Source of the DNA: an uncultured Thermodesulfobacteriota bacterium | GTDB taxonomy: Bacteria; Desulfobacterota; B13-G15 | Assembly (NCBI GenBank): GCA_964611295.1 | Contig: CAZSWV010000001.1 | Coordinates: 1,869-65,868 of the forward strand | Direction: 5' to 3' | Length of the DNA: 64,000 bases | Part shown: piece after piece, positions 1 through 64,000 of the stretch | Position numbering within the stretch: the stretch's first letter is position 1 | Layout: each line of letters starts with the position of its first letter | The notes under the pieces: model-generated | Seen by the model: only the letters and a program-made list of their open reading frames with translations | The model's database searches: none | What the model was told of the DNA's origin: nothing | Position numbers and translations under genes: made by a program

Positions 1-97
1 GAGGTTCGGGAGGGTGTTCGGTAAAGAGCCCAGTTGGAAGAAGGCCATCGTGACCTTGAAGGCTGGATATAGCATAGAGTTCTTCGAGGGGGCATAA
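1..97 (+). CDS. rplW: 50S ribosomal protein L23, 3' end only (truncated by window edge)
   Basis: The frame ending at TAA 95-97 reads ...[21 protein letters not shown], the conserved KKAiVtL-type L23 C-terminus. It lies directly upstream of rplB as in S10 operons. Confidence 0.8.
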
Positions 98-100
98 GGT

Positions 101-925
101 ATGGGGATAAGGGGTTTTAAACCAACTTCTCCCGGAAGGCGTTTTATGACGGTTTCGACCTTCGAGGAGATCACGAAGGACGAACCGGAGTGGAGCCTGG
201 TAGAACCGCTCAAGAAACATGCGGGTAGGAACTGTTACGGTAGGATCACGGCCCGTCACCGGGGTGGAGGTCACAAGAGGCTTTACCGCATCATCGACTT
301 CGTGAGAAGGGACAAGGCAGGGATACCGGCAAGGGTTGCTAGCATAGAATATGATCCTAACCGTTCGGCCCGTATAGCCCTCTTACATTATGCCGATGGG
401 GAGAAACGCTATATCCTCTGGCCTGTAGGACTCAAGGTAGGCGACATCGTTATGGCAGGGGAAAACGCAGAGATAAAACCTGGAAATGCCCTACCCCTGA
501 GGAACATCCCGGTAGGGACCTTGGTACACAACGTGGAACTGAAGATAGGAGCAGGGGGACAATTGGCCAGGGCAGCGGGTACTTATTGTCAGATAATGGC
601 CAAAGAGGGGGATTATGCCCACCTGAGATTGCCTTCAGGTGAGATCAGGCTAGTTCACCTTGACTGCTATGCAACAGTGGGGCAGGTGGGCAATGTGGAC
701 CACGAGAACATAACCATTGGGAAGGCGGGACGGGCGAGGTGGATGGGGTGGCGTCCTTTCGTTAGAGGCGTTGCCATGAACCCTATAGACCACCCCCTTG
801 GTGGAGGAGAGGGTAGGGCCCATGGTGGGAGGCATCCTTGTAGCCCGTGGGGACAGTTGGCTAAGGGTTATAAGACACGAAGGAGGAAGGACACCGATAA
901 ATACATCATCAAGCGGAGGAAGTGA
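101..925 (+). CDS. rplB: 50S ribosomal protein L2
   Basis: 274-aa ORF with [19 protein letters not shown] and HPLGGGEGR motifs typical of L2. It has a 4-nt overlap with the next gene. Confidence 0.98.
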
Positions 926-1215
926 GGATGCCTAGGTCTAAAAAGAAAGGGCCCTATGTAGATCCTAAGCTATTGGAGAAGGTCCGGAAACTTAAAGAAG
1001 AAGGCCGGACCGATAAGGTGATAAAGACCTGGTCAAGGCGGTCTACGATTATCCCTGAGTTTGTGGGGCTTACCTTTGCGGTGCACAACGGGATGAAGTT
1101 CATCCCCGTTTACGTGACCGAACAAATGGTGGGACATAAATTGGGGGAATTCGCCCCCACTAGGACCTTTAGAGGGCATGCGGGAGATAAGAAAACCAAG
1201 GTGGTGAAGAAGTGA
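922..1215 (+). CDS. rpsS: 30S ribosomal protein S19
   Basis: 97 aa with [11 protein letters not shown] and [16 protein letters not shown], and the conserved operon position. Confidence 0.98.
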
Positions 1216-1550
1216 TGGAGGTCAAGGCTACTGCGAAATACTTGAGGATATCGCCTTCAAAGGCAAGGCTTGTGGCCCGTCTGGTGAAAGGGAAAAAGGT
1301 GGATCAGGCGTTGGCCATCCTTGCCTTTACCAATAAGAAGTTCGCCAGGATGCTTACTAAGGTGATACGTTCGGCCCTGGCGAATGCAGAACACAACACG
1401 GGGCTAGATGTAGACAAACTTTGGGTTAAAAACGTCTTGGTGGACCAAGGGCCCATGTGGAAGCGGTGGATCCCCAGGGCCATGGGTCGGGCCACCATGA
1501 TAAGGAAGAGGACAAGCCACGTAACGGTCATATTAGAGGAGAGGAGATAA
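1212..1550 (+). CDS. rplV: 50S ribosomal protein L22
   Basis: 112 aa with the [26 protein letters not shown]22 signature, in conserved synteny. Confidence 0.97.
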
Positions 1551-1556
1551 GGGGAG

Positions 1557-2222
1557 ATGGGGCAGAAGGTTCATCCTGAGGGTTTTCGACTTGGTATAAC
1601 CAAGACCTGGAAGGCCAAGTGGTATGCAGATAAAGGTTATGGAGACCTCTTAGAGGAGGACCTGAAGATCAGGCGTTATATAAAGCAAAAGCTCTACCAC
1701 GCAGGTATATCGACCATCGAGATAGAAAGGGTCGCAGCCACAAAGGCGGGTCGTGTAAAGGTAGACATATGGACGGCAAGGCCGGGGTTGGTTATAGGGA
1801 AAAAGGGTGCAGAGGTAGAGAGCCTCAGGCGTGAACTCGAAACTATGACCGGTAAGGAAGTGGTGATTAACATAAGGGAAGTAAGGCGACCGGAGCTTGA
1901 CGCACAGCTTGTGGCCGAAAACATAGCTTTCCAAATAGAGCGCAGGGTGAGCCACCGGAGGGCCATGAAGAGGGCCATTTCCATGGCCATGAAGCTTGGG
2001 GCTCAAGGGATGAAAGTGGCCTGCGCAGGGAGGCTTGCTGGGGCTGAGCTTGCAAGGAGGGAATGGTACAGGGAGGGGAGGTTACCGTTACAGACACTCA
2101 GGGCCGACATAGACTATGGATTTGCCGTAGCCAAGACCAAGTACGGGACAATAGGGGTGAAGGTCTGGATATACAAGGGAGAGATATTCCCTGGACAGGA
2201 GCGGGAAGATGCTTCAGCCTAA
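1557..2222 (+). CDS. rpsC: 30S ribosomal protein S3
   Basis: 221 aa with the [14 protein letters not shown]-terminus and a KH-domain region. Confidence 0.98.
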
Positions 2223-2625
2223 GAGGACCAAATATCGTAAACAGCAACGGGGCCGCGTAAGGACAAGGGCCTTTGCGGGAAGTGAACTTCATCTAGGAGA
2301 GTACGGCTTACAAGCCCTTAAGGGATGTTGGCTTACGGCGAGACAGATCGAGGCAGCCAGGGTGGCGATCACCCGTTCTATCCGCAAGACCGGGAAGCTT
2401 TGGTTGAGGGTCTTCCCCGACAAACCGGTGACTAAGAAGCCAGCCGAGACCCGGATGGGTAAGGGTAAAGGGGATGTCAAGGAATGGGTGGCTGTAGTTA
2501 AGGCTGGGAGGATCTTGTTCGAACTTGAGGGTGTGCCAGAAGAGGAAGCACGGGAGGCCTTCAGGTTGGCCTCTCATAAATTGCCTATTCCAGTGAGGTT
2601 CGTGAAGAGACAGGAACTGCCATGA
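2209..2625 (+). CDS. rplP: 50S ribosomal protein L16
   Basis: 138 aa with the [17 protein letters not shown]-terminus. Confidence 0.98.
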
Positions 2626-2843
2626 AGGCGAAGGAGCTAAGGATGTTAAGCGACGAGGAATTGCGGCGTAAGGAGAAGGAGTTACGGGAGGAGTTGTTCA
2701 ACCTGAGGTTCCAACATGCCATAGGCCAGCTCACCAATACTGCCCGTATCTCCCAGGTGAAGAGGGAAATAGCCAGGATAAAGACCATCCTGAGGGAACG
2801 CGAACTACAAAGGAGTGGTGGAGATGGTAGAAAGGGGTCATAG
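2622..2843 (+). CDS. rpmC: 50S ribosomal protein L29
   Basis: 73 aa with the [13 protein letters not shown]...ELFNLRFQ signature. The C-terminal tail overlaps the rpsQ start. Confidence 0.95.
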
Positions 2844-3144
2844 GAAGACAGAGATAGGGGTAGTGGTCAGTGACAAGATGGACAAGACCGTGGTGGTTCG
2901 GGTGGAGAGGCTTGTACAACATCCTAAATATGGTAAGGTCATAAGGCGTTTTACGAAATTCTATGCGCATGATGAAAAGAACGAATGTAAGGTAGGAGAT
3001 AAGGTCTTGATAATAGAAACTAGGCCTTTGAGTAAGCTTAAGAGGTGGAGGGTGGTGAGGATCCTCGAGAGGGGCCTAAAAGGCGCTTCTGAAGTCCTCC
3101 CAGAGGAGGTGAGCGGCGATGATCAGGCCAACGACAAAACTTGA
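2824..3144 (+). CDS. rpsQ: 30S ribosomal protein S17
   Basis: Reads [30 protein letters not shown] chose ATG 2824 (AAGGAG at 2809-2814, 9-nt spacer) over the track's GTG 2815. The ~25-aa acidic C-terminal tail overlaps rplN. Confidence 0.92.
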
Positions 3145-3484
3145 GGTTGCTGACAATACAGGGGTAAAGAAGATAATGTGTATCGGCATCCTCGGGGCAA
3201 AGAGGAAATATGCGACTGTGGGCGATATAATCATCGCTTCGGTAAAAGATGCACTCCCGGGTTCGAAGATCGAGAAGGGCGATGTGGTAAGGGCAGTGGT
3301 CGTGCGGACCAAAAAGGAGATAAGGAGGCCAGATGGGTCCTACATTAAGTTCGACGACAATGCAGCTGTTATAGTGAACCAGCAGAACGAACCTATAGGT
3401 ACACGCGTTTTTGGTCCTGTGGCCAGGGAACTCAGGGCCAAGCATTTCATGAAGATCGTCTCTTTGGCACCGGAGGTCCTTTAA
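3119..3484 (+). CDS. rplN: 50S ribosomal protein L14
   Basis: 121 aa with the [23 protein letters not shown]-terminus. Confidence 0.98.
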
Positions 3485-3811
3485 ATGCGGAAGTTGCATG
3501 TCAAAAAAGGTGACCTTGTGGTGGTTATCGCAGGTAAGGACAGAGGGAAATCGGGAAGGGTCATTAAAGTCATCCCGAAGGAAGAGAAGGTAGTAGTGGA
3601 AAGGATAAACCTAGTGAAGAAACACGTAAGGCCTGGACCTACTACCGGACAAGGGGGGATATTGGAGGTTGAGGCCCCTATACACGTATCCAACGTCATG
3701 CCCCTTTGCCCTAACTGTAACAGGCCTACAAGGGTTGGCAGGAAGTTTTTGGAGGATGGCACTAAAGTAAGGGTTTGTAAACGTTGTGGAGAATCCTTGG
3801 ACAAGAAGTGA
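3485..3811 (+). CDS. rplX: 50S ribosomal protein L24 (with C-terminal CxxC...CxxC ribbon)
   Basis: 108 aa with the KOW motif [20 protein letters not shown], and a C-terminal CPNC...CKRC. Confidence 0.96.
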
Positions 3812-3822
3812 GGTGAAGGGCT

Positions 3823-4392
3823 ATGGGGTGGTCTCCGATGAAGGAATATTACTATAAGGAAGTCGTGCCGAAGATGATGGAGAAGTTCGGTTATCGGAAC
3901 GTCATGGAAGTCCCGAGGCTTGTCAAAATAGTGGTGAATATGGGCCTTGGAGAGGCTATACAGGACATCAAGGTCCTTGAATCCTGCATGGAGGACCTAA
4001 AGGCTATAACAGGCCAACAGCCTGTTGTGACCAAGGCCAAGAAATCCATAGCCCAATTTAAACTCCGCAAGGGCATGCCCATCGGGTGTATGGTTACCTT
4101 GAGACGGGAGAGGATGTACGAGTTCTTCAACAGGCTTGTGAACATAGCCCTTCCTAGGATGAGGGACTTCAGGGGGCTTTCGCCTTATTCCTTTGACGGG
4201 CGAGGGAACTATACGTTGGGCCTGAGGGAACAGATCCTTTTCCCAGAGGTGAACTACGACAAGGTTTATAAGATCAAGGGGATGAACATCACGATAGTGA
4301 CATCGGCAGAAACCGACGAGGAGGCCAGGGAACTCTTAAAACTCATGGGTATGCCCTTCAGGGAGGAAAGGAGGGAAAGGGAAAGTGCCTAG
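3823..4392 (+). CDS. rplE: 50S ribosomal protein L5
   Basis: Reads ...[38 protein letters not shown]. The start is either ATG 3823 (GAGGTG upstream) or ATG 3838. Confidence 0.96.
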
Positions 4393-4570
4393 GAAGGCTC
4401 AGATAGAAAAGGCAAAGAGGCCGCCCAAGTTCAAGGTGAGACATAGGAACCGTTGCAGTATGTGTGGGCGCGCACGTGGATACTTTAGGAAGTTCAAGCT
4501 TTGTAGGATGTGTCTCCGGAAATACGCCCTGGAGGGGTTGATCCCAGGGGTTAGGAAGTCAAGTTGGTAG
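4385..4570 (+). CDS. rpsN: 30S ribosomal protein S14, short zinc-binding type Z
   Basis: 61 aa with a GTG start and CSMC...CRMC zinc-ribbon cysteines. Confidence 0.96.
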
Positions 4571-4579
4571 GGAAGGGCC

Positions 4580-4975
4580 ATGATGACGGATCCTATTGCC
4601 GACATGCTGACGAGGATAAGGAACGCATTACAAGCCCGAAAAGAAGAGGTAGACGTCCCTTCTTCCAAGTTCAAGGTGAGGATTGCCGAAATCCTAAAGG
4701 AAGAGGGCTACATAAAGGGGTTCAAGGTTATACCTGACAACAAGCAGGGGATCCTTAAGGTGTTCTTGAAGTACGGGGAAGACGGAGAGCCGGCTATTTC
4801 GGGCTTAAAGAGGGTCAGTAAGCCTGGGAGAAGGGTTTACGTGAAAAAAGACGAGATCCCCAGGGTGATGGGAGGGCTTGGTATAGCCATCCTTACCACC
4901 TCTCGGGGGGTTATGACCGACCGTGAAGCGCGTAAAGCGGGTGTTGGAGGAGAGGTAATTTGTTACGTATGGTAG
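4580..4975 (+). CDS. rpsH: 30S ribosomal protein S8
   Basis: 131 aa with the [15 protein letters not shown]-terminus. Confidence 0.98.
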
Positions 4976-4984
4976 AGGTGGAAG

Positions 4985-5527
4985 ATGTCGCGGATTGGGA
5001 GAAAGCCTATTCCTATACCACAGGGTGTTGAGGTTAAGGTGGAAGGTGAACAGGTATTAGTAAAGGGTCCTAAGGGTGCCCTTTCACAAAAGATCCCCTT
5101 TGAAATAGAGGTTAAGGTCCTCGATGGGGAAGTGAAGGTGGACAGAAAAGTAGAGACCAGGAGAGCGCGGGCCCTTCATGGGTTGATGAGGAGCCTTATC
5201 GCCAACATGGTGCAGGGGGTCACCCAGGGATTTGAAAAGAGGTTAGAGATAGTCGGGGTTGGTTATAGGGCCCAACTTGAAGGCAGGACCCTTAGGCTAG
5301 CGCTTGGGTATTCCCACCCTGTCCTTTACCCGATACCTGAGGGCATCGAGATTGAGGTGCCCCAGCCGACGAAGATCGTGGTAAAGGGCATTGACAAACA
5401 GAAGGTGGGTCAAGTCGCTGCTGAGATCAGGGCTTTAAGGGAGCCTGATTCCTATAAGGGGAAAGGCATTCGTTATGAGGGCGAAGTAGTAAGGCTAAAA
5501 GTCGGCAAAGGGAGGGGTAAGAAGTAA
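4985..5527 (+). CDS. rplF: 50S ribosomal protein L6
   Basis: 180 aa with the [18 protein letters not shown]-terminus. Confidence 0.98.
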
Positions 5528-5528
5528 G

Positions 5529-5891
5529 ATGTCGAAGAAGAGGCTTAAAGGCAGGTTGAGAAGGAAACTCAGGATTAGGAGGAAGATCTCCGGGACTCCT
5601 GAGAGACCAAGGCTTTGTGTGTACAGGAGCCTCAAGCACATGTACGCTCAGATCATAGACGATACAAAAGGGCACACCTTGGTGTCGGCCTCTACCTTGG
5701 ACAAGGAGTTACGGGGCAAACTCAAGAGCACAGGGAACGTGGAGGCGGCCAGGGAAGTAGGTAGGTTGATAGCTAAAAGGGCTTTGGAAAAGGGGATAAA
5801 GAAGGTAGTTTTTGACCGTAATGGCTTCCTTTACCATGGAAGGGTAAAGGCTGTGGCAGAAGGCGCAAGAGAAATGGGATTGGAGTTTTGA
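5529..5891 (+). CDS. rplR: 50S ribosomal protein L18
   Basis: 120 aa with [18 protein letters not shown] and [14 protein letters not shown] motifs. Confidence 0.97.
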
Positions 5892-6406
5892 AGATGAGGA
5901 AAAGGCCTGTGAGGATCAATCCAGAAGGGTTAGACTTGACCGAAAGGGTAGTTTACATCAACCGTGTGTCAAGGGTTACCTCAGGGGGTAAGAGGTTTAA
6001 GTTCACGGCCCTTGTAGTGGTAGGAGATGGAAGGGGTATTGTGGGCTATGGGCTTGGAAAGGCCCAAGAGGTCCTTGAGGCCATAAGGAAAGGGGTGGAA
6101 AAGGCCAAAAAGAACTTAATACGCGTTCCCCTTTTGGGAACAACGATACCCCATGAGGTAATTGGGGAGTTCGGGGCTTCGAGGGTTTTGCTAAAGCCTG
6201 CCCGTGAAGGAACTGGGGTCATAGCGGGGGCCGTGGTAAGGGCGGTTATGGAGTGTGCGGGTATACAGAACGTGCTGACGAAGTCCCTTGGTTCTAATAA
6301 CCCTCATAACCTCATAAAGGCTACCTTCGAAGGGTTGATGAGCCTTAAGTCACCTGAGGAAATAAGCAGAAAGAGGGGAAAAACCTTAAGGGAGATCCTA
6401 GGGTAG
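5888..6406 (+). CDS. rpsE: 30S ribosomal protein S5
   Basis: 172 aa with [27 protein letters not shown]. Confidence 0.98.
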
Positions 6407-6416
6407 GTGGGAGCAG

Positions 6417-6602
6417 ATGGGCTATCTAAGGGTTAAATTGGTAAGGAGTCCTATAGGTAATCCGCAAAGACAGAGGGAAGTGTTACGTGGAATGGGGTTG
6501 AGGAAGTTGAACGATGAGGTGCTTTTGAAGGACAGCCCTGAAACAAGGGGTATGATAAGGAAAGTGGCGCATTTAGTGGAGGTGAGGGAGGAAGATGCTT
6601 GA
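6417..6602 (+). CDS. rpmD: 50S ribosomal protein L30
   Basis: 61 aa reading LRVKLVRSPIGNPQRQREVLRGMGLRK. Confidence 0.95.
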   Translation: MGYLRVKLVRSPIGNPQRQREVLRGMGLRKLNDEVLLKDSPETRGMIRKVAHLVEVREEDA

Positions 6603-7038
6603 TAGGTTAAGACCGCCAAAAGGGGCAATCCATCCCCCAAAAAGGGTGGGAAGGGGACCTGGATCGGGACATGGTAAAACGGCAACCAGGGGTCACAAGG
6701 GTCAAAAGGCGCGTTCCAGTCCGGACATGCCCACAGGTTTTGAAGGAGGCCAACTACCTTTACACAAGAGGCTTCCAAAACGTGGATTCCATAACCCTAC
6801 GAGGAAGGAATTGGCAGTGGTGAACGTGAAGGACCTTAATAGGTTCCCCGCAGGTTCGGTGGTGGACGAAAGGGTGCTGAGGGAAGCGGGTTTGGTGAAA
6901 GGGAAGTGGGACGGGGTGAAGATATTGGGCAAGGGGGAGATAAACGTCCCCCTTACAGTAAAGGCCCATAAGTTCAGCCGCAGCGCCGAGCAAAAGATAG
7001 TGGCTGCGGGTGGGAAAGTGGAGATCCTTCCTTTATGA
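6595..7038 (+). CDS. rplO: 50S ribosomal protein L15
   Basis: 147 aa with RVGRGPGSGHGKTATRGHKGQKARS. Confidence 0.97.
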   Translation: MLDRLRPPKGAIHPPKRVGRGPGSGHGKTATRGHKGQKARSSPDMPTGFEGGQLPLHKRLPKRGFHNPTRKELAVVNVKDLNRFPAGSVVDERVLREAGLVKGKWDGVKILGKGEINVPLTVKAHKFSRSAEQKIVAAGGKVEILPL

Positions 7039-8336
7039 ATGCCCTTGGAAACATCTTAAAGATACCGGAACTGAGGAAGAGGATCTTCCTGACCCTTTTG
7101 CTCCTTGGGGTTTACAGGATCGGTTGTCACATTCCTACACCAGGTATCGACAGGGAAGCGCTTTCTTCCTTTTTGCAACAAGCCGGGGGCATGTTAGGGC
7201 TTTTCAACATCTTTACAGGAGGGGCTTTTGAAAGGTTCAGCGTCTTTGCGTTAGGTATCATGCCATATATAAGTGCGGCCATAATAATGGAACTCCTGAC
7301 CGTGGTGATACCCCAGCTTCAGCTCTTGAAAAAGGAAGGGGAATACGGGCGACGGAAGATAAACCAGTACGTAAGGTACGGGACAGTACTGCTTTGTCTC
7401 TTTCAGGGGTTTGGGTTAGCCCTTGGATTGGAGGGGTTAAGGGGAACCGGAGGGGAAGCGATAGTAATCAACCCGGGATGGGGGTTTAGGCTGACAACCA
7501 TGTTGACCTTGGCCACCGGCACCACCTTCCTTATGTGGCTTGGCGAGCAGATCACCGAAAGGGGTATAGGTAATGGGATATCTTTGATCATATTCGCGGG
7601 TATAGTGGCACGTATACCTAGGGAGATCGCCGCCATATGGAGACTTGTCAGGGTAGGCGAGATGAACGTGATCTTCGGTTTGCTCTTGGCCCTTTTTGCT
7701 GTAGCGGTTGTGGCCTTCGTCATATTTATGGAAACTTCCTATAGGCGTATACCCATCCAGTACGCCAAAAGGATCGTAGGTCGTAGGGTATATGGAGGGC
7801 AATCGGCTTTCCTACCCTTAAAGCTCAATACATCTGGTGTTATTCCCCCTATTTTTGCCTCTTCGCTCCTTATGTTCCCAACAACTGTGGCTAACTTTAT
7901 ACACCATCCTGTTATGGATTTAATCAAGAAGGTCTTTGATCCCATGGGGGTGGTTTACAACCTGTGTTATGTCGTGCTTATCGTCTTTTTTGCCTACTTT
8001 TATACGGCCATCATATTCAACCCTGTAGATGTGGCTGATAACATGAAGAAATACGGGGGGTTCATCCCAGGCATAAGGCCTGGGAAACCCACAGCCGATT
8101 ACATCGATAAGGTCTTGTCGAGGATAACCTTGATCGGTGGGCTTTATGTAGCTTTGGTTTGCGTCTTACCTGCTATACTTATGGGGAAGTTCAACGTGCC
8201 CTTTTATTTTGGCGGCACGGCCATATTGATAGTAGTAGGGGTTGCCCTTGATACGGTCCAACAGATAGAGGCACACCTTTTGAGTAGGCAATATGAAAGC
8301 ATCGTTAAAGGGGTAAGGATAAAGGGGAGGAGGTAG
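7035..8336 (+). CDS. secY: preprotein translocase subunit SecY
   Basis: 433-aa polytopic membrane protein with FALGIMPYISAAII and GGTAILIVVGVALDT motifs. Conserved position after rplO. Confidence 0.98.
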   Translation: MNALGNILKIPELRKRIFLTLLLLGVYRIGCHIPTPGIDREALSSFLQQAGGMLGLFNIFTGGAFERFSVFALGIMPYISAAIIMELLTVVIPQLQLLKKEGEYGRRKINQYVRYGTVLLCLFQGFGLALGLEGLRGTGGEAIVINPGWGFRLTTMLTLATGTTFLMWLGEQITERGIGNGISLIIFAGIVARIPREIAAIWRLVRVGEMNVIFGLLLALFAVAVVAFVIFMETSYRRIPIQYAKRIVGRRVYGGQSAFLPLKLNTSGVIPPIFASSLLMFPTTVANFIHHPVMDLIKKVFDPMGVVYNLCYVVLIVFFAYFYTAIIFNPVDVADNMKKYGGFIPGIRPGKPTADYIDKVLSRITLIGGLYVALVCVLPAILMGKFNVPFYFGGTAILIVVGVALDTVQQIEAHLLSRQYESIVKGVRIKGRR

Positions 8337-8338
8337 GG

Positions 8339-8989
8339 ATGTATCTGGTGCTTATTGGTCCCCCGGGGTCTGGTAAGGGTACACAAGCCAAAAGGATGGC
8401 GGAGGAGTTGGGTTTTGTCCATCTTTCAACTGGGGATATCTTGAGGGAGGCTGTAAGGGAAGGAACGCCTTTAGGGCTTGAGGCGAAAAAATACATGGAA
8501 GAGGGGAGACTCGTACCTGACGAAGTGGTGATAGGGATTGTGAGGGAGAGGTTAAGGTCGCCTGAATGCGAAAAGGGGGTGGTCTTTGACGGGTTCCCGC
8601 GGACCATCTCACAGGCAGAAGCCCTGGACAGGATTTTGGAAGAGCTTGGAAGGAGGTTGGACCGTGTAGTGGAAGTTGAGGTTTCAGAAGAAGAGGTTTT
8701 GAGGCGTCTGACAGGGCGTAGGACGTGTAGGAATTGTGGCGCTATGTACCATGTATTCTTTGAGCCGCCTAAAGTAGAAGGGGTCTGTGACAAGTGTGGT
8801 GGTCCCCTTTACCAACGGGAGGACGACAAGGAGGATGTGATTAAGGAACGCCTAAGGGTATATAGAAAAGATACTGAGCCTTTGATAAGTTATTATGAAA
8901 AGAAGGGCGTATTGGTAAAGGTAAAAGGTGAAGGTCCCATTGAGGAAGTGAAACAGAGGTTATTGGAGGCAATAGGGGTGAGAAGGTAG
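8339..8989 (+). CDS. adk: adenylate kinase (zinc-lid type)
   Basis: 216 aa with P-loop GPPGSGKGTQ and lid CRNC...CDKC. Confidence 0.97.
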   Translation: MYLVLIGPPGSGKGTQAKRMAEELGFVHLSTGDILREAVREGTPLGLEAKKYMEEGRLVPDEVVIGIVRERLRSPECEKGVVFDGFPRTISQAEALDRILEELGRRLDRVVEVEVSEEEVLRRLTGRRTCRNCGAMYHVFFEPPKVEGVCDKCGGPLYQREDDKEDVIKERLRVYRKDTEPLISYYEKKGVLVKVKGEGPIEEVKQRLLEAIGVRR

Positions 8990-9202
8990 ATGCCCAAAGG
9001 CCTGGAAGTAGAAGGGACAGTGGTGGAGGTTTTGCCAAATGCCATGTTCAGGGTTGAGCTTCCCAATGGGAGAAGGGTTTTGGCGCATGTTTCTGGGAAG
9101 ATGAGGATGTATTACATAAAAATAGTACCAGGCGATAAGGTGAAGGTTGAGCTTTCCCCTTACGATCCCACAAGGGGCAGGATAATATACAGGAAGAAGT
9201 AA
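8990..9202 (+). CDS. infA: translation initiation factor IF-1
   Basis: 70 aa reading [34 protein letters not shown]. Confidence 0.97.
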
Positions 9203-9217
9203 GTTAGGAGGTTAGAG

Positions 9218-9331
9218 GTGAAGGTGAGGGCTTCTGTGAAAAGAAGGTGTGACAAGTGTAAGATAATCAAGCGAAAGGGCATAGTAAGGGTTATATGTGA
9301 AAATCCAAAACATAAACAAAGGCAGGGGTAG
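9218..9331 (+). CDS. rpmJ: 50S ribosomal protein L36
   Basis: My own translation from GTG 9218 to TAG 9329-9331 gives (M)[36 protein letters not shown], 37 aa. GGAGG lies upstream. It is absent from the ORF track because it is short and GTG-started. Confidence 0.93.
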
Positions 9332-9334
9332 GCC

Positions 9335-9703
9335 ATGCCGCGGATAGCAGGTGTTGACATTCCGAGCAACAAGAGGATAGAGATCGCCTTAACGTATATT
9401 TATGGGATAGGAAGGACGACTGCCCAAAAGATCCTTAAGGAAGCGGGTATTGATTTTGGTAAGAAGGCAGGTGAACTTACAGAGGAAGAAGTGGCCAAGA
9501 TCCGTGAGATAATCGATCGGGATTACAAGGTGGAAGGGGAGTTGAGGAAAGAGATCGCCATGAACATAAAGCGGCTCATGGAGATAGGGTGCTATAGGGG
9601 GCTGAGGCATAAGATGGGTCTACCAGTACGAGGGCAGAGGACGCGAAGCAATGCCCGTACCCGTAAGGGCCCAAGGGGTGCCCTTATAAAGAAGAAGAAA
9701 TGA
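9335..9703 (+). CDS. rpsM: 30S ribosomal protein S13
   Basis: 122 aa with the [27 protein letters not shown]-terminus. Confidence 0.98.
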
Positions 9704-9718
9704 GGAGAGGTTGCGGAG

Positions 9719-10114
9719 ATGGCGCGTAAAAAGGGTGGTACTGGTGTCAAAAAGGTGCGTAAATCGGTACCTGAGGGGGTAGCCCATATACAAGCTACTT
9801 TTAACAACACAATAGTCACCATAACCGATCCTGAAGGTAATACTATCGCTTGGGCTTCAGGTGGTACTCAGGGTTTCAAGGGGGCACGTAAGGGAACACC
9901 TTTTGCGGCACAATTGGCTGCGGAGGCAGCGGCCAAGAAGGCCATTGAGATAGCGGGTATGAGGTCTGTGGACGTGTTGGTAAAAGGTCCTGGTGCAGGA
10001 CGCGAAGCAGCAATAAGGGCATTACAGGCAGCTGGCCTCAAGATAAAGTCTGTCCGCGATGTAACGCCCATACCCCATGACGGATGTAGACCCCCTAAGA
10101 GGAGGAGAGTGTAA
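9719..10114 (+). CDS. rpsK: 30S ribosomal protein S11
   Basis: 131 aa with [22 protein letters not shown] and [16 protein letters not shown]. Confidence 0.98.
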
Positions 10115-10746
10115 TGGGTAGGTACACTGGACCTGTTTGCAGGCTTTGTAGGCGTGAAGGGATGAAGCTGTTCTTGAAGGGGGAGCGTTGTTATACGGAT
10201 AAGTGCGCCTTTGAGCGTCGTCCGTATCCTCCTGGTCAACATGGGCCAACAGCAAGGGTGAAGTTTTCAGACTATGGCTTGAGGCTTCGGGAAAAACAGA
10301 AAGTCAAGAGGATCTATGGGGTTAGTGAACGACAGTTCAAACGTTACTTTGAGATGGCAGAGCGGCAAAAAGGTAATACTGGGGTTAACCTGTTGGTATT
10401 GCTCGAAAGGAGGCTTGACAACGTGGTATACCGCTTGGGATTTGCCTCGACCCGTAGGGACGCAAGGCAGCTGGTGAGTCATGGGCATATAATGGTCAAT
10501 GGGAGGATAATCGATATACCATCCTATTTGGTAAAAGTAGGAGACGTGGTGGAGGTTAAACCTTCAAGCCGGGACATGGAGCGGACAAAACTGGCTTTAG
10601 AAGGGGCGGTAAGGAGGGGTACACCTTCGTGGTTGGAACTGAAAAAGGACGAATTCAAAGGGATTGTCAAAGATCTGCCGAAACGTGAGGAATTGACCAC
10701 TCCTCCTATTAGAGAGCAGTTGATAGTAGAACTTTATTCTAAGTAA
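10114..10746 (+). CDS. rpsD: 30S ribosomal protein S4 (Cys-cluster type)
   Basis: 210 aa reading [31 protein letters not shown]. Confidence 0.98.
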
Positions 10747-10773
10747 AGCTTTATTCCAAAAAAGAGGGGTTAT

Positions 10774-11808
10774 GTGATGGACCTCAGCAGGTATGAAAAG
10801 AACTGGAGGGAATTGATTCGGCCCAAAAGGCTTGAGGTAGACAAAGAGGTGACTACTGAGACTTACGGTAGGTTTATCATAGAACCTTTGGAGAGGGGTT
10901 ACGGGATTACCCTTGGTAATTCGCTCCGGAGGGTTTTACTTTCTTCCATACGTGGGGCGGCTATTACGTCTGTAAGGATCGACGGATGCTTACATGAGTT
11001 CTCCGTGATCCCGGGGGTAAGGGAAGACGTGACAGAAATCATCCTCAACCTCAAGGGTGTAAGGTTCAAAATGGAAGACACGGACCCAAAGACCGTAAGG
11101 ATCGAGGAAAGGGGGCCTAAGGAGGTAAAGGCTGGGGATATACAGTGTCCTGCAGGTATTGAGGTGGTCAACCCTGACCACTACATTGCTACCTTGGACA
11201 AAGACGCCATTTTGAAGATGGAGATGACCGTTAAGATGGGCAGAGGCTATGTACCTGCTGAACGCAACAAAGAGGAGGATGCTCCTATAGGGACTATTTC
11301 CATGGATGCCATATTTTCACCTGTGAGAAAGGTGAATTACACCGTAACACCAACCCGTGTAGGGCACATTACCGATTACGATCGTTTGATATTAGAAGTT
11401 TGGACCGATGGTACCATAACACCTCTGGAGGCTGTAGGGGTAGCGGCTAAGATCTTACAGGAACAATTAAGGGTGTTCGTAGAACTGGAGGCTGAAATAG
11501 AAGAAGAAAAACCTTTGGGGCCTGTACCTGCTGAGGAGACCGATTTATCCGAGATCCTTTCAAAGACTGTAGACGAGTTGGAAATATCAGCGCGTTCCGT
11601 AAACGCTTTGAAAGCCATGGGTATTATCTACATAGGTCAATTGGTGCAAAAAGGCGAAAGCGAACTCCTTCAAGCCAAGAACTTTGGCCGCAAGTCCCTG
11701 GAGGAGATAAAGACGGCCCTTTCCAAGGTAGGGCTTAACCTGGGGATGGAAGTAGATTTCACACCTCCTGAAGTCGATACAGAAGAGGAGGAAGAAGATG
11801 AGGCATAG
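10774..11808 (+). CDS. rpoA: DNA-directed RNA polymerase alpha subunit
   Basis: 344 aa with GYGITLGNSLRRVLLSSIRGAA in the N-terminal domain. The C-terminal domain has ELEISARSVNALKAMGIIYIGQL, followed by an acidic tail. Confidence 0.98.
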   Translation: MMDLSRYEKNWRELIRPKRLEVDKEVTTETYGRFIIEPLERGYGITLGNSLRRVLLSSIRGAAITSVRIDGCLHEFSVIPGVREDVTEIILNLKGVRFKMEDTDPKTVRIEERGPKEVKAGDIQCPAGIEVVNPDHYIATLDKDAILKMEMTVKMGRGYVPAERNKEEDAPIGTISMDAIFSPVRKVNYTVTPTRVGHITDYDRLILEVWTDGTITPLEAVGVAAKILQEQLRVFVELEAEIEEEKPLGPVPAEETDLSEILSKTVDELEISARSVNALKAMGIIYIGQLVQKGESELLQAKNFGRKSLEEIKTALSKVGLNLGMEVDFTPPEVDTEEEEEDEA

Positions 11809-12181
11809 GAAGGATTATAGGAAACTTGGACGTACTACTAGTCATAGGCTCATGATGTTGAGGAACATGGTGACGGATCTATTCCGTCACGAGCGAATAG
11901 AGACAACCCTGGCCAAGGCAAAGGAATTGAGGAGGTTTGCCGAAAGGTTAATAACCTTGGGCAAACGAGGAGATCTACAGGCCAAAAGGGAAGTCCTAAA
12001 GTACGTGATGGATAAGTCCATCATGCGAAAACTTTTCAACGAGATAGCCCCTCGTTATAAGGACCGCCATGGGGGATACGTACGCATATACCGAACAGGC
12101 TTCCGCAAAGGAGACGGCGCTCTTCTTTCTATTGTAGAACTTATCCCAAAAGAGGAAAAGGTAGCTCATAAGAGTTCATAA
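11798..12181 (+). CDS. rplQ: 50S ribosomal protein L17
   Basis: 127 aa with the MRHRKDYRKLGRTTSHRLMMLRNM N-terminus. Confidence 0.98.
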   Translation: MRHRKDYRKLGRTTSHRLMMLRNMVTDLFRHERIETTLAKAKELRRFAERLITLGKRGDLQAKREVLKYVMDKSIMRKLFNEIAPRYKDRHGGYVRIYRTGFRKGDGALLSIVELIPKEEKVAHKSS

Positions 12182-12664
12182 CTTATAGCCAATTTTCCGC
12201 AACAAGGTCTTACGTTCTTGTTTGTCCTGTTCGGTCTCCTTTCCGCGAGGTTTAAAGCCATCTATAACACCAAGGATCCCACGGCCTTGTTCTGTTTCGA
12301 CCAAGATCACCTCTACCGGGTTGGCCGTGGCGCAGAAGATGCTACAAACCTCAGCGCAATTTTTTACGGCATTCAATACGTTTATGGGGTAGGCATCTCT
12401 CATAAGGATGACGAAAGTATGACCAGCCCCTATCCTTTCTGCGTTTTCTTCGGCCACTTTTATCAATTCCGGGTCATTACCCTCGCTCCGTATCAAGCAT
12501 TTTCCTGAGGCTTCGCAGAAGGCAATCCCGAACTTCACCTGCGGAACGTTAGTGGCCATCACTTCGTAAAGGTCTTCGACCGTTTTGATGAAATGGCTCT
12601 GCCCTAAGATTAGGTTACAACCCTCAGGGATTTCTAACCTTACGCTCTTCAGCTCCATTTCCAC
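12176..12664 (-). CDS. adenosine-specific-kinase-like protein (PF04008-type small conserved protein)
   Basis: 162 aa. NLILGQSHFIKTVEDLYE and the overall size match my memory of the adenosine-specific kinase family. The function is not verified. It overlaps the upstream DHH gene. Confidence 0.6.
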   Translation of the reverse strand: MEMELKSVRLEIPEGCNLILGQSHFIKTVEDLYEVMATNVPQVKFGIAFCEASGKCLIRSEGNDPELIKVAEENAERIGAGHTFVILMRDAYPINVLNAVKNCAEVCSIFCATANPVEVILVETEQGRGILGVIDGFKPRGKETEQDKQERKTLLRKIGYKL

Positions 12665-13697
12665 CTCCTAAAAAGGGTATGCCTTTTTCCCAGCTTGAGC
12701 CAAGCTCCTTTACAAAACGCAGTTTTAACTTTTGGATCACCTCAAAGACCTTATGATTGGACGATTCTACCTTTCCTCCTGCCATTGACTCATGTCCTCC
12801 TGCACCAGCTCCTGTTAGGCCCCTTATTAAACGTTTAGCGACCTTTTCGGCGTTCATCCTTTTGCCGTTCGTGCACCTTATGCTGAAAAAGACTGTGCCC
12901 TTCCATTCGCCTATGGACAACACCCACTTTACCCCTTCGGCCCTAAGGAGGAGATCGGCTATTGCAGAGACCATGTCCACGTAGCCCAAGGTTCCCAAAT
13001 CGCTTATGAGAAGGCCTGGAGGAAAGTAAAGGGAATTCTGTATGCCTTCCTTCAAGATCCTGAAGTACTCTTTTGGGAGCCTTGGATGTTCTATATCGGA
13101 GAGGGCTTTTACCGAGATCTTGGGGTAAAGGGCTGTTGCCACCTTTAGATCTTCCGAGGTAGCGCTTGGTCCGAGGTCGCGCGTGTCAGACTTTATTCCG
13201 TAAAACAAGGCTGTGGCCACCATAGGCGTTGGTTCCAGCCCTGCTTGAAGGATATAAGAAGCTACAATGGTGGAGGTACTCCCTATATTAGGCCTTATGT
13301 CTACAAAGGGGACCCGCTTTAATGAAGACTTCTTCGCCACGGGGTGATGGTCTATGACAATGGTAGGAGAAAGGTTTGAGGAAAGCGGGACGTTAGTGGA
13401 AAGGGGTTGTGCATCTACAACTGCAATAGTACTGAAGTTGCGAGGTTCAAGGGTCTTGACGGAACATAAAGGGATGCGCAAACGCCGTACCATCGCCCGG
13501 TTTTCCGGCCTTCCTATTACGCCCTCATAGGCGATTACAGAGTTAACCCCCCACTTTTTGAAGAGGAACCTTAACCCGTAGGCACTAGCCAAAGCGTCTG
13601 GATCTGGGTTTAAATGAGTGAGAATCAGTATTTTGCGCTTGCCCGATATAAGCTCCTTTAAGAGGCGTAACTTATCTCCTATCTCTGAGCCTTCCAT
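12624..13697 (-). CDS. DHH/DHHA1 phosphoesterase (NrnA-like oligoribonuclease / pAp phosphatase family)
   Basis: 357 aa with HLNPDPDALAS, VIDHHP (DHH motif) and GAGGHESMAGG (DHHA1 GGGH-type motif). Confidence 0.85.
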   Translation of the reverse strand: MEGSEIGDKLRLLKELISGKRKILILTHLNPDPDALASAYGLRFLFKKWGVNSVIAYEGVIGRPENRAMVRRLRIPLCSVKTLEPRNFSTIAVVDAQPLSTNVPLSSNLSPTIVIDHHPVAKKSSLKRVPFVDIRPNIGSTSTIVASYILQAGLEPTPMVATALFYGIKSDTRDLGPSATSEDLKVATALYPKISVKALSDIEHPRLPKEYFRILKEGIQNSLYFPPGLLISDLGTLGYVDMVSAIADLLLRAEGVKWVLSIGEWKGTVFFSIRCTNGKRMNAEKVAKRLIRGLTGAGAGGHESMAGGKVESSNHKVFEVIQKLKLRFVKELGSSWEKGIPFLGGGNGAEERKVRNP

Positions 13698-14662
13698 AGT
13701 TCATATATCCTTTTAAGCAATTCCTCCTTTTTCTTCAACATCTCTACCTTTGATCGCGCCCTGACAACGCCACCTGCAGCCCCTTTGTGCCCGTCTCCGA
13801 TGTTGAGGGTCCTCATGATCCCCCCAATGTCCTTGAAGGACATGTTTTTGGCTTTTACGGTAAGAGACATAGAGACGCCGAAGTTCGTAGTCTTTACCCC
13901 TGCCTCAAAGACTGGAAACAGTTCCAATACCGCCAAGGCATCCGGATACACCAAGGACACCAACTGCTTTATAACCCAAGGGCGCCGGTTATGACGCGTA
14001 AGGTCAAGGACCACCAGTTCCTTATCTTCATCAAAGGGGAGGAAACAGGCGTCCTCCTGTATCATCTTGAGCATCCTTTCTTCTTCTACTTTATAGCGCT
14101 CGATCCTCTCGCGGACGAAATCGAACCTCACCACCTCTTCTAAAGGGTGATCCCGTATGAGGTTAACCAGTTTGAACAGGTAGAAATTCCTTTCCTTTAA
14201 ATCGGAGGTGGAAGCCTTTATTGAACTGTCCACTAACTTCCCAAGGGTCTCCTTACGCCATTCCTCTAAGCTCGAATAAAGGAAACCGTCTATGACATCC
14301 GTCTCGTTAACGGTTTCCTCAAGATAAGATGGAAACCGAACACCATGCTCACAAAAATACTCAAAGACCACGCGGCTACAACTTGGCTTAAGGGCAAAAC
14401 GCCCCCTTATCCCCTCAGGATCTATCCCCCTCAGTTTGAGTTCCTCAAGGTTTCCCTCATGGTGGTCAAACCACAAGGCACATACCAAGGGATAGGGAAG
14501 GTCACAGACGACATCCCTTTCACCAATGGAAAGGTCACCCCTTGTTATGCTCAAGGGACTCGCAAAGCGGACCTTTTTGACCCCTAAGGCATATGAACAC
14601 AGAGCTGCCGAGACCACACCGTCCATGTCGTTATGGGTTATTATTCTGGCATATCTTTCCAT
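13679..14662 (-). CDS. divergent DHH-superfamily phosphoesterase
   Basis: 327 aa with ITHNDMDGVVSA, WFDHHEGN and GDGHKGAAGG, which are degenerate DHH motifs I-IV. There is a 19-nt overlap with the downstream DHH gene. Confidence 0.65.
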   Translation of the reverse strand: MERYARIITHNDMDGVVSAALCSYALGVKKVRFASPLSITRGDLSIGERDVVCDLPYPLVCALWFDHHEGNLEELKLRGIDPEGIRGRFALKPSCSRVVFEYFCEHGVRFPSYLEETVNETDVIDGFLYSSLEEWRKETLGKLVDSSIKASTSDLKERNFYLFKLVNLIRDHPLEEVVRFDFVRERIERYKVEEERMLKMIQEDACFLPFDEDKELVVLDLTRHNRRPWVIKQLVSLVYPDALAVLELFPVFEAGVKTTNFGVSMSLTVKAKNMSFKDIGGIMRTLNIGDGHKGAAGGVVRARSKVEMLKKKEELLKRIYELWKAQR

Positions 14663-14688
14663 AGTCTTATTAATTATACCGTAAAAAC

Positions 14689-15663
14689 CTATCCTAAAAA
14701 CCTGAATATGGCCTCCTTTGGGGGTAACCCGCAGTAAAGGACCTCGTATAAAGTTTCGACAATGGGCAACTTAAGGCCTAATCGTCCAGCTTCCCTTTTC
14801 GCTACCTGGGTGGCCCTTACGCCCTCCACTACTTGTCCTATTTCTTCTTGAGCCCTTTGGGGGTTAAGCCCCTGGGCAAGCTTCTCCCCAAAACGACGGT
14901 TTCGACTCAAGGGACTAAAGCTTGTCACTATTAGGTCCCCAAGTCCTGAAATCCCATAAAGGGTCTCTTTCTTCGCCCCTAGGGCCTCTGCCAGGGCGAG
15001 GAGTTCTTCAAAGCCTTTGCTCACTATAACGGACTTCGTGTTGAAACCAAGTCCCATACCATCGCACATCCCTGCTGCAATGGCGAAGACGTTTTTGAAG
15101 GCCCCTCCTACTTCAACACCTACTATGTCATCGGTTGGGTAGAGCTTAAAAAAGGGGGTTTCCAAAAGGTTTTTGGCCTCCAAGGCATCCGAAAGGTCAA
15201 GGGCTGAGGCTGCTACAAGTGTGGGGATCCCTTCTAGGATCTCCCTTGCAATGGAAGGGCCACTAACTACTACAAGCCTATGGTTACATCCCCCCAGTTC
15301 CTCTTCTATAACTTGGCTTAACCTCATCCCAGTGTCAGGCTCTAAACCCTTGGCGAAATTGACGATCAGAGGATTTCCTTGGAGGAAGGACCTTGCTTTT
15401 GCGATCACCTCCCTTACAGCCCCAGAGGGTACTGCACATAAGAGGGCATCAGTACCGTCTAAGGCCTCTTGTAGGTCCGTTGTGGGTTTCACCTCGGGGG
15501 GAAACTTTACCTTGGACAGGTATTTGGGGTTTTCTCGGTAAAGGAGTATGCACTGGAAGACTTCCTCCTCAATGGTCCAGAGCATTACCCTGTGACCTTT
15601 TTCAGCCAAAAGTATAGCGAGGACAGAACCTAAGTTGCCTGCACCTAAGACGGTGACCTTCAT
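14689..15663 (-). CDS. gpsA: NAD(P)H-dependent glycerol-3-phosphate dehydrogenase
   Basis: MKVTVLGAGNLGSVLA Rossmann N-terminus. ATG 15663-15661 forms an ATGA overlap with the upstream gene's stop. The track's longer start at 15693 was rejected. Confidence 0.93.
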   Translation of the reverse strand: MKVTVLGAGNLGSVLAILLAEKGHRVMLWTIEEEVFQCILLYRENPKYLSKVKFPPEVKPTTDLQEALDGTDALLCAVPSGAVREVIAKARSFLQGNPLIVNFAKGLEPDTGMRLSQVIEEELGGCNHRLVVVSGPSIAREILEGIPTLVAASALDLSDALEAKNLLETPFFKLYPTDDIVGVEVGGAFKNVFAIAAGMCDGMGLGFNTKSVIVSKGFEELLALAEALGAKKETLYGISGLGDLIVTSFSPLSRNRRFGEKLAQGLNPQRAQEEIGQVVEGVRATQVAKREAGRLGLKLPIVETLYEVLYCGLPPKEAIFRFLG

Positions 15664-18600
15664 CCCCACCACCTCTCTATTCCGATGGGCCAAGGTACCA
15701 TATCGCCTACCTTTCCCGTCGCCAGGGCGATGACGGTATCGGCTGCGCCGTAATATATCAAAACTTCGTCCTCAAAGGAGAGGATCTCAGTCTCCTCTTG
15801 GGGAACAGCACCACATGTGAAGACCACGTTAGGTACCTGACAACCTGTTTCTCCCTTTTCATAGGGTTCCAAAGGTTCAAGTATAGGATTGGGCGATCGG
15901 TAAAGGATCCACTTGGGGTCTTCTATATCAAGAAGCAAGCTTCCAAGCCTATATATCGACCGCCGATCTACCCCGTGATATATCAAAAGCCAACCGTATC
16001 GAGTCTTAAGGGGCGGCGCACCCGCTCCTATCTTCAAACTATCCCACATATCCCCTGACCTTGGCCCCATTAAGATGCTGTGTTCCATAGAAGGCCAAGG
16101 GCAAGAAATGACCTTGGAAAAGGAGATCCACATCGCTGGTTCTACCCGGTGGACAAGGACGAACTTGCCATCTATCCGTTCCGGGAAGAGGAAGGCGTCT
16201 TTATTGGATTCCCCTGGAAACAACAGGCCGTGTCTCTGCCACTTCTCCCATCTGCCCAAGAGGAAGTCTTCCGGATCTATGGAAGCCAAGGCGATCTGGG
16301 CTACAGCTCGCGAATAGGCAGTGTATAGCATCCACAGCCTCCCCTCAAGCAACACCAACCTAGGGTCTTCGCACCCTAATTCTTCCCAATCCTCCACAGG
16401 CCAAAAGATGGGTTCAGTAAGGCGTTCTATTACCCTTTTCCCCGTCTGGTCCAACACGGCAAGGCCTATCCTTGAGACCATGTCTTCACCCATCGCCCGG
16501 TAAAGGAGGTATATCTTTCCTTTCAGCCTTATAGCGGCTGGGTTGAATACGAACCTGGACTCCCACCCATGTTCTTTGACGGGTCTGAGGATGGGATTGC
16601 CTTCGTACCTTTTAAGTCTTTTGGCAACAGGACCTTTTATGAAGACAGGTCCTTTTGGCTTAAGGACTTCAAACCTAGAAGTCTGTGGGAAAAGCTCCTC
16701 GATTAGGCTTTGTGCTTCTCTGCCTTCAAGTTGCATCTCCCTTATGGCCTTTCTTAAGGACTCATAAGGGACCCCAACCCTGGAAAGGACTCGGGAGAGA
16801 AAGTCCTTTGCAAAGAGCTGAGCCTCTACTTCCGAAGCAAGAGGCCCAGGATTCCCCTTGCCACCACTTAAGCTATAAACTACCCAACTCCAAGCCGAAA
16901 AGGTCACAAACCTTCCTTCGGGGAACTGGAAGCAGAGCTTATAGCCCTCAAGGAGCTTACGAAAGGCGGAAAGGCACAACCCCTCGGCGAGCCCTTTTAA
17001 CCTTTGAAGGGTTTTTTCGTGTACCGAGGCTTCAAATACGCTATAAGCACTCAAGGGATCCCTACCCCAGTGGCCTTCAAGGGCTTCAACTACAGCCCTG
17101 CCAAACTCCTTGCGAGACCTCGAGGCCCAGTCCCAAAGCTCCCCGTAACTTTCAAGTTCCACTAATTTTTTGGTGGTCAATAATACGTATGTGAGCCAAG
17201 GGAATTCAGGTTTTAAGTCCAAAGAAAGGGCTCTCAAGAATAACACTCCGCAGAGCTTATCGGCTAACTCCAATTCCCATATGGAACTCCTCAAAGGACC
17301 AGGCCATGCCAGGGGGACTACCTTTAGGTCCTGTAGTTCAAAGAGATCGGGGCGGAGGTCTTGCAGCATGTGATGTTTCAAGCCTTCCCAGTAAGGGGAA
17401 GACTCGATGGCCCTGGCAAAGGCCAGAAGCTCGCGCGGGGATTCCAGCCTGAGGAGGGGTGAAAACCTTAAGGCCCTCTTAGGCGGAAACCTGTCCAAAA
17501 ACCAACTACAAGCTTTTTCCCCTAAGGTAAAAGTCCCACTAGGCCGAAGGAGAGGAATAAGGGCCTCTAAAAGTTCTCTCAACCCCTCTTTATGCCTAGG
17601 GTCACCCCTTAAGGCATTCCGGAGTTCCTCCTCCGCGGTATATAGCAAGGTTCGGAAAAGCGAAAGCACCTTTTGGGCAGGGGTTCCTTCTTTTACCCCT
17701 AGCGATTCCCTTGCAAAGCTCCAAAAAGCCTCCCTCCGTTCTTCAAGGAGTTCCTTGAAGACCTCCTCCAAAGACTCCCCATTTGCCCTGTGGGGGAAAA
17801 GAAGAGGGATACCGGGCACATACTCACGATAGGTAACCCGCGGAAGCCTGGCCCTCTTCTGCCAGCTGTTGAAGGACTCTTTTAGACATGCCAAAAAGGC
17901 AAGTTCGTCTCTTAGCCTTTCCGATTGTAAAAAGGCAAGGCCAGAATCCAAGGGCTTTCTTTCTTCCTTTGTGAAATCCCTTAACTCATGCAAAAAGGTG
18001 AAGGCCCTTCCGTAAAAGAGGACCGTTAAAGCATTATAAAGGTCTCCTAAGGAAAAAGGACGTGGGTCCCTCAAAGCCCCAAACAGCCCGTACACGGCCT
18101 CTGCCCAGAGATCGCCCTTTAGCCTTATAGGCTCCTTTTTTGCGAGAACCGAGATAAGCCGCTCATGTACCCTTGGTATGACAAAGGTAAACAAGGAAGA
18201 GAAGATAGAGAGGCCCTTCAAGTAGCGGCGTAGGAAGGGTCTTTCGTCTTCTTGAAAGATATACAAGTCCTTTCCCTCGATCCTCGCCTTTGGCCTCAAA
18301 AGGGGAGGAGTTTCCAAAGGGAGTTCTAGGCGCTCCTTCCATATGCTTTCCCTTCGGGAAATCTCGGAAAAGGCCGTCTTTATGACCTTACGGACAACAG
18401 CAGGTTGCCATAGGTTCAAGGCAGGCCTGAAGGACAAAGGGACCTGTAGGATCCTTTTGTTGGTGCAGGAGGCCTCCAAAAGCAACTGGAAGGGGGTAGC
18501 AAAGCTTCCGAGGACTTTGTGGTCGAAAAACCCTAACATCAAGTCCTGAGAAGCCGCAAAGGTTGTCGGAAGGACCTGTTCCACCCTTGCGGAGAAAAGG

Positions 18601-19037
18601 GACACGAACAGGGGTCTTAACAGCAATTGGTCAAGGAGGTCTCCTCCACCGCTTCCAGGGATTACACCAAGACATAAGGAAGCTTCTCCTTCCAGTAAGG
18701 GCAGGAGCAATCCCTCTGTTACCTCCGCAAGGACCACCTCTAAGTCGGCCTCCACGAATCCAGGGTCGATTACCAAAAGATCGGCCTTTTCTTCCACTGC
18801 CTTCTTTACGAACCCGGCAAACCCCTCTTCCACTATCGTATAGGGTGTCTCTAACTCCCTTGCCCCTTCCTTGGGGAGGAGGAAAAAGGGAACTAGTGAG
18901 AACTGCCTTCGGAGGATTTCGTCAAGCCGTTGCATGAGGTAGGAGAGTTTTCCTACCTCCACCCTTTCTTCTAACAAGGGGATTCCTACTGCGACACGCC
19001 TTCGCATTTTGGTCGTTTGCCGTTGATTATCCACCAT
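15660..19037 (-). CDS. large fusion protein: ~800-aa N-terminal region of unknown function + C-terminal GH130 (glycoside phosphorylase, former DUF377) domain
   Basis: 1125 aa. The C-terminal ~310 aa (about 15660-16600) read GNPILRP...FNPAAI...YRAMG...GCEDPRL...YTAY...NKDAFLFPE...GAGAPPLKT..GWLLIYHGVD...YYGAADTVIALA, typical of GH130 beta-mannoside phosphorylases. The N-terminal region has only a weak GT-A-like start (RVAVGIPLLEE). The start could be M1 (19037) or M11 (19007). Confidence 0.75.
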   Translation of the reverse strand: MVDNQRQTTKMRRRVAVGIPLLEERVEVGKLSYLMQRLDEILRRQFSLVPFFLLPKEGARELETPYTIVEEGFAGFVKKAVEEKADLLVIDPGFVEADLEVVLAEVTEGLLLPLLEGEASLCLGVIPGSGGGDLLDQLLLRPLFVSLFSARVEQVLPTTFAASQDLMLGFFDHKVLGSFATPFQLLLEASCTNKRILQVPLSFRPALNLWQPAVVRKVIKTAFSEISRRESIWKERLELPLETPPLLRPKARIEGKDLYIFQEDERPFLRRYLKGLSIFSSLFTFVIPRVHERLISVLAKKEPIRLKGDLWAEAVYGLFGALRDPRPFSLGDLYNALTVLFYGRAFTFLHELRDFTKEERKPLDSGLAFLQSERLRDELAFLACLKESFNSWQKRARLPRVTYREYVPGIPLLFPHRANGESLEEVFKELLEERREAFWSFARESLGVKEGTPAQKVLSLFRTLLYTAEEELRNALRGDPRHKEGLRELLEALIPLLRPSGTFTLGEKACSWFLDRFPPKRALRFSPLLRLESPRELLAFARAIESSPYWEGLKHHMLQDLRPDLFELQDLKVVPLAWPGPLRSSIWELELADKLCGVLFLRALSLDLKPEFPWLTYVLLTTKKLVELESYGELWDWASRSRKEFGRAVVEALEGHWGRDPLSAYSVFEASVHEKTLQRLKGLAEGLCLSAFRKLLEGYKLCFQFPEGRFVTFSAWSWVVYSLSGGKGNPGPLASEVEAQLFAKDFLSRVLSRVGVPYESLRKAIREMQLEGREAQSLIEELFPQTSRFEVLKPKGPVFIKGPVAKRLKRYEGNPILRPVKEHGWESRFVFNPAAIRLKGKIYLLYRAMGEDMVSRIGLAVLDQTGKRVIERLTEPIFWPVEDWEELGCEDPRLVLLEGRLWMLYTAYSRAVAQIALASIDPEDFLLGRWEKWQRHGLLFPGESNKDAFLFPERIDGKFVLVHRVEPAMWISFSKVISCPWPSMEHSILMGPRSGDMWDSLKIGAGAPPLKTRYGWLLIYHGVDRRSIYRLGSLLLDIEDPKWILYRSPNPILEPLEPYEKGETGCQVPNVVFTCGAVPQEETEILSFEDEVLIYYGAADTVIALATGKVGDMVPWPIGIERWWG

Positions 19038-19100
19038 TGGTCAGATGGGTCAAGGGGGTTCATTTGACCCTCTTTTGGCCTTTTCCTTATAATCGGTCTT

Positions 19101-20096
19101 GTGGGAAGGATTGAAGGGACTGAGGATAAGGGGTTTGAACGGATTAGGCCTAACGGCTTCCACGAATATATAGGACAGGAACATGTCAAGAGGAACCTTG
19201 AGGTATACGTGGAGGCGGCTCGCAAAAGGGGAGAACCATTGGACCACGTGCTTATTTACGGCCCGGCAGGGCTGGGGAAGACCACCCTGGCCTATGTGGT
19301 GGCCAAGGAGTTGGGAGTAGGTATAAAGGTCACTTCGGGGCCAGCCATAGAAAAGGTTGGAGACCTTGCAGCCATTTTGACCAACCTCAAGGACGGAGAC
19401 ATCCTTTTCATAGATGAGATCCATCGATTGGGCAAAACGATAGAAGAAGCCCTTTATCCTGCGATGGAGGAATATAAGTTCGACATCGTTATCGGACAAG
19501 GACCGGGAGCCAGGGCCATACGGCTGGATCTGCCCAGGTTTACCCTTATAGGTGCCACTACAAGGGTAGGGCTCCTTTCAGGTCCCTTGAGGGCCCGTTT
19601 CGGGGTCTTGTTGAAACTTGACTACTATAGCCCCGAGGAGCTCCAAGCCTTATTGCTTCGGGCTTCGCGGCTTTTGGGCATACCCTTGGACGAGAAAGGG
19701 GCCATGGAGATCGCCAAAAGGTCGAGGGGAACTCCCAGAGTGGCCTTAAGGTTGTTGAAACGAGTCAGGGATTACGCCCAAGTTAAAGGTGACGGGGTGA
19801 TCAACGGACAAGTAGCTCAAGAGGCCCTTGATTTCATGGGTATAGACCCTTATGGGCTTGACAGGATGGACCGTGTGATCCTGAAGACCATAGTGGAGAA
19901 GTTCGGGGGTGGACCTGTTGGCATAGAGACCTTATGCGCTGCCTTAGAAGAGGAACCCGATACCATTGAGGAAGTACATGAGCCTTTCCTGATCCAAATG
20001 GGTTATATCCGTAGGACGCCCAAGGGGAGGGTCGCCACAGAAAAGGCCTATGAATACGTGAGGGGAAGGCTGAAATTACAAAAGGAGTTGTTCTGA
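19101..20096 (+). CDS. ruvB: Holliday junction branch-migration helicase RuvB
   Basis: 331 aa with a GTG start, Walker [12 protein letters not shown], and the FIDEIHRL and [15 protein letters not shown] motifs. Confidence 0.97.
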
Positions 20097-21481
20097 TGGA
20101 CTGCGGCATATTTGGGGTATACGGCCATCCCGAGGCAGCTAATCTCACTTACCTTGGACTTTACGCCTTGCAACACAGGGGCCAGGAAGGGGCAGGTATA
20201 GCCACTTCGGACGGCAAGGTCCTTTATTACCACAAAGGGATGGGGCTTGTGGCCGACATCTTCACCCAAGAGGTCTTGAAGAAGCTCCCAGGTCACCTGG
20301 CCATAGGACATGTACGTTATTCCACAGCAGGTGAAAGCCACCCTAAGAATTTGCAACCCCTTATCTTCGACTATTCTAGGGGGGGTGTGGCCATAGTCCA
20401 CAACGGTAACCTCACCAACGCTGGTCCCATAAGGAAGGCCTTGGAGGCAGATGGTGCCATCTTCCAGTCCACAACCGATACTGAGGTGATAGTGCACCTC
20501 TTCGCTAGGGAAAGGCGCTCCCAGAAGGCCGTTGAAAGGCTTATCTCAGCCCTGGGAAAAGTGGAGGGTGCCTACTCCCTATTGATGTTGACCGAAAAGG
20601 AGCTCATAGCCGCAAGGGACCCTTATGGTTTTAGACCCCTTGTAATGGGTAAGTTAAAAAAAGGCTGGGTAGTTGGTTCCGAGACCTGTGCCTTTGACCT
20701 GATAGGAGCAGAATTGGTCAGGGAAATCCAACCGGGTGAGGTGGTCTTGTTTGACGGCGATGGTCCTCATTCCTTTTTCCCCTTTCCAAAGGTGGAACCC
20801 AAGCAATGTATCTTCGAGTTCATCTATTTCGCCAGGCCAGATAGTTTCCTCTTTGGCGAAAGCGTTTACAAAGTACGCCGTCAAATGGGGATGGAATTAG
20901 CTGAGGAAGCCCCTGCACCTGCAGAAGTGGTCATACCTACTCCCGATTCAGGGCTGCCTGCAGCCATAGGTTTTTCCCATCGTTCAGGTATACCTTTGGA
21001 GCTTGGGATCATACGGAACCATTACGTGGGGAGGACCTTTATTGAGCCAAGCGACTCGATAAGGCATTTCGGTGTGAAGGTGAAGCTTAACGCCGTAAAG
21101 GAGGTGTTGAAAGGGAAGAGCATTGTGGTAGTGGATGACTCCATTGTGCGAGGTACAACCGTCAAGAAGAACATGCACATGTTGAGACAAGCCGGGGCAA
21201 GGGAGATACATGTGAGGATCAGCTCCCCTCCCATCGTAAGCCCTTGTTTTTATGGAATAGACACCCCTACAAAGGAAGAACTTATCGCGGCCAACCTGAG
21301 TATCGAAGAAATACGCGAGTTCCTTGGCGTAGAGAGTTTGAGTTACCTAAGCCTCGAAGGGCTTAAGAGGTGCGTAAAGGGCAGGGAGACACAATTCTGC
21401 TATGCGTGTTTTACGGGTTGTTATCCAGTAAGTCCTCCTAAAGAGAGGTTACAGCTTGGATTCTTTGCCAAAGAGGTGTGA
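20096..21481 (+). CDS. purF: amidophosphoribosyltransferase
   Basis: 461 aa with an (M)DCGIFGVYG Ntn-Cys N-terminus, GHVRYSTAG, the PRPP loop VVVDDSIVRGTT, and Fe-S Cys residues (CFYGIDTP). Confidence 0.96.
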   Translation: MDCGIFGVYGHPEAANLTYLGLYALQHRGQEGAGIATSDGKVLYYHKGMGLVADIFTQEVLKKLPGHLAIGHVRYSTAGESHPKNLQPLIFDYSRGGVAIVHNGNLTNAGPIRKALEADGAIFQSTTDTEVIVHLFARERRSQKAVERLISALGKVEGAYSLLMLTEKELIAARDPYGFRPLVMGKLKKGWVVGSETCAFDLIGAELVREIQPGEVVLFDGDGPHSFFPFPKVEPKQCIFEFIYFARPDSFLFGESVYKVRRQMGMELAEEAPAPAEVVIPTPDSGLPAAIGFSHRSGIPLELGIIRNHYVGRTFIEPSDSIRHFGVKVKLNAVKEVLKGKSIVVVDDSIVRGTTVKKNMHMLRQAGAREIHVRISSPPIVSPCFYGIDTPTKEELIAANLSIEEIREFLGVESLSYLSLEGLKRCVKGRETQFCYACFTGCYPVSPPKERLQLGFFAKEV

Positions 21482-21482
21482 C

Positions 21483-22073
21483 ATGGAAGGTTTAAAGGAA
21501 CGTTTGAAGGAAATTCTGCTTGAGCGTTCCTACGAGGAAGGGGATTTTGTGCTTTCTTCGGGAAGGAGGAGCAGTTATTACATCGACGCAAAACAGACTA
21601 CCCTTACTCCTGAGGGGGCTTACCTCTGTGGTGAGATCCTCTTCGAGATGATAAGGTCTTCCGATCCTGAGATCACTGCTGTTGGTGGTCCGACCCTAGG
21701 GGCCGATCCCCTTGTGACAGCTATATCCCTTATAAGCTACCTCAAAGGGCATCCCCTTTATGCCTTCATAATCCGCAAAGAGCCTAAAGGCCATGGCAAA
21801 GGGCTTTGGGTCGAAGGTTCAAAGGCCCTGAAGCCGGGGATGAAGGTGGCCCTAGTGGAGGATGTGGTGACCACCGGGGCGTCCTTGTTGAGGTGTATCG
21901 AGATATGCGAAGGGCTTGGGCTGAAGGTCGCCGGGGCCTTTGCTGTAATCGATAGGGAAGAAGGGGGGAGTGAGGCCCTTTTGGAAAGAGGTTATAAACT
22001 CGAAGCCATTTTCAGGAGGGGCGAACTTGTGGGAAAGGGAGGGGTTCATACAAAGCCAGGGATTGAGACTTAG
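21483..22073 (+). CDS. pyrE: orotate phosphoribosyltransferase
   Basis: Reads MEGLKERLKEILL... with PRPP motif VALVEDVVTTGAS. I chose ATG 21483, just after the purF stop, over the track start 21456. Confidence 0.9.
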   Translation: MEGLKERLKEILLERSYEEGDFVLSSGRRSSYYIDAKQTTLTPEGAYLCGEILFEMIRSSDPEITAVGGPTLGADPLVTAISLISYLKGHPLYAFIIRKEPKGHGKGLWVEGSKALKPGMKVALVEDVVTTGASLLRCIEICEGLGLKVAGAFAVIDREEGGSEALLERGYKLEAIFRRGELVGKGGVHTKPGIET

Positions 22074-22848
22074 GTACCTGGAAAAGGGGCAGGGAAAAGC
22101 GGTGGTTTTGTTGCATGGTTTTGGAGATTGCGCAAGGGTCTGGGAGTTCGTCCTGCCATACCTGGGAGATCGTGGGCGTTTTATAGCCCTTGACCAAAGG
22201 GGGCACGGTTTAAGCGACAGGGCTGACCTCCAAAGTTACAGTACCTTTGACTTCGTTCAGGACCTTCACGCCCTTCTTGAAACCTTGGGCCTTGATGAGG
22301 TGTGCCTGGTGGGGCACTCCATGGGCGGCAGGAACGCGATAGTATATGCGGCCCTTCATCCTCAAAGGGTAAAGAAGCTGGTGGTAATTGATTACGGACC
22401 AGAGCTTTCGGCCAAAGGTCGAAGGAGGATCGTCAGGGCTTTAAGGGAGAGAGGAGATGTCTTTCGTTTGGAAGACATGGCCAAGGCCTTAATAGAAGAA
22501 AACCCAAGGCTCACCCTGCAGAAGGCCTTCCTTTACCTAGAAAAGGTTACGCGTCCTTTAGGCGATGGGCTCCACAGTTGGCTCTGTGACAATAGGTTAT
22601 TTGAGCAAATGAGGAAGGGGAAGAGGGTCTTAAGGGATATAGACCTCAAGGAATTCTTGTCCAGGGTGAAGGTGCCTATCTTACTCATAAGGGGGAAAGA
22701 AAGTGACTTATTGGATGAAGAAGGGGTTGATGCCTTTTTGAAGTCAGCCCCTAATACGGAGTTGAGGGAGATCCACGGGGCAGGGCATGCGGTCCCTGTG
22801 GACAACCCCGAGGAGTTGGCCCGTGTCCTTCTGGAATTTATCGGTTAA
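21970..22848 (+). CDS. alpha/beta-fold hydrolase
   Basis: Has VVLLHGFGD, the nucleophile elbow GHSMGG, and C-terminal GAGHAVPVDNPEE. The track start overlaps pyrE by 104 nt, so the true start may be internal (e.g. TTG 22027). Confidence 0.85.
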   Translation: MRPFWKEVINSKPFSGGANLWEREGFIQSQGLRLRYLEKGQGKAVVLLHGFGDCARVWEFVLPYLGDRGRFIALDQRGHGLSDRADLQSYSTFDFVQDLHALLETLGLDEVCLVGHSMGGRNAIVYAALHPQRVKKLVVIDYGPELSAKGRRRIVRALRERGDVFRLEDMAKALIEENPRLTLQKAFLYLEKVTRPLGDGLHSWLCDNRLFEQMRKGKRVLRDIDLKEFLSRVKVPILLIRGKESDLLDEEGVDAFLKSAPNTELREIHGAGHAVPVDNPEELARVLLEFIG

Positions 22849-23500
22849 GGCCTTGGTGTTAGTAACGTCCTTTTTGTCCTTAGGTCTTATAGGGTGGACT
22901 TCTCCGCAGGTCTTTGAACTTCCTCAACCCAGGCTCAAAGGAAGGATGAGCCTTGAGGAGGCCTTAGCCCAAAGGAGGTCCATTAGGTCCTTCAAAGAGG
23001 GGCCTCTGAAGCTTTCCGAACTTTCCCAACTGCTGTGGGCGATGCAAGGGATTACCGATCCTCGTGGGCTAAGGACGGCTCCTTCTGCTGGGGCCACTTA
23101 TCCTTTGGAAATCTACGTTGTGGTAAGCAATATCCAAGGGCTTAGTCCAGGCGTTTACCACTACATGCCTCAAGGACACGGACTGGAAAGGATAGCCGAA
23201 GGTGATAAAAGGCAAGTCCTCTACGAAGCAGCTCTAAGACAAGCACCCGTCAAGACCGCTCCCCTTGTGGTTGTAATTGCCGCTGAATATGAGCGCACGG
23301 TCAGACGGTATGGGGAAAGGGGAATACGTTATGTCCACATGGAAGCTGGTCATGTAGCCCAGAATCTATGCCTTCAAGCCGTGGCGTTGGGACTAGGGAC
23401 GGTGCCTATAGGGGCTTTTGAGGACGAAGAGGTCAAAAACGTTTTAGGTTTACCAGAAGTCCACAAGCCCCTTTACCTTATTCCGGTGGGAAGGAGGTGA
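22787..23500 (+). CDS. SagB-type nitroreductase-superfamily dehydrogenase with N-terminal hydrophobic anchor/signal
   Basis: Has RRSIRSF and PSAGATYPLEIYV motifs, preceded by the hydrophobic KALVLVTSFLSLGLIGW. The true start is probably TTG/GTG near 22853-22858, just after the hydrolase stop. Confidence 0.8.
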   Translation: MRSLWTTPRSWPVSFWNLSVKALVLVTSFLSLGLIGWTSPQVFELPQPRLKGRMSLEEALAQRRSIRSFKEGPLKLSELSQLLWAMQGITDPRGLRTAPSAGATYPLEIYVVVSNIQGLSPGVYHYMPQGHGLERIAEGDKRQVLYEAALRQAPVKTAPLVVVIAAEYERTVRRYGERGIRYVHMEAGHVAQNLCLQAVALGLGTVPIGAFEDEEVKNVLGLPEVHKPLYLIPVGRR

Positions 23501-23505
23501 GGGGT

Positions 23506-23727
23506 ATGTGCTGGAGAGAAGTCTTCGAATTTGGTCCCTTCGGTTTTGGCCTATGGTGGGGTACGCCTTTTAAGGTCCATTATTCTTCGGAAGGTGGCAG
23601 GAACGTCCTCCGCATAAAGCTAAAGGGCAAGGTCAAAAAGGAAGACGTAAAAGTTAGGCTTTCTCCCGAAGGAGTCCTTGAGATCAGCTGGCCTTCCGGG
23701 AATTGGGAGGAAGTAGAGGTAGAATAA
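23506..23727 (+). CDS. small hypothetical protein (73 aa), faint Hsp20/alpha-crystallin-like beta-strand pattern
   Basis: ATG 23506 lies 8 nt after GGAGG. The Trp/Phe/Gly-rich N-terminus (FEFGPFGFGLWWG) is followed by LRIKLKGKVKKEDVKVRLSPEGVLEISW. I recognise no confident family. Confidence 0.45.
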   Translation: MCWREVFEFGPFGFGLWWGTPFKVHYSSEGGRNVLRIKLKGKVKKEDVKVRLSPEGVLEISWPSGNWEEVEVE

Positions 23728-23731
23728 ACCC

Positions 23732-23809
23732 TGGCGTCCCCAGGGGGATTTGAACCCCCGTCGCCGGCGTGAAAGGCCGGTATCCTGGGCCTGGCTAGAC
23801 GATGGGGAC
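23732..23809 (-). tRNA. tRNA-Glu (anticodon UUC), CCA encoded
   Basis: The reverse complement reads GTCCCCATCGTCTAGCCAGGCCCAGGATACCGGCCTTTCACGCCGGCGACGGGGGTTCAAATCCCCCTGGGGACGCCA. It has a 7-bp acceptor stem, an anticodon stem CCGGC/GCCGG with loop CTTTCAC, and a T-arm GGGGG-TTCAAAT-CCCCC. Confidence 0.93.
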
Positions 23810-23844
23810 GCTACAGTGGAAAATAGTTTAGGGTCTCTTTAGCC

Positions 23845-26800
23845 TTGAGTCAAGGGATAAAGGCGATAAAACTTTATGGTGTCAGGCAGAACAACCTCAA
23901 GGGATTCGACCTCGAGATCCCTTTATATGCCCTTACTGTAATTACTGGCGTTTCAGGAGCAGGTAAGTCCTCCCTTGCCTTTGGTACCCTTTATGCAGAA
24001 GGACAAAGGCGTTATGTGGAGACTTTTTCCCCCTATGCCAGGCAGTTCATGGAGAAGGTGGACAAACCCAACGTAGAGCGGATCGAGGGCATCCCGCCTG
24101 CGATAGCCATTGAGCAAGGTGACCCTGTCAAAAGCTCAAGGTCTACCGTGGGTACCATGACCGAGATCACGGATTATGTGAAGTTGCTCTTCCCGAGGAT
24201 CGCTACCCTTTACTGTAAAAGTTGCGGCAGGCCGGTGAGACGTTACACACCTGAGGAGGCCTTTGAAGAACTTCGGCCCCTATTGAGGGGAGGAGAGGAA
24301 GTAGTGGTCACCTTTAAGTGGAAAAGGGGTAAAGGAGCCCTTTTGGCCCAAGGGTTTTACAGGGTATGGCAGAGGGGAGAGGTTGTCCCTTTGGAAAGGG
24401 CTGAGGAATCCCCCGTACTTGAGGTAATTGCTGACAGGCTGATTTACAAGGACGAGGAAAAGTCAAGGCTTATTGAGTCCTTTGAGATGGCCCAGAAATG
24501 GGGGGAAGGGAGGTACTCAGTACACCTCCCTGAAGGTAGTTTCCTTTTTTCTCAGGAGCTCGAGTGTCCTTATTGTGAGGTGACTTACAGGGATCCGGTG
24601 CCGAACCTCTTTAGTTTTAACTCTCCTATTGGGGCTTGTGAACGCTGTAAAGGCTTTGGGAGGATAATCGACATAGATTTGGACCTAGTCGTTCCAGATC
24701 CGAATAAGTCCATCCTCCAAGGGGCGATAAAGCCATGGACAGGGGTGGCTAGAGAGGAATTTGAAGACCTTCTTGAGTTCTGTAGGCGAAAGCGCATTCC
24801 AGTTAACGTACCCTGGAAGGACCTTTCAGACGAGCACAAGATGGCCATAATAGAAGGGGACGGGACCTTTTACGGTATAAAGGGCTTTTTCGAATGGCTC
24901 GAAACCAAAAAATACAAACTCCATGTGAGGGTCTTCCTTTCCCGTTACAGGGGTTATCTTCCCTGTCCGCAATGTGGTGGGACCCGGTTCAAAGCTGAAA
25001 CCCTACTTTGGCGGATCAGGGGCAAGAACATCGCAGAGATCTATGCCATGAAGGTAGAGGAAGCCTATGAGTTTTTTGAAAACTTGGCCAGTATGGAACT
25101 GGATGAGGCTTCCAAGCTGTTAATAGAAGAGGTCAAGAGAAGGCTAAAGTACCTCCTGGAGGTGGGTCTCGGTTATCTCACCCTTGACCGACAATCTAGG
25201 ACCCTGTCGGGTGGGGAGGTACAGAGGATAAGCCTCACCAAGGCCTTGGCCTCGTCGCTTGTTAACACCCTTTACGTATTGGATGAGCCTACCGTGGGAC
25301 TTCATGCTTACGACAGTCGCAGGCTTTTGGGACTTCTCAAGAAACTCAGGGATCAAGGAAATACGGTCGTGGTAGTGGAACATGACCCAGAGATCATCAG
25401 AGGGGCCGACTACGTAGTGGACCTGGGGCCTGGGGCAGGGGAAAAGGGAGGAGAGCTTATCTACAGTGGTCCCCCTTCGGGGCTTCTGAAGGAGGAGAGG
25501 TCCCTTACCGGAAAGTACCTTAGCGGCCAACTCAAGATCCCTTTGCCAGATAAAAGGCGTACCCCTTATGGTTGGCTCCTCGTTAAGAATGCAAGGGAAC
25601 ACAACCTCAAAGGTATCCATGTGAGGATCCCCTTGGGTGTAATGGTGGCTGTGACAGGAGTTTCGGGCTCGGGGAAATCCACCCTTGTTGTGGATGTACT
25701 CTATAGGGGCCTTAAGCGCATTAAGGGAGAACCTGAGGAACGCCCAGGGGAGTTTGATGCCATTGAGGGGGAAAGCCTTTTGGAGGACGTGGTCCTTGTA
25801 GATCAGAGGCCTCCTGCGCGGACGCCTAGGGCCACGCCTGTTACTTACATCAAGGCATATGAGCCTATAAGGAAGGCCTTTGCTTCTTTGCCCTTGGCAA
25901 AGGAAAGGGGGTTTACCACCCAACACTTTTCCTTCAATTCCACGTTGGGACGTTGTCCAGAGTGTCTCGGGGCAGGTTTCCAAGAAGTAGAGATGCAGTT
26001 TTTGTCAAACGTCCTGTTACGCTGCCCCAGATGTGGAGGGAAGCGTTTTAAACAAGAAGTCCTCGAAGTCACCTACAAAGGGAAAAACATAGCCGATGTG
26101 CTCGATATGACAGTGGATGAAGCCATGGGTTTCTTTGACGACCCCAAGGTGGCCTTGGCCTTAAGGCCCCTTGTCGAAGTAGGGCTTGGGTACCTCAAGC
26201 TCGGTCAACCTTTGAGCACCCTTTCAGGTGGGGAGGCCCAGAGGTTGAAATTGGCAAGGTTCATGAAAGAAGGGGTCAAGGGGAGGACACTTTTCATCTT
26301 CGATGAACCTACCATAGGGCTACACCCCTCTGACATCTTAAAGCTCCTTGAAGCCTTCAACCGCCTCCTTCGTAAAGGGCATACGGTGCTTGTGGTTGAG
26401 CATAACCCTGAGGTCATAAAGGTAGCCGATTGGGTCATAGACTTAGGGCCTGAGGGAGGTGACAGGGGTGGTTGGGTGGTGGCAGAAGGTACACCCGAGG
26501 AAGTGGCTCGTAAGGATACCTATACGGGACAGGTGCTTAGGGAGTACTTGGAGGCGAGGGTATATACCTTTAAGGAAGAGAGGCCTAAGGAGAAGGGGGT
26601 GGTTGAGGACGTAATAAAGATCAGGGGAGCAAGGGAGCACAACCTCAAAGGGATAGACCTCGATATCCCTCGGGGGAAGATGATAGCCATCACAGGGGTT
26701 TCGGGTTCAGGGAAATCCACCCTTGCCTTTGACATCCTCTTTTCAGAAGGGCAGAGGCGTTATCTGGAATGTCTACCCAATTACATAAGGCAATACCTCA

Positions 26801-29340
26801 AAATCATGGATAGGCCGGACGTGGACCTGGTTGAGGGAATACCGCCTACTGTGGCCATAGAGCAAAGGACGAGTCAGAGCAACAGGCGTTCGACGGTAGC
26901 GACCCTCACCGAGATTTACCATTACCTTAGGCTCCTTTGGAGCAAACTGGGGGTGCAGTATTGTCCAGGTTGTGGCTTCCCTATAGAAGGACATACTGAG
27001 GAAGGGGTGGTAGAAGAGGTCCTTAGGCGCTTTGAGGGAAGGGAGGTGACCCTCTTGGTGCCGGTTGTCCTACAAAGGAAAGGGTATCACAGGGAGCTGT
27101 TCGAAAGGCTCAAGAGGCTCGGCATAAGGGAAGTAGTGGTAGATGGCAAGGTTATGAGGCTTGAAGCCGTTCCAGAATTGGAGAGGTACAAAGAACACAG
27201 CGTCGAGGCTGTACTTGGCAAAGTCCTTATCAAGAGGGATACGGAAAGGCTTTTACGTTTTGGGCTTGAGTTGGGAAAAGGATGGCTTAAGGTGAAGGAG
27301 GCCACAGGAGAAGAGCACCTCTTCAGCACTAAACTTTACTGTCACCGTTGCCATAGGGGATTTGAACCTCTTGACCCGAGGTTGTTTTCCTTCAATAGCC
27401 CAAAGGGTGCTTGCCCTGACTGTCATGGTTTAGGGGGGGTAGAGGACTTCCTCCTTGAGCTTTTGGTTCCAGATCCTTCAAGGCCCCTTTGTAAGGCCTT
27501 TGCGCCTTTCCAACATAAGGACCTGACACGGGAAGGATTAAGGGTTTTGCGGGAACTCGAAGCTAAATTAGGTATAGGGCCTGATGTGCCTTTTTCGAGT
27601 TTAACAGAAAAGTTAAAAAGGGAAGTCCTTTACGGCGGTAGGGGATTCAAAGGGGTTATCCCTATACTTAGGGGGATCGAGGAGTACCTTAGCGATGAGG
27701 TAGGTGAGCTCCTTAAGGAATACAAGGGCTTCAAGGCCTGTAGCCGCTGTGGTGGTAAAAGGTTAAGGGAAGAGGCCCTTTGGGTAAAGCTTAAGGGATG
27801 GGGCATAGGCGATTTTGTGGCCTTAAGCGTAAGCGAGGCAAAAGGGGTAATGGAAGGATGGAAGTTTGAGCCGTGGGAATGGGAAGTGGCCGAAGGGGTA
27901 GTAAGGGAGGTCCTTTCGAGATTGGGATTTCTTGAAGAGGTGGGCCTTGGGTACATAAACCTTGACAGGAGTGGAGACACCCTTTCAGGCGGTGAGGCCC
28001 AAAGGGTGAGGCTTGCGGCCCAACTGGGGTCAAACCTTTGGGGGGTATGTTACGTGCTGGATGAACCGACCATAGGGCTTCATCCTCGTGATAACGCCCT
28101 TCTGCTTTCGGCCCTTGAAAAGCTCAAAGAGAAAGGGAATACGGTCATCGTGGTAGAGCACGACCCAGAGACCATTAAAAGAGCCGATCACATAATCGAC
28201 CTCGGTCCAGGAGCAGGTCCAAAAGGAGGGGAAATAGTCGCCCAGGGAAGTCTAACTGAGGTCTTGAATTCTCCGCTTTCTATCACCGGCAAGTACCTAC
28301 GGGAGGCAAAAAGGGAAATCACCTCGAGGTTGAGGAGCCCTGCGGGATGGGTTGAGGTGATTGGGGCAAAGAAGTTCAACCTCAAAGGGATCAACGTAAG
28401 GATTCCTTTGGGGACCTTTACTTGTGTGACTGGTGTTTCTGGTTCAGGTAAGTCCACCTTGGTAAGGGAAATACTCTACAAGGGTTTGAAGGGACTACTC
28501 CGAGGCGATGGGTTTGTGAAGGATGGTTTTGAGGAGATCAGGGGATGGGAACAATTAAAGAGGGTAGCGGAGGTAGACCACTCTCCTATAGGCAGGACAC
28601 CGAGGTCCACGCCAGCTACCTATGTGGGGGTTTTTGACGAAATAAGGCGTCTTTTCAGCCAAGTGCCCGAATCGCGGCGCCGAGGCTGGACACCCGGGAG
28701 GTTCTCCTTTAACGTAAAAGGAGGACGTTGTGAGACCTGTGGGGGGCAGGGCAAGATAAAAGTTGAAATGGAATTTTTACCCGACGTCTATGTGCTTTGT
28801 GAGGAATGTCAGGGGCGCCGATATAACGAAGAGACCCTTTCGGTCTGCTACAAGGGCAAAAACATCTACGAGGTACTCCAGATGGACTTCGAAGAGGGAC
28901 TTGGGTTTTTCTCCTCGGTGCCTAGCATAAGGAGGGTACTGGAACTTTTAGTGGACATAGGCCTTGGTTACCTCACCTTTGGTCAACCAAGCCCAGAGCT
29001 TTCCGGTGGCGAGGCCCAGAGGATAAAACTAGTAAAGGAACTCTCAAGCCCTTCACGCGGTACCCTTTATATATTGGATGAACCAACCACGGGCCTCCAC
29101 ATGGCCGATATTCAAAGGCTACTTGACATCTTCCACAGGTTAGTGGATAGAGGCGATACAGTCCTTGTCATAGAACACAACCTTGACGTCATAAAGGAAG
29201 CCGATTGGATCATAGACCTCGGTCCTGAAGGCGGTAAAGAAGGAGGATACCTCCTTTTCGAAGGTACCCCCCTTGAACTCCTGAATTGCCAGAGGTCTTA
29301 TACCGCAGAGGCCCTTAGGCGTTATCTTCGAGGAGATTAG
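23845..29340 (+). CDS. tandem (head-to-tail fused) UvrA-like excinuclease ABC subunit A, 1831 aa
   Basis: Two complete UvrA units lie in one frame, at roughly aa 1-905 and 922-1831. There are four Walker A sites (GVSGAGKSS plus 3x GVSGSGKST) and four LSGGE signature motifs. Each unit has zinc-module cysteines (CKSC/CPYC/CERC/CPQC and CPGC/CHRC/CPDC/CSRC). The putative start is TTG. Confidence 0.9.
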   Translation: MSQGIKAIKLYGVRQNNLKGFDLEIPLYALTVITGVSGAGKSSLAFGTLYAEGQRRYVETFSPYARQFMEKVDKPNVERIEGIPPAIAIEQGDPVKSSRSTVGTMTEITDYVKLLFPRIATLYCKSCGRPVRRYTPEEAFEELRPLLRGGEEVVVTFKWKRGKGALLAQGFYRVWQRGEVVPLERAEESPVLEVIADRLIYKDEEKSRLIESFEMAQKWGEGRYSVHLPEGSFLFSQELECPYCEVTYRDPVPNLFSFNSPIGACERCKGFGRIIDIDLDLVVPDPNKSILQGAIKPWTGVAREEFEDLLEFCRRKRIPVNVPWKDLSDEHKMAIIEGDGTFYGIKGFFEWLETKKYKLHVRVFLSRYRGYLPCPQCGGTRFKAETLLWRIRGKNIAEIYAMKVEEAYEFFENLASMELDEASKLLIEEVKRRLKYLLEVGLGYLTLDRQSRTLSGGEVQRISLTKALASSLVNTLYVLDEPTVGLHAYDSRRLLGLLKKLRDQGNTVVVVEHDPEIIRGADYVVDLGPGAGEKGGELIYSGPPSGLLKEERSLTGKYLSGQLKIPLPDKRRTPYGWLLVKNAREHNLKGIHVRIPLGVMVAVTGVSGSGKSTLVVDVLYRGLKRIKGEPEERPGEFDAIEGESLLEDVVLVDQRPPARTPRATPVTYIKAYEPIRKAFASLPLAKERGFTTQHFSFNSTLGRCPECLGAGFQEVEMQFLSNVLLRCPRCGGKRFKQEVLEVTYKGKNIADVLDMTVDEAMGFFDDPKVALALRPLVEVGLGYLKLGQPLSTLSGGEAQRLKLARFMKEGVKGRTLFIFDEPTIGLHPSDILKLLEAFNRLLRKGHTVLVVEHNPEVIKVADWVIDLGPEGGDRGGWVVAEGTPEEVARKDTYTGQVLREYLEARVYTFKEERPKEKGVVEDVIKIRGAREHNLKGIDLDIPRGKMIAITGVSGSGKSTLAFDILFSEGQRRYLECLPNYIRQYLKIMDRPDVDLVEGIPPTVAIEQRTSQSNRRSTVATLTEIYHYLRLLWSKLGVQYCPGCGFPIEGHTEEGVVEEVLRRFEGREVTLLVPVVLQRKGYHRELFERLKRLGIREVVVDGKVMRLEAVPELERYKEHSVEAVLGKVLIKRDTERLLRFGLELGKGWLKVKEATGEEHLFSTKLYCHRCHRGFEPLDPRLFSFNSPKGACPDCHGLGGVEDFLLELLVPDPSRPLCKAFAPFQHKDLTREGLRVLRELEAKLGIGPDVPFSSLTEKLKREVLYGGRGFKGVIPILRGIEEYLSDEVGELLKEYKGFKACSRCGGKRLREEALWVKLKGWGIGDFVALSVSEAKGVMEGWKFEPWEWEVAEGVVREVLSRLGFLEEVGLGYINLDRSGDTLSGGEAQRVRLAAQLGSNLWGVCYVLDEPTIGLHPRDNALLLSALEKLKEKGNTVIVVEHDPETIKRADHIIDLGPGAGPKGGEIVAQGSLTEVLNSPLSITGKYLREAKREITSRLRSPAGWVEVIGAKKFNLKGINVRIPLGTFTCVTGVSGSGKSTLVREILYKGLKGLLRGDGFVKDGFEEIRGWEQLKRVAEVDHSPIGRTPRSTPATYVGVFDEIRRLFSQVPESRRRGWTPGRFSFNVKGGRCETCGGQGKIKVEMEFLPDVYVLCEECQGRRYNEETLSVCYKGKNIYEVLQMDFEEGLGFFSSVPSIRRVLELLVDIGLGYLTFGQPSPELSGGEAQRIKLVKELSSPSRGTLYILDEPTTGLHMADIQRLLDIFHRLVDRGDTVLVIEHNLDVIKEADWIIDLGPEGGKEGGYLLFEGTPLELLNCQRSYTAEALRRYLRGD

Positions 29341-29767
29341 CCCCTATTTCGAGGAGCTGTACCTCAAAGATAAGATCCTCACCTGCTAAAGGATGGTTAG
29401 CATCAAGGGTCACCGTGTCATCGGAGAGGTCTACTACCGTTACCCTGAAGGCCTGTCCTTGAGGATCCCTCAAGAGCAACTGCTGCCCTACTTCCAGGTG
29501 CATTTCCTGGGGAAGCCTCTCCCTTTCGATCACAAGCACTAGCTCTTCCCTATAAGGTCCAAAGGCTTCTTCAGCCGGCACTTCGAAGGTTTTGGACTCA
29601 CCAGGACTCATCCCGATTATCGCCTCTTCGAAGGCAGGTATCAACTGACCAAGCCCCAAGGTGAACTCCAAGGGCTCACCCCCTACAGACGTGTCAAACA
29701 CCGTGCCATCACGTAACCTCCCCGTGTAATGGACCTTCACCACATCACCTACTTTAGCCTTCACCAT
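29315..29767 (-). CDS. slyD: FKBP-type peptidyl-prolyl cis-trans isomerase (SlyD-like, with IF insert, no His tail)
   Basis: Reads MVKAKVGDVVKVHYTGRLRDGTVFDTS...LDANHPLAGEDLIFEVQLLEI. I chose ATG 29767 (GGAGC upstream) over the track start 29824. The 3' end overlaps the uvrA-like 3' end by 26 nt, convergently. Confidence 0.88.
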   Translation of the reverse strand: MVKAKVGDVVKVHYTGRLRDGTVFDTSVGGEPLEFTLGLGQLIPAFEEAIIGMSPGESKTFEVPAEEAFGPYREELVLVIERERLPQEMHLEVGQQLLLRDPQGQAFRVTVVDLSDDTVTLDANHPLAGEDLIFEVQLLEIGANLLEDNA

Positions 29768-29872
29768 CACCTTTGCTCCTTCCGCCTCAAGAGAGGCAAA
29801 AATTTTTATTAGTATATACCCCATACCACAACGATGTCAAAAAAGAAAAAGACCTAAAACAAAGCCAAAAAC

Positions 29873-29902
29873 TTGACAACCAATGGGATATATTGGTAAA
29901 AA
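29873..29902 (+). promoter_or_regulatory. candidate sigma70-type promoter of the TetR/Hdr/Etf operon
   Basis: TTGACA (29873-29878), an 18-nt spacer, then TAAAAA (29897-29902). It lies in the only sizeable intergenic gap upstream of the operon. Confidence 0.35.
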
Positions 29903-29905
29903 ACC

Positions 29906-29919
29906 ACCGAGCGATCGGT
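29906..29919. promoter_or_regulatory. inverted repeat ACCGA-N4-TCGGT, candidate TetR operator
   Basis: ACCGAGCGATCGGT lies immediately downstream of the candidate -10 and 20 nt upstream of the TetR start codon. Confidence 0.3.
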
Positions 29920-29938
29920 ATATAAGGGGGGTGAAGGG

Positions 29939-30514
29939 GTGTCGAAGAGGGAGAGGGTACTTGAGGTAGCTGTAAAGCTTTTTGCTGCGCGGGGTTTTGA
30001 TGGGACTTCGGTGAGGAAGATAGCGGATGAAGCGGGGTTAAGTGTGGCGGGTATGTTTCACTATTTTCCTTCCAAAGAGGATATCCTTTTTGAGATCATG
30101 AGCAGTTTTTTAGACGAGGGGTTGAAGAGGCTTAAGGAGATCTGTTCGGGGACTAAGGGGACGGTGGAGAAGCTTGAGGAGGTGTGTAGGTTCTTCACCG
30201 AGTATTTTGCTGGGCACATGGATGAGTTGACCATCCTTTCTTCTGAGGGCAAGAGCCTTTCCTTGGAGCACAGGGAAGTGTTCAAGCAGAAGCAAAGGGA
30301 GTACCTTGAGGCGATCAGAGGGCTTTTAGAGGAGTTGAAGGCACAGGGTATGTTGAAAGAGATGGACACCACTGTGCTTTCCTTTTTGTTTTTCGGCATG
30401 GCCCTGTGGACTTCTCGTTGGTATAACCCCAAGGGCAGGGTCAACCCTAAGGAGCTAGGCGATATCATGAGCGAGGTCTTCTTACGAGGGATCCTCAAGG
30501 AAGGGGGAAGATGA
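29939..30514 (+). CDS. TetR/AcrR-family transcriptional regulator (FadR-like context)
   Basis: 191 aa with a GTG start and HTH FAARGFDGTSVRKIADEAGLSVAGMFHYFPSKEDIL. It has a 4-nt overlap with the next gene. Confidence 0.9.
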   Translation: MSKRERVLEVAVKLFAARGFDGTSVRKIADEAGLSVAGMFHYFPSKEDILFEIMSSFLDEGLKRLKEICSGTKGTVEKLEEVCRFFTEYFAGHMDELTILSSEGKSLSLEHREVFKQKQREYLEAIRGLLEELKAQGMLKEMDTTVLSFLFFGMALWTSRWYNPKGRVNPKELGDIMSEVFLRGILKEGGR

Positions 30515-33348
30515 AGGCCGACCTTCTGGTCTTAGGGGCGGGTGTAGCGGGTATGAAGGTATCGCTTGAAGCGGCCTCAAGGGGTTTGGAGGTCGTCGTA
30601 GTGGAGGGCTCTCCTTTTGTGGGTGGAGAGATCACCTATCTTGAGCGTCAGTTCCCCACTGATAGGTGCCTTTTATGTCAGATGTTACCTACAACAGTGC
30701 GAAGGGGGGAGGGTGAGTATTGTCTACGCAGGTCCTTCAGGTATCCAGGGGTGGTCCTCTTTACGCGTTCAGAGCTTGTGAAGCTTGAAGGACAAGAAGG
30801 CGATTTCAAGGCCTTGGTGAAGAGGGTTCCAAGGGGGGTTAAAGAGGAAAGGTGTATAAGTTGCCTCAAGTGCATAGAGGTTTGCCCAAGAGAGGCACGT
30901 GACGATTTTAACCCCTTCGCTTCCAGGAAGGCCATGTTCTTAAAAGGTCCAGAGCCTATCCCCCCTGTGCCTGCTGTGGATTGGTCCCTTTGTGACCGGT
31001 GTGGAAATTGCGCAGAGGTCTGTCCTACGAAGGCGGTGGACTTGTGGGGGGAAGGAGAGGAATTGGAGTTATCGGTGGGTTCAGTGGTGCTAGCCACGGG
31101 TTTTGTACCTTATGATCCCACGGCCTTAACCCAATATGGCTATCAGAGGTTTAAGAACGTTTTAACGGCCTTTGACTTTGAGAGGATGTTGAGCCCCCTT
31201 GGTCCCTTTTTGCCTTTTAGACCTTCAGATGGAGAGGTCCCGAGGAAGTTGGGGTTTCTCTTGTGTGTGGGTTCAAGGGACAAGGACTGGGAGCCTTGTT
31301 CGGGTTCTTGCTGTATGATCGCCTTGAAACAAGCACGGCTCACCAAAGAAAGGCTTCCAGAAGCTGAGGTAGTGCTTTTCTATATGGACATAAGGACCTA
31401 TGGAAAGGGGTACCATGTTTACCTGGAGGAGGCCAAGAAGAGGGGAATAAAGTTCATAAGGGGCAGGGTTCCAAAGCTATGGGAGGATCCTGTATCCAAG
31501 AGGGTGCTTTTGCGTTATATGGAAGCCGAAGAGGTGAAAGAAGAGGCCTTTGACCTCGTAGTGTTAGTTACAGGACAAAGACCCCCTGAGGGTTTTGAAG
31601 GCCTTTCTCGGGTTCTTGGGCTCGAATGCGATCCATGGGGGTTCATCAAGGCCGAAGGCGTTAAGACCTCAAGGGGGGGCATTTACGTATGCGGATCTGC
31701 TTCGGGTCCTAAGGACATTGTCGATACCGTAACTGAAGCGCTTGCAGTAGCCTCTGAGGTTTCAAAGGGGAAAAGGGGAAAAGGGGAAAGAAGGGCGCCT
31801 TTACCTGAGCCTTCCGAGGGCCTTGACCTCATACTGTGCAGTTGCGGAGGTGAGTTGCCCGTAGACGTGTTCCTTGAAGAGTTTAAGGGCAAGTTCGACC
31901 GAGTAACGGTCAAAGAATACCTATGTCTTGAAGGGGGAGAAGGCCTTGGCGACCGTAGGACCGTAATAGGTGCGTGCAGTCCTTATTGGTATAAGGAGAA
32001 GGTACGCTCATCCCTTGGTCTGCCTCCAAGCCGCTTGGAGTGGGTTAACCTCAAAGCCGCCTTCACTGCCCAGGGGAGAGAAGCCGTATTGGGCCTTCTT
32101 TTAGGGGCAAGGGAAAGGCTCATAAGGAGTAAGGAGGTCGTACGCTTCGAAGATGGACCTGTCCCATCGGCGGTAGTTTTAGGTGGAGGCCTTTGCGGCC
32201 TTAATGTAGCACTTGGGCTCGCCCGTGAGGGCCTTATGGTTCACCTCATAGAGAAAGAAGGCGAACTCGGTGGGGTCATGCGGGAATACGTTTTCTTGAG
32301 GGAGGAGTTATTGGGGCTTCTTAAGGAGCTGGAAGGGGTTCAAGGGGTTGAGGTATACCTGAAGAGTCGTTTGAAAAAAGTGGTCGGTGTGGGTGGGAGG
32401 TTCAAGGTTGAGATCGAGAAGGCCAACGGTGAGGTCAAGGACCTTGAGGTTGGGGTTATAGTCGTCGCTATAGGTTCGAAGAGGGTTTTGCCAGAGGGGT
32501 TTTCTTCCCTTAAAGGTCAAAGGGTGGTTTCCCAAAGGGAGCTTTGGAACGACTTAATGGTGGGACGCCAACCGGAAGGGACCGTCCTGATGCTACTGTG
32601 TGGTGGAACCCGCACGGGGGAACGTCCGTGGTGTAACCGTTACTGTTGTGAAGAGGCTTTGAGTAACGCCTTGGCGTTGAGGCAAAAAGGGGTTGAAGTT
32701 TTCATATTGTTTAAGGACATGATGAGCTATGGGCTCAAGGAGTCCCTTTACTTTGAAGCGAGGAGAAAGGGTGTAGTTTTCTTGAGGTACGAGGAAGAGC
32801 CCGAGGTAGAGGTTTCAGATAAGGTGAGGGTACGCCTCAAGGGGGTTGAACTGGAAGGGGACCTTTTGGTGATACCAGAGGTGGAGGTCCCGCGGGAGGA
32901 CAATTGGGAATTGGCAGGAGTCCTGGGGGTGGACCTCGATCTGCAGGGCTTTTTCAAGGAAGCTGAACCCAAGTTTAGGCCAGTGGATGCCTTGAAAGAG
33001 GGCATTTACATATGTGGGGGGTGCCATAGCCCGCGGTCCTTCGAGGAGGCAAAGGTACAGGCGAAGGCAGTGGTCCAGAGGGTAATGGCCTTTATGTCCC
33101 AAAGGGCCCAAGGGTTCCCCCTTTCCTATGTGGAAGAAAGGCGCTGTTCTGGTTGTGGCCTCTGTGTAAAAGCATGCCCATATGGGGCCAGATACTTGGA
33201 GGAAGGGGAAAAGGTGGCAAAGGTCATAGCTTCCATATGTCAGGGGTGTGGTACTTGTTGTTCCCTTTGCCCGAACGGGGCCTCAAAACTTGAGGGGGCA
33301 AGGGAAGAACAGGTCCTTTCAGCCATTGAAGCCATGGTGGGGAGGTAG
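30511..33348 (+). CDS. HdrA-like FAD/Fe-S oxidoreductase, internally duplicated (two HdrA-type modules, 945 aa)
   Basis: Module 1 has LVLGAGVAGM...FPTDRCLLCQMLP, an inserted 2x[4Fe-4S] (CISCLKCIEVCP, CDRCGNCAEVCP), and LLCVGSRD...CSGSCCM. Module 2 has VVLGGGLCGL... and LLCGGTR...CNRYCCEE. There is a C-terminal 2x[4Fe-4S] (CSGCGLCVKACP, CQGCGTCCSLCP). Confidence 0.85.
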   Translation: MKADLLVLGAGVAGMKVSLEAASRGLEVVVVEGSPFVGGEITYLERQFPTDRCLLCQMLPTTVRRGEGEYCLRRSFRYPGVVLFTRSELVKLEGQEGDFKALVKRVPRGVKEERCISCLKCIEVCPREARDDFNPFASRKAMFLKGPEPIPPVPAVDWSLCDRCGNCAEVCPTKAVDLWGEGEELELSVGSVVLATGFVPYDPTALTQYGYQRFKNVLTAFDFERMLSPLGPFLPFRPSDGEVPRKLGFLLCVGSRDKDWEPCSGSCCMIALKQARLTKERLPEAEVVLFYMDIRTYGKGYHVYLEEAKKRGIKFIRGRVPKLWEDPVSKRVLLRYMEAEEVKEEAFDLVVLVTGQRPPEGFEGLSRVLGLECDPWGFIKAEGVKTSRGGIYVCGSASGPKDIVDTVTEALAVASEVSKGKRGKGERRAPLPEPSEGLDLILCSCGGELPVDVFLEEFKGKFDRVTVKEYLCLEGGEGLGDRRTVIGACSPYWYKEKVRSSLGLPPSRLEWVNLKAAFTAQGREAVLGLLLGARERLIRSKEVVRFEDGPVPSAVVLGGGLCGLNVALGLAREGLMVHLIEKEGELGGVMREYVFLREELLGLLKELEGVQGVEVYLKSRLKKVVGVGGRFKVEIEKANGEVKDLEVGVIVVAIGSKRVLPEGFSSLKGQRVVSQRELWNDLMVGRQPEGTVLMLLCGGTRTGERPWCNRYCCEEALSNALALRQKGVEVFILFKDMMSYGLKESLYFEARRKGVVFLRYEEEPEVEVSDKVRVRLKGVELEGDLLVIPEVEVPREDNWELAGVLGVDLDLQGFFKEAEPKFRPVDALKEGIYICGGCHSPRSFEEAKVQAKAVVQRVMAFMSQRAQGFPLSYVEERRCSGCGLCVKACPYGARYLEEGEKVAKVIASICQGCGTCCSLCPNGASKLEGAREEQVLSAIEAMVGR

Positions 33349-33350
33349 AG

Positions 33351-33767
33351 ATGTCCCAAAGGAAGGTAATAGGGTTCTTCTGCCATTGGTGTACATCTAC
33401 AGCCGCTGACCTTGCTGGTACCTTGAGGCGGACCTATCCTCCTTCGGTGAAGCCCATACGGGTGATGTGTACAGGTTCGGTGGATCCGGTCTATGTCTTA
33501 GATGCCCTTCTAAAGGGTGCTGATGCCGTATGGGTAGGGGGGTGTAATCCAGGCGAATGCCACTATGTTAGTGGCAACCTCAAGGCTAGGAGGCGTATAG
33601 CCCTGATCAAGGCAATACTGGAGGCCTTGGGCCTTGACCCCCAGAGGTTGTACCTCACGTGGATAAGCGCAAGCGAAGGACCACAGTTTGCCGAATGGGC
33701 CAAAAGGATCGACGAGCAATCCGAGCAGAGGGGGCCAAGTCCTTTCTTGGGACTTAAGACTACATAA
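33351..33767 (+). CDS. mvhD: MvhD/FlpD-like [2Fe-2S] protein (methyl-viologen-reducing hydrogenase delta-subunit family)
   Basis: 138 aa reading IGFFCHWCTSTAADLAG...IRVMCTGSVDP...GADAVWVGGCNPGECHY. Confidence 0.88.
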   Translation: MSQRKVIGFFCHWCTSTAADLAGTLRRTYPPSVKPIRVMCTGSVDPVYVLDALLKGADAVWVGGCNPGECHYVSGNLKARRRIALIKAILEALGLDPQRLYLTWISASEGPQFAEWAKRIDEQSEQRGPSPFLGLKTT

Positions 33768-33777
33768 GGGGTGAAGG

Positions 33778-34878
33778 ATGGCATACGGCGCTTGGTTTGA
33801 GGCCGATGGGAAAGAGATCCAAAGGGTTTTAAGGGAACTCTGGAGGCACATGCTCGAGCGTTTCTTCTCCGGGCTGGTAGTGACCATTGAGGTGGAAGGA
33901 GGTGGTCTTGCACCGGGCCTTTTGCCAAAAGGGGGTGATGTGGAAGGCACAAGGGCTTTGGCGCCCTATATGGCCTTGAACGCTGCTAGGGTATTACAGG
34001 CTCTAACGAAGGTTACCCCCCCTTCAGAACCCATAGGGGCTGTTTTGAGGCCATGTGAAGCAAGGGCTACTGTTGAACTTATGAAGTTGAATCAAGTCTC
34101 AAGGGAGGGCCTTTTTGTGATCTCCATAGACTGCTTGGGTACCTATCCTTTGCAAGTGTATAAAGAAAGGCTCAAAGAAGGGGTAGCTGAAGAGAAGTTG
34201 CCCGAGGAAGGGTTGCTCAGGGAGGCATGTAAGGTATGCCTTTGGCCCCTTTCACCATGGGCAGATATAAGGGTGGGCTATATAGGGCTCAGGGATGGGG
34301 TGTTCCTCGAAGCCTTGACCGAAAGGGGGGAAGAAGTACTCAAGGCCTTAGGGCTCAAACCAGATCGCGTGGAGCTTCCGGAGCGCCTCAAGGAGCTTGA
34401 CGAACTCCTCCAAAGGAGGCGGGAAGCGGAGGAGGAGTTCTTTAGGCGCCAAAGGGAAGAACTTTGGGGCCATCAAGCCTTGCTCAAGTCCTTAACGTGG
34501 TGTGTGAAATGCCACAATTGTATGACGGTATGTCCCATATGCTACTGTAGGGAGTGTTTCTTCAACTCCCCGAGCCTTGAGTTCGAGGCCGATAGGTTCC
34601 TCGAACTTAGCAAAAGAAGGCCGGCACTTAGGCTTCCAACCGAGGTCCTTCTGTTCCACCTGACCAGGATGGCCCATATGTCCACTTCGTGTGTAGCTTG
34701 TGGGATGTGCCAAGAGGCTTGTCCACAGGGTGTGAAGGTCTTTGAGCTTTTCAAGGTCGTTTCCAAGCGCACGCAGGCCCTTTTCGAGTACGAACCGGGG
34801 CGGGATCCGGAGGAGCCATTACCCCTTACGGTCTTCAAGGAAGAGGAACTGAAAGAGGTAGAGGAGCCGAAAATATGA
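33778..34878 (+). CDS. Fe-S protein with FrhB/FdhB-like N-terminal region and Cys-dense C-terminal cluster motifs
   Basis: 366 aa. IGAVLRPCEARATVELMKLNQ...FVISIDCLGTY resembles the FrhB/FdhB PCq..a...L...iG..C pattern. The C-terminus has CVKCHNCMTVCPICYCRECFF and CVACGMCQEACPQG. Confidence 0.55.
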   Translation: MAYGAWFEADGKEIQRVLRELWRHMLERFFSGLVVTIEVEGGGLAPGLLPKGGDVEGTRALAPYMALNAARVLQALTKVTPPSEPIGAVLRPCEARATVELMKLNQVSREGLFVISIDCLGTYPLQVYKERLKEGVAEEKLPEEGLLREACKVCLWPLSPWADIRVGYIGLRDGVFLEALTERGEEVLKALGLKPDRVELPERLKELDELLQRRREAEEEFFRRQREELWGHQALLKSLTWCVKCHNCMTVCPICYCRECFFNSPSLEFEADRFLELSKRRPALRLPTEVLLFHLTRMAHMSTSCVACGMCQEACPQGVKVFELFKVVSKRTQALFEYEPGRDPEEPLPLTVFKEEELKEVEEPKI

Positions 34879-35378
34879 AGCTCAAGGAGAAGTTCCCGAG
34901 CGTTTACGAATGCTACCAGTGCATGACCTGTACTTTGGGTTGCCCCTTAGCACATAAGATGGAGTCCAAACCCCATGAGCTTGTGAAGTCGGTCCTTTTG
35001 GGCAGGGACGAAGAGGTGCTTCGTTCAGATACCCCATGGATTTGCGCCTCATGCGAGGCCTGTGCAGCGAGATGTCCAAATGGCATAGAGCTAGTGGAAC
35101 TGATGGACCTGGTCAGAAAAGAGGCCATGGACCTTGGGGCGGTAAGGCCTAAGGAAAGGGACTTATACAAGGCCTTCATGGAGCAGATCAGGAAGAGGGG
35201 CAGGGTCCAGGAGTTCTGGCTTGTCTTCCGGTTGAAGAGGGCACAAGGCTTCAAGGTTTCCCTTGAGGAGGTCCTATTGGGGTTGAGGATGTTTCTTAAG
35301 GGCAAGCTTAACCCCTTTACGGGTTTCAGGAAGGGGCCTAAGGGGCTTGAAGAGGCCTTCAAGGAGGTTCTGGGGTGA
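34875..35378 (+). CDS. hdrC: heterodisulfide reductase subunit C-like protein
   Basis: 167 aa with CYQCMTCTLGCP and CASCEACAARCP. Confidence 0.85.
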   Translation: MKLKEKFPSVYECYQCMTCTLGCPLAHKMESKPHELVKSVLLGRDEEVLRSDTPWICASCEACAARCPNGIELVELMDLVRKEAMDLGAVRPKERDLYKAFMEQIRKRGRVQEFWLVFRLKRAQGFKVSLEEVLLGLRMFLKGKLNPFTGFRKGPKGLEEAFKEVLG

Positions 35379-36208
35379 GGTTTGCTTACTATCCGGGTTG
35401 TTCCTTAGAAGGATCGGCCAAGGAATACGACGAATCCTTACGCGCGGTGATGGGCTTAGTTGGGATAGAGCTTGTGGAGATAAAGGACTGGAATTGTTGT
35501 GGAGCCTCTGCGGTACACGGAGTCACTCCTTTTCTTAGGGTCCTTTTGCCTGCTAGGGACCTCCTTGAGGCGGAGTCCATGGGGCTTGACATCATAGCGC
35601 CCTGTGCAGCCTGTTTTTTGAGGTTAAAGGAGGCAAAGAGGACCCTAAAGGAGAGGTCCTCCTTCAAGGACAAGGTCGAAAAGGTCCTTGATAAGGCCTT
35701 CAGAGGTGAGGTCGAGGTTTACCATCCCCTTGAGGTGTTAAGCCGAAAGGAGGTGAGGAGTAGGTTAGAAGATAAAGCCATCAGGCCTCTAGAAGGGGTT
35801 AAGGCAGTGTGTTATTACGGATGCTATTTGGTAAGGCCGAAAGGCCTGACGGGGATAGACGACCTTGAAAATCCAACCGTCATGGAGACGATCCTTGAGG
35901 TCGTAGGGGTAGAGGTGCTCGATTGGTCCTTTAAGGTGGACTGTTGTGGCGGGAGTCATTCGCTCCTTCGGCCGGAATTAGTTAGGGAGCTTTCTGGAAA
36001 GCTCGGGGAGAGGGCAAGACAAGCGGGGGCAGACTTAATAGTGACTGCTTGCCCCCTTTGTCAGTCTAACTTGGAGATATACCAAGGTCCCAAAGGTGTG
36101 CCCGTGCTTTACTTTACAGAAATACTGGGAGTGGCCATGGGGGCCGAGGGTGCTTCCAAATGGCTAAAGAGGCATCTGATAAAGCCTCCCGAAGGGCTTT
36201 GGGGATAA
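35375..36208 (+). CDS. hdrB: heterodisulfide reductase subunit B-like protein (two CCG domains)
   Basis: 277 aa with YYPGCSL, WNCCGAS, CYYGCYL, VDCCGGS and ACPLCQ. Confidence 0.87.
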   Translation: MRFAYYPGCSLEGSAKEYDESLRAVMGLVGIELVEIKDWNCCGASAVHGVTPFLRVLLPARDLLEAESMGLDIIAPCAACFLRLKEAKRTLKERSSFKDKVEKVLDKAFRGEVEVYHPLEVLSRKEVRSRLEDKAIRPLEGVKAVCYYGCYLVRPKGLTGIDDLENPTVMETILEVVGVEVLDWSFKVDCCGGSHSLLRPELVRELSGKLGERARQAGADLIVTACPLCQSNLEIYQGPKGVPVLYFTEILGVAMGAEGASKWLKRHLIKPPEGLWG

Positions 36209-36231
36209 AAGATGGGAAAGGAGGGAAGGGG

Positions 36232-37377
36232 ATGTTTGAGCTTACTGCTGAACAACAGGACATCAAGAAGGCAGCTCGTGAATTTGCCGAAGGCGAAATA
36301 AGGCCCATAGCCAGGGAATTGGACGAGAGGGAGGAGTTCGATCCCAGGCTATGGAAAAAGGCAGCGGAATTGGGTTTCCTGGCGGTATTTGTCCCTGAGG
36401 AGTACGGAGGGGCAGGTTATGGTTACCTAGAGCAGTGCCTCATCATAGAGGAGTTTGCGCGGGTCGATACGGCAGTGGCTCAATCCATTGAGTCCACCTT
36501 TTTTGGTTCACAGATCATCTTGCTTTTCGGCTCTGAAGAACAGAAGAGGAAGTACCTCCCTGCCCTTTGTAGTGGTCAGATGCGCATGGGGGTTGCAGTG
36601 ACAGAGCCCGATGCGGGAAGTGACGTGGCCTCTATATCTACCCGTGCCGAAAGGGATGGGGACGAGTATGTGATAACGGGGAACAAGATCTTCATAACCA
36701 ACGCCAATGTAGCCGACTTCCTCATAGTGGCCTGCGTTACAAATCCAGAGGCCCCTCGTAAGCACGAGAGGTTAAGCCTTATAATCGTAGAAACCTCCAG
36801 ACCTGGCTACGAATCTATAAAGTTGAAGAGGAAACTGAGTCTAAGGTGTTCGGACACAGGGGAGGTGGCCTTAAAAGGCGTGAGGGTACCCCGTTCTAAC
36901 CTCATAGGTGAAGAGGGGAAGGGTTTTTACTACCTCATGGAGTTCTTCAACCGCACCCGACTTACCGTGGCTGCTCAGGCCGTAGGCACTGCCCAGGGGG
37001 CCTTGGAGAAGGCTATAGCCCATGTCAGACAAAGGAGGCAATTTGGCCAACCACTTGCCTCCTTTGAGGCAATACAACATAAAGTGGCTGAAATGGCCAC
37101 CCTTGTGGAGGCCTCTCGCAGTCTCCTTTACCGTGCTGCAGCCAAGGTAGACCGAGGCGAGGTAGATCCAGCCCTCATCGCAATGGCCAAGTGGTTTTCC
37201 TCGGAGGTAGCGGTAAAGGTGGCTGATGAAGCCATACAGTTACACGGCGGCTACGGGATCTTGGAAGAGTATGATGTGGCCCATTATTGGAGGGATGCAA
37301 AAGTCCTGGAAATATATGAAGGCACCAAGGAGATAGAGAAGCTCCTCATTGCAAGAAGGATCCTTGGGAGGTTTTGA
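36232..37377 (+). CDS. acyl-CoA dehydrogenase
   Basis: Reads MFELTAEQQDIKKAAREFAE..., with a C-terminal catalytic-base region YEGTKEIEKLLIARRILG. I chose ATG 36232 (GGAGGGAAGGGG upstream) over the track start 36160, which overlaps hdrB. Confidence 0.93.
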   Translation: MFELTAEQQDIKKAAREFAEGEIRPIARELDEREEFDPRLWKKAAELGFLAVFVPEEYGGAGYGYLEQCLIIEEFARVDTAVAQSIESTFFGSQIILLFGSEEQKRKYLPALCSGQMRMGVAVTEPDAGSDVASISTRAERDGDEYVITGNKIFITNANVADFLIVACVTNPEAPRKHERLSLIIVETSRPGYESIKLKRKLSLRCSDTGEVALKGVRVPRSNLIGEEGKGFYYLMEFFNRTRLTVAAQAVGTAQGALEKAIAHVRQRRQFGQPLASFEAIQHKVAEMATLVEASRSLLYRAAAKVDRGEVDPALIAMAKWFSSEVAVKVADEAIQLHGGYGILEEYDVAHYWRDAKVLEIYEGTKEIEKLLIARRILGRF

Positions 37378-38507
37378 TGGAGTTCGCACAGAAGTTTGAG
37401 CTTTATGCCTGCCTACAATGTGGCAAGTGCACCGGTGGATGTCCTGTGGCCATGCGGACCCCTTTGAACGTGAGGATGCTTATGAGGGAAGCCCTCATCT
37501 ATGGGGTCGATGTCCTTTTGGGACGTCCGGAGATTTGGGACTGTACTACCTGTAAGACCTGTACCCTAAGGTGTCCACGGAAGCTTGAGCCCTCCGAAGT
37601 GCTGATAGCCATTAGGGCAAAGTTGGTGGAATCTGGCCGCATACCGAAAAACGTGATCGATGCCTTGGAGGCCACATACGTTCACGGAAACCCGTGGGGA
37701 AGGGCGCGCCAGAAAAGGACCGAGTGGGCCAAAGGGTTAGGGGTTAAGGAGGTTGCAGCTGGAGAGAGGGTAGAGCTATTGGGCTTTGTCTGTTGTGCTG
37801 TAGCTTACGACCCAAGGCTTCAACCCATTGCCCAAACCTTTGCCAAGGTCATGGCCATCTCAGGGGTGGACTTCGGCATCATAGGGATAGAGGAGAGTTG
37901 CTGCGGAAATGAAATCCGGAGGATGGGGGAAGAGGGGTTGTTCGAAGAACTTAAGGACTCCAACAAGGCCTTGATCGAGGGATCTGGGGCAAAGGAGGTG
38001 GTAGCGCTTTCGCCTCACTGTTTCAACGCTTTGAAGAACGAATACAGGCTGGAGGGCGTAAGGGCGATCCATTACACGGAAATATTGGAGGGATTGATCA
38101 GTCAAGGGCGTTTGCCCCTTAAGGGACCTTTGGCCAAAAGGGTCGTTTATCATGATCCTTGTTTTTTAGGCAAACAAAATGGGGTATACGAGGCTCCGAG
38201 GAGGGTATTGGAGGCCATAATCGGTACTGCCCCTTTGGAGTTTTCGAGGTCTAGGGAGACAAGCCTCTGTTGTGAAGGGGGAGGGGGTAGGATGTGGGTA
38301 GAGGGGACGGGCACAGGGGTTCGAAACAGCGAAATAAGGGTCAAGGAGGCCCTGGAGATGGGCGCAGAGGTGGTAGCCACAGCATGTCCCTTCTGTTTAT
38401 TGACCTTAGAGGATGCCTTGAAGACTACGGGCCTTGAAGGGAAGCTTGAGGTTAAGGACATCTTGGAGCTTCTCGGAGAGGCCCTTGGGGTGGAGGTGGA
38501 TCGATGA
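37374..38507 (+). CDS. soluble (Fe-S)-binding oxidoreductase with 2x[4Fe-4S] motifs and two CCG domains (HdrD/GlpC/LutA-like)
   Basis: 377 aa with CLQCGKCTGGCP, CTTCKTCTLRCP, VCCAVAYD, ESCCGNE, HDPCFLG, SLCCEGGGG and ACPFC. No hydrophobic segment long enough for a transmembrane helix is visible. Confidence 0.82.
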   Translation: MMEFAQKFELYACLQCGKCTGGCPVAMRTPLNVRMLMREALIYGVDVLLGRPEIWDCTTCKTCTLRCPRKLEPSEVLIAIRAKLVESGRIPKNVIDALEATYVHGNPWGRARQKRTEWAKGLGVKEVAAGERVELLGFVCCAVAYDPRLQPIAQTFAKVMAISGVDFGIIGIEESCCGNEIRRMGEEGLFEELKDSNKALIEGSGAKEVVALSPHCFNALKNEYRLEGVRAIHYTEILEGLISQGRLPLKGPLAKRVVYHDPCFLGKQNGVYEAPRRVLEAIIGTAPLEFSRSRETSLCCEGGGGRMWVEGTGTGVRNSEIRVKEALEMGAEVVATACPFCLLTLEDALKTTGLEGKLEVKDILELLGEALGVEVDR

Positions 38508-39283
38508 AAGTGGTGGTCTGTCTGAAGAGGGTACCAGATGTAGCCGAGGTGGACTTACAACTGGACCCATCTGGCAGAAGGATAAGGACTGAGGGGTTGC
38601 CTTACGTCATAAACGATTGGGATAACTACGCCCTTGAGGAGGCCATTCGTATTAAAGAGCGTACAGGTGGTCAAGTGATAGCCTTGACGGTTGGAAAGGA
38701 ACCAGATGAGGAGGTGTTAAGGCGTGCCTTGGCCCTTGGGGCTGATGATGCCATTAGGATATGGGATCCCTTGCTAGAGGAGGCAGACCCCTTCCTTATC
38801 GCAGTGGTGTTATCCCAAGCCATAAAGGGCCTTGCCTTTGACCTTGTGCTTACAGGGGTTCAGGCCTCCGATGACGGCTACGCCCAGGTTGGTCCTATGA
38901 TGGCCGAGATGTTGGGGATACCACATGTGACGCTTGTGACCCATCTTGGTTTTGAAGGCAAAAAAGCACTGGTAAGGAGAGAACTAGAGGGAGGGCTTGA
39001 AGAGGAGGTGGAAGTAGAACTTCCGGCACTGTTGACCATCCAAAGTGGCATAAACGAACCACGCTACGTTTCTGTCTTAGGGATAAAAAGGGTAGCCAAG
39101 AAAGAGATAAAAGTCCTGGACTTAGAGGCATTAGGGATATCCCCCTCTGAAATTAGGCCAAAAATTAAGGTTGAGAAGCTCTTTGTGCCTCCCAGCGGTG
39201 AAGGAGCGGAGATCCTTAAGGGCTCTCCTGAAGAGGTCTCCGATAAGGTCCTTGAGATCCTTGAGAAAGGAGGTGTGATCTGA
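38504..39283 (+). CDS. etfB: electron transfer flavoprotein beta subunit
   Basis: 259 aa with MKVVVCLKRVPD, NDWDNYALEEA and QASDDGYAQVGP. Confidence 0.93.
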   Translation: MKVVVCLKRVPDVAEVDLQLDPSGRRIRTEGLPYVINDWDNYALEEAIRIKERTGGQVIALTVGKEPDEEVLRRALALGADDAIRIWDPLLEEADPFLIAVVLSQAIKGLAFDLVLTGVQASDDGYAQVGPMMAEMLGIPHVTLVTHLGFEGKKALVRRELEGGLEEEVEVELPALLTIQSGINEPRYVSVLGIKRVAKKEIKVLDLEALGISPSEIRPKIKVEKLFVPPSGEGAEILKGSPEEVSDKVLEILEKGGVI

Positions 39284-39284
39284 G

Positions 39285-40256
39285 ATGAGGCCAATAATAG
39301 TATTGGCTGAACACCGTCAAGGACAGTTACGCGACATCACCTTTGAGATGTTGAAAAAAGCACAAGGGCTTTCTGAGGCTTTAGGGCAGGAAGTCCACAC
39401 CGTTTTGATAGGAGAAGGCCTTTCGGAAATGGTCGAAGGGGTAAGACCTTATTGTCATAAGGTCCACCTGGTACCTGTGGAAGGCGTAAAAGAATTCGAA
39501 GGCGAAGTATACCAAGCTGCTTTGACAAGGCTCATCAAGGACCTTACCCCCTCGCTAGTCCTCATAGGCCATACGGCCCAAGGGATGGACCTTGCCCCTG
39601 CGCTAGCCTGTGCCATTAACAGTCCTTTGGTCAGCGACTGTTATGACTTCGGCTTTAGGGAAGGTCGCTTTTGGGCCTTCAGACAGGTCTACGGTGGGAA
39701 ACTATCGGCCCAAGTGGAGGTCGAAGGGAGTCCGGTGATAGTGACGGTTCGATCAGGTTCCTTTGAGGCCGAGGGATTGAGGACTTTAGGGGGACAGGTG
39801 GTAAGTTGGGAAGGGCCAGTAGGGGTTTTCCCCTACAAAAGGTTCCTGAGGTTCGTAGAAGCCCCTCGCGCAGAAGTGGACATCACGCAGGCCGAGGTCA
39901 TCGTTTCGGTGGGAAGGGGAATAGGAGGACCAGAAAACATCCCCTTAGCAGAGGAACTCGCAAAGGCCTTAGGAGGGGTGCTGGCATGTTCGAGACCAGT
40001 TGTGGACAAGGGTTGGTTGCCAAAGGAAAGGCAGGTGGGTACTTCTGGTAAGACTGTCAAACCTAAGGTCTACATCGCCTTAGGGATAAGCGGGGCTTTT
40101 CAACACGTGGCGGGTATGAAGCAATCTGGGCTCATCATAGCCGTTAACAAGGATCCAAAGGCTCCTATTTTCGGTGTGGCCCACTACGGGATTGTGGGGG
40201 ACCTGTTACAAGTAGTCCCCGTGCTTTTGGCCAAACTTAAAGAGAGGAAGAAGTAA
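39285..40256 (+). CDS. etfA: electron transfer flavoprotein alpha subunit
   Basis: 323 aa with SRPVVDKGWLPKERQVGTSGKTVKPKVYIALGISGAFQHVAGM...AVNKDPKAPIF. It has no N-terminal ferredoxin domain. Confidence 0.93.
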   Translation: MRPIIVLAEHRQGQLRDITFEMLKKAQGLSEALGQEVHTVLIGEGLSEMVEGVRPYCHKVHLVPVEGVKEFEGEVYQAALTRLIKDLTPSLVLIGHTAQGMDLAPALACAINSPLVSDCYDFGFREGRFWAFRQVYGGKLSAQVEVEGSPVIVTVRSGSFEAEGLRTLGGQVVSWEGPVGVFPYKRFLRFVEAPRAEVDITQAEVIVSVGRGIGGPENIPLAEELAKALGGVLACSRPVVDKGWLPKERQVGTSGKTVKPKVYIALGISGAFQHVAGMKQSGLIIAVNKDPKAPIFGVAHYGIVGDLLQVVPVLLAKLKERKK

Positions 40257-42941
40257 ATGGCAGAAAAGGCGGTTTTGGTAATAGGGGGAGGGATAGCCGG
40301 AATGCAAGCGGCCTTGGACGTGGCCGATGCAGGTTATAAGGTTTACCTTGTGGAAAAGGAGGGATGGATTGGAGGGCATATGGCCCAACTTGATAAGACC
40401 TTCCCCACCAACGACTGCGCTATGTGTACCATCTCGCCAAAGCTTACCGAGGTAGGGCAACATCCAAATATTGAGTTATTGACGAATAGCACGGTGATAT
40501 CCCTTGAAGGCCAAGAGGGTGAGTTCAGGGCCAAGGTCCTCAAAAGGCCTAGGTTCGTTGACCCTTCTAAATGCAATGCCTGTGGGGAGTGTATAAAGGT
40601 CTGCCCGGTAGAACTTCCTAACGAGTTCGACCAGGGGTTAAGTAAGAGGAAGGCCATTTACAAGGCTTATCCTCAGGCCATACCCAATGCCATGGCCATC
40701 ACCAAACTCCAAAGGCCTCCATGTGTCCTCAGCTGTCCTGCAGGGGTTAACGTTCAAGGCTATATAGCCCTCCTTTTGGCAGGGAAGTTGGAAGAGGCAT
40801 ATGAGCTCATTTGGGAGAGAAACCCCTTTGTAGGGACCTGTGGGAGGGTTTGTTACCATCCTTGTGAAAAGGCGTGCAACAGGAATCAGCTGGATGAGCC
40901 TGTGGCCATCAACAGCCTCAAGAGGTTTATCAGCGACTGGGCCAGGGACAGGGGTATAAGGCCTAAGGTACGGGTTTCGATTGACCCTGCGAGGCCAAAG
41001 GTAGCAATTGTGGGGTCGGGGCCAGCTGGCCTCACAGCTGCCAGGGACCTCCTCCTTATGGGATATCCTGTAACGGTCTTTGAGGCTGCTTCAAACCTAG
41101 GAGGCATGCTATCCCAGGCCATCCCCCCTTATAGACTTCCCAGGGAGGTCTTACAGTTCGACATAGAGAGGATCTTGGAGCTCGGTTTAGAGGTAAAAAC
41201 AGGCGTACGGGTTGGTAGAGACATTACCCTTGAACAGTTGAGGGAAGATGGTTATAGGGCCATATTCTTAGCTATAGGTCTTCCAAAGGGGCAAGGGTTG
41301 AAGATAGAAGGGGCTGAGCTCAAAGGGGTCCTTTTCGCCCTTGACTTCTTGAGAGAGGTAAATAAAGGAGGAAGGCCCTCTTTAAGGGAGCCTGTGGTGA
41401 TAATAGGGGGTGGTAACACCGCTATAGATACAGCCCGTACTGTCCTGAGGTTAGGGGTAAGGGATGTGACCATCCTTTACCGACGAACCGAAGGGGAAAT
41501 GCCAGCTTCCCCTGAAGAGGTCCAACAGGCAAAAGAGGAAGGGGTAGGCTTTGAATTCTTGGTGACGCCGGTAAGGTTTTTGGGGGAAAGGGAGGTGGAG
41601 GCTGTTGTCCTTCAAAGGATGGAGCTCGGCGAGCCAGACGAAAGTGGCAGGAGGCGACCTGTGCCCCTTCCAGGTTCGGAATTCGTGAAGCAGGTCGGGA
41701 CCGTTATCCTTGCCATAGGGCAGACAGGGGACCTCGATTGGGTGAGGGACTGTGGCATAAGGCTCACTCGGGCAGGGACCATAGAGGTGGATCCTTTGAC
41801 ACTCCAAACCTCGGTTCCCGATGTCTTTGCCGGTGGAGACGTGGTTACGGGTCCTGGGTTCGTGGTAGACGCCATAGGTCAAGGCCATCAGGCAGCTATT
41901 TCCATAGACCGCTACCTTAGGGGCATGGATTTAAGGGAAGGGAGGGATAAAGGGGCCATCGAGCCTGCGAGTTTGCCACGTATCGTACGATCTATTTCCT
42001 CCAGGGTACAAACCAAGAAGCTTGAAGCCTCCAAGAGGGTGAAGTCCTTTGAAGAGGTGGAATTGACCTTAAAAGAGGAAGAGGCCAAAGGCGAAGCGGA
42101 AAGGTGTCTTCAGTGTGGGGTTTGTTGTGAGTGCTTCCAATGCGTAAAGGCGTGTGAACAAAAGGCCATAGACCATTCGCAAAGGGAAGAGGAGGTCGAA
42201 CTATCGATAGGGGCTGTGATTGTGGCTACGGGATACGATCTTTTCGATCCACGTCAGAAGCCAGAATATGGTTATGGGCGCATAAAAGGGGTGATAACAG
42301 GCCTTGAACTCGAACGCCTCATGTCCTCTTCTGGGCCTACGGGAGGGGATCTGACAATAGAAGGTAAAAGGCCCAAAGACGTGGTCTTTATCCAATGTGT
42401 GGGATCAAGGGATCGGACGGTTAACAGGCCTTATTGTTCCCGCGTCTGTTGTATGTATGTAGCCAAACAGGCCCAAGAGGTAAAAGAACGCTTGAAAGAG
42501 GTAAGGATCACCATCTGTTATATGGACGTCAGGGCGTACGGAAAGGGCTACGAGGGCCTCTACGAAAGGGTCCAACGGCGTGGGGTCCTTTACCGCCGTG
42601 GCATTCCATCAGAAGTCTACCAGAGGGACGGGAAGTTGATCCTCAAGGGTGAAGACACCTTATTGGGGAAGCCTTATGAACTTGAGGCAGACCTCGTAGT
42701 CCTAGCATGTGGCATAGGACCTTCGGAAGGGGCCAAAGAATTGGCCTCGGTCCTCGGGCTTGAGGTCGATGAGCACGGGTTCTTTAAAGAGGCAAATCCC
42801 CTGGATCCTGTGGTTTCTACAAGACCAGGGGTTTTCCTTGCTGGCTGTTGCCAGGGGCCAAAGGACATAAGCGATTCGGTAGCCCAAGCCTCAGGTGCCG
42901 CCGCTAGGGCCTTGGCTTTGATATCGAGGGTTAGGTCATGA
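40257..42941 (+). CDS. HdrA-type flavoprotein interrupted by a GltD/NfnB-type NAD(P)H:Fe-S module (HdrL-like, 894 aa)
   Basis: The HdrA N-terminus reads VLVIGGGIAGMQAALDVA...FPTNDCAMCTISPKL, with CNACGECIKVCP. The insertion at ~40730-41930 has CPAGVNVQGYI...GRVCYHPCEKAC, VAIVGSGPAGLTAA and VVIIGGGNTAIDTA. The HdrA C-terminus has FIQCVGSRD...YCSRVCCMY. Confidence 0.85.
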   Translation: MAEKAVLVIGGGIAGMQAALDVADAGYKVYLVEKEGWIGGHMAQLDKTFPTNDCAMCTISPKLTEVGQHPNIELLTNSTVISLEGQEGEFRAKVLKRPRFVDPSKCNACGECIKVCPVELPNEFDQGLSKRKAIYKAYPQAIPNAMAITKLQRPPCVLSCPAGVNVQGYIALLLAGKLEEAYELIWERNPFVGTCGRVCYHPCEKACNRNQLDEPVAINSLKRFISDWARDRGIRPKVRVSIDPARPKVAIVGSGPAGLTAARDLLLMGYPVTVFEAASNLGGMLSQAIPPYRLPREVLQFDIERILELGLEVKTGVRVGRDITLEQLREDGYRAIFLAIGLPKGQGLKIEGAELKGVLFALDFLREVNKGGRPSLREPVVIIGGGNTAIDTARTVLRLGVRDVTILYRRTEGEMPASPEEVQQAKEEGVGFEFLVTPVRFLGEREVEAVVLQRMELGEPDESGRRRPVPLPGSEFVKQVGTVILAIGQTGDLDWVRDCGIRLTRAGTIEVDPLTLQTSVPDVFAGGDVVTGPGFVVDAIGQGHQAAISIDRYLRGMDLREGRDKGAIEPASLPRIVRSISSRVQTKKLEASKRVKSFEEVELTLKEEEAKGEAERCLQCGVCCECFQCVKACEQKAIDHSQREEEVELSIGAVIVATGYDLFDPRQKPEYGYGRIKGVITGLELERLMSSSGPTGGDLTIEGKRPKDVVFIQCVGSRDRTVNRPYCSRVCCMYVAKQAQEVKERLKEVRITICYMDVRAYGKGYEGLYERVQRRGVLYRRGIPSEVYQRDGKLILKGEDTLLGKPYELEADLVVLACGIGPSEGAKELASVLGLEVDEHGFFKEANPLDPVVSTRPGVFLAGCCQGPKDISDSVAQASGAAARALALISRVRS

Positions 42942-44623
42942 AGTGGGGGAGGCGTGTAGGCGTATATATTTGCCATTGTGGGAGGAACATTGCAGGCTAT
43001 GTGGACATAGAAGCACTTGTGGAAAAGGTGCGGGGGCTAAAAGGGGTTGTTACAGTCAAACACGAAAGGTACATGTGTTCTGAACAAGGCCAACAGTTGA
43101 TAAAGGAAGACATAAGGGAAGGCCTGGTGGATAGGGTAGTAGTGGCGTCTTGTACCCCGACCATGCACGAAAGGACCTTCCGAAGGTGCGTTTCAGAGGC
43201 CGGTTTGAACCCTTTCCTTTACCAGCAGGTAAATATAAGGGAGAACTGCTCTTGGGTGACAGAGGACGTCCATGAGGCCACTCAGAAGGCCTTCGAGCTG
43301 ATAAAGGCAGGGGTTTGGCGGGTAAAGTGTCTTGAGCCCCTTGAACCTTTGCAATACCCTCTCATCCCTTCCACTTTGGTGATCGGGGGAGGTATAGCGG
43401 GGATAATAGCCGCTTTGGATATATCGGAGGCAGGGTTTGAGGTCATAGTGGTGGAGAGGGAGGGAGAGCTTGGGGGGTGGGGGAGGAAGATAGGAGTAAG
43501 TTTTCCGCAACTTGTGCCTGTGAAGGATTTCCTTGAAGGACTTATAGGAAAGCTTCTTTGCAGGTCAAACGTGAAGGTCTACCTCAAGAGCGAAGTAGAG
43601 CAGGTAGAAGGGTTTTCAGGCAATTTCACCGTTAAGATAAGGACTGAGAAAGGGGTATTCGAAGAGAAAGTGGGCAGTATAATAGTAGCTACTGGTTTTA
43701 CGCCCTTTGATGCGAAGAGGAAGGCCGAGTATGGCTACGGGAGGTTCCCCCAGGTGTTGACAACTGTAGATGTAGAGGAGAGGTTTGTTAACGGATGGCC
43801 TGAAAGAGGGGGAATAAAATCGGTGGCCTTTATCCAATGTGTGGGGTCAAGGGATCAAACTATAGGAAGACCCTATTGTTCACGCGCCTGCTGTACAGTG
43901 GTGGCCAAGCAAGCCCTGCTCCTCAAAAGGCTTTTCCCTGAGGCCAGGGTTTACGTCTTTTATATGGACGTAAGGACCTTCGGCAAGGGGTATGAGGAGC
44001 TTTTTGAAGAAGCCCAAAGGGAAGGGGTTGTATACATTAGGGCCAATCCCGGTGAGGTCTATCCCCTGAGGGACAAGCTTGTAGTGAGGTATGAGGATAC
44101 CCTTTTAGGAAGGCCTTCGGAGCTTGAAGTTGACCTTTTAGTTTTGGCCGTTGGTATGGAACCGCCACAGGGGGTGAAGGAACTGATGAAGAAACTCTAT
44201 CTGAATGCAGATGCCGATGGTTTTTTCCTAGAGTCCCATCCCAAACTTGGTCCTGTGGATACCTTTTCCGAAGGGGTGTTTCTGGCTGGTTGTTGTCAGG
44301 GGCCGAAGGACATCCTGGATACCATCTCACAGGCCCATGCCGCGGCTGCGAGGGCTACGAGGCTGTTCCATGTAGGGAAGGCGATAAAAGAGCCGGTTGT
44401 AGCAGAGGTAGATCATGAAGTATGCGCGCGGTGTAGGATATGTGAGGCTACATGTAGCTTTAACGCCGTTACCTATGACCCCAAGGCCAAACGTATGAAA
44501 GTGATAGAAGCAGCTTGCAAGGGCTGTGGGGCTTGTGCTGCGTCATGTCCTTCGGGGGCTATGAGCCTTAAACACTTCCGTTACAGACAGACCTTACTCC
44601 CCATCGAAGCCGTCCTTCATTAA
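42938..44623 (+). CDS. hdrA: heterodisulfide reductase subunit A-like flavoprotein (methanogen-style N-terminal domain)
   Basis: 561 aa. It has VGVYICHCGRNIAGYVDIEAL...YMCSEQGQ...VVVASCTPTMHERTFR...NIRENCSWV, then VIGGGIAGIIAA and FIQCVGSRD...YCSRACCT. The C-terminal 2x[4Fe-4S] is CARCRICEATC and CKGCGACAASCP. Confidence 0.88.
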   Translation: MKWGRRVGVYICHCGRNIAGYVDIEALVEKVRGLKGVVTVKHERYMCSEQGQQLIKEDIREGLVDRVVVASCTPTMHERTFRRCVSEAGLNPFLYQQVNIRENCSWVTEDVHEATQKAFELIKAGVWRVKCLEPLEPLQYPLIPSTLVIGGGIAGIIAALDISEAGFEVIVVEREGELGGWGRKIGVSFPQLVPVKDFLEGLIGKLLCRSNVKVYLKSEVEQVEGFSGNFTVKIRTEKGVFEEKVGSIIVATGFTPFDAKRKAEYGYGRFPQVLTTVDVEERFVNGWPERGGIKSVAFIQCVGSRDQTIGRPYCSRACCTVVAKQALLLKRLFPEARVYVFYMDVRTFGKGYEELFEEAQREGVVYIRANPGEVYPLRDKLVVRYEDTLLGRPSELEVDLLVLAVGMEPPQGVKELMKKLYLNADADGFFLESHPKLGPVDTFSEGVFLAGCCQGPKDILDTISQAHAAAARATRLFHVGKAIKEPVVAEVDHEVCARCRICEATCSFNAVTYDPKAKRMKVIEAACKGCGACAASCPSGAMSLKHFRYRQTLLPIEAVLH

Positions 44624-45627
44624 GGAGATCTGTAGAAAACCCAGACGTTGCCTTTAAAGTCCTTTCTCACTTTGCCCCTTTTGACCAAGTAGTGTAGATG
44701 GGATATAGTTTCAGAAAGGGCAAACCATTTCTGGTGGACTGTAAATTCAGACCAGTTTCCCCCTATGTCCCAGTGTATAAGAGAAGCCACTTCATATGCT
44801 GTCTTCGGCTCCTTCAAGGCCTCGAGGATTTCTTCGCACCTCCTTTGATGATGTGAGAGGAGTTCATTTACCCTCTTTTTAAGGTTTGAAAAAGGCCGTC
44901 CATGTCCCGGTAGCGTTAGGTCGACTTCAAGGTTCCGCACCTTTAGAAGGCTTTTAAGATAAGCCCCTAGCGGGTCTTCTATTTCCGGCCAAAATCCTAC
45001 GTTAGGGGTTATGGTCTCAAGGACGTGGTCGCCTGCTATGAAGAACTTAAGGTTAGGTTCGTATAGACAACTATGGCCCGGGGAGTGCCCAGGTGCACTA
45101 ACAACTGAAAAGCTCAAGTTACCCCTTTTCAGTACTTGGCCGTCTTCTACAGGCACAAAGGCCAAGGGGATCTTAGGTATAAAGCGTATGGGATGGAGGT
45201 CCTCCATCTCCTCGATCTCACTTTTCGTAAACCCGTGGGATAACATGACCTTTTTCAAAAAATCCCAACGTTGTTCCAAGTCGTCCAAAAGGAGTTTGGC
45301 CTCAGTTGGGTTAAAAAGGACCTGTGCCGAGCGTTTATAAAGGGCATAGGCTTGACCGATGTGGTCTATGTGAAAATGGGTGACGAAGACGTCCAACTTC
45401 TCGACATCGGCCCCTACCTGTTTGAGCGCTGACAATAAAAGGTCGGCCGTTTCCTCTTCATACGGTCCTGGGTCTATTAAAAGGGGATTTTCTCCTGAAA
45501 GCACAAGATAGGCATTGACGCTCCCTAAAGGCATGTTGCCTAGGTCCAGTTCTATGCGGAGAATCCCTTCTTTTAATTCTTCCACCGAGAGGATCACCAT
45601 GGCACTTCGCTTCTCCCCTGTGGTCAA
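44620..45627 (-). CDS. MBL-fold metallo-hydrolase with C-terminal winged-helix-like tail
   Basis: 335 aa with THFHIDHIG (HxHxDH), APGHSPGH, GDHV and LPGHG. Confidence 0.85.
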   Translation of the reverse strand: MTTGEKRSAMVILSVEELKEGILRIELDLGNMPLGSVNAYLVLSGENPLLIDPGPYEEETADLLLSALKQVGADVEKLDVFVTHFHIDHIGQAYALYKRSAQVLFNPTEAKLLLDDLEQRWDFLKKVMLSHGFTKSEIEEMEDLHPIRFIPKIPLAFVPVEDGQVLKRGNLSFSVVSAPGHSPGHSCLYEPNLKFFIAGDHVLETITPNVGFWPEIEDPLGAYLKSLLKVRNLEVDLTLPGHGRPFSNLKKRVNELLSHHQRRCEEILEALKEPKTAYEVASLIHWDIGGNWSEFTVHQKWFALSETISHLHYLVKRGKVRKDFKGNVWVFYRSP

Positions 45628-45679
45628 AAGATCCCTTCTCTTGATCCCGAGCTTGATAAGGGCATCTATTTATATCTTC

Positions 45680-46501
45680 TCAAAGGAGGCTTTCAAGCAA
45701 GAGCATCAATGTAATCCCCGTTATTGCGCCCCCGGTGGCGAGGTCAACGTTTCCAGACCTATGGGCTTCGGGTATCGCCTCCTCAATCACGACAAAGACC
45801 ATCGCCCCTGCAGCAAAGCCCATGAAAAGGGAGATGAGCCCATGATAGGAAGAGGATACAAAAGCTCCAAGCAAAGAAAACACGGGTTCTGGGAACCCTG
45901 ATAAGATGCCCAAAAGGGAACTCCTCATGAGGCCGACCCCTTCTCTTCTTAAAGAAAAGGAGACCACCAGGCCTTCAGGTATGTTCTGTATGGCTATGCC
46001 AACTGTGAGGGCAAAAGCGGAGCTATTTATGCCGTGTTGGGAGACGTCACTGAAAGACGTTCCCAAGGCAAGCCCTTCAGGGACGTTGTGTAAGGTAACT
46101 GCCGAAAAGAACAGGATGGCCTTATGCCAATGGGTTTCTATTCCTTCTTTATCTTGTAGAGGATGACCTATATGAAGGTGAGGCAAAATTACGTCCAAAA
46201 ACCTGATGAAAATCGCTCCCATTATAAACCCGAAGATAGGCATAAAAGGTGTTTCAGCGACTTCAAGCCCTCGGGACAATAGGGAAAAGAAACTCGTTGT
46301 GATCATCACACCTGAAGAAAACCCCAACATAAAATCCAAGAACTTGTTAGAGGGGTTTTTGTTGACAAAAAGGGAAAAAGTCCCCATTGAACCCACAGCC
46401 CAAGTGAAAAGAGAGGCGAATAAAGCAGCGTTTATGGAATTTAGCGAAAAAAAGTACACCTCCATTTCTTTTTGAGCCTTTATGTAGGCAACTCTAAACA
46501 T
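45680..46501 (-). CDS. zupT: ZIP-family divalent metal (zinc) transporter
   Basis: 273-aa polytopic protein with HNVPEGLALG and IAIQNIPEGL motifs. Confidence 0.85.
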   Translation of the reverse strand: MFRVAYIKAQKEMEVYFFSLNSINAALFASLFTWAVGSMGTFSLFVNKNPSNKFLDFMLGFSSGVMITTSFFSLLSRGLEVAETPFMPIFGFIMGAIFIRFLDVILPHLHIGHPLQDKEGIETHWHKAILFFSAVTLHNVPEGLALGTSFSDVSQHGINSSAFALTVGIAIQNIPEGLVVSFSLRREGVGLMRSSLLGILSGFPEPVFSLLGAFVSSSYHGLISLFMGFAAGAMVFVVIEEAIPEAHRSGNVDLATGGAITGITLMLLLESLL

Positions 46502-46581
46502 TCAAAGACAAAACCTTCCTTACCTCAGGGGATTATGTAGAAAATTTCCAAAAATCGCAACCGCCCTAAAACGAACCGAAC

Positions 46582-46610
46582 TTGACGTTTTGATAATTAT
46601 GTGTTAAAAG
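46582..46610 (+). promoter_or_regulatory. candidate sigma70-type promoter for the adh-aor unit
   Basis: TTGACG (46582-46587), a 17-nt spacer, then TAAAAG (46605-46610). It sits in a 136-nt AT-rich divergent intergenic region. Confidence 0.35.
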
Positions 46611-46637
46611 ACAATTTGGAAATTTCAAAAAAAACTT

Positions 46638-47903
46638 ATGAGGGTACAAATGGAAAAGGAAGGGATAGTGTGGCCTATGGATGTACCGTTATTGCGTACT
46701 GTCACCACCACCTTTAACGCTCCTGAGTCCAAGTTGCTGATAAATTCCTTTTTCATGCCTAAGGTCTTCTACGGATTGGCTGGCTTACAGTTATTTGTGG
46801 GGTCAATGGCCCAACTGGGGAGGAAGAAGGCCTTTATCGTGACAGACAAAGGGGTCAAGGGATTGGCTTCTATTGTGGAGAAGGCCTTGAGGGGTGTGGG
46901 GATTGAAGTGAAGGTGAACGAGGGGGTAGAACCAGAGGTTCCCCTTCATGTCCCTCGGCAGATGGCCGAAGAGATGTCACAGTGGGGTCCGGATCTTATA
47001 GTAGCAGTGGGTGGTGGCAGTGTTATGGATACGGCCAAGGTGAGTTGGATCCTTTATGAGGTGCCTGAAGCCGATCTTGTAGCGATAGATCCTATGAAGC
47101 CCCTTGGATTGAGGAAGAAGGCCCTTTTGGCCTGTATCCCTACGACTTCCGGTACGGGTTCTGAGGCCACAAATGTCGCCGTTGTACATGACGAGAGCGT
47201 AAGCCCTGCTCGTAAAGAGGGGGTACTTCACCCAGAACTTTATCCGGATTTTGCGGTCCTTGATCCGAGGTTTGTAGTCCGTATGCCTAAGGACCTTACC
47301 CTTTGGACGGCCATGGACGCCTTGTCGCATGCGGTAGATTGTTATCTCTGTAGGTCGAGTAACCCTATTTCGGATGCTTTGGCTGTTAAGGCCATAAAGA
47401 TGATCTTTACATATCTACCGCTTGTGCTTGAAAGGCTCGATAACTTACAGTTGCGTTTGAGGATGCAGGTGGCAGCAATGATAGCGGGGGCTGCTTTTTC
47501 CAATGGTGGGATTGGCACAACGCATGCCCTGGCCCACAACATCGGTGCCATCTTTGGGGTCCACCATGGTATGGCCTGTGGGGTTACGATCCCTTACGTG
47601 ATTAAGTTCTATGCCGAAGTGGACGATAAGTTCCTTTCCTTAGCAGAGGAATTGGGGATAAAGGGAGAAGGACGTGAAGAGGTGTTGAGGGCGTTATTGG
47701 ACTATTTCCTTGCCTTTTACAAAAAGGTAGGGGCGCCTTTGACCATGAGGGATTTGGGTATTAAGGAGGAGGACTTTAAAGCCAAAGAGGACCTTTTCGT
47801 TAAGTACGCCTTGATGGACCCGACAGGTCCCATGGCACCTCGACAGCCCTCATATGAGGAGATGCGTCAGTTGATAGAAGACGTGTATTACGGGAGGGTG
47901 TGA
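46638..47903 (+). CDS. iron-containing (type III) alcohol dehydrogenase
   Basis: Has GGGSVMDTAK and the metal-binding His cluster HALAHNIGAIFGVHHG. The start is uncertain (ATG 46638, 46650 or 46680). Confidence 0.9.
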   Translation: MRVQMEKEGIVWPMDVPLLRTVTTTFNAPESKLLINSFFMPKVFYGLAGLQLFVGSMAQLGRKKAFIVTDKGVKGLASIVEKALRGVGIEVKVNEGVEPEVPLHVPRQMAEEMSQWGPDLIVAVGGGSVMDTAKVSWILYEVPEADLVAIDPMKPLGLRKKALLACIPTTSGTGSEATNVAVVHDESVSPARKEGVLHPELYPDFAVLDPRFVVRMPKDLTLWTAMDALSHAVDCYLCRSSNPISDALAVKAIKMIFTYLPLVLERLDNLQLRLRMQVAAMIAGAAFSNGGIGTTHALAHNIGAIFGVHHGMACGVTIPYVIKFYAEVDDKFLSLAEELGIKGEGREEVLRALLDYFLAFYKKVGAPLTMRDLGIKEEDFKAKEDLFVKYALMDPTGPMAPRQPSYEEMRQLIEDVYYGRV

Positions 47904-47904
47904 G

Positions 47905-49683
47905 ATGAAGGGCTATCATGGTAAGGCCTTGCAGGTGGATTTAAACACAGGTGAAATAAGGGAAGTAGGGATAGCGGAGGAACTTTTGAGGAGTTTTGTA
48001 GGCGGTTGTGGGTTGGCCGCTGTATTGCTCTATAAACATCTCCATAAGGACCTCGATCCCCTTTCGCCTGAGGCCCCCCTTGCCTTCGCTACAGGTGTCT
48101 TTACTGGTTTTTCACCTTTTTCCGGACGTCTGGCGATCGGGGGCAGATCGCCTTTGACGAACCTTTGGGGTGAAACTACCGTTGGGGGGTTTTTTGCAGT
48201 TGAGCTTAAGCGTTTTGGGATAGATGTGCTCCTGGTTAAGGGGAAGGCGCAAAAGCCGGTATACCTTTGTCTCAAGGAAGGAAAGGCAGAGCTGAAGGAT
48301 GCCTCGGACCTTTGGGGAAAGAAGGTTTCTGAAGTCTCTTCCCTTTTAAAGCAGAAAGAAGGGGAAAGGGTAAGGCTCCTCTGCATAGGTCCAGCAGGTG
48401 AAAGGCTTGTCAGGTTTTCGAGCATCATGGATGAGAACCACAGGGCAGCGGGCAGGACCGGCCTTGGTGCGGTCATGGGGTCGAAGAACCTAAAGGCCAT
48501 TGTAGTTCAGGGGAAGGAAGGACTTCCCGAGGTGGCCGACCAAGGAAGGTTAAAAGAGGTGTATTCACAGACCTTGGATAAGATCTCGGCAAATCCCGGA
48601 AGGGAACTCTGGCACACTTACGGTACCCTTATGTACACTACACAGGGTTACGAATTGGGAGATACTCCTGCCAAGTACTTCCAAGAGGGGGTATTTCCGG
48701 CCTTTAGGATCTCCGGTGAAGCCATGTTGGACAACTACGAGGTTAAAAACGAGGGTTGTGCCTTGTGTCCTGTCATATGTGGTCATCGGGTAAGGGGCGT
48801 CAAGATGGAATATGAGTCTGTGGCAGCCTTGGGTTCTAACTGTGGGGTATTCGACCTAGAGGGGCTCCTTGACGCCGTTGAGGTTTGTAACGAGATGGGG
48901 ATGGACACGATATCCGCCGGGGTAACGGTGGGGTTTGCCATGTACCTGACCGAAAAGGGGGTCCTTAAGGATGGGATCCGCTGGGGCGACAGCAAGGCCG
49001 TGGTGAGGTTGTTGGAGCAGATAGCCTTGAGGGAAGGTATAGGTGACCTATGGGCGGAAGGGACCATGAGGGTAGCCGAGAGGTTAGGGGTTGATCCAGA
49101 GGAAGCGGCGCATGTAAAAGGGCTTGAGGTCCCTATGCATGATCCAAGGGCCTTCAGCATGCAAGGGCTGTGTTATGCCACAGGTGTCAGGGGAGCCTGT
49201 CACATGAGGTCTGACTACTTTACGGTGGACATAGCTGCGGCCCCCATACCCGAATTAGGGGTTGTGCCAGGTGACAGGTTTGAAGAGAGCGAGCAAAAGG
49301 TCAAGATGATGGTAGTGCACCAGAACGTCAAGGAAGTTTGGAACTCAGGGGTTATATGTATGCTCGGTATGTTTGACATAAATGACCTGTGTACCTTTTA
49401 CGGAGCTATAACGGGGATAGAGCTTAAGCCGCAAGATGTCTCCAATCTCGGTGAGAAGAGCTATATGTTGAAAAGGCTTCTGAACCTGAAGTTGGGGATG
49501 ACAAAAGGTCATGAGAGGCTCCCCAAAGTTGTAACTATGCCCTTGAAGAAAGGGGGAACTAGGGGTTTTTCGCCCAACCTAAGTAAGACCCTTGAACTTT
49601 ACTACAGGATTCGACAGCTAAAGGAGGACGGTTATCCTTCTGAGCAGAAATTGGAGGAACTTGGGCTGAAGGAGTTCGTGTAA
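47905..49683 (+). CDS. aor: aldehyde:ferredoxin oxidoreductase family tungstopterin enzyme
   Basis: 592 aa with N-terminus MKGYHGKALQVDLNTGEI...FVGGCGLAA, the [4Fe-4S] motif CALCPVIC, and GVRGACHMRSD. Confidence 0.9.
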   Translation: MKGYHGKALQVDLNTGEIREVGIAEELLRSFVGGCGLAAVLLYKHLHKDLDPLSPEAPLAFATGVFTGFSPFSGRLAIGGRSPLTNLWGETTVGGFFAVELKRFGIDVLLVKGKAQKPVYLCLKEGKAELKDASDLWGKKVSEVSSLLKQKEGERVRLLCIGPAGERLVRFSSIMDENHRAAGRTGLGAVMGSKNLKAIVVQGKEGLPEVADQGRLKEVYSQTLDKISANPGRELWHTYGTLMYTTQGYELGDTPAKYFQEGVFPAFRISGEAMLDNYEVKNEGCALCPVICGHRVRGVKMEYESVAALGSNCGVFDLEGLLDAVEVCNEMGMDTISAGVTVGFAMYLTEKGVLKDGIRWGDSKAVVRLLEQIALREGIGDLWAEGTMRVAERLGVDPEEAAHVKGLEVPMHDPRAFSMQGLCYATGVRGACHMRSDYFTVDIAAAPIPELGVVPGDRFEESEQKVKMMVVHQNVKEVWNSGVICMLGMFDINDLCTFYGAITGIELKPQDVSNLGEKSYMLKRLLNLKLGMTKGHERLPKVVTMPLKKGGTRGFSPNLSKTLELYYRIRQLKEDGYPSEQKLEELGLKEFV

Positions 49684-49691
49684 AAGGGCCG

Positions 49692-49970
49692 ATGCGCATA
49701 AGGGCTGTCCTTTCGGCTTTACAGTTCAAGGACCTTTGGTCCAAGTTAGGGGGTAAGGTATTGGAATTGAATCTACCCGAAGGCAGTAGGCTTGAGGATG
49801 CCCTTCGCGTCTTATCGGAGAACCTAGGCCTTGACCTCATGGGGATGTTGGAAGGGAAAAAGGTGGTCCTTTTTTACCGTAATTCCGCAGTGTCGATCGA
49901 TAAGGATAGGGAAAAGGACCTCAAGGAAGGGGAAGAACTTTTATTCATAACCCCTCTTATCGGGGGGTAA
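49692..49970 (+). CDS. MoaD/ThiS-family ubiquitin-like small protein ending in Gly-Gly
   Basis: 92 aa with a C-terminal LKEGEELLFITPLIGG followed directly by the stop, matching the MoaD pattern L.dGDE....PP.sGG. The RBS is weak. Confidence 0.6.
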   Translation: MRIRAVLSALQFKDLWSKLGGKVLELNLPEGSRLEDALRVLSENLGLDLMGMLEGKKVVLFYRNSAVSIDKDREKDLKEGEELLFITPLIGG

Positions 49971-49991
49971 AACGCAAAAGGAGGTGGAGTT

Positions 49992-51212
49992 ATGGGAAGG
50001 GGTTTGAGGAAATGGTGTACGTTGGCCTTAGGACTTATGGTCCTATTGGCCCTGGGTGTAGTCCAAGCTAAGGACAAGATAGTTATAGGCCAAGCATGGC
50101 CCCTTTCAGGACCTGGAGCAGGTGCTGCGAGGGTTTCAGGGGGAATGATATACGAGATGTGGGTAAAGGAAGTAAACAAGGCTGGTGGTATCTATGTAAA
50201 ACAATATGGTAAGAAGTTGCCTGTTGAGCTCAAGATCTACGATAACGAGACCGATATAGGTAAGACCACCAAGTTGATAGAGAAGTTGATCCTCGAGGAC
50301 AAGGTGGATTTCGTGCTTCCTCCCTGGGGTACTGCTTTCCTTTATGCTGCTGCAAATATATGTAATAAATACGGTTATATACTTATCGGTGGACCAGGTG
50401 GAGCAGCCAAGCTAAAGGAGCTGGACTTACCGTATTTCTTCCAAGTATTGAACTTCTCTGAAACGCAGATGCCTGCCTTGGCCGAGATCTTCAAAGAGGT
50501 AGGGGTAAAAAGCATAGCTATGATATATCGCGGCGACTTACACGGTGTGGAGTACGCTGGCATTGCCGGTCCGGTTTTCAAACAGGCGGGCTTTCAAGTC
50601 AAGATGATGAAGTCCTTCCCTCCCGATGTCACAAAGGACTTTACGCCATTTCTAAAAGAGGCCAAATCCATGGGGGTGGATGCCTTTTTGGCTGCTTGTT
50701 ACCCACCTGAGGTCATAGCCATCACAGAGCAAGCGATAGCCACAGGGATCAACTTCAACGCCATGTGGTTCAGTGTGGGTCCTTATGACCCGGTGCTTTA
50801 CAGGGACAATTTCGGCGTAAACGTAGTAGAAGGTGTAATGGGTGGTGGTGCTTGGAACCACAAATCATCACCAGGAGCCGCTGAACTGGTAAAGTTGCAC
50901 AAACAGTATTATAAAGTGGAACCCGATTATTGGGGCGCCTTGTATTATTGGTCCTCGCTTCAGCACTTCCAGAAGGCCATAGAAAAGGCTGGGACCTTGG
51001 ACCAGAAGGCCGTACGAGATGTTTTGGCGACTTCGAAGTTCGACACTGCCCTTGGCCCCTATTGGTATGACGAAAAGAGGATGTTGGCCAAAGAATGCCA
51101 CCCAGGCGAAGTCGGACAGTGGCAAAAGGGGGTGTTTGAGGTCATAGACAAGAGCCCTAAGAGGACGGCCAAACCCCTTTATCCTAAGCCTGCGTGGCCT
51201 ACTAAGAAGTAA
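49992..51212 (+). CDS. ABC transporter substrate-binding protein, Liv/type-I PBP family (copy 1)
   Basis: 406 aa with signal peptide LALGLMVLLALGVVQA, then KDKIVIGQAWPLSGPGAGAA. It is followed by livHMGF-type genes. Confidence 0.88.
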   Translation: MGRGLRKWCTLALGLMVLLALGVVQAKDKIVIGQAWPLSGPGAGAARVSGGMIYEMWVKEVNKAGGIYVKQYGKKLPVELKIYDNETDIGKTTKLIEKLILEDKVDFVLPPWGTAFLYAAANICNKYGYILIGGPGGAAKLKELDLPYFFQVLNFSETQMPALAEIFKEVGVKSIAMIYRGDLHGVEYAGIAGPVFKQAGFQVKMMKSFPPDVTKDFTPFLKEAKSMGVDAFLAACYPPEVIAITEQAIATGINFNAMWFSVGPYDPVLYRDNFGVNVVEGVMGGGAWNHKSSPGAAELVKLHKQYYKVEPDYWGALYYWSSLQHFQKAIEKAGTLDQKAVRDVLATSKFDTALGPYWYDEKRMLAKECHPGEVGQWQKGVFEVIDKSPKRTAKPLYPKPAWPTKK

Positions 51213-51230
51213 GGTATCAATTAGAGTAGA

Positions 51231-51261
51231 GGGCAGGGGGTGAGGAGACCACCCCCTGCCC
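51231..51261 (+). other. intercistronic GC-rich stem-loop (12-bp perfect stem, 7-nt loop)
   Basis: GGGCAGGGGGTG-aggagac-CACCCCCTGCCC begins 19 nt after the binding-protein stop. No U-tract follows. Confidence 0.6.
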
Positions 51262-51300
51262 AATAGGGTGGGTTCGAAAAAAGGCCAAAGGGGTAGGAGG

Positions 51301-52173
51301 ATGGTCTTATTACTGAACGTGGTAATCGGCGGGCTTTTAATGGGTGGTATTTATGCCCTTGCCTCTGTGGGGTTGAGCATGCAATATGGCGTGGGACGGG
51401 TACTGAACATAGCCCACGGGGAATTCCTGATGATAGGGGCCTTTTTGGCCTGGACCTTTTATACGAACTGGGCCATAAGTCCATTGCTTACCCTTCCTTG
51501 TGCCGCAGCTTTTTTGTTCCTTATAGGTTTTTCACTTGATAGGAGCCTTTTTTCGCGGTTGCGGTACGTATCGCCTTCTATTGAGGCCTTTGAGGCAAGT
51601 TCCCTTATGGCGTGTTTTGGGCTTCAGTTTATCATCCAGAACATCGCCATCCTCATCTGGGGGGCTGAATTACGGGGATATAACTACCTGGCCGTACCGG
51701 TCAACATAGGTGGTGCGGTCTTTGGGGCAAATAGGCTCATAACTTTGGCCTTTGCCCTGGGGATAAGTTTCGTATTTTACCTTTTCTTGTCCAAGACTCG
51801 GCAGGGTAAGGCTATAAGGGCTTCTTCACAGGACATATATGCTGCAGGGCTCATGGGGATAGATATAAAACACGTCTTAAGCCTTTGTTTTGCGTTTGGC
51901 GCCATGCTTGCTGGGGTAGCGGGGATACTGATAAGCATGATGTACAGCATTCAGACCACCATGGGCATGGAATATACCGTTATAGCTTTAATTGTGATCG
52001 TCCTTGGGGGATTAGGCAGTATAACGGGTAGCCTTATAGGTGGTTTTATCCTTGGTACCATTGGGAGCATTATGAGCTATGTTGAACCAGGGCTGACCCT
52101 AGTGGCTTACTACGTGTTGTTTATGATCCTACTGTTGATAAAGCCTACAGGGCTTATGGGGAGTGGGCGATGA
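51301..52173 (+). CDS. livH: branched-chain-amino-acid-type ABC permease (LivH family)
   Basis: Reads MVLLLNVVIGGLLMGGIYALASVGLSM.... ATG 51301 is preceded by AGGAGG, and the track start 51268 was rejected. Confidence 0.88.
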   Translation: MVLLLNVVIGGLLMGGIYALASVGLSMQYGVGRVLNIAHGEFLMIGAFLAWTFYTNWAISPLLTLPCAAAFLFLIGFSLDRSLFSRLRYVSPSIEAFEASSLMACFGLQFIIQNIAILIWGAELRGYNYLAVPVNIGGAVFGANRLITLAFALGISFVFYLFLSKTRQGKAIRASSQDIYAAGLMGIDIKHVLSLCFAFGAMLAGVAGILISMMYSIQTTMGMEYTVIALIVIVLGGLGSITGSLIGGFILGTIGSIMSYVEPGLTLVAYYVLFMILLLIKPTGLMGSGR

Positions 52174-53099
52174 AGATACCTAAGGCGGTGGGATTAGGAG
52201 GTTTGCTAGTCTTCTTAAGTATCCTCCCTACTATAGGTTCCCCATATTCCATAGTTCTTTTAAGCAATATCTTCATGTACATCGTCCTTACCGTAAGTTG
52301 GGTGCTGTTTTCGGCTCCTACAGGGTATATATCTTTGGCATCGGCTGCCTTTTTCGGAGCAGGGATATACTCAGCAGCTGTGCTAAGTTTCAAAGTCCCC
52401 TTTGTGATTATTGTGGCAATAGGTGCATCAGTGGGATTCCTTCTGGCGTTGTTTATAGGAGTCCTTACCCTGAGACTTAAAGGCATATACTTTGCTATGT
52501 TCACCTTCGGCTTTGTAGAGTTACTCCTCCATTTCGTACTCTGGTATGAAGCGAATATTACAGGTACCACGGGAAGAGTGGTGATGACGCTTTCTAATAA
52601 AGAGGTATATTATTTGATGCTTGTTTTATGCGTGTTGCTTATAACAGTAACATACCTTGTTCACCGTTCACGTTATGGAATAGCTTTACGTAGCATAGGC
52701 CAAAACGAAATAGCTTCAGAGCATGTGGGAGTAAACGTTGTTAAACTTAAAGTTATCACCTATGCCCTCAGTGCGGCATTTGTGAGTGCTGCAGGTGTAA
52801 TTATGGCGACAAGGTGGACATACATTGATCCGAAGATAGCCTTTAATCCCCTTTATTCCTTTATACCTATCTTTATGGCTATATTCGGAGGGGTCAGGTA
52901 TTTATATGGCCCTATAATTGGGGCTATTGTGTTTACTTATCTGCAGGAAGTCCTTACCACGCGTTTCCCCTATTATTACATGTTGACCTTTGGCCTTCTT
53001 ATGGTGCTTATAATCGCGTATATGCCTGAAGGTATAACTGGGATCATTAGGACCTTATTGAAGCGAAAGGAGGTGGAGGCAGGACATGGCCTTGCTTGA
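52170..53099 (+). CDS. livM: branched-chain-amino-acid-type ABC permease (LivM family)
   Basis: 309-aa polytopic protein reading GYISLASAAFFGAGIY.... Confidence 0.87.
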   Translation: MKIPKAVGLGGLLVFLSILPTIGSPYSIVLLSNIFMYIVLTVSWVLFSAPTGYISLASAAFFGAGIYSAAVLSFKVPFVIIVAIGASVGFLLALFIGVLTLRLKGIYFAMFTFGFVELLLHFVLWYEANITGTTGRVVMTLSNKEVYYLMLVLCVLLITVTYLVHRSRYGIALRSIGQNEIASEHVGVNVVKLKVITYALSAAFVSAAGVIMATRWTYIDPKIAFNPLYSFIPIFMAIFGGVRYLYGPIIGAIVFTYLQEVLTTRFPYYYMLTFGLLMVLIIAYMPEGITGIIRTLLKRKEVEAGHGLA

Positions 53100-53820
53100 G
53101 GGAAAAGGGGTTACCAAGGCCTTTGGCGGTCTCATAGCGGTGAACAAGGTGGATTTCAGGATCGAAAAAGGGGAAATCGTGGGTTTGATCGGTCCAAATG
53201 GGGCTGGTAAGACCACCCTTTTTAACCTGATTTCTGGGGCCATTAAGCTTGACAGGGGTGAGATCGCGCTTGAAGGCAAAAAGATAAGCGGCCGTGGGCC
53301 TCATGAGATATGTAGGATGGGTATTGCGAGGACCTTCCAAGACGTTAAGGTCTTTGGGAACATGAGCGTACTGGAGAACGTGCTCCTTGGGGCGGTATTC
53401 GGAGGAAAGGACGGGAGGTCTATGAGGGAAGCCCAAAAGGTGGCGATGGAGGAAATTGAGTTCTGTGGGCTTAAAGGGTTTGAGAAAGCCTTAGCTAAGG
53501 ATATTCCCCTGGCCTATCAGAAAAGGCTCGAGGTGGCTAGGGCTTTAGCTACAAGGCCTAAACTCCTCATGTTGGATGAGTTGATGGCAGGTTTAAATCC
53601 CACTGAGACCCAAGAAGCCATGGATTTGGTCAAGGCGATAAGGGAAAGGGGGATCACAGTTTTCATGATAGAACATGTCCTTCGTGCCATCATGAACATA
53701 TGCGAGAGGGTGATGGTGTTGCATTATGGGGAAAAGATAGCCGAAGGCACGCCCCAGGAGGTCTGCTCGAACCCTAAGGTCGTGGAAGTCTATTTGGGGG
53801 AGAAGGTATGCTTCGAGTAG
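53086..53820 (+). CDS. livG: ABC transporter ATP-binding protein (LivG family)
   Basis: 244 aa with Walker A GPNGAGKTT and the C-terminal VVEVYLGE. Confidence 0.9.
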   Translation: MALLEGKGVTKAFGGLIAVNKVDFRIEKGEIVGLIGPNGAGKTTLFNLISGAIKLDRGEIALEGKKISGRGPHEICRMGIARTFQDVKVFGNMSVLENVLLGAVFGGKDGRSMREAQKVAMEEIEFCGLKGFEKALAKDIPLAYQKRLEVARALATRPKLLMLDELMAGLNPTETQEAMDLVKAIRERGITVFMIEHVLRAIMNICERVMVLHYGEKIAEGTPQEVCSNPKVVEVYLGEKVCFE

Positions 53821-54512
53821 AAAAGTTGAGCGTAGCCTTTGGGAAAATCCGGGTTTTATGGGATGTCTCCTTAAGTGTCAACGAAGGCGAGATAGTGGCT
53901 ATCATCGGGGCCAATGGCGCTGGTAAGACCACTTTGCTGAATGCCATTTCTGGTTTAGTCAAGCCTTTGTCCGGTACCATTGAGTTTATGGGACAACGGA
54001 TCGATCACCTCCCGCCCCACAAGATCGTGGAGATGGGCATTGTACACATACCTGAAGGGGGAAAGCTGTTCATGGAGATGAACGTGAAGGAGAACTTGGA
54101 AATGGGGGCCTTTCCCCCAAGGGCTTGGAAGGATAGGGAAAAGGAGGCACAGAAGCTTTACGAACTCTTTCCCCGTTTGAAAGAGAGACAAAGGCAATTG
54201 GCGAGGACCTTGAGCGGAGGCGAAAGGCAGATGTTGGCCATAGCCCGCGGTTTGATGTCGAGGCCACGGCTTTGTATGTTCGACGAACCTTCCTATGGGC
54301 TTGCTCCGTTGGTGGTGAGGGAGATCATGGAGGTGATAAAGACGTTACCTGCAAAAGGGATTTCTGTGCTTTTAGTGGAGCAAAACGTCAACCTCGCCCT
54401 CGAAGTGGCACACAGGGGTTATGTGCTTGAGAATGGACGGATAGTATTAGAGGGGCCAAGCCATGAACTTTTGCAGACGGAGATGATAAAAAAGGCCTAT
54501 TTAGGCATGTGA
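53808..54512 (+). CDS. livF: ABC transporter ATP-binding protein (LivF family)
   Basis: 234 aa with Walker A GANGAGKTT, signature LSGGERQ, and the C-terminal KKAYLG. Confidence 0.9.
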   Translation: MLRVEKLSVAFGKIRVLWDVSLSVNEGEIVAIIGANGAGKTTLLNAISGLVKPLSGTIEFMGQRIDHLPPHKIVEMGIVHIPEGGKLFMEMNVKENLEMGAFPPRAWKDREKEAQKLYELFPRLKERQRQLARTLSGGERQMLAIARGLMSRPRLCMFDEPSYGLAPLVVREIMEVIKTLPAKGISVLLVEQNVNLALEVAHRGYVLENGRIVLEGPSHELLQTEMIKKAYLGM

Positions 54513-54534
54513 AAATAAAAAGAGGAGGTGTGAG

Positions 54535-55485
54535 ATGGGCGTAAAGGGTAAGGGTTTGAGGGTTATTTTGGGGGTTTTATTGATGATGTGCCTTTTTGTG
54601 GTCTCAGCTTATGCGAAAAGGGAAATAGATCCTTTGGTGTCACCGGATTGGGTTGGGGCCAATATCGTAAACCCAAAGTTAGTGATCCTTGATGTGAGGA
54701 GCGCTCAGGAATATGCCAAAGGGCACATACCTGGCGCCATAAATGTCCCAGTGGCTTTTCCGGCTTCGGCATGGACTGCGCCAAAGGGCAACGTGGTATT
54801 CGAAGTGCCTCCTGACGAAGAGCTCGTAAAGACCATACGCAATGCCGGTATCAAAGAGGACTCATGGGTGGTGATAGTGGGTAGGACCACAGGACCCATG
54901 CCCTATTACGCCATGGCTGATGCTACACGGGTTGCCATAACCTTGCTTTATGCGGGTATTGAGAACGTGGCCATAATGGAAGGTGGATTCGACAAGTGGG
55001 TGTGGGAAGGGAAGCCCGTTTCAAAAGTAGCCGAAAAACCTAAGCCTAGCGACTTCAAGGGCAACTTCAAAAAGGAGATGTTCGCCACCAAGGAAGAGGT
55101 ACTAGAGAAGATTGGGAAGGCTGTGATCATAGATTCCCGCGATGCCGATGTTTATTTCGGAGTGAAAACGGAGCCTTGGAGCCCAAGGCCTGGTCACATC
55201 CCAACGGCTAAAAGTCTCCCTACGCCTTGGTTGTGGGACATGAGGAAGGACTACGGTGTGTACCGTGAAAGGGAGGTGTTGGCCGAAATGGTGAAGACCT
55301 TAATAGGGGAACCAACTGCTGACAAAGAGGTCATCGTATATTGTGGCGTGGGTGGTTATGCCAGCACCATGTACTTTGTCTTAAAGGAGGTCCTCGGTTA
55401 TCCCAATGTGAAGATGTACGATGGTTCAGCTCAAGAGTGGAACCTAGATCCAAATGCGCCTTTGGTGAAGTTCAAATGGGAATAA
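54535..55485 (+). CDS. secreted two-domain rhodanese (thiosulfate/3-mercaptopyruvate sulfurtransferase family)
   Basis: 316 aa with signal peptide VILGVLLMMCLFVVSAYA, a first domain containing DVRSAQEYAKGHIPGAINVP, and active-site loop VYCGVGGYAS in the second domain. Confidence 0.82.
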   Translation: MGVKGKGLRVILGVLLMMCLFVVSAYAKREIDPLVSPDWVGANIVNPKLVILDVRSAQEYAKGHIPGAINVPVAFPASAWTAPKGNVVFEVPPDEELVKTIRNAGIKEDSWVVIVGRTTGPMPYYAMADATRVAITLLYAGIENVAIMEGGFDKWVWEGKPVSKVAEKPKPSDFKGNFKKEMFATKEEVLEKIGKAVIIDSRDADVYFGVKTEPWSPRPGHIPTAKSLPTPWLWDMRKDYGVYREREVLAEMVKTLIGEPTADKEVIVYCGVGGYASTMYFVLKEVLGYPNVKMYDGSAQEWNLDPNAPLVKFKWE

Positions 55486-55541
55486 GAAAGGGCTGATTGA
55501 GATATAAAAAGACCAAATCGAAAAAAACGGAGGTGTAGAGG

Positions 55542-56177
55542 ATGGCGGGGGATTTAGTGCAGGCAATAGCTGACTTACAGGAAGATGAAGCCTTAAAGAT
55601 CGTAAAGGAGCGCTTGGAGGCCGGGGAGGATCCCCTCAAGATCCTAGAAGATGCGCGGACTGGACTTGAAATTGTAGGAAAGCGTTTTGCAAGTGGTGAG
55701 TATTTCATTCCAGATCTTATATATTCAGGCGAGATAATGAGCCAAATTACCGAAATAGTTAAGCCTAAGATCGGAGAAGTCCAGCGCGAGGCCAAAAAAT
55801 TGGGCAAGGTGGTAATTGGTACTGTAGCGGGTGATATCCATGACATAGGCAAGAACATAGTGGTGTTCATGCTTGAGGTAAACGGTTTTGAAGTGCACGA
55901 CCTTGGTGTGGATGTGCCGCCTGAGAAGTTCGTCCAGAAGGTGAAGGAGACCGGTGCCACAATTTTGGGGTTAAGCGGTTTCCTTACCTTGGCCTTTGAT
56001 TCCATGAAGAGGACCATAGAGGCCTTAAAAGAGGCTGGCCTTAGGGAAAGGGTAAAGGTGATGATAGGGGGTGGACAGGTCACTGAAGAGGTAAGGAAGT
56101 ATACAGGTGCCGATGCCTATGGCAAAGACGCTATGGCGGCTGTGACCATTGCCAAAAGTTGGGTAGGGGCGGCTTAG
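55542..56177 (+). CDS. cobalamin-binding corrinoid protein (MtaC/MtbC/O-demethylase CP type)
   Basis: 211 aa with an N-terminal helical cap (LVQAIADLQEDEA) and the B12 motif DxHxxG (GDIHDIGKN). It also has SGFLT and MIGGG. Confidence 0.9.
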   Translation: MAGDLVQAIADLQEDEALKIVKERLEAGEDPLKILEDARTGLEIVGKRFASGEYFIPDLIYSGEIMSQITEIVKPKIGEVQREAKKLGKVVIGTVAGDIHDIGKNIVVFMLEVNGFEVHDLGVDVPPEKFVQKVKETGATILGLSGFLTLAFDSMKRTIEALKEAGLRERVKVMIGGGQVTEEVRKYTGADAYGKDAMAAVTIAKSWVGAA

Positions 56178-56222
56178 AATTGGCCTTACCCCTGTGAAAA
56201 CCAAGTTAAGGAGGTTACGAGG

Positions 56223-57584
56223 ATGGAAAAGAAATGGGAGGAGATGTCCCCTGATGAAAGGAGGGAGTCATTAATACAGAGGTGGCTTTCCCCTAAGGCC
56301 CCAGATGGAAGCGATATAAAGTTCAAGAGTCCAGAGGCAGAGGAGGCCTATAAAGCACGGGTGAGGAGGTTAGTGGCAGCCATTAAACTGGAAGAAACAC
56401 CGGATCGAGTCCCCGTATTGCCGCTTCCCAATATGTTTCCGGTTTACTATTACGGCATAACGGTCCAAGAGGCCATGTACGATTATGAGAAGTGTGGCGC
56501 TGCCTTTAGGAAGTTCGTGCTTGATTTTGAACCGGACGCTACTATGGGATGTATGGGGCCTGGTCCAGGGAAGTTTTACGACTTGGTGGATTACAAACTC
56601 TACAAATGGCCAGGGCATGGTCTGCCTCCTGATCGTTGTTATCAAGCGGTGGAAGGCGAGTATATGAAGGCAGATGAATACGATATGTTAATCCAAGATC
56701 CTACTTATTATTTCCTTACGGTTTATTTTCCTCGTGCCTTTGGGGCGTTACAGGGGTTAAGCCTGTTGGCACCGCCCACAAACGTCTTGGAGTTTTATCC
56801 CACCTTTTCAGCTGTCAATTTCATCCCCTTTGCCCTCCCGCCGGTTCAAGAGGCCCTAAAGGTTATGGCGGAGGCAGGAGCTGAGGTATTGCGATGGTTG
56901 GAGGCTGTGGTTGCGTGGAACGTAGACATAATATCCAGTGGTTACCCCTTGCTTGCTGGTGGTGGATGCAAAGCCCCCTTTGACATGATAGGGGATACTT
57001 TGAGGGGGACCAAAGGGATAATGCTTGACATGTACCGACAACCCGATAAACTCCTCCAGGCTTTGGAAGCCATGGTGCCCTTTATGGTGAGGATGGGGGC
57101 TTCAGCGGCAAAGATGAACGGCAATCCCATGGTCTTCATCCCCCTTCACAAGGGTGCTGATGGGTTCCTTTCTGACCAACAGTTTAAGACCTTTTATTGG
57201 CCGACCTTGAAAAAGGTCATCCTTGGGCTCATCGAGGAAGGTTGTATACCTTTGCTCGTGGCAGAAGGCGGTTACAACTCGAGGCTTGAGACAATAGCCG
57301 ACCTGCCTAAAGGGAAGGTAGTGTGGATGTTCGATCAAACGGATATGGCGAAGGCCAAAAAGGTCCTGGGAGATGTAGCCTGTATCATGGGGAATGTACC
57401 CACGGATTTGCTCATAGTTGGAACCACCCAGCAGGTCAGAGATTACGTGAAAAAGCTCATCGACGACTGCGCACCAGGGGGAGGATTTATACTTGCAAAC
57501 GGGGCCTTCTTTGACGAGGCGAAGGCAGAGAACATCAAAGCAATGGTCGATTTTGCCAAAGAGTACGGTGTATACCGAAGGTAG
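56223..57584 (+). CDS. uroporphyrinogen-decarboxylase (URO-D) family methyltransferase, candidate substrate:corrinoid methyltransferase (MT-I)
   Basis: 453 aa. The overall pattern resembles URO-D/MtaA-like methyltransferases of corrinoid systems, and the gene is sandwiched between the corrinoid protein and activation genes. The family call is from memory, not a computed alignment. Confidence 0.65.
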   Translation: MEKKWEEMSPDERRESLIQRWLSPKAPDGSDIKFKSPEAEEAYKARVRRLVAAIKLEETPDRVPVLPLPNMFPVYYYGITVQEAMYDYEKCGAAFRKFVLDFEPDATMGCMGPGPGKFYDLVDYKLYKWPGHGLPPDRCYQAVEGEYMKADEYDMLIQDPTYYFLTVYFPRAFGALQGLSLLAPPTNVLEFYPTFSAVNFIPFALPPVQEALKVMAEAGAEVLRWLEAVVAWNVDIISSGYPLLAGGGCKAPFDMIGDTLRGTKGIMLDMYRQPDKLLQALEAMVPFMVRMGASAAKMNGNPMVFIPLHKGADGFLSDQQFKTFYWPTLKKVILGLIEEGCIPLLVAEGGYNSRLETIADLPKGKVVWMFDQTDMAKAKKVLGDVACIMGNVPTDLLIVGTTQQVRDYVKKLIDDCAPGGGFILANGAFFDEAKAENIKAMVDFAKEYGVYRR

Positions 57585-57593
57585 TGGTAGCAA

Positions 57594-58277
57594 ATGCCCA
57601 TCTGTAAAGGGATCTCGCTGCCCCTAAACCCTGAGGAGGTGATAAAGCGCTTTAAGGGCGGAAGGGGGGAAAGGGCAAAGGCTTTGGCCTTCGAAGTCCT
57701 TGAGGAGAGCAGGGCGCTCATCGACCCTGGAGTCGCCTGGGAAGAATATCCGGTAATGGGCTTAAAGGACGGAGAAGCCTTCCTTGAGGGCGGTTGGACC
57801 CTTCGCCTTTTGGTCCAACCGCCCTCAAGGGGAAAGGTGGAAAGGGTTGTTGCTTTGGCTGGTACCATAGGGGATAAGATCGAGCAATGGGTATCTAGAC
57901 TTTTCAAAGGCGGTGAGGCTTTAAAGGCTACAATAGCGGACCTTGTAGGCAGCCTTTACGTGGAAGTCCTAATGGATAGGGCCTGTGAATGTATGAGCAG
58001 GTATGCGCTGGGTTATGGTCTTAGGTCTAGTCACCTTTTTAGCCCAGGTATGCCGGGCATGCCCCTTGAAGAACAGCCTAAGTTGGTGGAGATGGCCAAG
58101 GGGGCACGTGTAGGCATCCACACTACCGAAAAGGGCATGATGGTCCCGGAGAAGTCCTTCTGTGGAGTTATAATCTTAGGGGAAGACGTCCCCAGTTGGG
58201 ATAGACATGTTTTCTGTAAACGTTGTGCCTTACGGGACAGTTGCCCTTTCAGAAGTGAAATAATTCATGGCCTTTAA
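57594..58277 (+). CDS. standalone methionine-synthase (MetH) activation-domain-like protein
   Basis: 227 aa. FSPGMPGMPLEEQPKLVEMA...GIHTTEKGMMVPEKSFCGVIILG resembles the MetH reactivation-domain core. It has a C-terminal CKRCALRDSC. Confidence 0.6.
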   Translation: MPICKGISLPLNPEEVIKRFKGGRGERAKALAFEVLEESRALIDPGVAWEEYPVMGLKDGEAFLEGGWTLRLLVQPPSRGKVERVVALAGTIGDKIEQWVSRLFKGGEALKATIADLVGSLYVEVLMDRACECMSRYALGYGLRSSHLFSPGMPGMPLEEQPKLVEMAKGARVGIHTTEKGMMVPEKSFCGVIILGEDVPSWDRHVFCKRCALRDSCPFRSEIIHGL

Positions 58278-60102
58278 GGTCTTTTTCGAACCTATGGGTA
58301 AAAGCGGTGAATGTATGGAAGGCGAAACCGTACTCGAATGCGCTCATCGTCTCGGTATTTCACTGCTCAGTTCCTGTGGTGGAAGAGGAGTATGTGGAAA
58401 CTGTCGAGTGAGGGTTTTAGAGGGTGAGGTCAATGGACCTACGGCTTCTGAAAGGGAGTTCTTCGAACAAAAGGAACTTCAATCAAACTGGAGGCTTGCT
58501 TGTCAAGTCTCACCCCTGTCGCATTTGCGGGTTTTTGTGCCTTTGGAGTCCTTAGGATTTGCCGAAAGGTTCCAAGTGGAGGGAATGGAAAGGGGGGTAG
58601 AGTTTAAGCCTGTGGTGAGGGCTAAAGAGGTCTCCCTTATCCCTCCTTCTTTGAACGACGTACGGGCTGATGTGGACAGGGTTGTGGACGCCTTAGCTGA
58701 GGGGGGCGTGGAACTTGAGTCTGTTGACCTTTTGGCTTTGAAAGAAGCAGGAAGGTCGTTGAGGAACTGGGGGTGGAGGGCAAAGGCGGTGGTTTGGAAG
58801 AAGGAGTTAATAGGCCTCCTTCCAGGGACCTCCTCTCCTCTTGGTGTGGCTGTTGACTTGGGGACTACTAAGATCGCCCTCTATCTCCTCGATCTCGAAG
58901 GGGGTAAGACGCTTTCTTCGATGGGCGTACTTAACCCACAGGTCACTTTTGGGGAGGATGTCATTACCCGGATACAGAAGGCAAGGTCTTCTCCAGAGAA
59001 GGCCGAAGAGCTGAAGCGGGTGGTCCTTGAAGCCGTAAACGGAGCCGTGGACGAACTTCGGAAGGGGGTAGGCGCTGAGCCGAGTCAGATAGTAGAGATG
59101 GTCTTTGTGGGCAATACGGCCATGCACCACCTCTTTTTGGGTTTGCCTGTGGACTGGCTTGCCCAATCCCCTTTTGTTCCGACTTTGAACAGGGCCTTTT
59201 CCTTAAAGGCCCGTGAGCTCGGCCTGAAAGTGGCAACAGGGGCTTATATGCATTTTTTGCCAAACATAGCGGGTTTTGTGGGTAGCGATCATGTAGCGGC
59301 CTTACTTGCCAGTGGCGTCTTAGAGGAAAAGGGGCCGTTGTTGCTTTTGGACATTGGTACGAACACTGAGATATCGCTGATCAAAGAGGGCAACATCCAT
59401 ACCGTTTCTACCCCTTCGGGACCGGCCTTTGAGGGGGCTCATCTGAAGTACGGTATGAGGGCCCTTGCGGGAGCCATCGAACGGGTTAGGATTGCCCACG
59501 GGAAGGTTTGGTATAAGACCATTGGGGATCTCCCTCCCCGGGGTATTTGTGGTTCAGGGATAATCGATGCGGTTGCTGAGCTCTACAGGGCAGGCCTTCT
59601 AGATGAGAGGGGAAGGTTTGTAGACGGCCACCCCAACTTCAGAGAAGTGGACGGCGTGAAGGAGTTTTTATTGGTTGAAGGGCCCGAAGCCGAAGGTAGG
59701 ACCTTGTCCATAAGCCAAAAGGACGTACGGGAACTCCAATTGGCGAAGGCATCCATAAGGGCAGCAATAGAGGTGTTATTGAAGGAGGCACGTTGTGACT
59801 ACGAAGAACTTGAAAAAGTAGTGATAGCAGGTGCTTTTGGTACCTATATAAGCATAAGGAGTGCCCTTACCTTAGGGATGTTTCCTCCCCTGCCCCTTGA
59901 GAAGTTCCTGCAGGTGGGCAATGCCGCTGGGATAGGGGCGAAGATGGCCCTTTTGTCCGAAAGAAAGCGCAAAGAGGCCGAAAGCATAGCGAGTAAGGCT
60001 CGCTATATAGAGCTTGCTGCTACTGATCTTTTCCGAGGGTATTTGCTTGAAGCCTTGGCCTTAGGCGAATATCGGTTTGACCATAAAGGCAGGAGGTGTT
60101 GA
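58267..60102 (+). CDS. RACo-type reductive activator of corrinoid proteins (2Fe-2S ferredoxin + ASKHA ATPase, DUF4445)
   Basis: 611 aa with N-terminal plant-type 2Fe-2S SCGGRGVCGNCRV. ASKHA phosphate motifs are VAVDLGTTKIA and LLLDIGTNTEI. Confidence 0.85.
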   Translation: MAFKVFFEPMGKSGECMEGETVLECAHRLGISLLSSCGGRGVCGNCRVRVLEGEVNGPTASEREFFEQKELQSNWRLACQVSPLSHLRVFVPLESLGFAERFQVEGMERGVEFKPVVRAKEVSLIPPSLNDVRADVDRVVDALAEGGVELESVDLLALKEAGRSLRNWGWRAKAVVWKKELIGLLPGTSSPLGVAVDLGTTKIALYLLDLEGGKTLSSMGVLNPQVTFGEDVITRIQKARSSPEKAEELKRVVLEAVNGAVDELRKGVGAEPSQIVEMVFVGNTAMHHLFLGLPVDWLAQSPFVPTLNRAFSLKARELGLKVATGAYMHFLPNIAGFVGSDHVAALLASGVLEEKGPLLLLDIGTNTEISLIKEGNIHTVSTPSGPAFEGAHLKYGMRALAGAIERVRIAHGKVWYKTIGDLPPRGICGSGIIDAVAELYRAGLLDERGRFVDGHPNFREVDGVKEFLLVEGPEAEGRTLSISQKDVRELQLAKASIRAAIEVLLKEARCDYEELEKVVIAGAFGTYISIRSALTLGMFPPLPLEKFLQVGNAAGIGAKMALLSERKRKEAESIASKARYIELAATDLFRGYLLEALALGEYRFDHKGRRC

Positions 60103-60951
60103 ATGGAAACTAGGATTTCCAGCGCTACAAAGGAAGTAGTCATTTCCCCCTCAAGGCCCACTGTGCTTATCGGTGAGAGGATAAACCCTGCGGGTAAAAA
60201 ACGCCTCCAAGAAGCCCTGAAGTCAGGCGACCTGAGCTTAGTGCGTGAAGAGGCCATCATGCAAGTACAAGCGGGGGCGGACGTCCTCGACGTATGCGTG
60301 GGGACCTTTGGCGTAGACGAGGTCAAGCTTTTGCCTGAAGCCGTGAAGGTGATCATGGAAGCTGTAGATGTCCCTTTGTGCATAGACAGCGCAAATCCTA
60401 AGGCCCTTGAGGCGGCCCTTAAGGTTTACAAGGGAAAGGCCCTTGTTAACTCGGTCACTGGGGAAGAGCGATCTTTAAGGGAGGTCTTACCAATAGTAAA
60501 GGACTACGGAGCAGCGGTCATAGGCCTTGTGCAAGACGACGAAGGTATTCCCAAAGATGCCGACAGGAGGGTGGCCATAGCCCATAAAATTGTGGAAAGG
60601 GCTGAAGCCTTAGGGATTGACCGAAGTGATGTGGTGATAGACTGCCTCGCCTCTTCTGTAGGTGCGGACCTTTCTGCTGGGAAGGCCGTCCTTGAGGCCA
60701 TAAGGAGGGTAAGGGAGGAGCTTGGGGTCAACATCACCCTGGGGGCTAGCAACATCTCCTTTGGTCTTCCTGACAGGGAGCTTCTGAACAGGACTTTCAT
60801 ATCCATGGCCATAGCTTTTGGTGCTACATGTTTGATAGTGGACGTGGCACAGGTTAGGGCCGCAGCAGTAGCTGCAGATCTCATCCTAGGGCGCGACCCC
60901 AGGGCGCGCAGATATATTTCCCTTTATAGGGAACGCCCATATGGAAAGTGA
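60103..60951 (+). CDS. pterin-binding methyltransferase (MeTr/AcsE/MtrH-like; methyl-corrinoid:tetrahydrofolate MT-II candidate)
   Basis: 282 aa reading LIGERINPAGKKRLQEALKSGDLSLVREEAIMQVQAGADVLDV, with NSVTGEE and LGASNISFGLP of the DHPS-like TIM barrel. Confidence 0.82.
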   Translation: METRISSATKEVVISPSRPTVLIGERINPAGKKRLQEALKSGDLSLVREEAIMQVQAGADVLDVCVGTFGVDEVKLLPEAVKVIMEAVDVPLCIDSANPKALEAALKVYKGKALVNSVTGEERSLREVLPIVKDYGAAVIGLVQDDEGIPKDADRRVAIAHKIVERAEALGIDRSDVVIDCLASSVGADLSAGKAVLEAIRRVREELGVNITLGASNISFGLPDRELLNRTFISMAIAFGATCLIVDVAQVRAAAVAADLILGRDPRARRYISLYRERPYGK

Positions 60952-60963
60952 AGGAGGTGCGAG

Positions 60964-62169
60964 ATGAAGAGATTGGCGTTGTTTTTGGTCTTCATTTGGT
61001 CACTTTTTGCCTTTTTGGCCCAGGCTAAGGAGAAGTTAGTAATAGGTCAAGCCTGGCCTCTGACAGGTCCCCTTGCTGGTGCTGCGAGGCTTTCGGCTGG
61101 GACCACTTACGAGATGTGGGTAAAGGAGGTGAACAAAAAAGGGGGAATTTACGTGAAACAATATGGTAAGAGGCTTCCTGTAGAGCTTAAGGTTTACGAC
61201 AATGAAAGCGATATAGGGAAAACGGTGAGGTTATTGGAAAAGTTGATTCTGGAAGATAAGGTGGACTTTGTACTACCTCCTTGGGGGACTGCATGGCTTT
61301 ACGCTGCAGCCAACGTCTGTAACAAATACGGTTATGTGCTAATTGGAGGTGCTGGTGGAGCTACAAAACTTAAGGAGCTTACCCTGCCTTACTTTTTCCA
61401 GGTTTTAAACTTCGCCGAGACCCAAGGGCCGGCTTTGGCCCAGATATTTAAGGAGGTAGGGGTAAAGAGTGCGGCTATCTACTACAGAAGCGACCTACAC
61501 GGTCTGGAATATGCTGGGATATTAGCCCCTTATTTCAAACAACTGGGGATCCAAATAAAGGTCATAAAAGGCTTTCCTCCTGATGTAGTAAAGGACTTTA
61601 CGCCCTTCTTAAAAGAAGCAAGTGCAGCAGGGGTTGATGCATTTGTTGTTGCCTGTTATCCACATGAAAGCGTGGCAATTACCGAACAGGCCATAGGTTC
61701 GAACATAAACTTTAACGCTATTTGGTTTAGCGTTGGGCCTTATGATCCTGTAGTGTACAGGGATACCTTTGGTTCCAACGTAGTGGAAGGGGTAATGGGT
61801 GGAGGTGCGTGGAACGCCAAATCGTCCCCTGGGGCAGCGGAACTTGTCAAAAAACACAAGGAATACTTTGGAGTAGAACCCGCATATTGGGGTACCCTTT
61901 ATTTTTACTCTTCTCTGGAACATTTCCAACAGGCCATAGAGAAGGCAGGTACCCTTGACCAGAAGGCCGTAAGGGACGTCTTGGCAAAAAGCAAGTTCAA
62001 CACATCCCTGGGCCCCTATTGGTATGACGAAAGGCAAATCCTAGCAAAAGAATGTCACCCTGGACAGATCGGACAATGGCAAAAAGGCATCTTCGAGGTA
62101 ATAGACACAGGCCCAAAACGCACAGCACCACCTGTTTACCCAAAGCCCAATTGGCCTAAAAAGAAATAA
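60964..62169 (+). CDS. ABC transporter substrate-binding protein, Liv/type-I PBP family (copy 2, close paralogue of 49992..51212)
   Basis: 401 aa with signal peptide LALFLVFIWSLFAFLAQA. The mature sequence is about 80-85% identical by eye to copy 1 over the first ~150 residues. It begins 13 nt after the MeTr gene. Confidence 0.88.
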   Translation: MKRLALFLVFIWSLFAFLAQAKEKLVIGQAWPLTGPLAGAARLSAGTTYEMWVKEVNKKGGIYVKQYGKRLPVELKVYDNESDIGKTVRLLEKLILEDKVDFVLPPWGTAWLYAAANVCNKYGYVLIGGAGGATKLKELTLPYFFQVLNFAETQGPALAQIFKEVGVKSAAIYYRSDLHGLEYAGILAPYFKQLGIQIKVIKGFPPDVVKDFTPFLKEASAAGVDAFVVACYPHESVAITEQAIGSNINFNAIWFSVGPYDPVVYRDTFGSNVVEGVMGGGAWNAKSSPGAAELVKKHKEYFGVEPAYWGTLYFYSSLEHFQQAIEKAGTLDQKAVRDVLAKSKFNTSLGPYWYDERQILAKECHPGQIGQWQKGIFEVIDTGPKRTAPPVYPKPNWPKKK

Positions 62170-62214
62170 ATGGAAGTTGGGGAAGGTTTGAATACCACCA
62201 ATTACAGGGGAAAA

Positions 62215-62240
62215 TGCCTATGTCTGTTTTTCGATAGGCA
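62215..62240 (+). terminator. weak hairpin after binding-protein gene 2 (possible terminator/processing site)
   Basis: TGCCTAT-12 nt loop-ATAGGCA, with further imperfect pairing of the flanks (AAATGC / GCATTT). The downstream sequence is AT-rich but has no clean U-tract. Confidence 0.3.
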
Positions 62241-62287
62241 GCATTTAAAATTACTGTTCGATATTGTCATCGTTTTAAAAAATACCA

Positions 62288-62316
62288 TTGACAATTGTGG
62301 GGCTGATATGATAAAA
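62288..62316 (+). promoter_or_regulatory. candidate sigma70-type promoter for the second ABC ATPase pair
   Basis: TTGACA (62288-62293), a 17-nt spacer ending in TG, then ATAAAA (62311-62316). It lies inside a 190-nt gap. Confidence 0.4.
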
Positions 62317-62359
62317 GGTAAAGCCGCACAACTTAGGTGATTTCGGTAAGGAAAAGCAG

Positions 62360-63169
62360 ATGCAAGAGGTGGAAATTATTGTAGTAGATGATGTGTGGCT
62401 TTCTTTTGGAGGCGTTACTGCTTTGGCAGGGGTAAGTATCGGTTTAAAAAGGGGTGAGATTTTAGGGTTAATTGGGCCAAATGGAGCGGGGAAGACTGCG
62501 CTTTTGAACTGCATAACTGGGTTTTATGTACCGCAAAGAGGGCGGATTTATTTTGATGGTCGTGATGTTTCGCGTTTGAAGCCTTATGAACGTGTGAAGT
62601 TGGGGATAGGTAGGACTTTTCAGAACATAGGGCTTTTTGCTGGTTTAACGGTTTTGGAGAACATAATGGCTGCCAGACACATATTCATGCGTCAGAATTT
62701 GTTGACGGCGGCGTTGTATTGCGGTTGGGCGAAGCGTGAAGAGGCGATGCATAGGGAAGCCGTGGAGGAGATCATAGACTTTTTGGATTTACAGCCTTGG
62801 CGTAAGAAAGTGGTGGCATCTTTGCCTTATGGGCTGCGTAAGAGGGTGGAGTTGGGTAGGGTGATGGCCATGGAGCCAAAGGTCCTTTTGTTGGATGAAC
62901 CCATGGCGGGGATGAACCGTGAGGAAAAGGTAGAGTTACTGGGTTATATACTTGCCCTTTTCAAAGGGGGAAGGAAGGGCTATGAGGCCTGTAAGGTTTT
63001 GCGGGAAGGAGTTCAAAGTGTGATCTTTGTAGAGCACGATATGGGGATAGTTATGAACCTTGCGCATAGGATAGTGGTCCTTGACTTCGGGGAGAAGATC
63101 GCAGAGGGTTCCCCTGACCAAGTGAGGAACGATCCAAAGGTGATAAAGGCCTATCTCGGGGAAGGATGA
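62360..63169 (+). CDS. ABC transporter ATP-binding protein (LivG-like, second system)
   Basis: 269 aa with Walker A GPNGAGKTA and the C-terminal VIKAYLGE. Confidence 0.88.
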   Translation: MQEVEIIVVDDVWLSFGGVTALAGVSIGLKRGEILGLIGPNGAGKTALLNCITGFYVPQRGRIYFDGRDVSRLKPYERVKLGIGRTFQNIGLFAGLTVLENIMAARHIFMRQNLLTAALYCGWAKREEAMHREAVEEIIDFLDLQPWRKKVVASLPYGLRKRVELGRVMAMEPKVLLLDEPMAGMNREEKVELLGYILALFKGGRKGYEACKVLREGVQSVIFVEHDMGIVMNLAHRIVVLDFGEKIAEGSPDQVRNDPKVIKAYLGEG

Positions 63170-63951
63170 GCCTACTTCAGGTAAAAAACATCGACGTTGT
63201 TTACAAAAAGGTCATAAAGGTGCTGGAAAACGTGAGCTTAAGGGTTGAAGAAGGGCAGATAGTGGCCCTTCTTGGCCCTAATGGTGCTGGTAAAACTACC
63301 ACCTTGAGGGCAGTGTCGGGTACGCTGAGGGCCGAGGGGGGTGAAGTTGTAAAGGGGTCGATTGAGTTCAAGGGCGTTGCTATAAACGGCATGTCGCCTG
63401 AAAAGGTGGCGGCCATGGGGATCTCCCAGGTCATGGAAGGGCGCAGGGTACTCGAACACCTCACCGTGGAAGAAAACCTTTTGGTAGGCGCCTTTATGCG
63501 GAAGGACAAAAGGGAGGTCAAGGAGGACCTCGAACGCGTTTATCAATGGTTCCCACGGCTCAAAGAACGGAGGAAGCAGGTAAGCGGATATCTTTCTGGA
63601 GGCGAGCAGCAGATGCTCGTAATAGGACGTGCGTTGATGGCAAGGCCTAAGCTTATGTTGTTGGACGAGCCTTCCTTAGGGCTGGCCCCTTTGATCGTAA
63701 AGGAGATATACAAGATCATCAGTAGGATAAACCAGGAGACTAAGACCGCCATGCTCTTAGTAGAGCAAAACGCCAAGATAGCCCTTGAGATAGCTGATTA
63801 CGGCTATGTGATGGAAAACGGCACCATAGTGTTAGAGGGTAAGGCCTCCGACCTTAAGGAATCAGAGATGATAAAGGATTTCTATTTGGGCATGCGAGCC
63901 GGAGTACTAGAAGGGAAAAGGCCTAGATGGAAGGAGGTTTACTACCTGTAG
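63166..63951 (+). CDS. ABC transporter ATP-binding protein (LivF-like, second system, with C-terminal extension)
   Basis: 261 aa with Walker A GPNGAGKTT, LSGGEQQ, and DFYLG followed by a ~25-aa tail. Confidence 0.88.
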   Translation: MSLLQVKNIDVVYKKVIKVLENVSLRVEEGQIVALLGPNGAGKTTTLRAVSGTLRAEGGEVVKGSIEFKGVAINGMSPEKVAAMGISQVMEGRRVLEHLTVEENLLVGAFMRKDKREVKEDLERVYQWFPRLKERRKQVSGYLSGGEQQMLVIGRALMARPKLMLLDEPSLGLAPLIVKEIYKIISRINQETKTAMLLVEQNAKIALEIADYGYVMENGTIVLEGKASDLKESEMIKDFYLGMRAGVLEGKRPRWKEVYYL

Positions 63952-64000
63952 GAGGTGAGGCCATCGGAGGACTTTTCTCTGCACTTCTGGACAACGCAAG

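Follow-up and report, generated by a model that had tools for sequence, protein, structure and literature searches.

A 15-gene array for alcohol/aldehyde oxidation, uptake and corrinoid methyl transfer, probably one operon of an accessory island, in an uncultured Desulfobacterota bacterium

Are the same-strand genes for alcohol/aldehyde oxidation, uptake and corrinoid methyl transfer at this locus transcribed as one unit, and what substrate would such a unit serve? The source organism is a hot-spring anaerobe, and the whole 64-kb stretch of DNA that was analyzed is referred to as the window. An earlier note had counted 16 genes, all on the + strand; the ORF listing together with Pfam bore out the strand, whereas the count came to 15, spanning 46651–62169 (Table 1). 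The claim that no junction in the array exceeds 88 nt was correct by the ORF listing: the junctions measure, in order, 1, 8, 21, 55 or 88, −4, −14, −13, 22, 56, 45, 9, −11, 0 and 12 nt, with overlaps of 4, 14 and 13 nt along LivH/LivM/LivG/LivF. Co-directionality by itself is weak evidence, because the + strand codes most of the window. The start of the Fe-ADH gene was set by alignment to the locus of a second genome of the same genus (G003), which has an identical 15-gene order, ~37–86% amino-acid identity and junctions of ≤80 nt.

Table 1. Features of the array and of the region that follows it
Feature	Position	Strand	Basis or detail
Candidate sigma-70-type promoter	46582–46610	+	TTGACG, 17-nt spacer, TGT-extended TAAAAG
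Fe-ADH, iron-type alcohol dehydrogenase	ORF opens 46638, likely start 46651, end 47903	+	Pfam Fe-ADH + ADH_Fe_C
AOR, aldehyde:ferredoxin oxidoreductase, tungstopterin AOR family	47905–49683	+	Pfam AFOR_N + AFOR_C
MoaD/ThiS-like protein, 92 aa, Gly-Gly end	49692–49970	+	ThiS match slightly below Pfam cut-off
SBP1, substrate-binding protein, Liv/HAAT type, signal peptide	49992–51212	+	Pfam Peripla_BP_6
Stem-loop 3' of SBP1 gene	51231–51261	+	Perfect 12-bp GC stem
LivH, permease	51301–52173 (GTG 51268 possible start)	+	Pfam BPD_transp_2
LivM, permease	52170–53099	+	Pfam BPD_transp_2
LivG, importer ATPase	53086–53820	+	Pfam ABC_tran with BCA_ABC_TP_C (given for LivG/LivF jointly)
LivF, importer ATPase	53808–54512	+	Pfam ABC_tran with BCA_ABC_TP_C (given for LivG/LivF jointly)
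Tandem rhodanese, exported (signal peptide)	54535–55485	+	Pfam Rhodanese, two matches
Corrinoid protein, DxHxxG motif	55542–56177	+	Pfam B12-binding + B12-binding_2
MT1, UroD-superfamily substrate:corrinoid methyltransferase, 453 aa	56223–57584	+	Pfam URO-D
MetH-activation-like protein (p227), 227 aa	57594–58277	+	Weak Met_synt_B12 match
RACo-type ATP-dependent reductive activator of corrinoid proteins	58267–60102	+	Pfam Fer2, RACo_linker, Raco_middle, RACo_C_ter
MT2, methyl-corrinoid:tetrahydrofolate methyltransferase, pterin-binding	60103–60951	+	Pfam Pterin_bind
SBP2, SBP1 paralogue	60964–62169	+	77% identity to SBP1
Second candidate promoter, same type	62288–62317	+	TTGACA, 18-nt spacer, TGA-extended TAAAAG; precedes second importer operon
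Second Liv-type importer operon, start (LivG2, LivF2)	62360–64000	+	Pfam

A promoter-type motif with a TGn extension was read at the position where a promoter had been proposed. Sites of the form TTGACR-N13-17-TGnTAAAR are found at three places in 64 kb, where 0.06 would be expected, a rarity that is partly circular since the motif was defined from two of the three. A gene array starts after each site (29873, 46582 and 62288), and the G003 locus carries the motif once, directly 5' of its ADH gene. As claimed previously, no further promoter-like gap was evident: no other site on either strand of the window came within one mismatch of the motif. The stem-loop without a U-tract in the largest gap was also recovered; the 106-nt stretch there folds at −36.2 kcal/mol (fold z −3.5), and G003 has a hairpin of different sequence at this position. 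The hairpin at 62215, at which the unit had been proposed to end, is no more stably folded than shuffles of its sequence (z −0.23) and is absent from the terminator scan list; we consider it weak, and the 3' end of the array is poorly defined. Terminator-like sites within the array showed no excess (22 vs. 22.9 in shuffles), and an Rfam search found no element.

Several transcription units, with weak promoters inside coding sequences driving the importer and/or methyltransferase genes apart from ADH–AOR, would make the blocks island neighbors and not one operon. Two-mismatch sites at 47188, 54315 and 57025 are consistent with this arrangement, the last with a perfect TTGACA that the consensus scan also caught, as is the GC hairpin after SBP1, a possible partial terminator. 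Moreover, other phyla have oxidoreductases of other families, placed differently and sometimes on the opposite strand with respect to the importer and the corrinoid protein–MT1 pair, and the blocks are therefore separable modules. We nevertheless regard multiple units as possible but rather unlikely, given that there is no internal site within one mismatch and no intergenic gap above 88 nt, that at least five junctions overlap or measure 0–1 nt, and that promoter-like consensus matches are fewer than in shuffles (10 vs. 17.8). In G003, the gap between the rhodanese and corrinoid protein genes is just 12 nt, and the motif again stands before ADH only. Metatranscriptome contigs of 95–99% identity on ADH, AOR, SBP1, LivG/LivF and MT1/p227 reach all three blocks (ADH/AOR, importer and methyltransferase), although such contigs cannot prove one RNA and may contain DNA. 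A single transcript across the 15 genes is plausible. In the structure that we infer, transcription would most likely start at the 46582 promoter and proceed through the whole array, with the hairpin after SBP1 probably stabilizing or partly attenuating the message, leaving binding protein in excess; transcripts of the array may run on into the second importer operon, although that operon is headed by a promoter of this type itself.

In G004, a 95% complete genome of the same genus, the whole block is missing and the ZIP transporter gene directly adjoins mraZ-mraW. Since the block is kept in G003 and wholly missing from G004, the array belongs to a ~24-kb accessory island, a putatively catabolic one bounded by the ZIP gene and mraZ, of which the 15 genes would be the first, tightly packed operon. 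G003 retains both SBP copies, its SBP2 having an in-frame TAG. Past the window, the region goes on to encode an AMP-binding protein, LivH2, LivM2, SBP3 and a CoA ligase before it reaches mraZ at ~70.9 kb window-equivalent, and strong canonical terminators lie 3' of SBP3 and 3' of the CoA ligase. The second-importer module also adjoins MT1 clusters in Desulfobacteraceae loci. We conclude that the 15 genes probably form one operon inside a larger island that was gained or lost as such.

We surveyed the neighborhoods of ~80 MT1 orthologue loci from five bacterial phyla and Bathyarchaeia, many of them on short contigs. Three modules keep reappearing: Liv importers, alcohol/aldehyde oxidoreductases (some of them resembling benzyl alcohol dehydrogenase) and the exported tandem rhodanese. 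Beside MT1 stand a corrinoid protein (58 of the ~80 loci), Liv ATPases (41), MT2 (26), Zn-ADH (22), RACo (19), the AOR family (18), SDR (17), rhodanese (16), an AMP-dependent ligase (9), ALDH (7) and Fe-ADH (4), and LivF-MT1 fusion proteins occur. Because the modules recur in this way, the functional link is well supported; the proposed connection of the three blocks is borne out by the order kept in G003, the en bloc absence from G004 and the pairing across these phyla. The combination of importer, methyltransferase and oxidoreductase is found in many sediment bacteria and archaea.

The methyltransferase genes correspond to the set co-encoded in the corrinoid-dependent O-demethylase (methoxydotrophy) systems MtvABC (Moorella thermoacetica), Odm/Vdm (Acetobacterium dehalogenans) and MtoABCD (Methermicoccus shengliensis, Archaeoglobus fulgidus), namely, a UroD-fold MT1, a DxHxxG corrinoid protein (DIHDIG here), a pterin-binding MT2 and a RACo-type activator, by which the methyl group goes to a C1 carrier of the Wood-Ljungdahl pathway (PMC8630106, PMC8359953). 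MT2 scored 299.5 bits against NCBIfam NF005719 (cut-off, 259). The model of p227 matches TM0269 (1J6R; Foldseek E 1e-10, TM 0.68/0.77), suggesting a MetH activation-domain fold, and its C-terminal Cys triad (C208, C211, C217) is invariant. The genome has a single corrinoid protein/RACo/MT2 set, the corrinoid protein gene being the only copy, and a second MT1 that adjoins a TRAP carboxylate transporter. Unlike the known systems, the cluster has a Liv-type ABC importer in place of MFS transporters and adds Fe-ADH/AOR, the exported rhodanese and p227. Its MT1 appears to be of a separate, uncharacterized 450-aa subfamily, and a methoxy-aromatic activity of the cluster is putative. MT1 orthologues are 56–82% identical across phyla, the MT1 score fell below every NCBIfam cut-off, and the family's only invariant His/Cys residues are H132, H309 and C387, along with the motif PLHKGADGF (HKGADG core).

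Among solved structures, only CdmB (profile E 5e-53, nearly full-length alignment, low identity) is close to MT1; it comes from the CdmBCA chloromethane system of A. dehalogenans (PMC13222342; PDB 9RUI), with which the cluster has its three-component logic in common. A Cdm-like haloalkane-dehalogenating system is nonetheless highly improbable: the identity is low, the motif invariant in the MT1 family is missing from CdmB, a gas needs no binding-protein-dependent importer, and the oxidoreductases and CoA ligases would have no role. Cdm itself lacks an importer, oxidoreductases and rhodanese and uses haloalkanes, CdmB rejecting methoxy-aromatics (PMC13222342).

AOR matched the Pyrococcus furiosus enzyme (1AOR) with an E value of 1.7e-124. 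As in the AOR + ADH pairs of anaerobes (P. furiosus; acetogen AOR routes), a single-subunit tungstopterin AOR adjoins an iron ADH and presumably works with ferredoxin; here, however, the pair lies inside a probable importer/methyltransferase operon and is followed by a MoaD-like protein that ends in PLIGG in both this genome and G003. The best solved relatives of Fe-ADH are AdhE ADH domains, which places it nearer AdhE-type ethanol enzymes than aryl-alcohol enzymes and would suit a reductive electron sink, from acid via aldehyde to alcohol (e.g., acetate to ethanol), that disposes of reducing power from methyl oxidation instead of oxidizing a side chain. Acid reduction by AOR + ADH is established in acetogens and hyperthermophiles. 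[quoted passage not shown] The methoxydotrophic Bathyarchaeum tardum, which has AOR, produces ethanol (PMC10477458). Even so, we consider this direction unlikely, as other lineages hold an NAD-type ALDH, an enzyme without acid-reducing activity, and a benzyl-alcohol-type Zn-ADH at the equivalent position, which points to alcohol/aldehyde oxidation. In 22 related loci, Fe-ADH is replaced by a Zn-ADH whose nearest relative is benzyl alcohol dehydrogenase 1F8F (E 4e-116 vs. ~1e-70 for the next group), a likeness that makes an aromatic substrate plausible.

The binding proteins share their fold and transporter family with the Rhodopseudomonas palustris Liv/HAAT binders of lignin-derived aromatic acids (PDB 4EYG, 4EVQ, 4F8J and others), which demonstrate Liv-type carriage of vanillate, 4-hydroxybenzoate and coumarate, but SBP1 and SBP2 are just 15–18% identical to them. 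In fold, the SBP1 model (pLDDT 91) is about as close to binders of amino acids or urea as to those of aromatic acids, and both proteins are 15–22% identical to all three classes alike; given this even match, no ligand was assigned.

The tandem rhodanese is present in 6 of 7 genomes with an orthologous MT1 vs. 13 of 294 others. In the 16 related loci that carry it, its catalytic loop, YCGVGGY, is invariant and the protein is always exported or membrane anchored. Being exported, the rhodanese is unable to supply MoaD or cofactor chemistry in the cytoplasm and does not account for the sulfur transfer of the earlier scheme. The protein belongs to the conserved module, yet has no place in a methoxy-aromatic scheme. 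It could instead handle cell-surface sulfur chemistry if the methyl donor taken up by the Liv-type importer were another methylated compound, chiefly a methylthio compound (3-methylthiopropionate, methional, methionol) or S-methyl amino acids. The methylthiol enzymes MtsA and MtpA have the UroD fold, and amino acids are classic ligands of Liv-type binding proteins. The co-occurrence with MT1 and the conservation of the rhodanese, loop included, in Desulfobacterota and Bathyarchaeia modules argue for such a donor, and the MT1 substrate is not readable from homology (PMC13222342). We find it doubtful, however, as MT1 has no His-x-Cys...Cys zinc site like that of thiol-handling UroD-fold methyltransferases, the benzyl-alcohol-dehydrogenase-type Zn-ADH, ALDH and CoA ligases of related loci better fit aromatic side-chain oxidation, and no rhodanese was seen in ~64 of the 80 related loci, many on short contigs.

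A methoxylated aromatic is our best guess for the substrate, held with slightly more confidence than doubt. Acetogens reportedly couple aromatic aldehyde oxidation to O-demethylation (Drake laboratory, 1990s). In A. fulgidus on 2-methoxyphenol, genes for ABC transporters of the branched-chain type and for acyl-CoA ligase are induced (PMC8359953). Against this substrate stand the rejection of methoxy-aromatics by CdmB, the sub-threshold NCBIfam scores of MT1, the binding proteins' equal match to several binder classes, the AdhE-like Fe-ADH and the rhodanese without a role. Overall, an operon of an accessory catabolic island, with a lignin-type methoxylated aromatic as the likeliest substrate, explains the locus best, at somewhat better than even odds. 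In the function that we infer from protein families and conserved context, the importer and its two paralogous binding proteins would bring in an organic acid, aldehyde or alcohol that carries a methyl group; MT1 would methylate the corrinoid protein in its Co(I) state and MT2 would hand the methyl group on to tetrahydrofolate, while RACo, and perhaps p227, would re-reduce oxidized corrinoid. Substrate in the alcohol or aldehyde form would be oxidized to the acid by Fe-ADH and AOR, yielding NAD(P)H and low-potential ferredoxin. Methyl-THF would enter the Wood-Ljungdahl pathway of the host: with ACS, FTHFS and three MTHFR genes in the genome and DsrA not found there, it probably feeds acetogenic metabolism.

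The earlier note had described 16 genes reading in one direction; from the ORF list and Pfam assignments we counted 15 consecutive plus-strand genes (see the table), here called the array. Alignment with the same-genus locus shifted the start of the first gene, an iron-type alcohol dehydrogenase (ADH), to 46651. Successive junctions measure 1, 8, 21, 55/88, -4, -14, -13, 22, 56, 45, 9, -11, 0 and 12 nt, and the single strand, the short or overlapping junctions and the gene order kept in a relative are those expected of an operon. In the same-genus genome G003 (labelled Thermodesulfobacteriota), all 15 genes follow in identical order, being 37-86% identical, and the neighbours upstream do not differ either.

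Coordinates and order of the features discussed (window positions unless another locus is named)
Feature	Position	Strand	Remarks
Genes 1-8 of the array (positions of the whole array)	46638-62169	+	Iron-type ADH, AOR, MoaD/ThiS-like, SBP1, LivH, LivM, LivG, LivF
Genes 9-15 of the array (positions of the whole array)	46638-62169	+	Tandem rhodanese, CoP, MT1, p227, RACo, MT2, SBP2
Promoter motif sites	29873-29901, 46582-46609, 62288-62316	+	Each heads a gene array
ZIP-family metal transporter gene	45680-46501	-	Divergent from island
Second importer			LivG2, LivF2, AMP-binding protein, LivH2, LivM2, SBP3
Duplicated hairpin	L081 6747-6779 and 6902-6934 (window-equivalent about 68878-69065)		
Second MT1 paralogue	G000:C3:67021-68313 (L082 8013-9320)		46% identical, without its own CoP

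The second gene has AFOR_N and AFOR_C domains (Pfam), and its best match is the aldehyde oxidoreductase (AOR) of P. furiosus (1AOR, E 1.7e-124, vs. 1.8e-50 for BamB); by its domains and its similarity to a characterised AOR, we place it in that family. The MoaD/ThiS-like protein has 92 aa and ends in Gly-Gly. A complete Liv/HAAT importer set (TC 3.A.1.4) follows, in which Pfam recognises Peripla_BP_6, two BPD_transp_2 domains and two ATPases with the BCA_ABC_TP_C tail. The two binding proteins of the array, SBP1 and SBP2, are paralogues with 77% identity, and sequence and fold searches for their ligand matched amino-acid, urea and aromatic-acid binders alike. A TGG (Trp) codon of the window is replaced by an in-frame TAG in the SBP2 orthologue of G003 (about position 14931 of locus L001), reflecting either a pseudogene or an assembly error. 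The corrinoid protein (CoP) combines B12-binding and cap domains (PF02310 and PF02607) and carries the DxHxxG motif as DIHDIG, the ATP-dependent corrinoid-protein activator (RACo) has the complete set of four RACo Pfam domains, the 2Fe-2S one among them, and the pterin-binding methyltransferase (MT2) contains PF00809 and scores 299.5 bits against NF005719, the NCBIfam methyl-THF:corrinoid methyltransferase family (cut-off 259). The core of the array is predicted to be an ordinary O-demethylase-type four-component system. Between the UroD-type methyltransferase (MT1) and RACo lies a 227-aa protein (p227) whose model folds like a MetH activation domain (1J6R, Foldseek E 1e-10) and whose three C-terminal cysteines are invariant. 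A small hairpin (GGGTAGGGGC...GCCTTACCC) at window positions 56160-56200 overlaps the CoP stop codon, upstream of MT1.

The array is preceded by a candidate promoter at 46582, composed of TTGACG, a 17-nt spacer and a TGT-extended TAAAAG. The 64-kb window contains three copies of its generalised form, TTGACR-N13-17-TGnTAAAR, against 0.06 expected; because this motif was derived from the sites at 46582 and 62288 and a relative's locus, the site at 29873 is its sole independent check. No further site with at most one mismatch was found on either strand of the window, while a sequence scan placed two-mismatch sites inside the array at 47188, 54315 and 57025. The same-genus locus has a single copy of the motif, immediately upstream of the ADH gene. 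The shared architecture may represent either a strong housekeeping type of promoter in this organism or one regulatory class common to the sites. Within the array, promoter-like and terminator-like consensus matches were not in excess over shuffled sequence, and an Rfam search of 45.5-64 kb returned no riboswitch or known RNA.

The stem-loop lacking a U-tract that had been noticed in the largest gap (88 nt) was confirmed as a perfect 12-bp GC hairpin at 51231-51261 (z -3.5). At the equivalent position after SBP1, a same-genus relative also has a hairpin, with another sequence; this is consistent with a conserved element downstream of the binding-protein gene that stabilises or attenuates the mRNA. 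The hairpin proposed as the terminator at 62215, on the other hand, folds no better than shuffled sequence (z -0.23), and no defined terminator was recognised at the 3' end of the array. Canonical terminators were found only after SBP3, the binding protein of a second Liv-type importer downstream, and after a CoA ligase gene, where a strong one lies just ahead of mraZ. Read-through from the array into the next operon is therefore possible. Downstream of SBP3, the same 33-nt hairpin (14-bp stem) is present twice, 155 nt apart, which looks like a duplicated terminator or repeat element; its second copy and the ORF-predicted start of the CoA ligase gene overlap.

Metatranscriptome contigs from one library, derived from a strain 95-99% identical, cover ADH, AOR and SBP1 and bridge LivG/LivF, where the two genes overlap, and the junction of MT1 with p227. 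Each of the three blocks (oxidation, uptake and methyl transfer) is thus represented by genes in one RNA library, although such contigs, which may include DNA carry-over, cannot prove a single molecule, its strand or its end. Stretches with no RNA cover (45000-46267, 58314-58947 and 61484-62117) were left out as evidence. A single transcript for the array is plausible.

We found MT1 orthologues at 56-82% identity in Desulfobacterota, Dehalococcoidia, Anaerolineae, Spirochaetota, Bacillota and Bathyarchaeia, and clustered all ORFs in 80 MT1 loci with 10-kb flanks. CoP was a neighbour in 58 of the 80 loci, followed by Liv ATPases (41), LivH (34), a binding protein (27), MT2 (26), one Zn-ADH cluster (22), RACo (19), AOR-family genes (18), SDR (17), the rhodanese (16), p227 (15), AMP-dependent ligases (9), ALDH (7) and Fe-ADH (4). 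LivF-MT1 fusion proteins also exist. The Zn-ADH of related loci is closest to benzyl alcohol dehydrogenase 1F8F (E 4e-116), with the next group of solved ADHs at about 1e-70. From these counts and the affinity of the Zn-ADH, we conclude that alcohol/aldehyde oxidation, Liv-type uptake and corrinoid methyl transfer form a recurrent functional neighbourhood. The proposal in the earlier note that the three blocks act as one unit is thus strongly borne out as a functional link, its single transcript standing only as plausible. The window has Fe-ADH and AOR where other loci have a benzyl-alcohol-type Zn-ADH with ALDH or AOR-like enzymes. To our knowledge, an NAD-type ALDH cannot reduce acids, and the oxidative direction, from alcohol through aldehyde to acid, is for that reason the more economical common reading. 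Pairs of SDR and MoaF-domain genes, as well as C_GCAxxG_C_C proteins, recur beside the importer/MT1 module in other phyla (loci L009, L046, L054, L058 and L062).

MT1 itself has 453 aa and a UroD fold. It falls below every NCBIfam cut-off, receives no specific name above cut-off from Pfam, and returned only "UroD family" clusters from the ESM Atlas. The invariant residues of the family include H132, H309 (within PLHKGADGF) and C387. The sole close solved relative, matched over nearly the full length, is CdmB, the MT1 of the Cdm chloromethane system. CdmB has been placed beside the O-demethylases MtvB, OdmB, VdmB and MtoB, yet does not use methoxy-aromatics (PMC13222342), so the substrate of MT1 cannot be read from homology. 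Haloalkanes as methyl donors, the reading that the CdmB match would favour, are very improbable: the Cdm system is only distantly related, CdmB lacks the MT1-family motif, the make-up of the clusters differs, and we rejected the array as a Cdm haloalkane methyltransferase system upon finding no close CdmB orthologue in a cdmBCA-type cluster. The bathyarchaeal MtgB (PMC10989822) is a separate protein (about 300 aa) that does not belong to the MT1 family, and an arsenic-demethylation preprint mentioning mtvB was set aside as irrelevant. The MT1 family is without the His-x-Cys...Cys zinc site of thiol-handling UroD-fold methyltransferases; a methylthio or other compound as the donor is a minority reading to which we give perhaps a fifth to a quarter of the weight.

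A methoxylated aromatic is the donor that we mildly favour. Counted toward it were the benzyl-alcohol-type Zn-ADH, ALDH and CoA ligases of related loci, of which the Zn-ADH in 22 loci is only suggestive as methoxy-aromatic context, and a second MT1 in the genome under study (G000) that adjoins a TRAP carboxylate transporter and shares the genome's single CoP/MT2/RACo set. Also counted toward it was A. fulgidus, in which growth on 2-methoxyphenol induces genes for a branched-chain-type ABC transporter and an acyl-CoA ligase (PMC8359953). The catabolic island for methoxylated aromatics envisaged in the earlier note is partly supported, strongly in its functional link and as a candidate only in its substrate; the searches assigned no ligand to the binding proteins or MT1. 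The second MT1 also neighbours, besides the transporter genes DctPQM, an FAA-hydrolase-family gene and a 1403-aa BcrAD/BadFG-type activase fusion. In-frame stops seen in distant MT1 paralogues may be terminal stop codons within the match.

G000 is a 1.6-Mb genome, 94% complete, from hot-spring metagenomes. Between its ZIP gene and mraZ lie the 15 genes, the second importer and the CoA ligase, whereas in the same-genus genome G004 (95% complete), in which no MT1 was found, the ZIP gene directly adjoins mraZ-mraW, leaving an empty site. About 24 kb therefore behave as a single gained-or-lost block, an island with edges at 46.6 kb and near window-equivalent 70.8 kb; no direct or inverted repeats of at least 10 nt common to its two edges were found. 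G003 has no ZIP gene between its MBL-fold gene and ADH. The presence of MT1 is patchy (9 of 41 relatives in the order and 37 of 301 genomes in the phylum sample). In a FastTree phylogeny, the window MT1 groups, with weak support, with Bathyarchaeia and one Dehalococcoidales clade and not with other Thermodesulfobacteriota, which fits lateral spread.

G000 encodes ACS, formyl-THF synthetase and three MTHFR genes, and DsrA was not found at 94% completeness, which argues that methyl-THF would most likely be channelled into a Wood-Ljungdahl pathway of the acetogenic type, where CO2 reduction could draw on ferredoxin that AOR has reduced. Acetogens link the oxidation of aromatic aldehydes with O-demethylation, a physiology that the proposed methyl fate would match. 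By its gene content, the organism is probably an acetogen-like or fermentative member of the Thermodesulfobacteriota. The genome holds six AOR-family genes, one with an in-frame TGA (C5:99479-100615).

The rhodanese of the array has a signal peptide and the catalytic loop YCGVGGY. Signal peptides were present in 16/16 homologues from related loci, in which the loop is invariant, and the Bathyarchaeia homologues add a C-terminal membrane anchor. The subfamily occurs in six of the seven genomes with an orthologous MT1 (at least 58% identity) vs. 13 of 294 others, as plain counts in a sample of 301 phylum genomes, related members of which are not independent. The rhodanese is a genuine part of the module; its sulfur role, and with it the "sulfur transfer" named earlier, is unexplained. 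Thiocarboxylation of the MoaD-like protein and sulfuration of the AOR tungsten cofactor were ruled out as that role because the protein is predicted to be exported. A speculative and rather unlikely idea is that this exported, loop-intact rhodanese is an obligatory extracytoplasmic partner of the importer/methyltransferase module across bacteria and archaea. If so, the real substrates would be sulfur-linked or sulfurised methylated organics, or uptake would be preceded by a persulfide transfer at the cell surface that prepares the substrate; in both cases, organic sulfur chemistry in anoxic sediments and hot springs would be tied to B12-dependent demethylation by a link not described so far.

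We found no description of this gene combination in the literature searched. Relative to described systems, the new elements are the exported rhodanese with the MetH-activation-like protein, the fixed association of the MT1 subfamily with a Liv-type importer and, apparently, the uncharacterised cross-domain subfamily itself. Within the genus, the joining of Fe-ADH, AOR and the MoaD-like gene into a single 15-gene array is new. The removal of methyl groups from lignin-derived compounds by B12-dependent enzymes is among the major routes by which carbon flows through anoxic sediments, peat and the subsurface, and we know of no characterised enzyme among the demethylation enzymes assigned in uncultured Desulfobacterota, Dehalococcoidia, Anaerolineae and Bathyarchaeia. 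The cluster presents a single, strongly conserved MT1 subfamily, with 56-82% identity between members from two domains, in its full working context of importer, reactivation proteins, alcohol/aldehyde oxidation and CoA ligases, together with a conserved exported rhodanese and MetH-activation-like protein that lie outside all current models, and so offers a concrete gene set for biochemistry. For the organism, it suggests that a small-genome hot-spring anaerobe may live partly as a methoxydotrophic acetogen.

Follow-up and report, generated by a model that had tools for sequence, protein, structure and literature searches.

Five adjacent genes in a 64,000-nucleotide stretch of DNA (the window) from an uncultured Thermodesulfobacteriota bacterium raise the question of which corrinoid-dependent reaction they serve and from which compound the methyl group would come. 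The host is a hot-spring bacterium of the sulfate-reducer type. The initial annotation had read the genes as a corrinoid-dependent methyltransferase system resembling O-demethylases. Here, this reading is examined together with the neighboring genes and related loci.

Organization of the locus

The five core ORFs (211, 453, 227, 611, and 282 aa) were all found on the + strand where the initial annotation had placed them, with spacings, in order, of 45 nt, 9 nt, an 11-nt overlap between the end of the 227-aa gene and the activase start, and 0 nt (Table 1). The co-directional arrangement with a largest gap of 45 nt was thus borne out, and the five gene identities also held: Pfam and NCBIfam matches identified the corrinoid protein (CP), the RACo-type activase, and the MeTr homologue, and the URO-D protein and the MetH-activation fold were recovered as well. 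A Pfam search of the 44–64 kb region found no MtaB- or MttB-type genes, in agreement with their reported absence.

Table 1. Features of the locus, with positions in the window
Feature	Position	Strand	Evidence
Fe-type alcohol dehydrogenase (Fe-ADH), probably opening the extended unit	46638..47903	+	Pfam Fe-ADH + ADH_Fe_C
Tungsten/molybdenum aldehyde:ferredoxin oxidoreductase (AOR family)	47905..49683	+	Pfam AFOR_N E 1e-73, AFOR_C E 2e-107
MoaD/ThiS-like small protein, Gly-Gly end	49692..49970	+	92-aa ORF, ...PLIGG terminus
Liv-type (Peripla_BP_6) binding protein (SBP) copy 1, signal peptide	49992..51212	+	Pfam Peripla_BP_6 E 4e-45
Two ABC permeases, LivH/LivM type	51268-52173, 52170-53099	+	Both Pfam BPD_transp_2
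Two ABC ATPases, LivG/LivF type	53086-53820, 53808-54512	+	Cluster with ABC_tran ATPases of related loci
Exported tandem rhodanese	54535..55485	+	Pfam Rhodanese, two domains
Corrinoid protein (CP), putative methyl carrier	55542..56177	+	Pfam B12-binding_2 + B12-binding
Predicted substrate:corrinoid methyltransferase (MT-I), long URO-D type	56223..57584	+	BLASTP, trees, fold
Stand-alone protein with MetH-reactivation-domain fold, 227 aa	57594..58277	+	phmmer + Foldseek to 1J6R
RACo-type ATP-dependent reductive activase (2Fe-2S + ASKHA)	58267..60102	+	Pfam Fer2, RACo_linker, Raco_middle, RACo_C_ter
Predicted methyl-corrinoid:tetrahydrofolate methyltransferase (MT-II, MeTr type)	60103..60951	+	Pterin_bind E 3e-30
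Liv-type SBP copy 2	60964..62169	+	Pfam Peripla_BP_6

The core is flanked, in the same direction, by genes for the Fe-ADH, the AOR, the MoaD-like protein, the Liv-type importer, the exported rhodanese, and a second SBP, several of which recur with the same MT-I clade in other phyla. Because co-directional neighbors such as the ADH, the AOR, and the importer recur in related loci, the functional unit probably extends beyond the five genes to span 46638-62169. Neighborhood counts given below refer to 53 related loci of at least 12 kb or, for some genes, to 81 related loci.

The best NCBIfam matches of the Fe-ADH, below cut-off, were the AdhE C-terminal half and a lactaldehyde-reductase-like model, and the gene is syntenic in the related loci L001, L006, and L007 at 76–78% identity. 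The MoaD-like protein gave a weak ThiS match (21.1 bits, just below cut-off), and its gene also follows that of the AOR in L001 and L005. The two SBP copies are 77% identical; copy 1 matched urea- and Leu-binding proteins in the PDB only weakly (E about 1e-8), and the search gave no close match to any solved aromatic-acid binding protein. The rhodanese carries an N-terminal signal peptide and, as read from its sequence, the active-site loop CGVGGYA; this conserved exported protein has no place in the O-demethylase model.

The 453-aa protein belongs to the long MT-I clade

The 453-aa protein matched Pfam URO-D (E 4.5e-22) only within residues 247–448, and its AF2 model (mean pLDDT 92.7) has the URO-D/MtaA fold, with human UROD among the top Foldseek matches. 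These matches would fit a true uroporphyrinogen decarboxylase whose clustering with the other genes is coincidental. However, the hemE model TIGR01464 scored 26.3 bits (cut-off 303), a BLASTP comparison with B. subtilis UroD found no match at E<=10, UroD was the outgroup in the trees, and the CP gene adjoins the MT-I gene, directly upstream, in 43 of the 53 loci. The UroD identity is effectively refuted by these four observations, and we assign a negligible probability to it. The MtaA/CmuA model likewise remained below its cut-off (45.8 versus 235 bits).

In BLASTP comparisons, the 453-aa protein was 36% identical to Moorella MtvB (418 aa, E 7e-74; sequence WP_011391929.1, from Suppl. Data 3 of PMC13222342), 29–31% to MtoB, and 26% to CdmB, whereas matches to OdmB and VdmB were marginal or absent. 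The initial annotation had called for the protein to be placed phylogenetically against true uroporphyrinogen decarboxylases, and no clustering with them was found. Instead, it was enclosed in the long MT-I clade of MtvB, MtoB, and CdmB (support 98/97), grouping with the MT-I O-demethylases and away from the MtaA-type MT2 enzymes. Within this clade, it falls in a clade of its own (100/100), the sister of which consists of MtvB and long Acetobacterium dehalogenans paralogues (97/97); it thus lies beside the MtvB clade and not inside it, and the CdmB clade is separate (100/99). On sequence grounds, the 453-aa protein is an MT-I of the O-demethylase-type lineage and not HemE, as had been proposed. 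The kind of system is known, and the 453-aa clade represents a separate lineage sister to MtvB.

The H-x-C ... C motif binds zinc in MtaA and MetE. In the alignment, this zinc site of the thiol-type URO-D methyltransferases is absent from the 453-aa protein: the HxC of MtaA-like, CmuA, MecE, and VdmB sequences aligns with V-A-E(348), with Glu348 at the Cys position of the MtaA-like, CmuA, and MecE sequences. MtvB, MtoB, and the 453-aa clade all retain His309 and Glu348, for which the haloalkane enzyme CdmB has Trp and Gln. MtvB, the closest characterized relative (from the vanillate/dicamba O-demethylase Mtv of Moorella thermoacetica), also shares the KAPFD..GDTLRG.KGI.LD motif, the two-residue insertion LH(K/R)GA, and the His, Glu, and Cys positions. 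In contrast, the N-terminal 250 residues of the 453-aa protein are divergent from MtvB, and it has WPGHG in place of FPGIH.

The best PDB sequence match was CdmB (1.5e-39), whose long URO-D architecture is the same, including the extensions between the first beta-strands. CdmB belongs to CdmBCA, the chloromethane dehalogenase/methyltransferase of A. dehalogenans (PDB 9RUI), and accepts haloalkanes but not methoxylated aromatics (PMC13222342). This match and the common set of MT-I, CP, and MT-II (PMC13222342) would be consistent with a Cdm-type system that dehalogenates halomethanes. We nevertheless regard such a system as highly improbable, given the lower identity to CdmB than to MtvB, the separate CdmB clade, the retention of His309 and Glu348, and the presence of a binding-protein-dependent importer, which a gaseous substrate does not need.

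Several genomes, and some single loci, contain two copies of the MT-I gene, a pattern that, by analogy, resembles that of substrate-specific MT-I families.

Partner proteins and comparison with known systems

The DxHxxG motif of the CP reads D-I-H-D-I-G, and the protein shares 43% identity with CdmC. The activase scored 391.9 bits with the NCBIfam AcsV-like model, below its 800-bit cut-off. The MT-II matched Pfam Pterin_bind and exceeded the cut-off of PRK07535 (299.5 versus 259 bits); its identities were 39% to a bacterial methanol-system MT-II (MtaA), 34% to MtvA, and 32% to AcsE, with CdmA within the range of 32–39%. The PRK07535 score and the match to the methanol-system enzyme support the assignment of the MeTr homologue to the MT-II family. 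The locus is therefore predicted to contain the four roles of a corrinoid O-demethylase-type system, namely a URO-D MT-I, a CP, a pterin-binding MT-II, and a 2Fe-2S/ASKHA activase.

The Mtv system likewise combines a CP with a pterin-binding MT-II. However, it has been described as three components, without the activase, ABC importer, and dehydrogenases present here. All four roles, including a 2Fe-2S RACo-type activase, are found in MtoABCD, the methoxydotrophy system of Methermicoccus shengliensis and Archaeoglobus fulgidus (PMC8630106, PMC8359953), and MtoB is a long (47–48 kDa) URO-D protein of the same super-clade. The Mto system differs in that MtoA is MtrH-like and uses H4MPT, whereas the MT-II here is MeTr-like; in that its transporters are of the MFS type and not a Liv-type ABC importer; and in having no MetH-activation-like gene. 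OdmABCD of A. dehalogenans and Vdm of Desulfitobacterium hafniense follow the same logic of MT-I, CP, MT-II, and ATP-dependent activator, but OdmB and VdmB are short URO-D proteins of about 320–340 aa that branch at a distance, outside the long MT-I clade.

The 227-aa protein has the MetH-reactivation fold without the SAM motif

For the 227-aa protein, the Met_synt_B12 (PF02965) score of 21.9 bits was below the 25-bit Pfam cut-off, whereas phmmer matched PDB 1J6R at E 2e-5. All 19 Foldseek matches of its AlphaFold2 model (mean pLDDT 83.6) at E<=0.001 were MetH activation domains, the best being 1J6R (E 4e-10, TM 0.68/0.77). The fold implied by the label "MetH-activation-like" in the initial annotation was therefore recovered, whereas the SAM site was not. 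RxxxGY is the AdoMet-binding motif of MetH; the 227-aa protein has LFSPGM where TM0269 of Thermotoga maritima (1J6R) has RISPGY. The family (4518 clusters at E<=1e-10) has the consensus SPISPGM, with an invariant PGM in place of PGY and no conserved Arg, and adds an invariant C-terminal Cys triad (C208, C211, and C217). Because the SAM-binding motif is lacking, the protein is predicted not to be a second complete reactivation device.

TM0269 is also a stand-alone homologue of the same fold and similar size. Unlike TM0269, the 227-aa protein is encoded in a catabolic methyltransferase operon beside RACo and without MetH. Homologues occur in 19 of the 81 related loci and are missing from most.

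Related loci in other phyla

The 453-aa MT-I clade is very large and was found only in uncultured Thermodesulfobacteriota, Dehalococcoidia, Anaerolineae, Bathyarchaeia, and Spirochaetota. The same partners were seen in Bathyarchaeia, Spirochaetota, Thorarchaeota, and Dehalococcoidia, with shuffled gene order and non-orthologous replacements; archaeal members of the clade pair with MtrH. Among the 53 loci, Liv-type ABC genes occur in 35, an MT-II (MeTr, or MtrH in archaea) in 25, RACo in 18, and an exported rhodanese in 16. Alcohol or aldehyde oxidoreductases are present in 31 (AOR or ALDH in 27, Zn- or Fe-ADH in 23), AOR-family genes in 24 of the 81 loci, and a GlcDEF-like 2-hydroxy-acid oxidase recurs in some.

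Direction of methyl transfer and candidate substrates

From the placement of the MT-I and its gene context, we infer that the locus encodes a catabolic corrinoid O-demethylase-type methyl:THF system, and consider it fairly probable that its substrates are methoxylated aromatic alcohols, aldehydes, or acids. The methylated substrate would be imported by the adjacent Liv-type ABC system and presented by the MT-I to the Co(I) form of the CP, which would take up the methyl group to give CH3-Co(III). The MeTr-type MT-II would then hand the methyl group on to tetrahydrofolate. Co(II) arising from accidental oxidation would be re-reduced by the RACo activase, using ATP and a low-potential electron, and the 227-aa protein probably aids reactivation by binding the inactive CP without SAM. 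Candidate substrates are vanillyl alcohol, vanillin, and vanillate, the side-chain oxidation states of which would be interconverted by the linked alcohol dehydrogenase and aldehyde:ferredoxin oxidoreductase.

Transfer in the reverse direction, from CH3-THF via the CP to an acceptor bound by the URO-D protein, would make the locus a MetH-like methyltransferase of the methionine or thiol type, split into separate proteins and repaired by the MetH-reactivation-like protein and RACo. The combination of MeTr, CP, MetH-reactivation homologue, and RamA/RACo-like activase resembles split methionine synthases (bioRxiv 10.1101/192971), and the URO-D fold is related to that of MetE, which Foldseek matched at E about 1e-4. 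However, the MT-I lacks the Zn thiolate-binding motif, groups with the O-demethylases and not with MtaA-type MT2, occurs as paralogues, and is linked to importers and catabolic dehydrogenases; moreover, the reactivation-domain protein has no SAM motif and a narrow distribution among the related loci. We therefore consider the reverse direction very unlikely.

For the catabolic direction, an identity of 36% to MtvB is, as sequence evidence, insufficient to fix the substrate, and CdmB illustrates how much the methyl donor can differ among enzymes closely related to O-demethylases (PMC13222342). The same architecture might thus act on a non-aromatic donor. One option is an aliphatic methyl ether (for example, a methoxy-alcohol or methoxy-acid), which on demethylation would yield an alcohol for oxidation by the ADH and AOR/ALDH; another is a methylthio compound or a sulfonium compound, for example 3-methylthiopropionate, methionol/methional, or DMSP. 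The frequency of alcohol/aldehyde oxidoreductases and the GlcDEF-like oxidase in the related loci fit such donors, and the exported rhodanese hints at sulfur chemistry. Small polar molecules are the classic cargo of Liv-type importers, which also fits. In addition, NCBIfam searches found no aromatic-specific signature in the neighboring dehydrogenases or CoA ligases; the best partner matches are aliphatic (lactaldehyde reductase/dehydrogenase, a class-III-like Zn-ADH representative, FadD-like ligases) and the ALDH is generic, but all of these matches are below the curated cut-offs.

Conversely, among the characterized relatives in the sub-tree, MtvB and MtoB demethylate aryl methyl ethers and CdmB acts on halomethanes. 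Alkoxides leave poorly, and aliphatic ethers are not a known substrate of any URO-D-type enzyme; for a thiol-type donor, the HxC...C zinc site is absent, with Glu348 at the Cys position. A non-aromatic donor is thus possible but unlikely. Similarly doubtful is the broader proposal that the 453-aa clade opens a new substrate class of corrinoid methyltransferases, namely imported polar methyl ethers or methylthio compounds and not lignin-type aryl ethers, with the 227-aa protein as a new CP maintenance factor acting with RACo. If there were such a class, the co-inherited ADH, AOR/ALDH, and GlcDEF-like enzymes would handle an alcohol or aldehyde that is either the product of demethylation or the precursor of that product.

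Transcription in a near-identical strain

Metatranscriptome contigs with 95–99% identity to the window, derived from a near-identical strain, cover the ADH, AOR, SBP1, livF, rhodanese, CP, MT-I, RACo, and MeTr genes, although DNA carry-over is possible in such contigs. They bridge three junctions: livF/rhodanese (54233-54540), MT-I/227-aa, and MeTr/SBP2 (60799-61053). These results indicate that the genes are transcribed in the near-identical strain.

Organization and transcription of the five-gene set

The five ORFs that the initial annotation had assigned to a corrinoid-dependent methyltransferase system are present exactly as it described them, all on the plus strand (see the table). Domains were assigned with Pfam and NCBIfam. 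Gene 1 encodes a corrinoid protein (CP), with Pfam matches to B12-binding_2 and B12-binding and the motif DIHDIG. For the product of gene 2, the substrate:corrinoid methyltransferase MT-I, the Pfam URO-D match spans residues 247–448 only. The 227-aa product of gene 3 matches Met_synt_B12 weakly (Pfam, 21.9 bits versus a cut-off of 25), gene 4 encodes a complete RACo architecture (Fer2, linker, middle and ASKHA C-terminal domains), and the product of gene 5, MT-II, is a pterin-binding methyltransferase scoring above the PRK07535 cut-off (299.5 bits versus 259).

Coordinates of the features of the window
Feature	Position	Strand	Description
Gene 1 (CP)	55542-56177	+	211 aa; 45 nt to gene 2
Gene 2 (MT-I)	56223-57584	+	453 aa; 9 nt to gene 3
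Gene 3 (227-aa protein)	57594-58277	+	227 aa; 11-nt overlap with gene 4
Gene 4 (RACo)	58267-60102	+	611 aa; 0 nt to gene 5
Gene 5 (MT-II)	60103-60951	+	282 aa
Fe-ADH to SBP2	46638-62169		co-directional run
SBP1	49992-51212		Liv-type binding protein, copy 1
Rhodanese	54535-55485		exported, tandem; between livF and the CP gene
SBP2	60964-62169		Liv-type binding protein, copy 2
Second ABC locus	from 62360		livG/livF-like
GH130 ORF	15660-19037	-	1125 aa
UvrA-like ORF	23845-29340		1831 aa

In one sediment metatranscriptome, contigs 95–99% identical to the window cover the ADH, AOR, SBP1, livG/F, rhodanese, CP, MT-I, RACo and MeTr (MT-II) genes, and the livF/rhodanese, MT-I/227-aa and MeTr/SBP2 junctions are each crossed by single RNA contigs. 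These RNA contigs, which are assembler products with possible DNA carry-over, support polycistronic transcription of the five-gene region and its neighbours in a near-identical strain. At window position 57586, in the MT-I/227-aa spacer of 9 nt, the RNA contig is one base short, which is a strain difference that leaves the reading frames unaffected. A scan found no convincing internal promoter or terminator in the run from Fe-ADH to SBP2. Since the scan of 45.5–64 kb returned fewer sites than shuffled sequence, it yields no operon boundaries.

MT-I belongs to a separate clade of long methyltransferases

Among sequences of solved structure, the closest to MT-I was CdmB (E 1.5e-39), the chloromethane:corrinoid methyltransferase of Acetobacterium dehalogenans (PMC13222342), whereas human UROD reached only 4.5e-4. 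In direct comparisons with reference sequences from Supplementary Data 3 of the CdmB paper (PMC13222342), MT-I showed 36% identity to Moorella thermoacetica MtvB over 418 residues (E 7e-74), 29–31% to four MtoB proteins and 26% to CdmB. OdmB, VdmB, CmuA, MecE and MecC matched marginally or not at all, and direct comparison with Bacillus subtilis UroD gave no match.

In the IQ-TREE phylogeny (LG+C20; UFBoot/SH-aLRT supports), the window MT-I and its relatives formed a separate clade (100/100), whose sister comprised MtvB and long A. dehalogenans paralogues (97/97). Together with MtoB and CdmB, the two formed a long MT-I clade (98/97), outside which fell UroD, OdmB/VdmB and MecE; a quick tree with more rows agreed with this placement. 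The initial annotation had named clustering with HemE as the point to check, and both the sequence comparisons and the tree placement indicate that MT-I does not cluster with true HemE. The AlphaFold2 model of MT-I is confident (pLDDT 92.7) and adopts the URO-D/MtaA fold; Foldseek returned UROD and MtaA from a structure set that predates the CdmB entry.

In the alignment of the active-site region, a KAPFD..GDTLRG.KGI.LD block is nearly identical in the window clade and MtvB, which also have in common a two-residue insertion, LH(K/R)GA, absent from MtoB and CdmB. Within the window clade, His309 and Glu348 do not vary, and both are kept in MtvB, in 4/4 MtoB proteins and in three A. dehalogenans paralogues, whereas CdmB has Trp and Gln at these positions. 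The Glu348 column is occupied by the Cys of the HxC zinc motif in the MtaA-like, CmuA, MecE and VdmB sequences, and the thiol-type zinc site is therefore absent from MT-I. As judged from conservation, these features would favour ether-type chemistry rather than halomethane or thiol chemistry. The window system is not an MtvB orthologue, a CdmB-type enzyme, HemE or an MtaA-type zinc enzyme.

Distribution of the clade

A word-indexed search returned at least 7958 significant clusters of MT-I relatives, the best 120 at 61–99% identity, and 224 stretches of species-representative genomes code for a relative. The best 80 of these 224 are all MAGs; the nearest among them are from Thermodesulfobacteriota (82% identity), and the rest come from Dehalococcoidia, Anaerolineae, Bathyarchaeia, Desulfobacterales, Spirochaetota and the Olavius Delta-1 symbiont. 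Neither cultured nor assayed members turned up among the matches listed. The clade is thus very large, and its host groups, Dehalococcoidia, Anaerolineae, Bathyarchaeia, Desulfobacterales and Thorarchaeota, are among the uncultured anaerobes most abundant in sediments, peat and hot springs. Hot-spring metagenomes of at least five studies contain the window DNA itself.

Three related loci (L027, L047 and L049) each carry two long MT-I paralogues, 49–62% identical to the window protein. Such pairs within single loci suggest that the family is diversifying by substrate.

Conserved gene neighbourhood

ORFs were called in 81 related loci and clustered independently of the window, and neighbours were counted in the 53 loci that were 12 kb or longer. 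The corrinoid protein was found in 43/53, almost always immediately upstream of MT-I, and Liv-type ABC importer genes in 35/53; MT-II, which is MeTr in bacteria and MtrH in archaea, was present in 25/53 and RACo in 18/53. AOR or ALDH (27/53), Zn- or Fe-ADH (23/53), AMP-forming ligase (9/53) and GlcDEF-like genes (8/53) were also found. By Pfam annotation, the same partners recur in shuffled order on contigs of Bathyarchaeia, Spirochaetota, Thorarchaeota and Dehalococcoidia-like lineages, with non-orthologous replacement among AOR, ALDH and xanthine-dehydrogenase-type enzymes and among Fe-ADH, Zn-ADH and SDR. AOR genes are few per genome; an AOR gene lies within 10 kb in 24/81 loci, far above a chance expectation that we roughly put at a few percent.

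The window gene order is kept in three loci (L001, L006 and L007), with protein identities of 56–86% except for the 227-aa protein (35–37%). In loci of other lineages, L088 (11725-21353) and L005 (2510-8257), the neighbours of the CP/MT-I pair include Zn-ADH, ALDH or AOR and a GlcD/GlcF/GlcE-like trio (FAD_binding_4, CCG, FAD_binding_4); L088 additionally carries a xanthine-dehydrogenase-family enzyme and an IclR regulator.

In the window, the two binding-protein genes, SBP1 and SBP2, are 77% identical and flank the importer, rhodanese and methyltransferase genes. In L001, the counterpart of the second ABC locus extends into genes for an AMP-forming ligase, two permeases and a third binding protein.

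The 227-aa protein is a reactivation-fold accessory

The 227-aa protein is homologous to TM0269 (phmmer E 2e-5), the stand-alone MetH activation domain of Thermotoga (PDB 1J6R). Its model (pLDDT 83.6) gave 19 structural matches at E≤0.001, all to MetH activation domains, the best with E 4e-10 and TM 0.68/0.77. At the AdoMet-motif position, TM0269 has RISPGY (RxxxGY), the window protein LFSPGM and the family consensus SPISPGM; PGM is invariant in the family with no conserved Arg, and the C-terminal C208, C211 and C217 are also invariant. A profile search of 1.84 billion representatives returned 7498 clusters at E≤1e-3, of which 4518 reached E≤1e-10; almost all are stand-alone proteins of about 225–240 aa. 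The 227-aa protein thus belongs to a family whose thousands of stand-alone members have the MetH-reactivation fold but lack the SAM motif.

A homologue is present in 19/81 MT-I loci (Dehalococcoidia and the window lineage), usually just before RACo. Because loci of Desulfobacterales and Bathyarchaeia have RACo without it, the protein is an accessory. It may aid RACo-dependent reactivation without SAM. In the literature searched, no specific account of a MetH-activation-like accessory in an O-demethylase operon was found.

DUF1638 genes lie near MT-I in 6/81 loci (L051, 7731-8423, and five others). Genetic evidence from Phaeobacter ties DUF1638 to RamA-like reactivation of B12 (bioRxiv 10.1101/192971). 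DUF1638 might be an accessory used in place of the 227-aa protein.

Proposed pathway and substrate

From the family identities, the Liv-type system would import a methylated substrate, which MT-I would offer to Co(I)-CP to give CH3-Co(III). The methyl group would then pass to THF via MeTr, RACo with ATP would repair Co(II), and the ADH and AOR would convert the substrate or product between its alcohol, aldehyde and acid forms.

For the substrate class, the most economical guess is methoxylated aromatic alcohols, aldehydes and acids, because MtvB and MtoB stand closest to MT-I among assayed enzymes, lignin monomers occur as alcohols, aldehydes and acids, and aromatic-acid binders occur among Peripla_BP_6 proteins. 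The solved structures gave only weak matches to the binding protein, to urea- and Leu-binding proteins, and therefore allow no inference of its ligand. Likewise, all NCBIfam matches of the neighbouring ADH, ALDH and ligase were generic and below cut-off, and thus do not discriminate between aromatic and aliphatic substrates. A methyl donor of another kind, an aliphatic ether or methylthio compound, is kept as a substantial rival, since the partner enzymes carry no aromatic-specific signature, the binding protein is unlike any solved aromatic binder, and the proposed pathway leaves the rhodanese unexplained.

This rhodanese has a signal peptide and the active-site loop CGVGGYA, and homologues lie beside the CP/MT-I pair in 16/53 loci, Bathyarchaeia included. 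We know of no role for rhodanese in O-demethylation; one possibility is a link to the AOR pterin cofactor via the MoaD-like gene.

With all four architectural features of such systems, the window system would work like Mtv, Mto, Odm and Cdm. Its separate, very large MT-I clade, its binding-protein-dependent importer and its conserved alcohol and aldehyde oxidation partners set it apart from the described systems, and the window lineage adds a fifth protein of MetH-reactivation fold. Two other described types were compared. Type 1 mlp gene clusters of methyl-sulfur/methyl-selenide metabolism encode several short MtaA-like proteins but lack a THF methyltransferase, and their proteins branch with CoM methyltransferases (PMC10418091), so they are not of the window type. 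The Bathyarchaeia-specific "MtgB" O-demethylase (PMC10989822) is unrelated and about 300 aa long.

The conserved importer offers a direct handle, through ligand screening of its binding protein, and the oxidoreductase linkage narrows the substrate candidates. Once identified, the substrate would allow many "uroporphyrinogen decarboxylase" annotations to be corrected and would show how methyl groups, for example lignin-derived methoxy groups, enter the C1 metabolism of these anaerobes.

Other ORFs in the window

The UvrA-like ORF, about twice the normal UvrA length, combines several ABC ATPase modules with the DNA-binding and interaction domains of UvrA. For the GH130 ORF, the sole Pfam match is to GH130 (mannooligosaccharide phosphorylase) at the C-terminus (residues 808–1114), the first 800 residues being free of Pfam matches.
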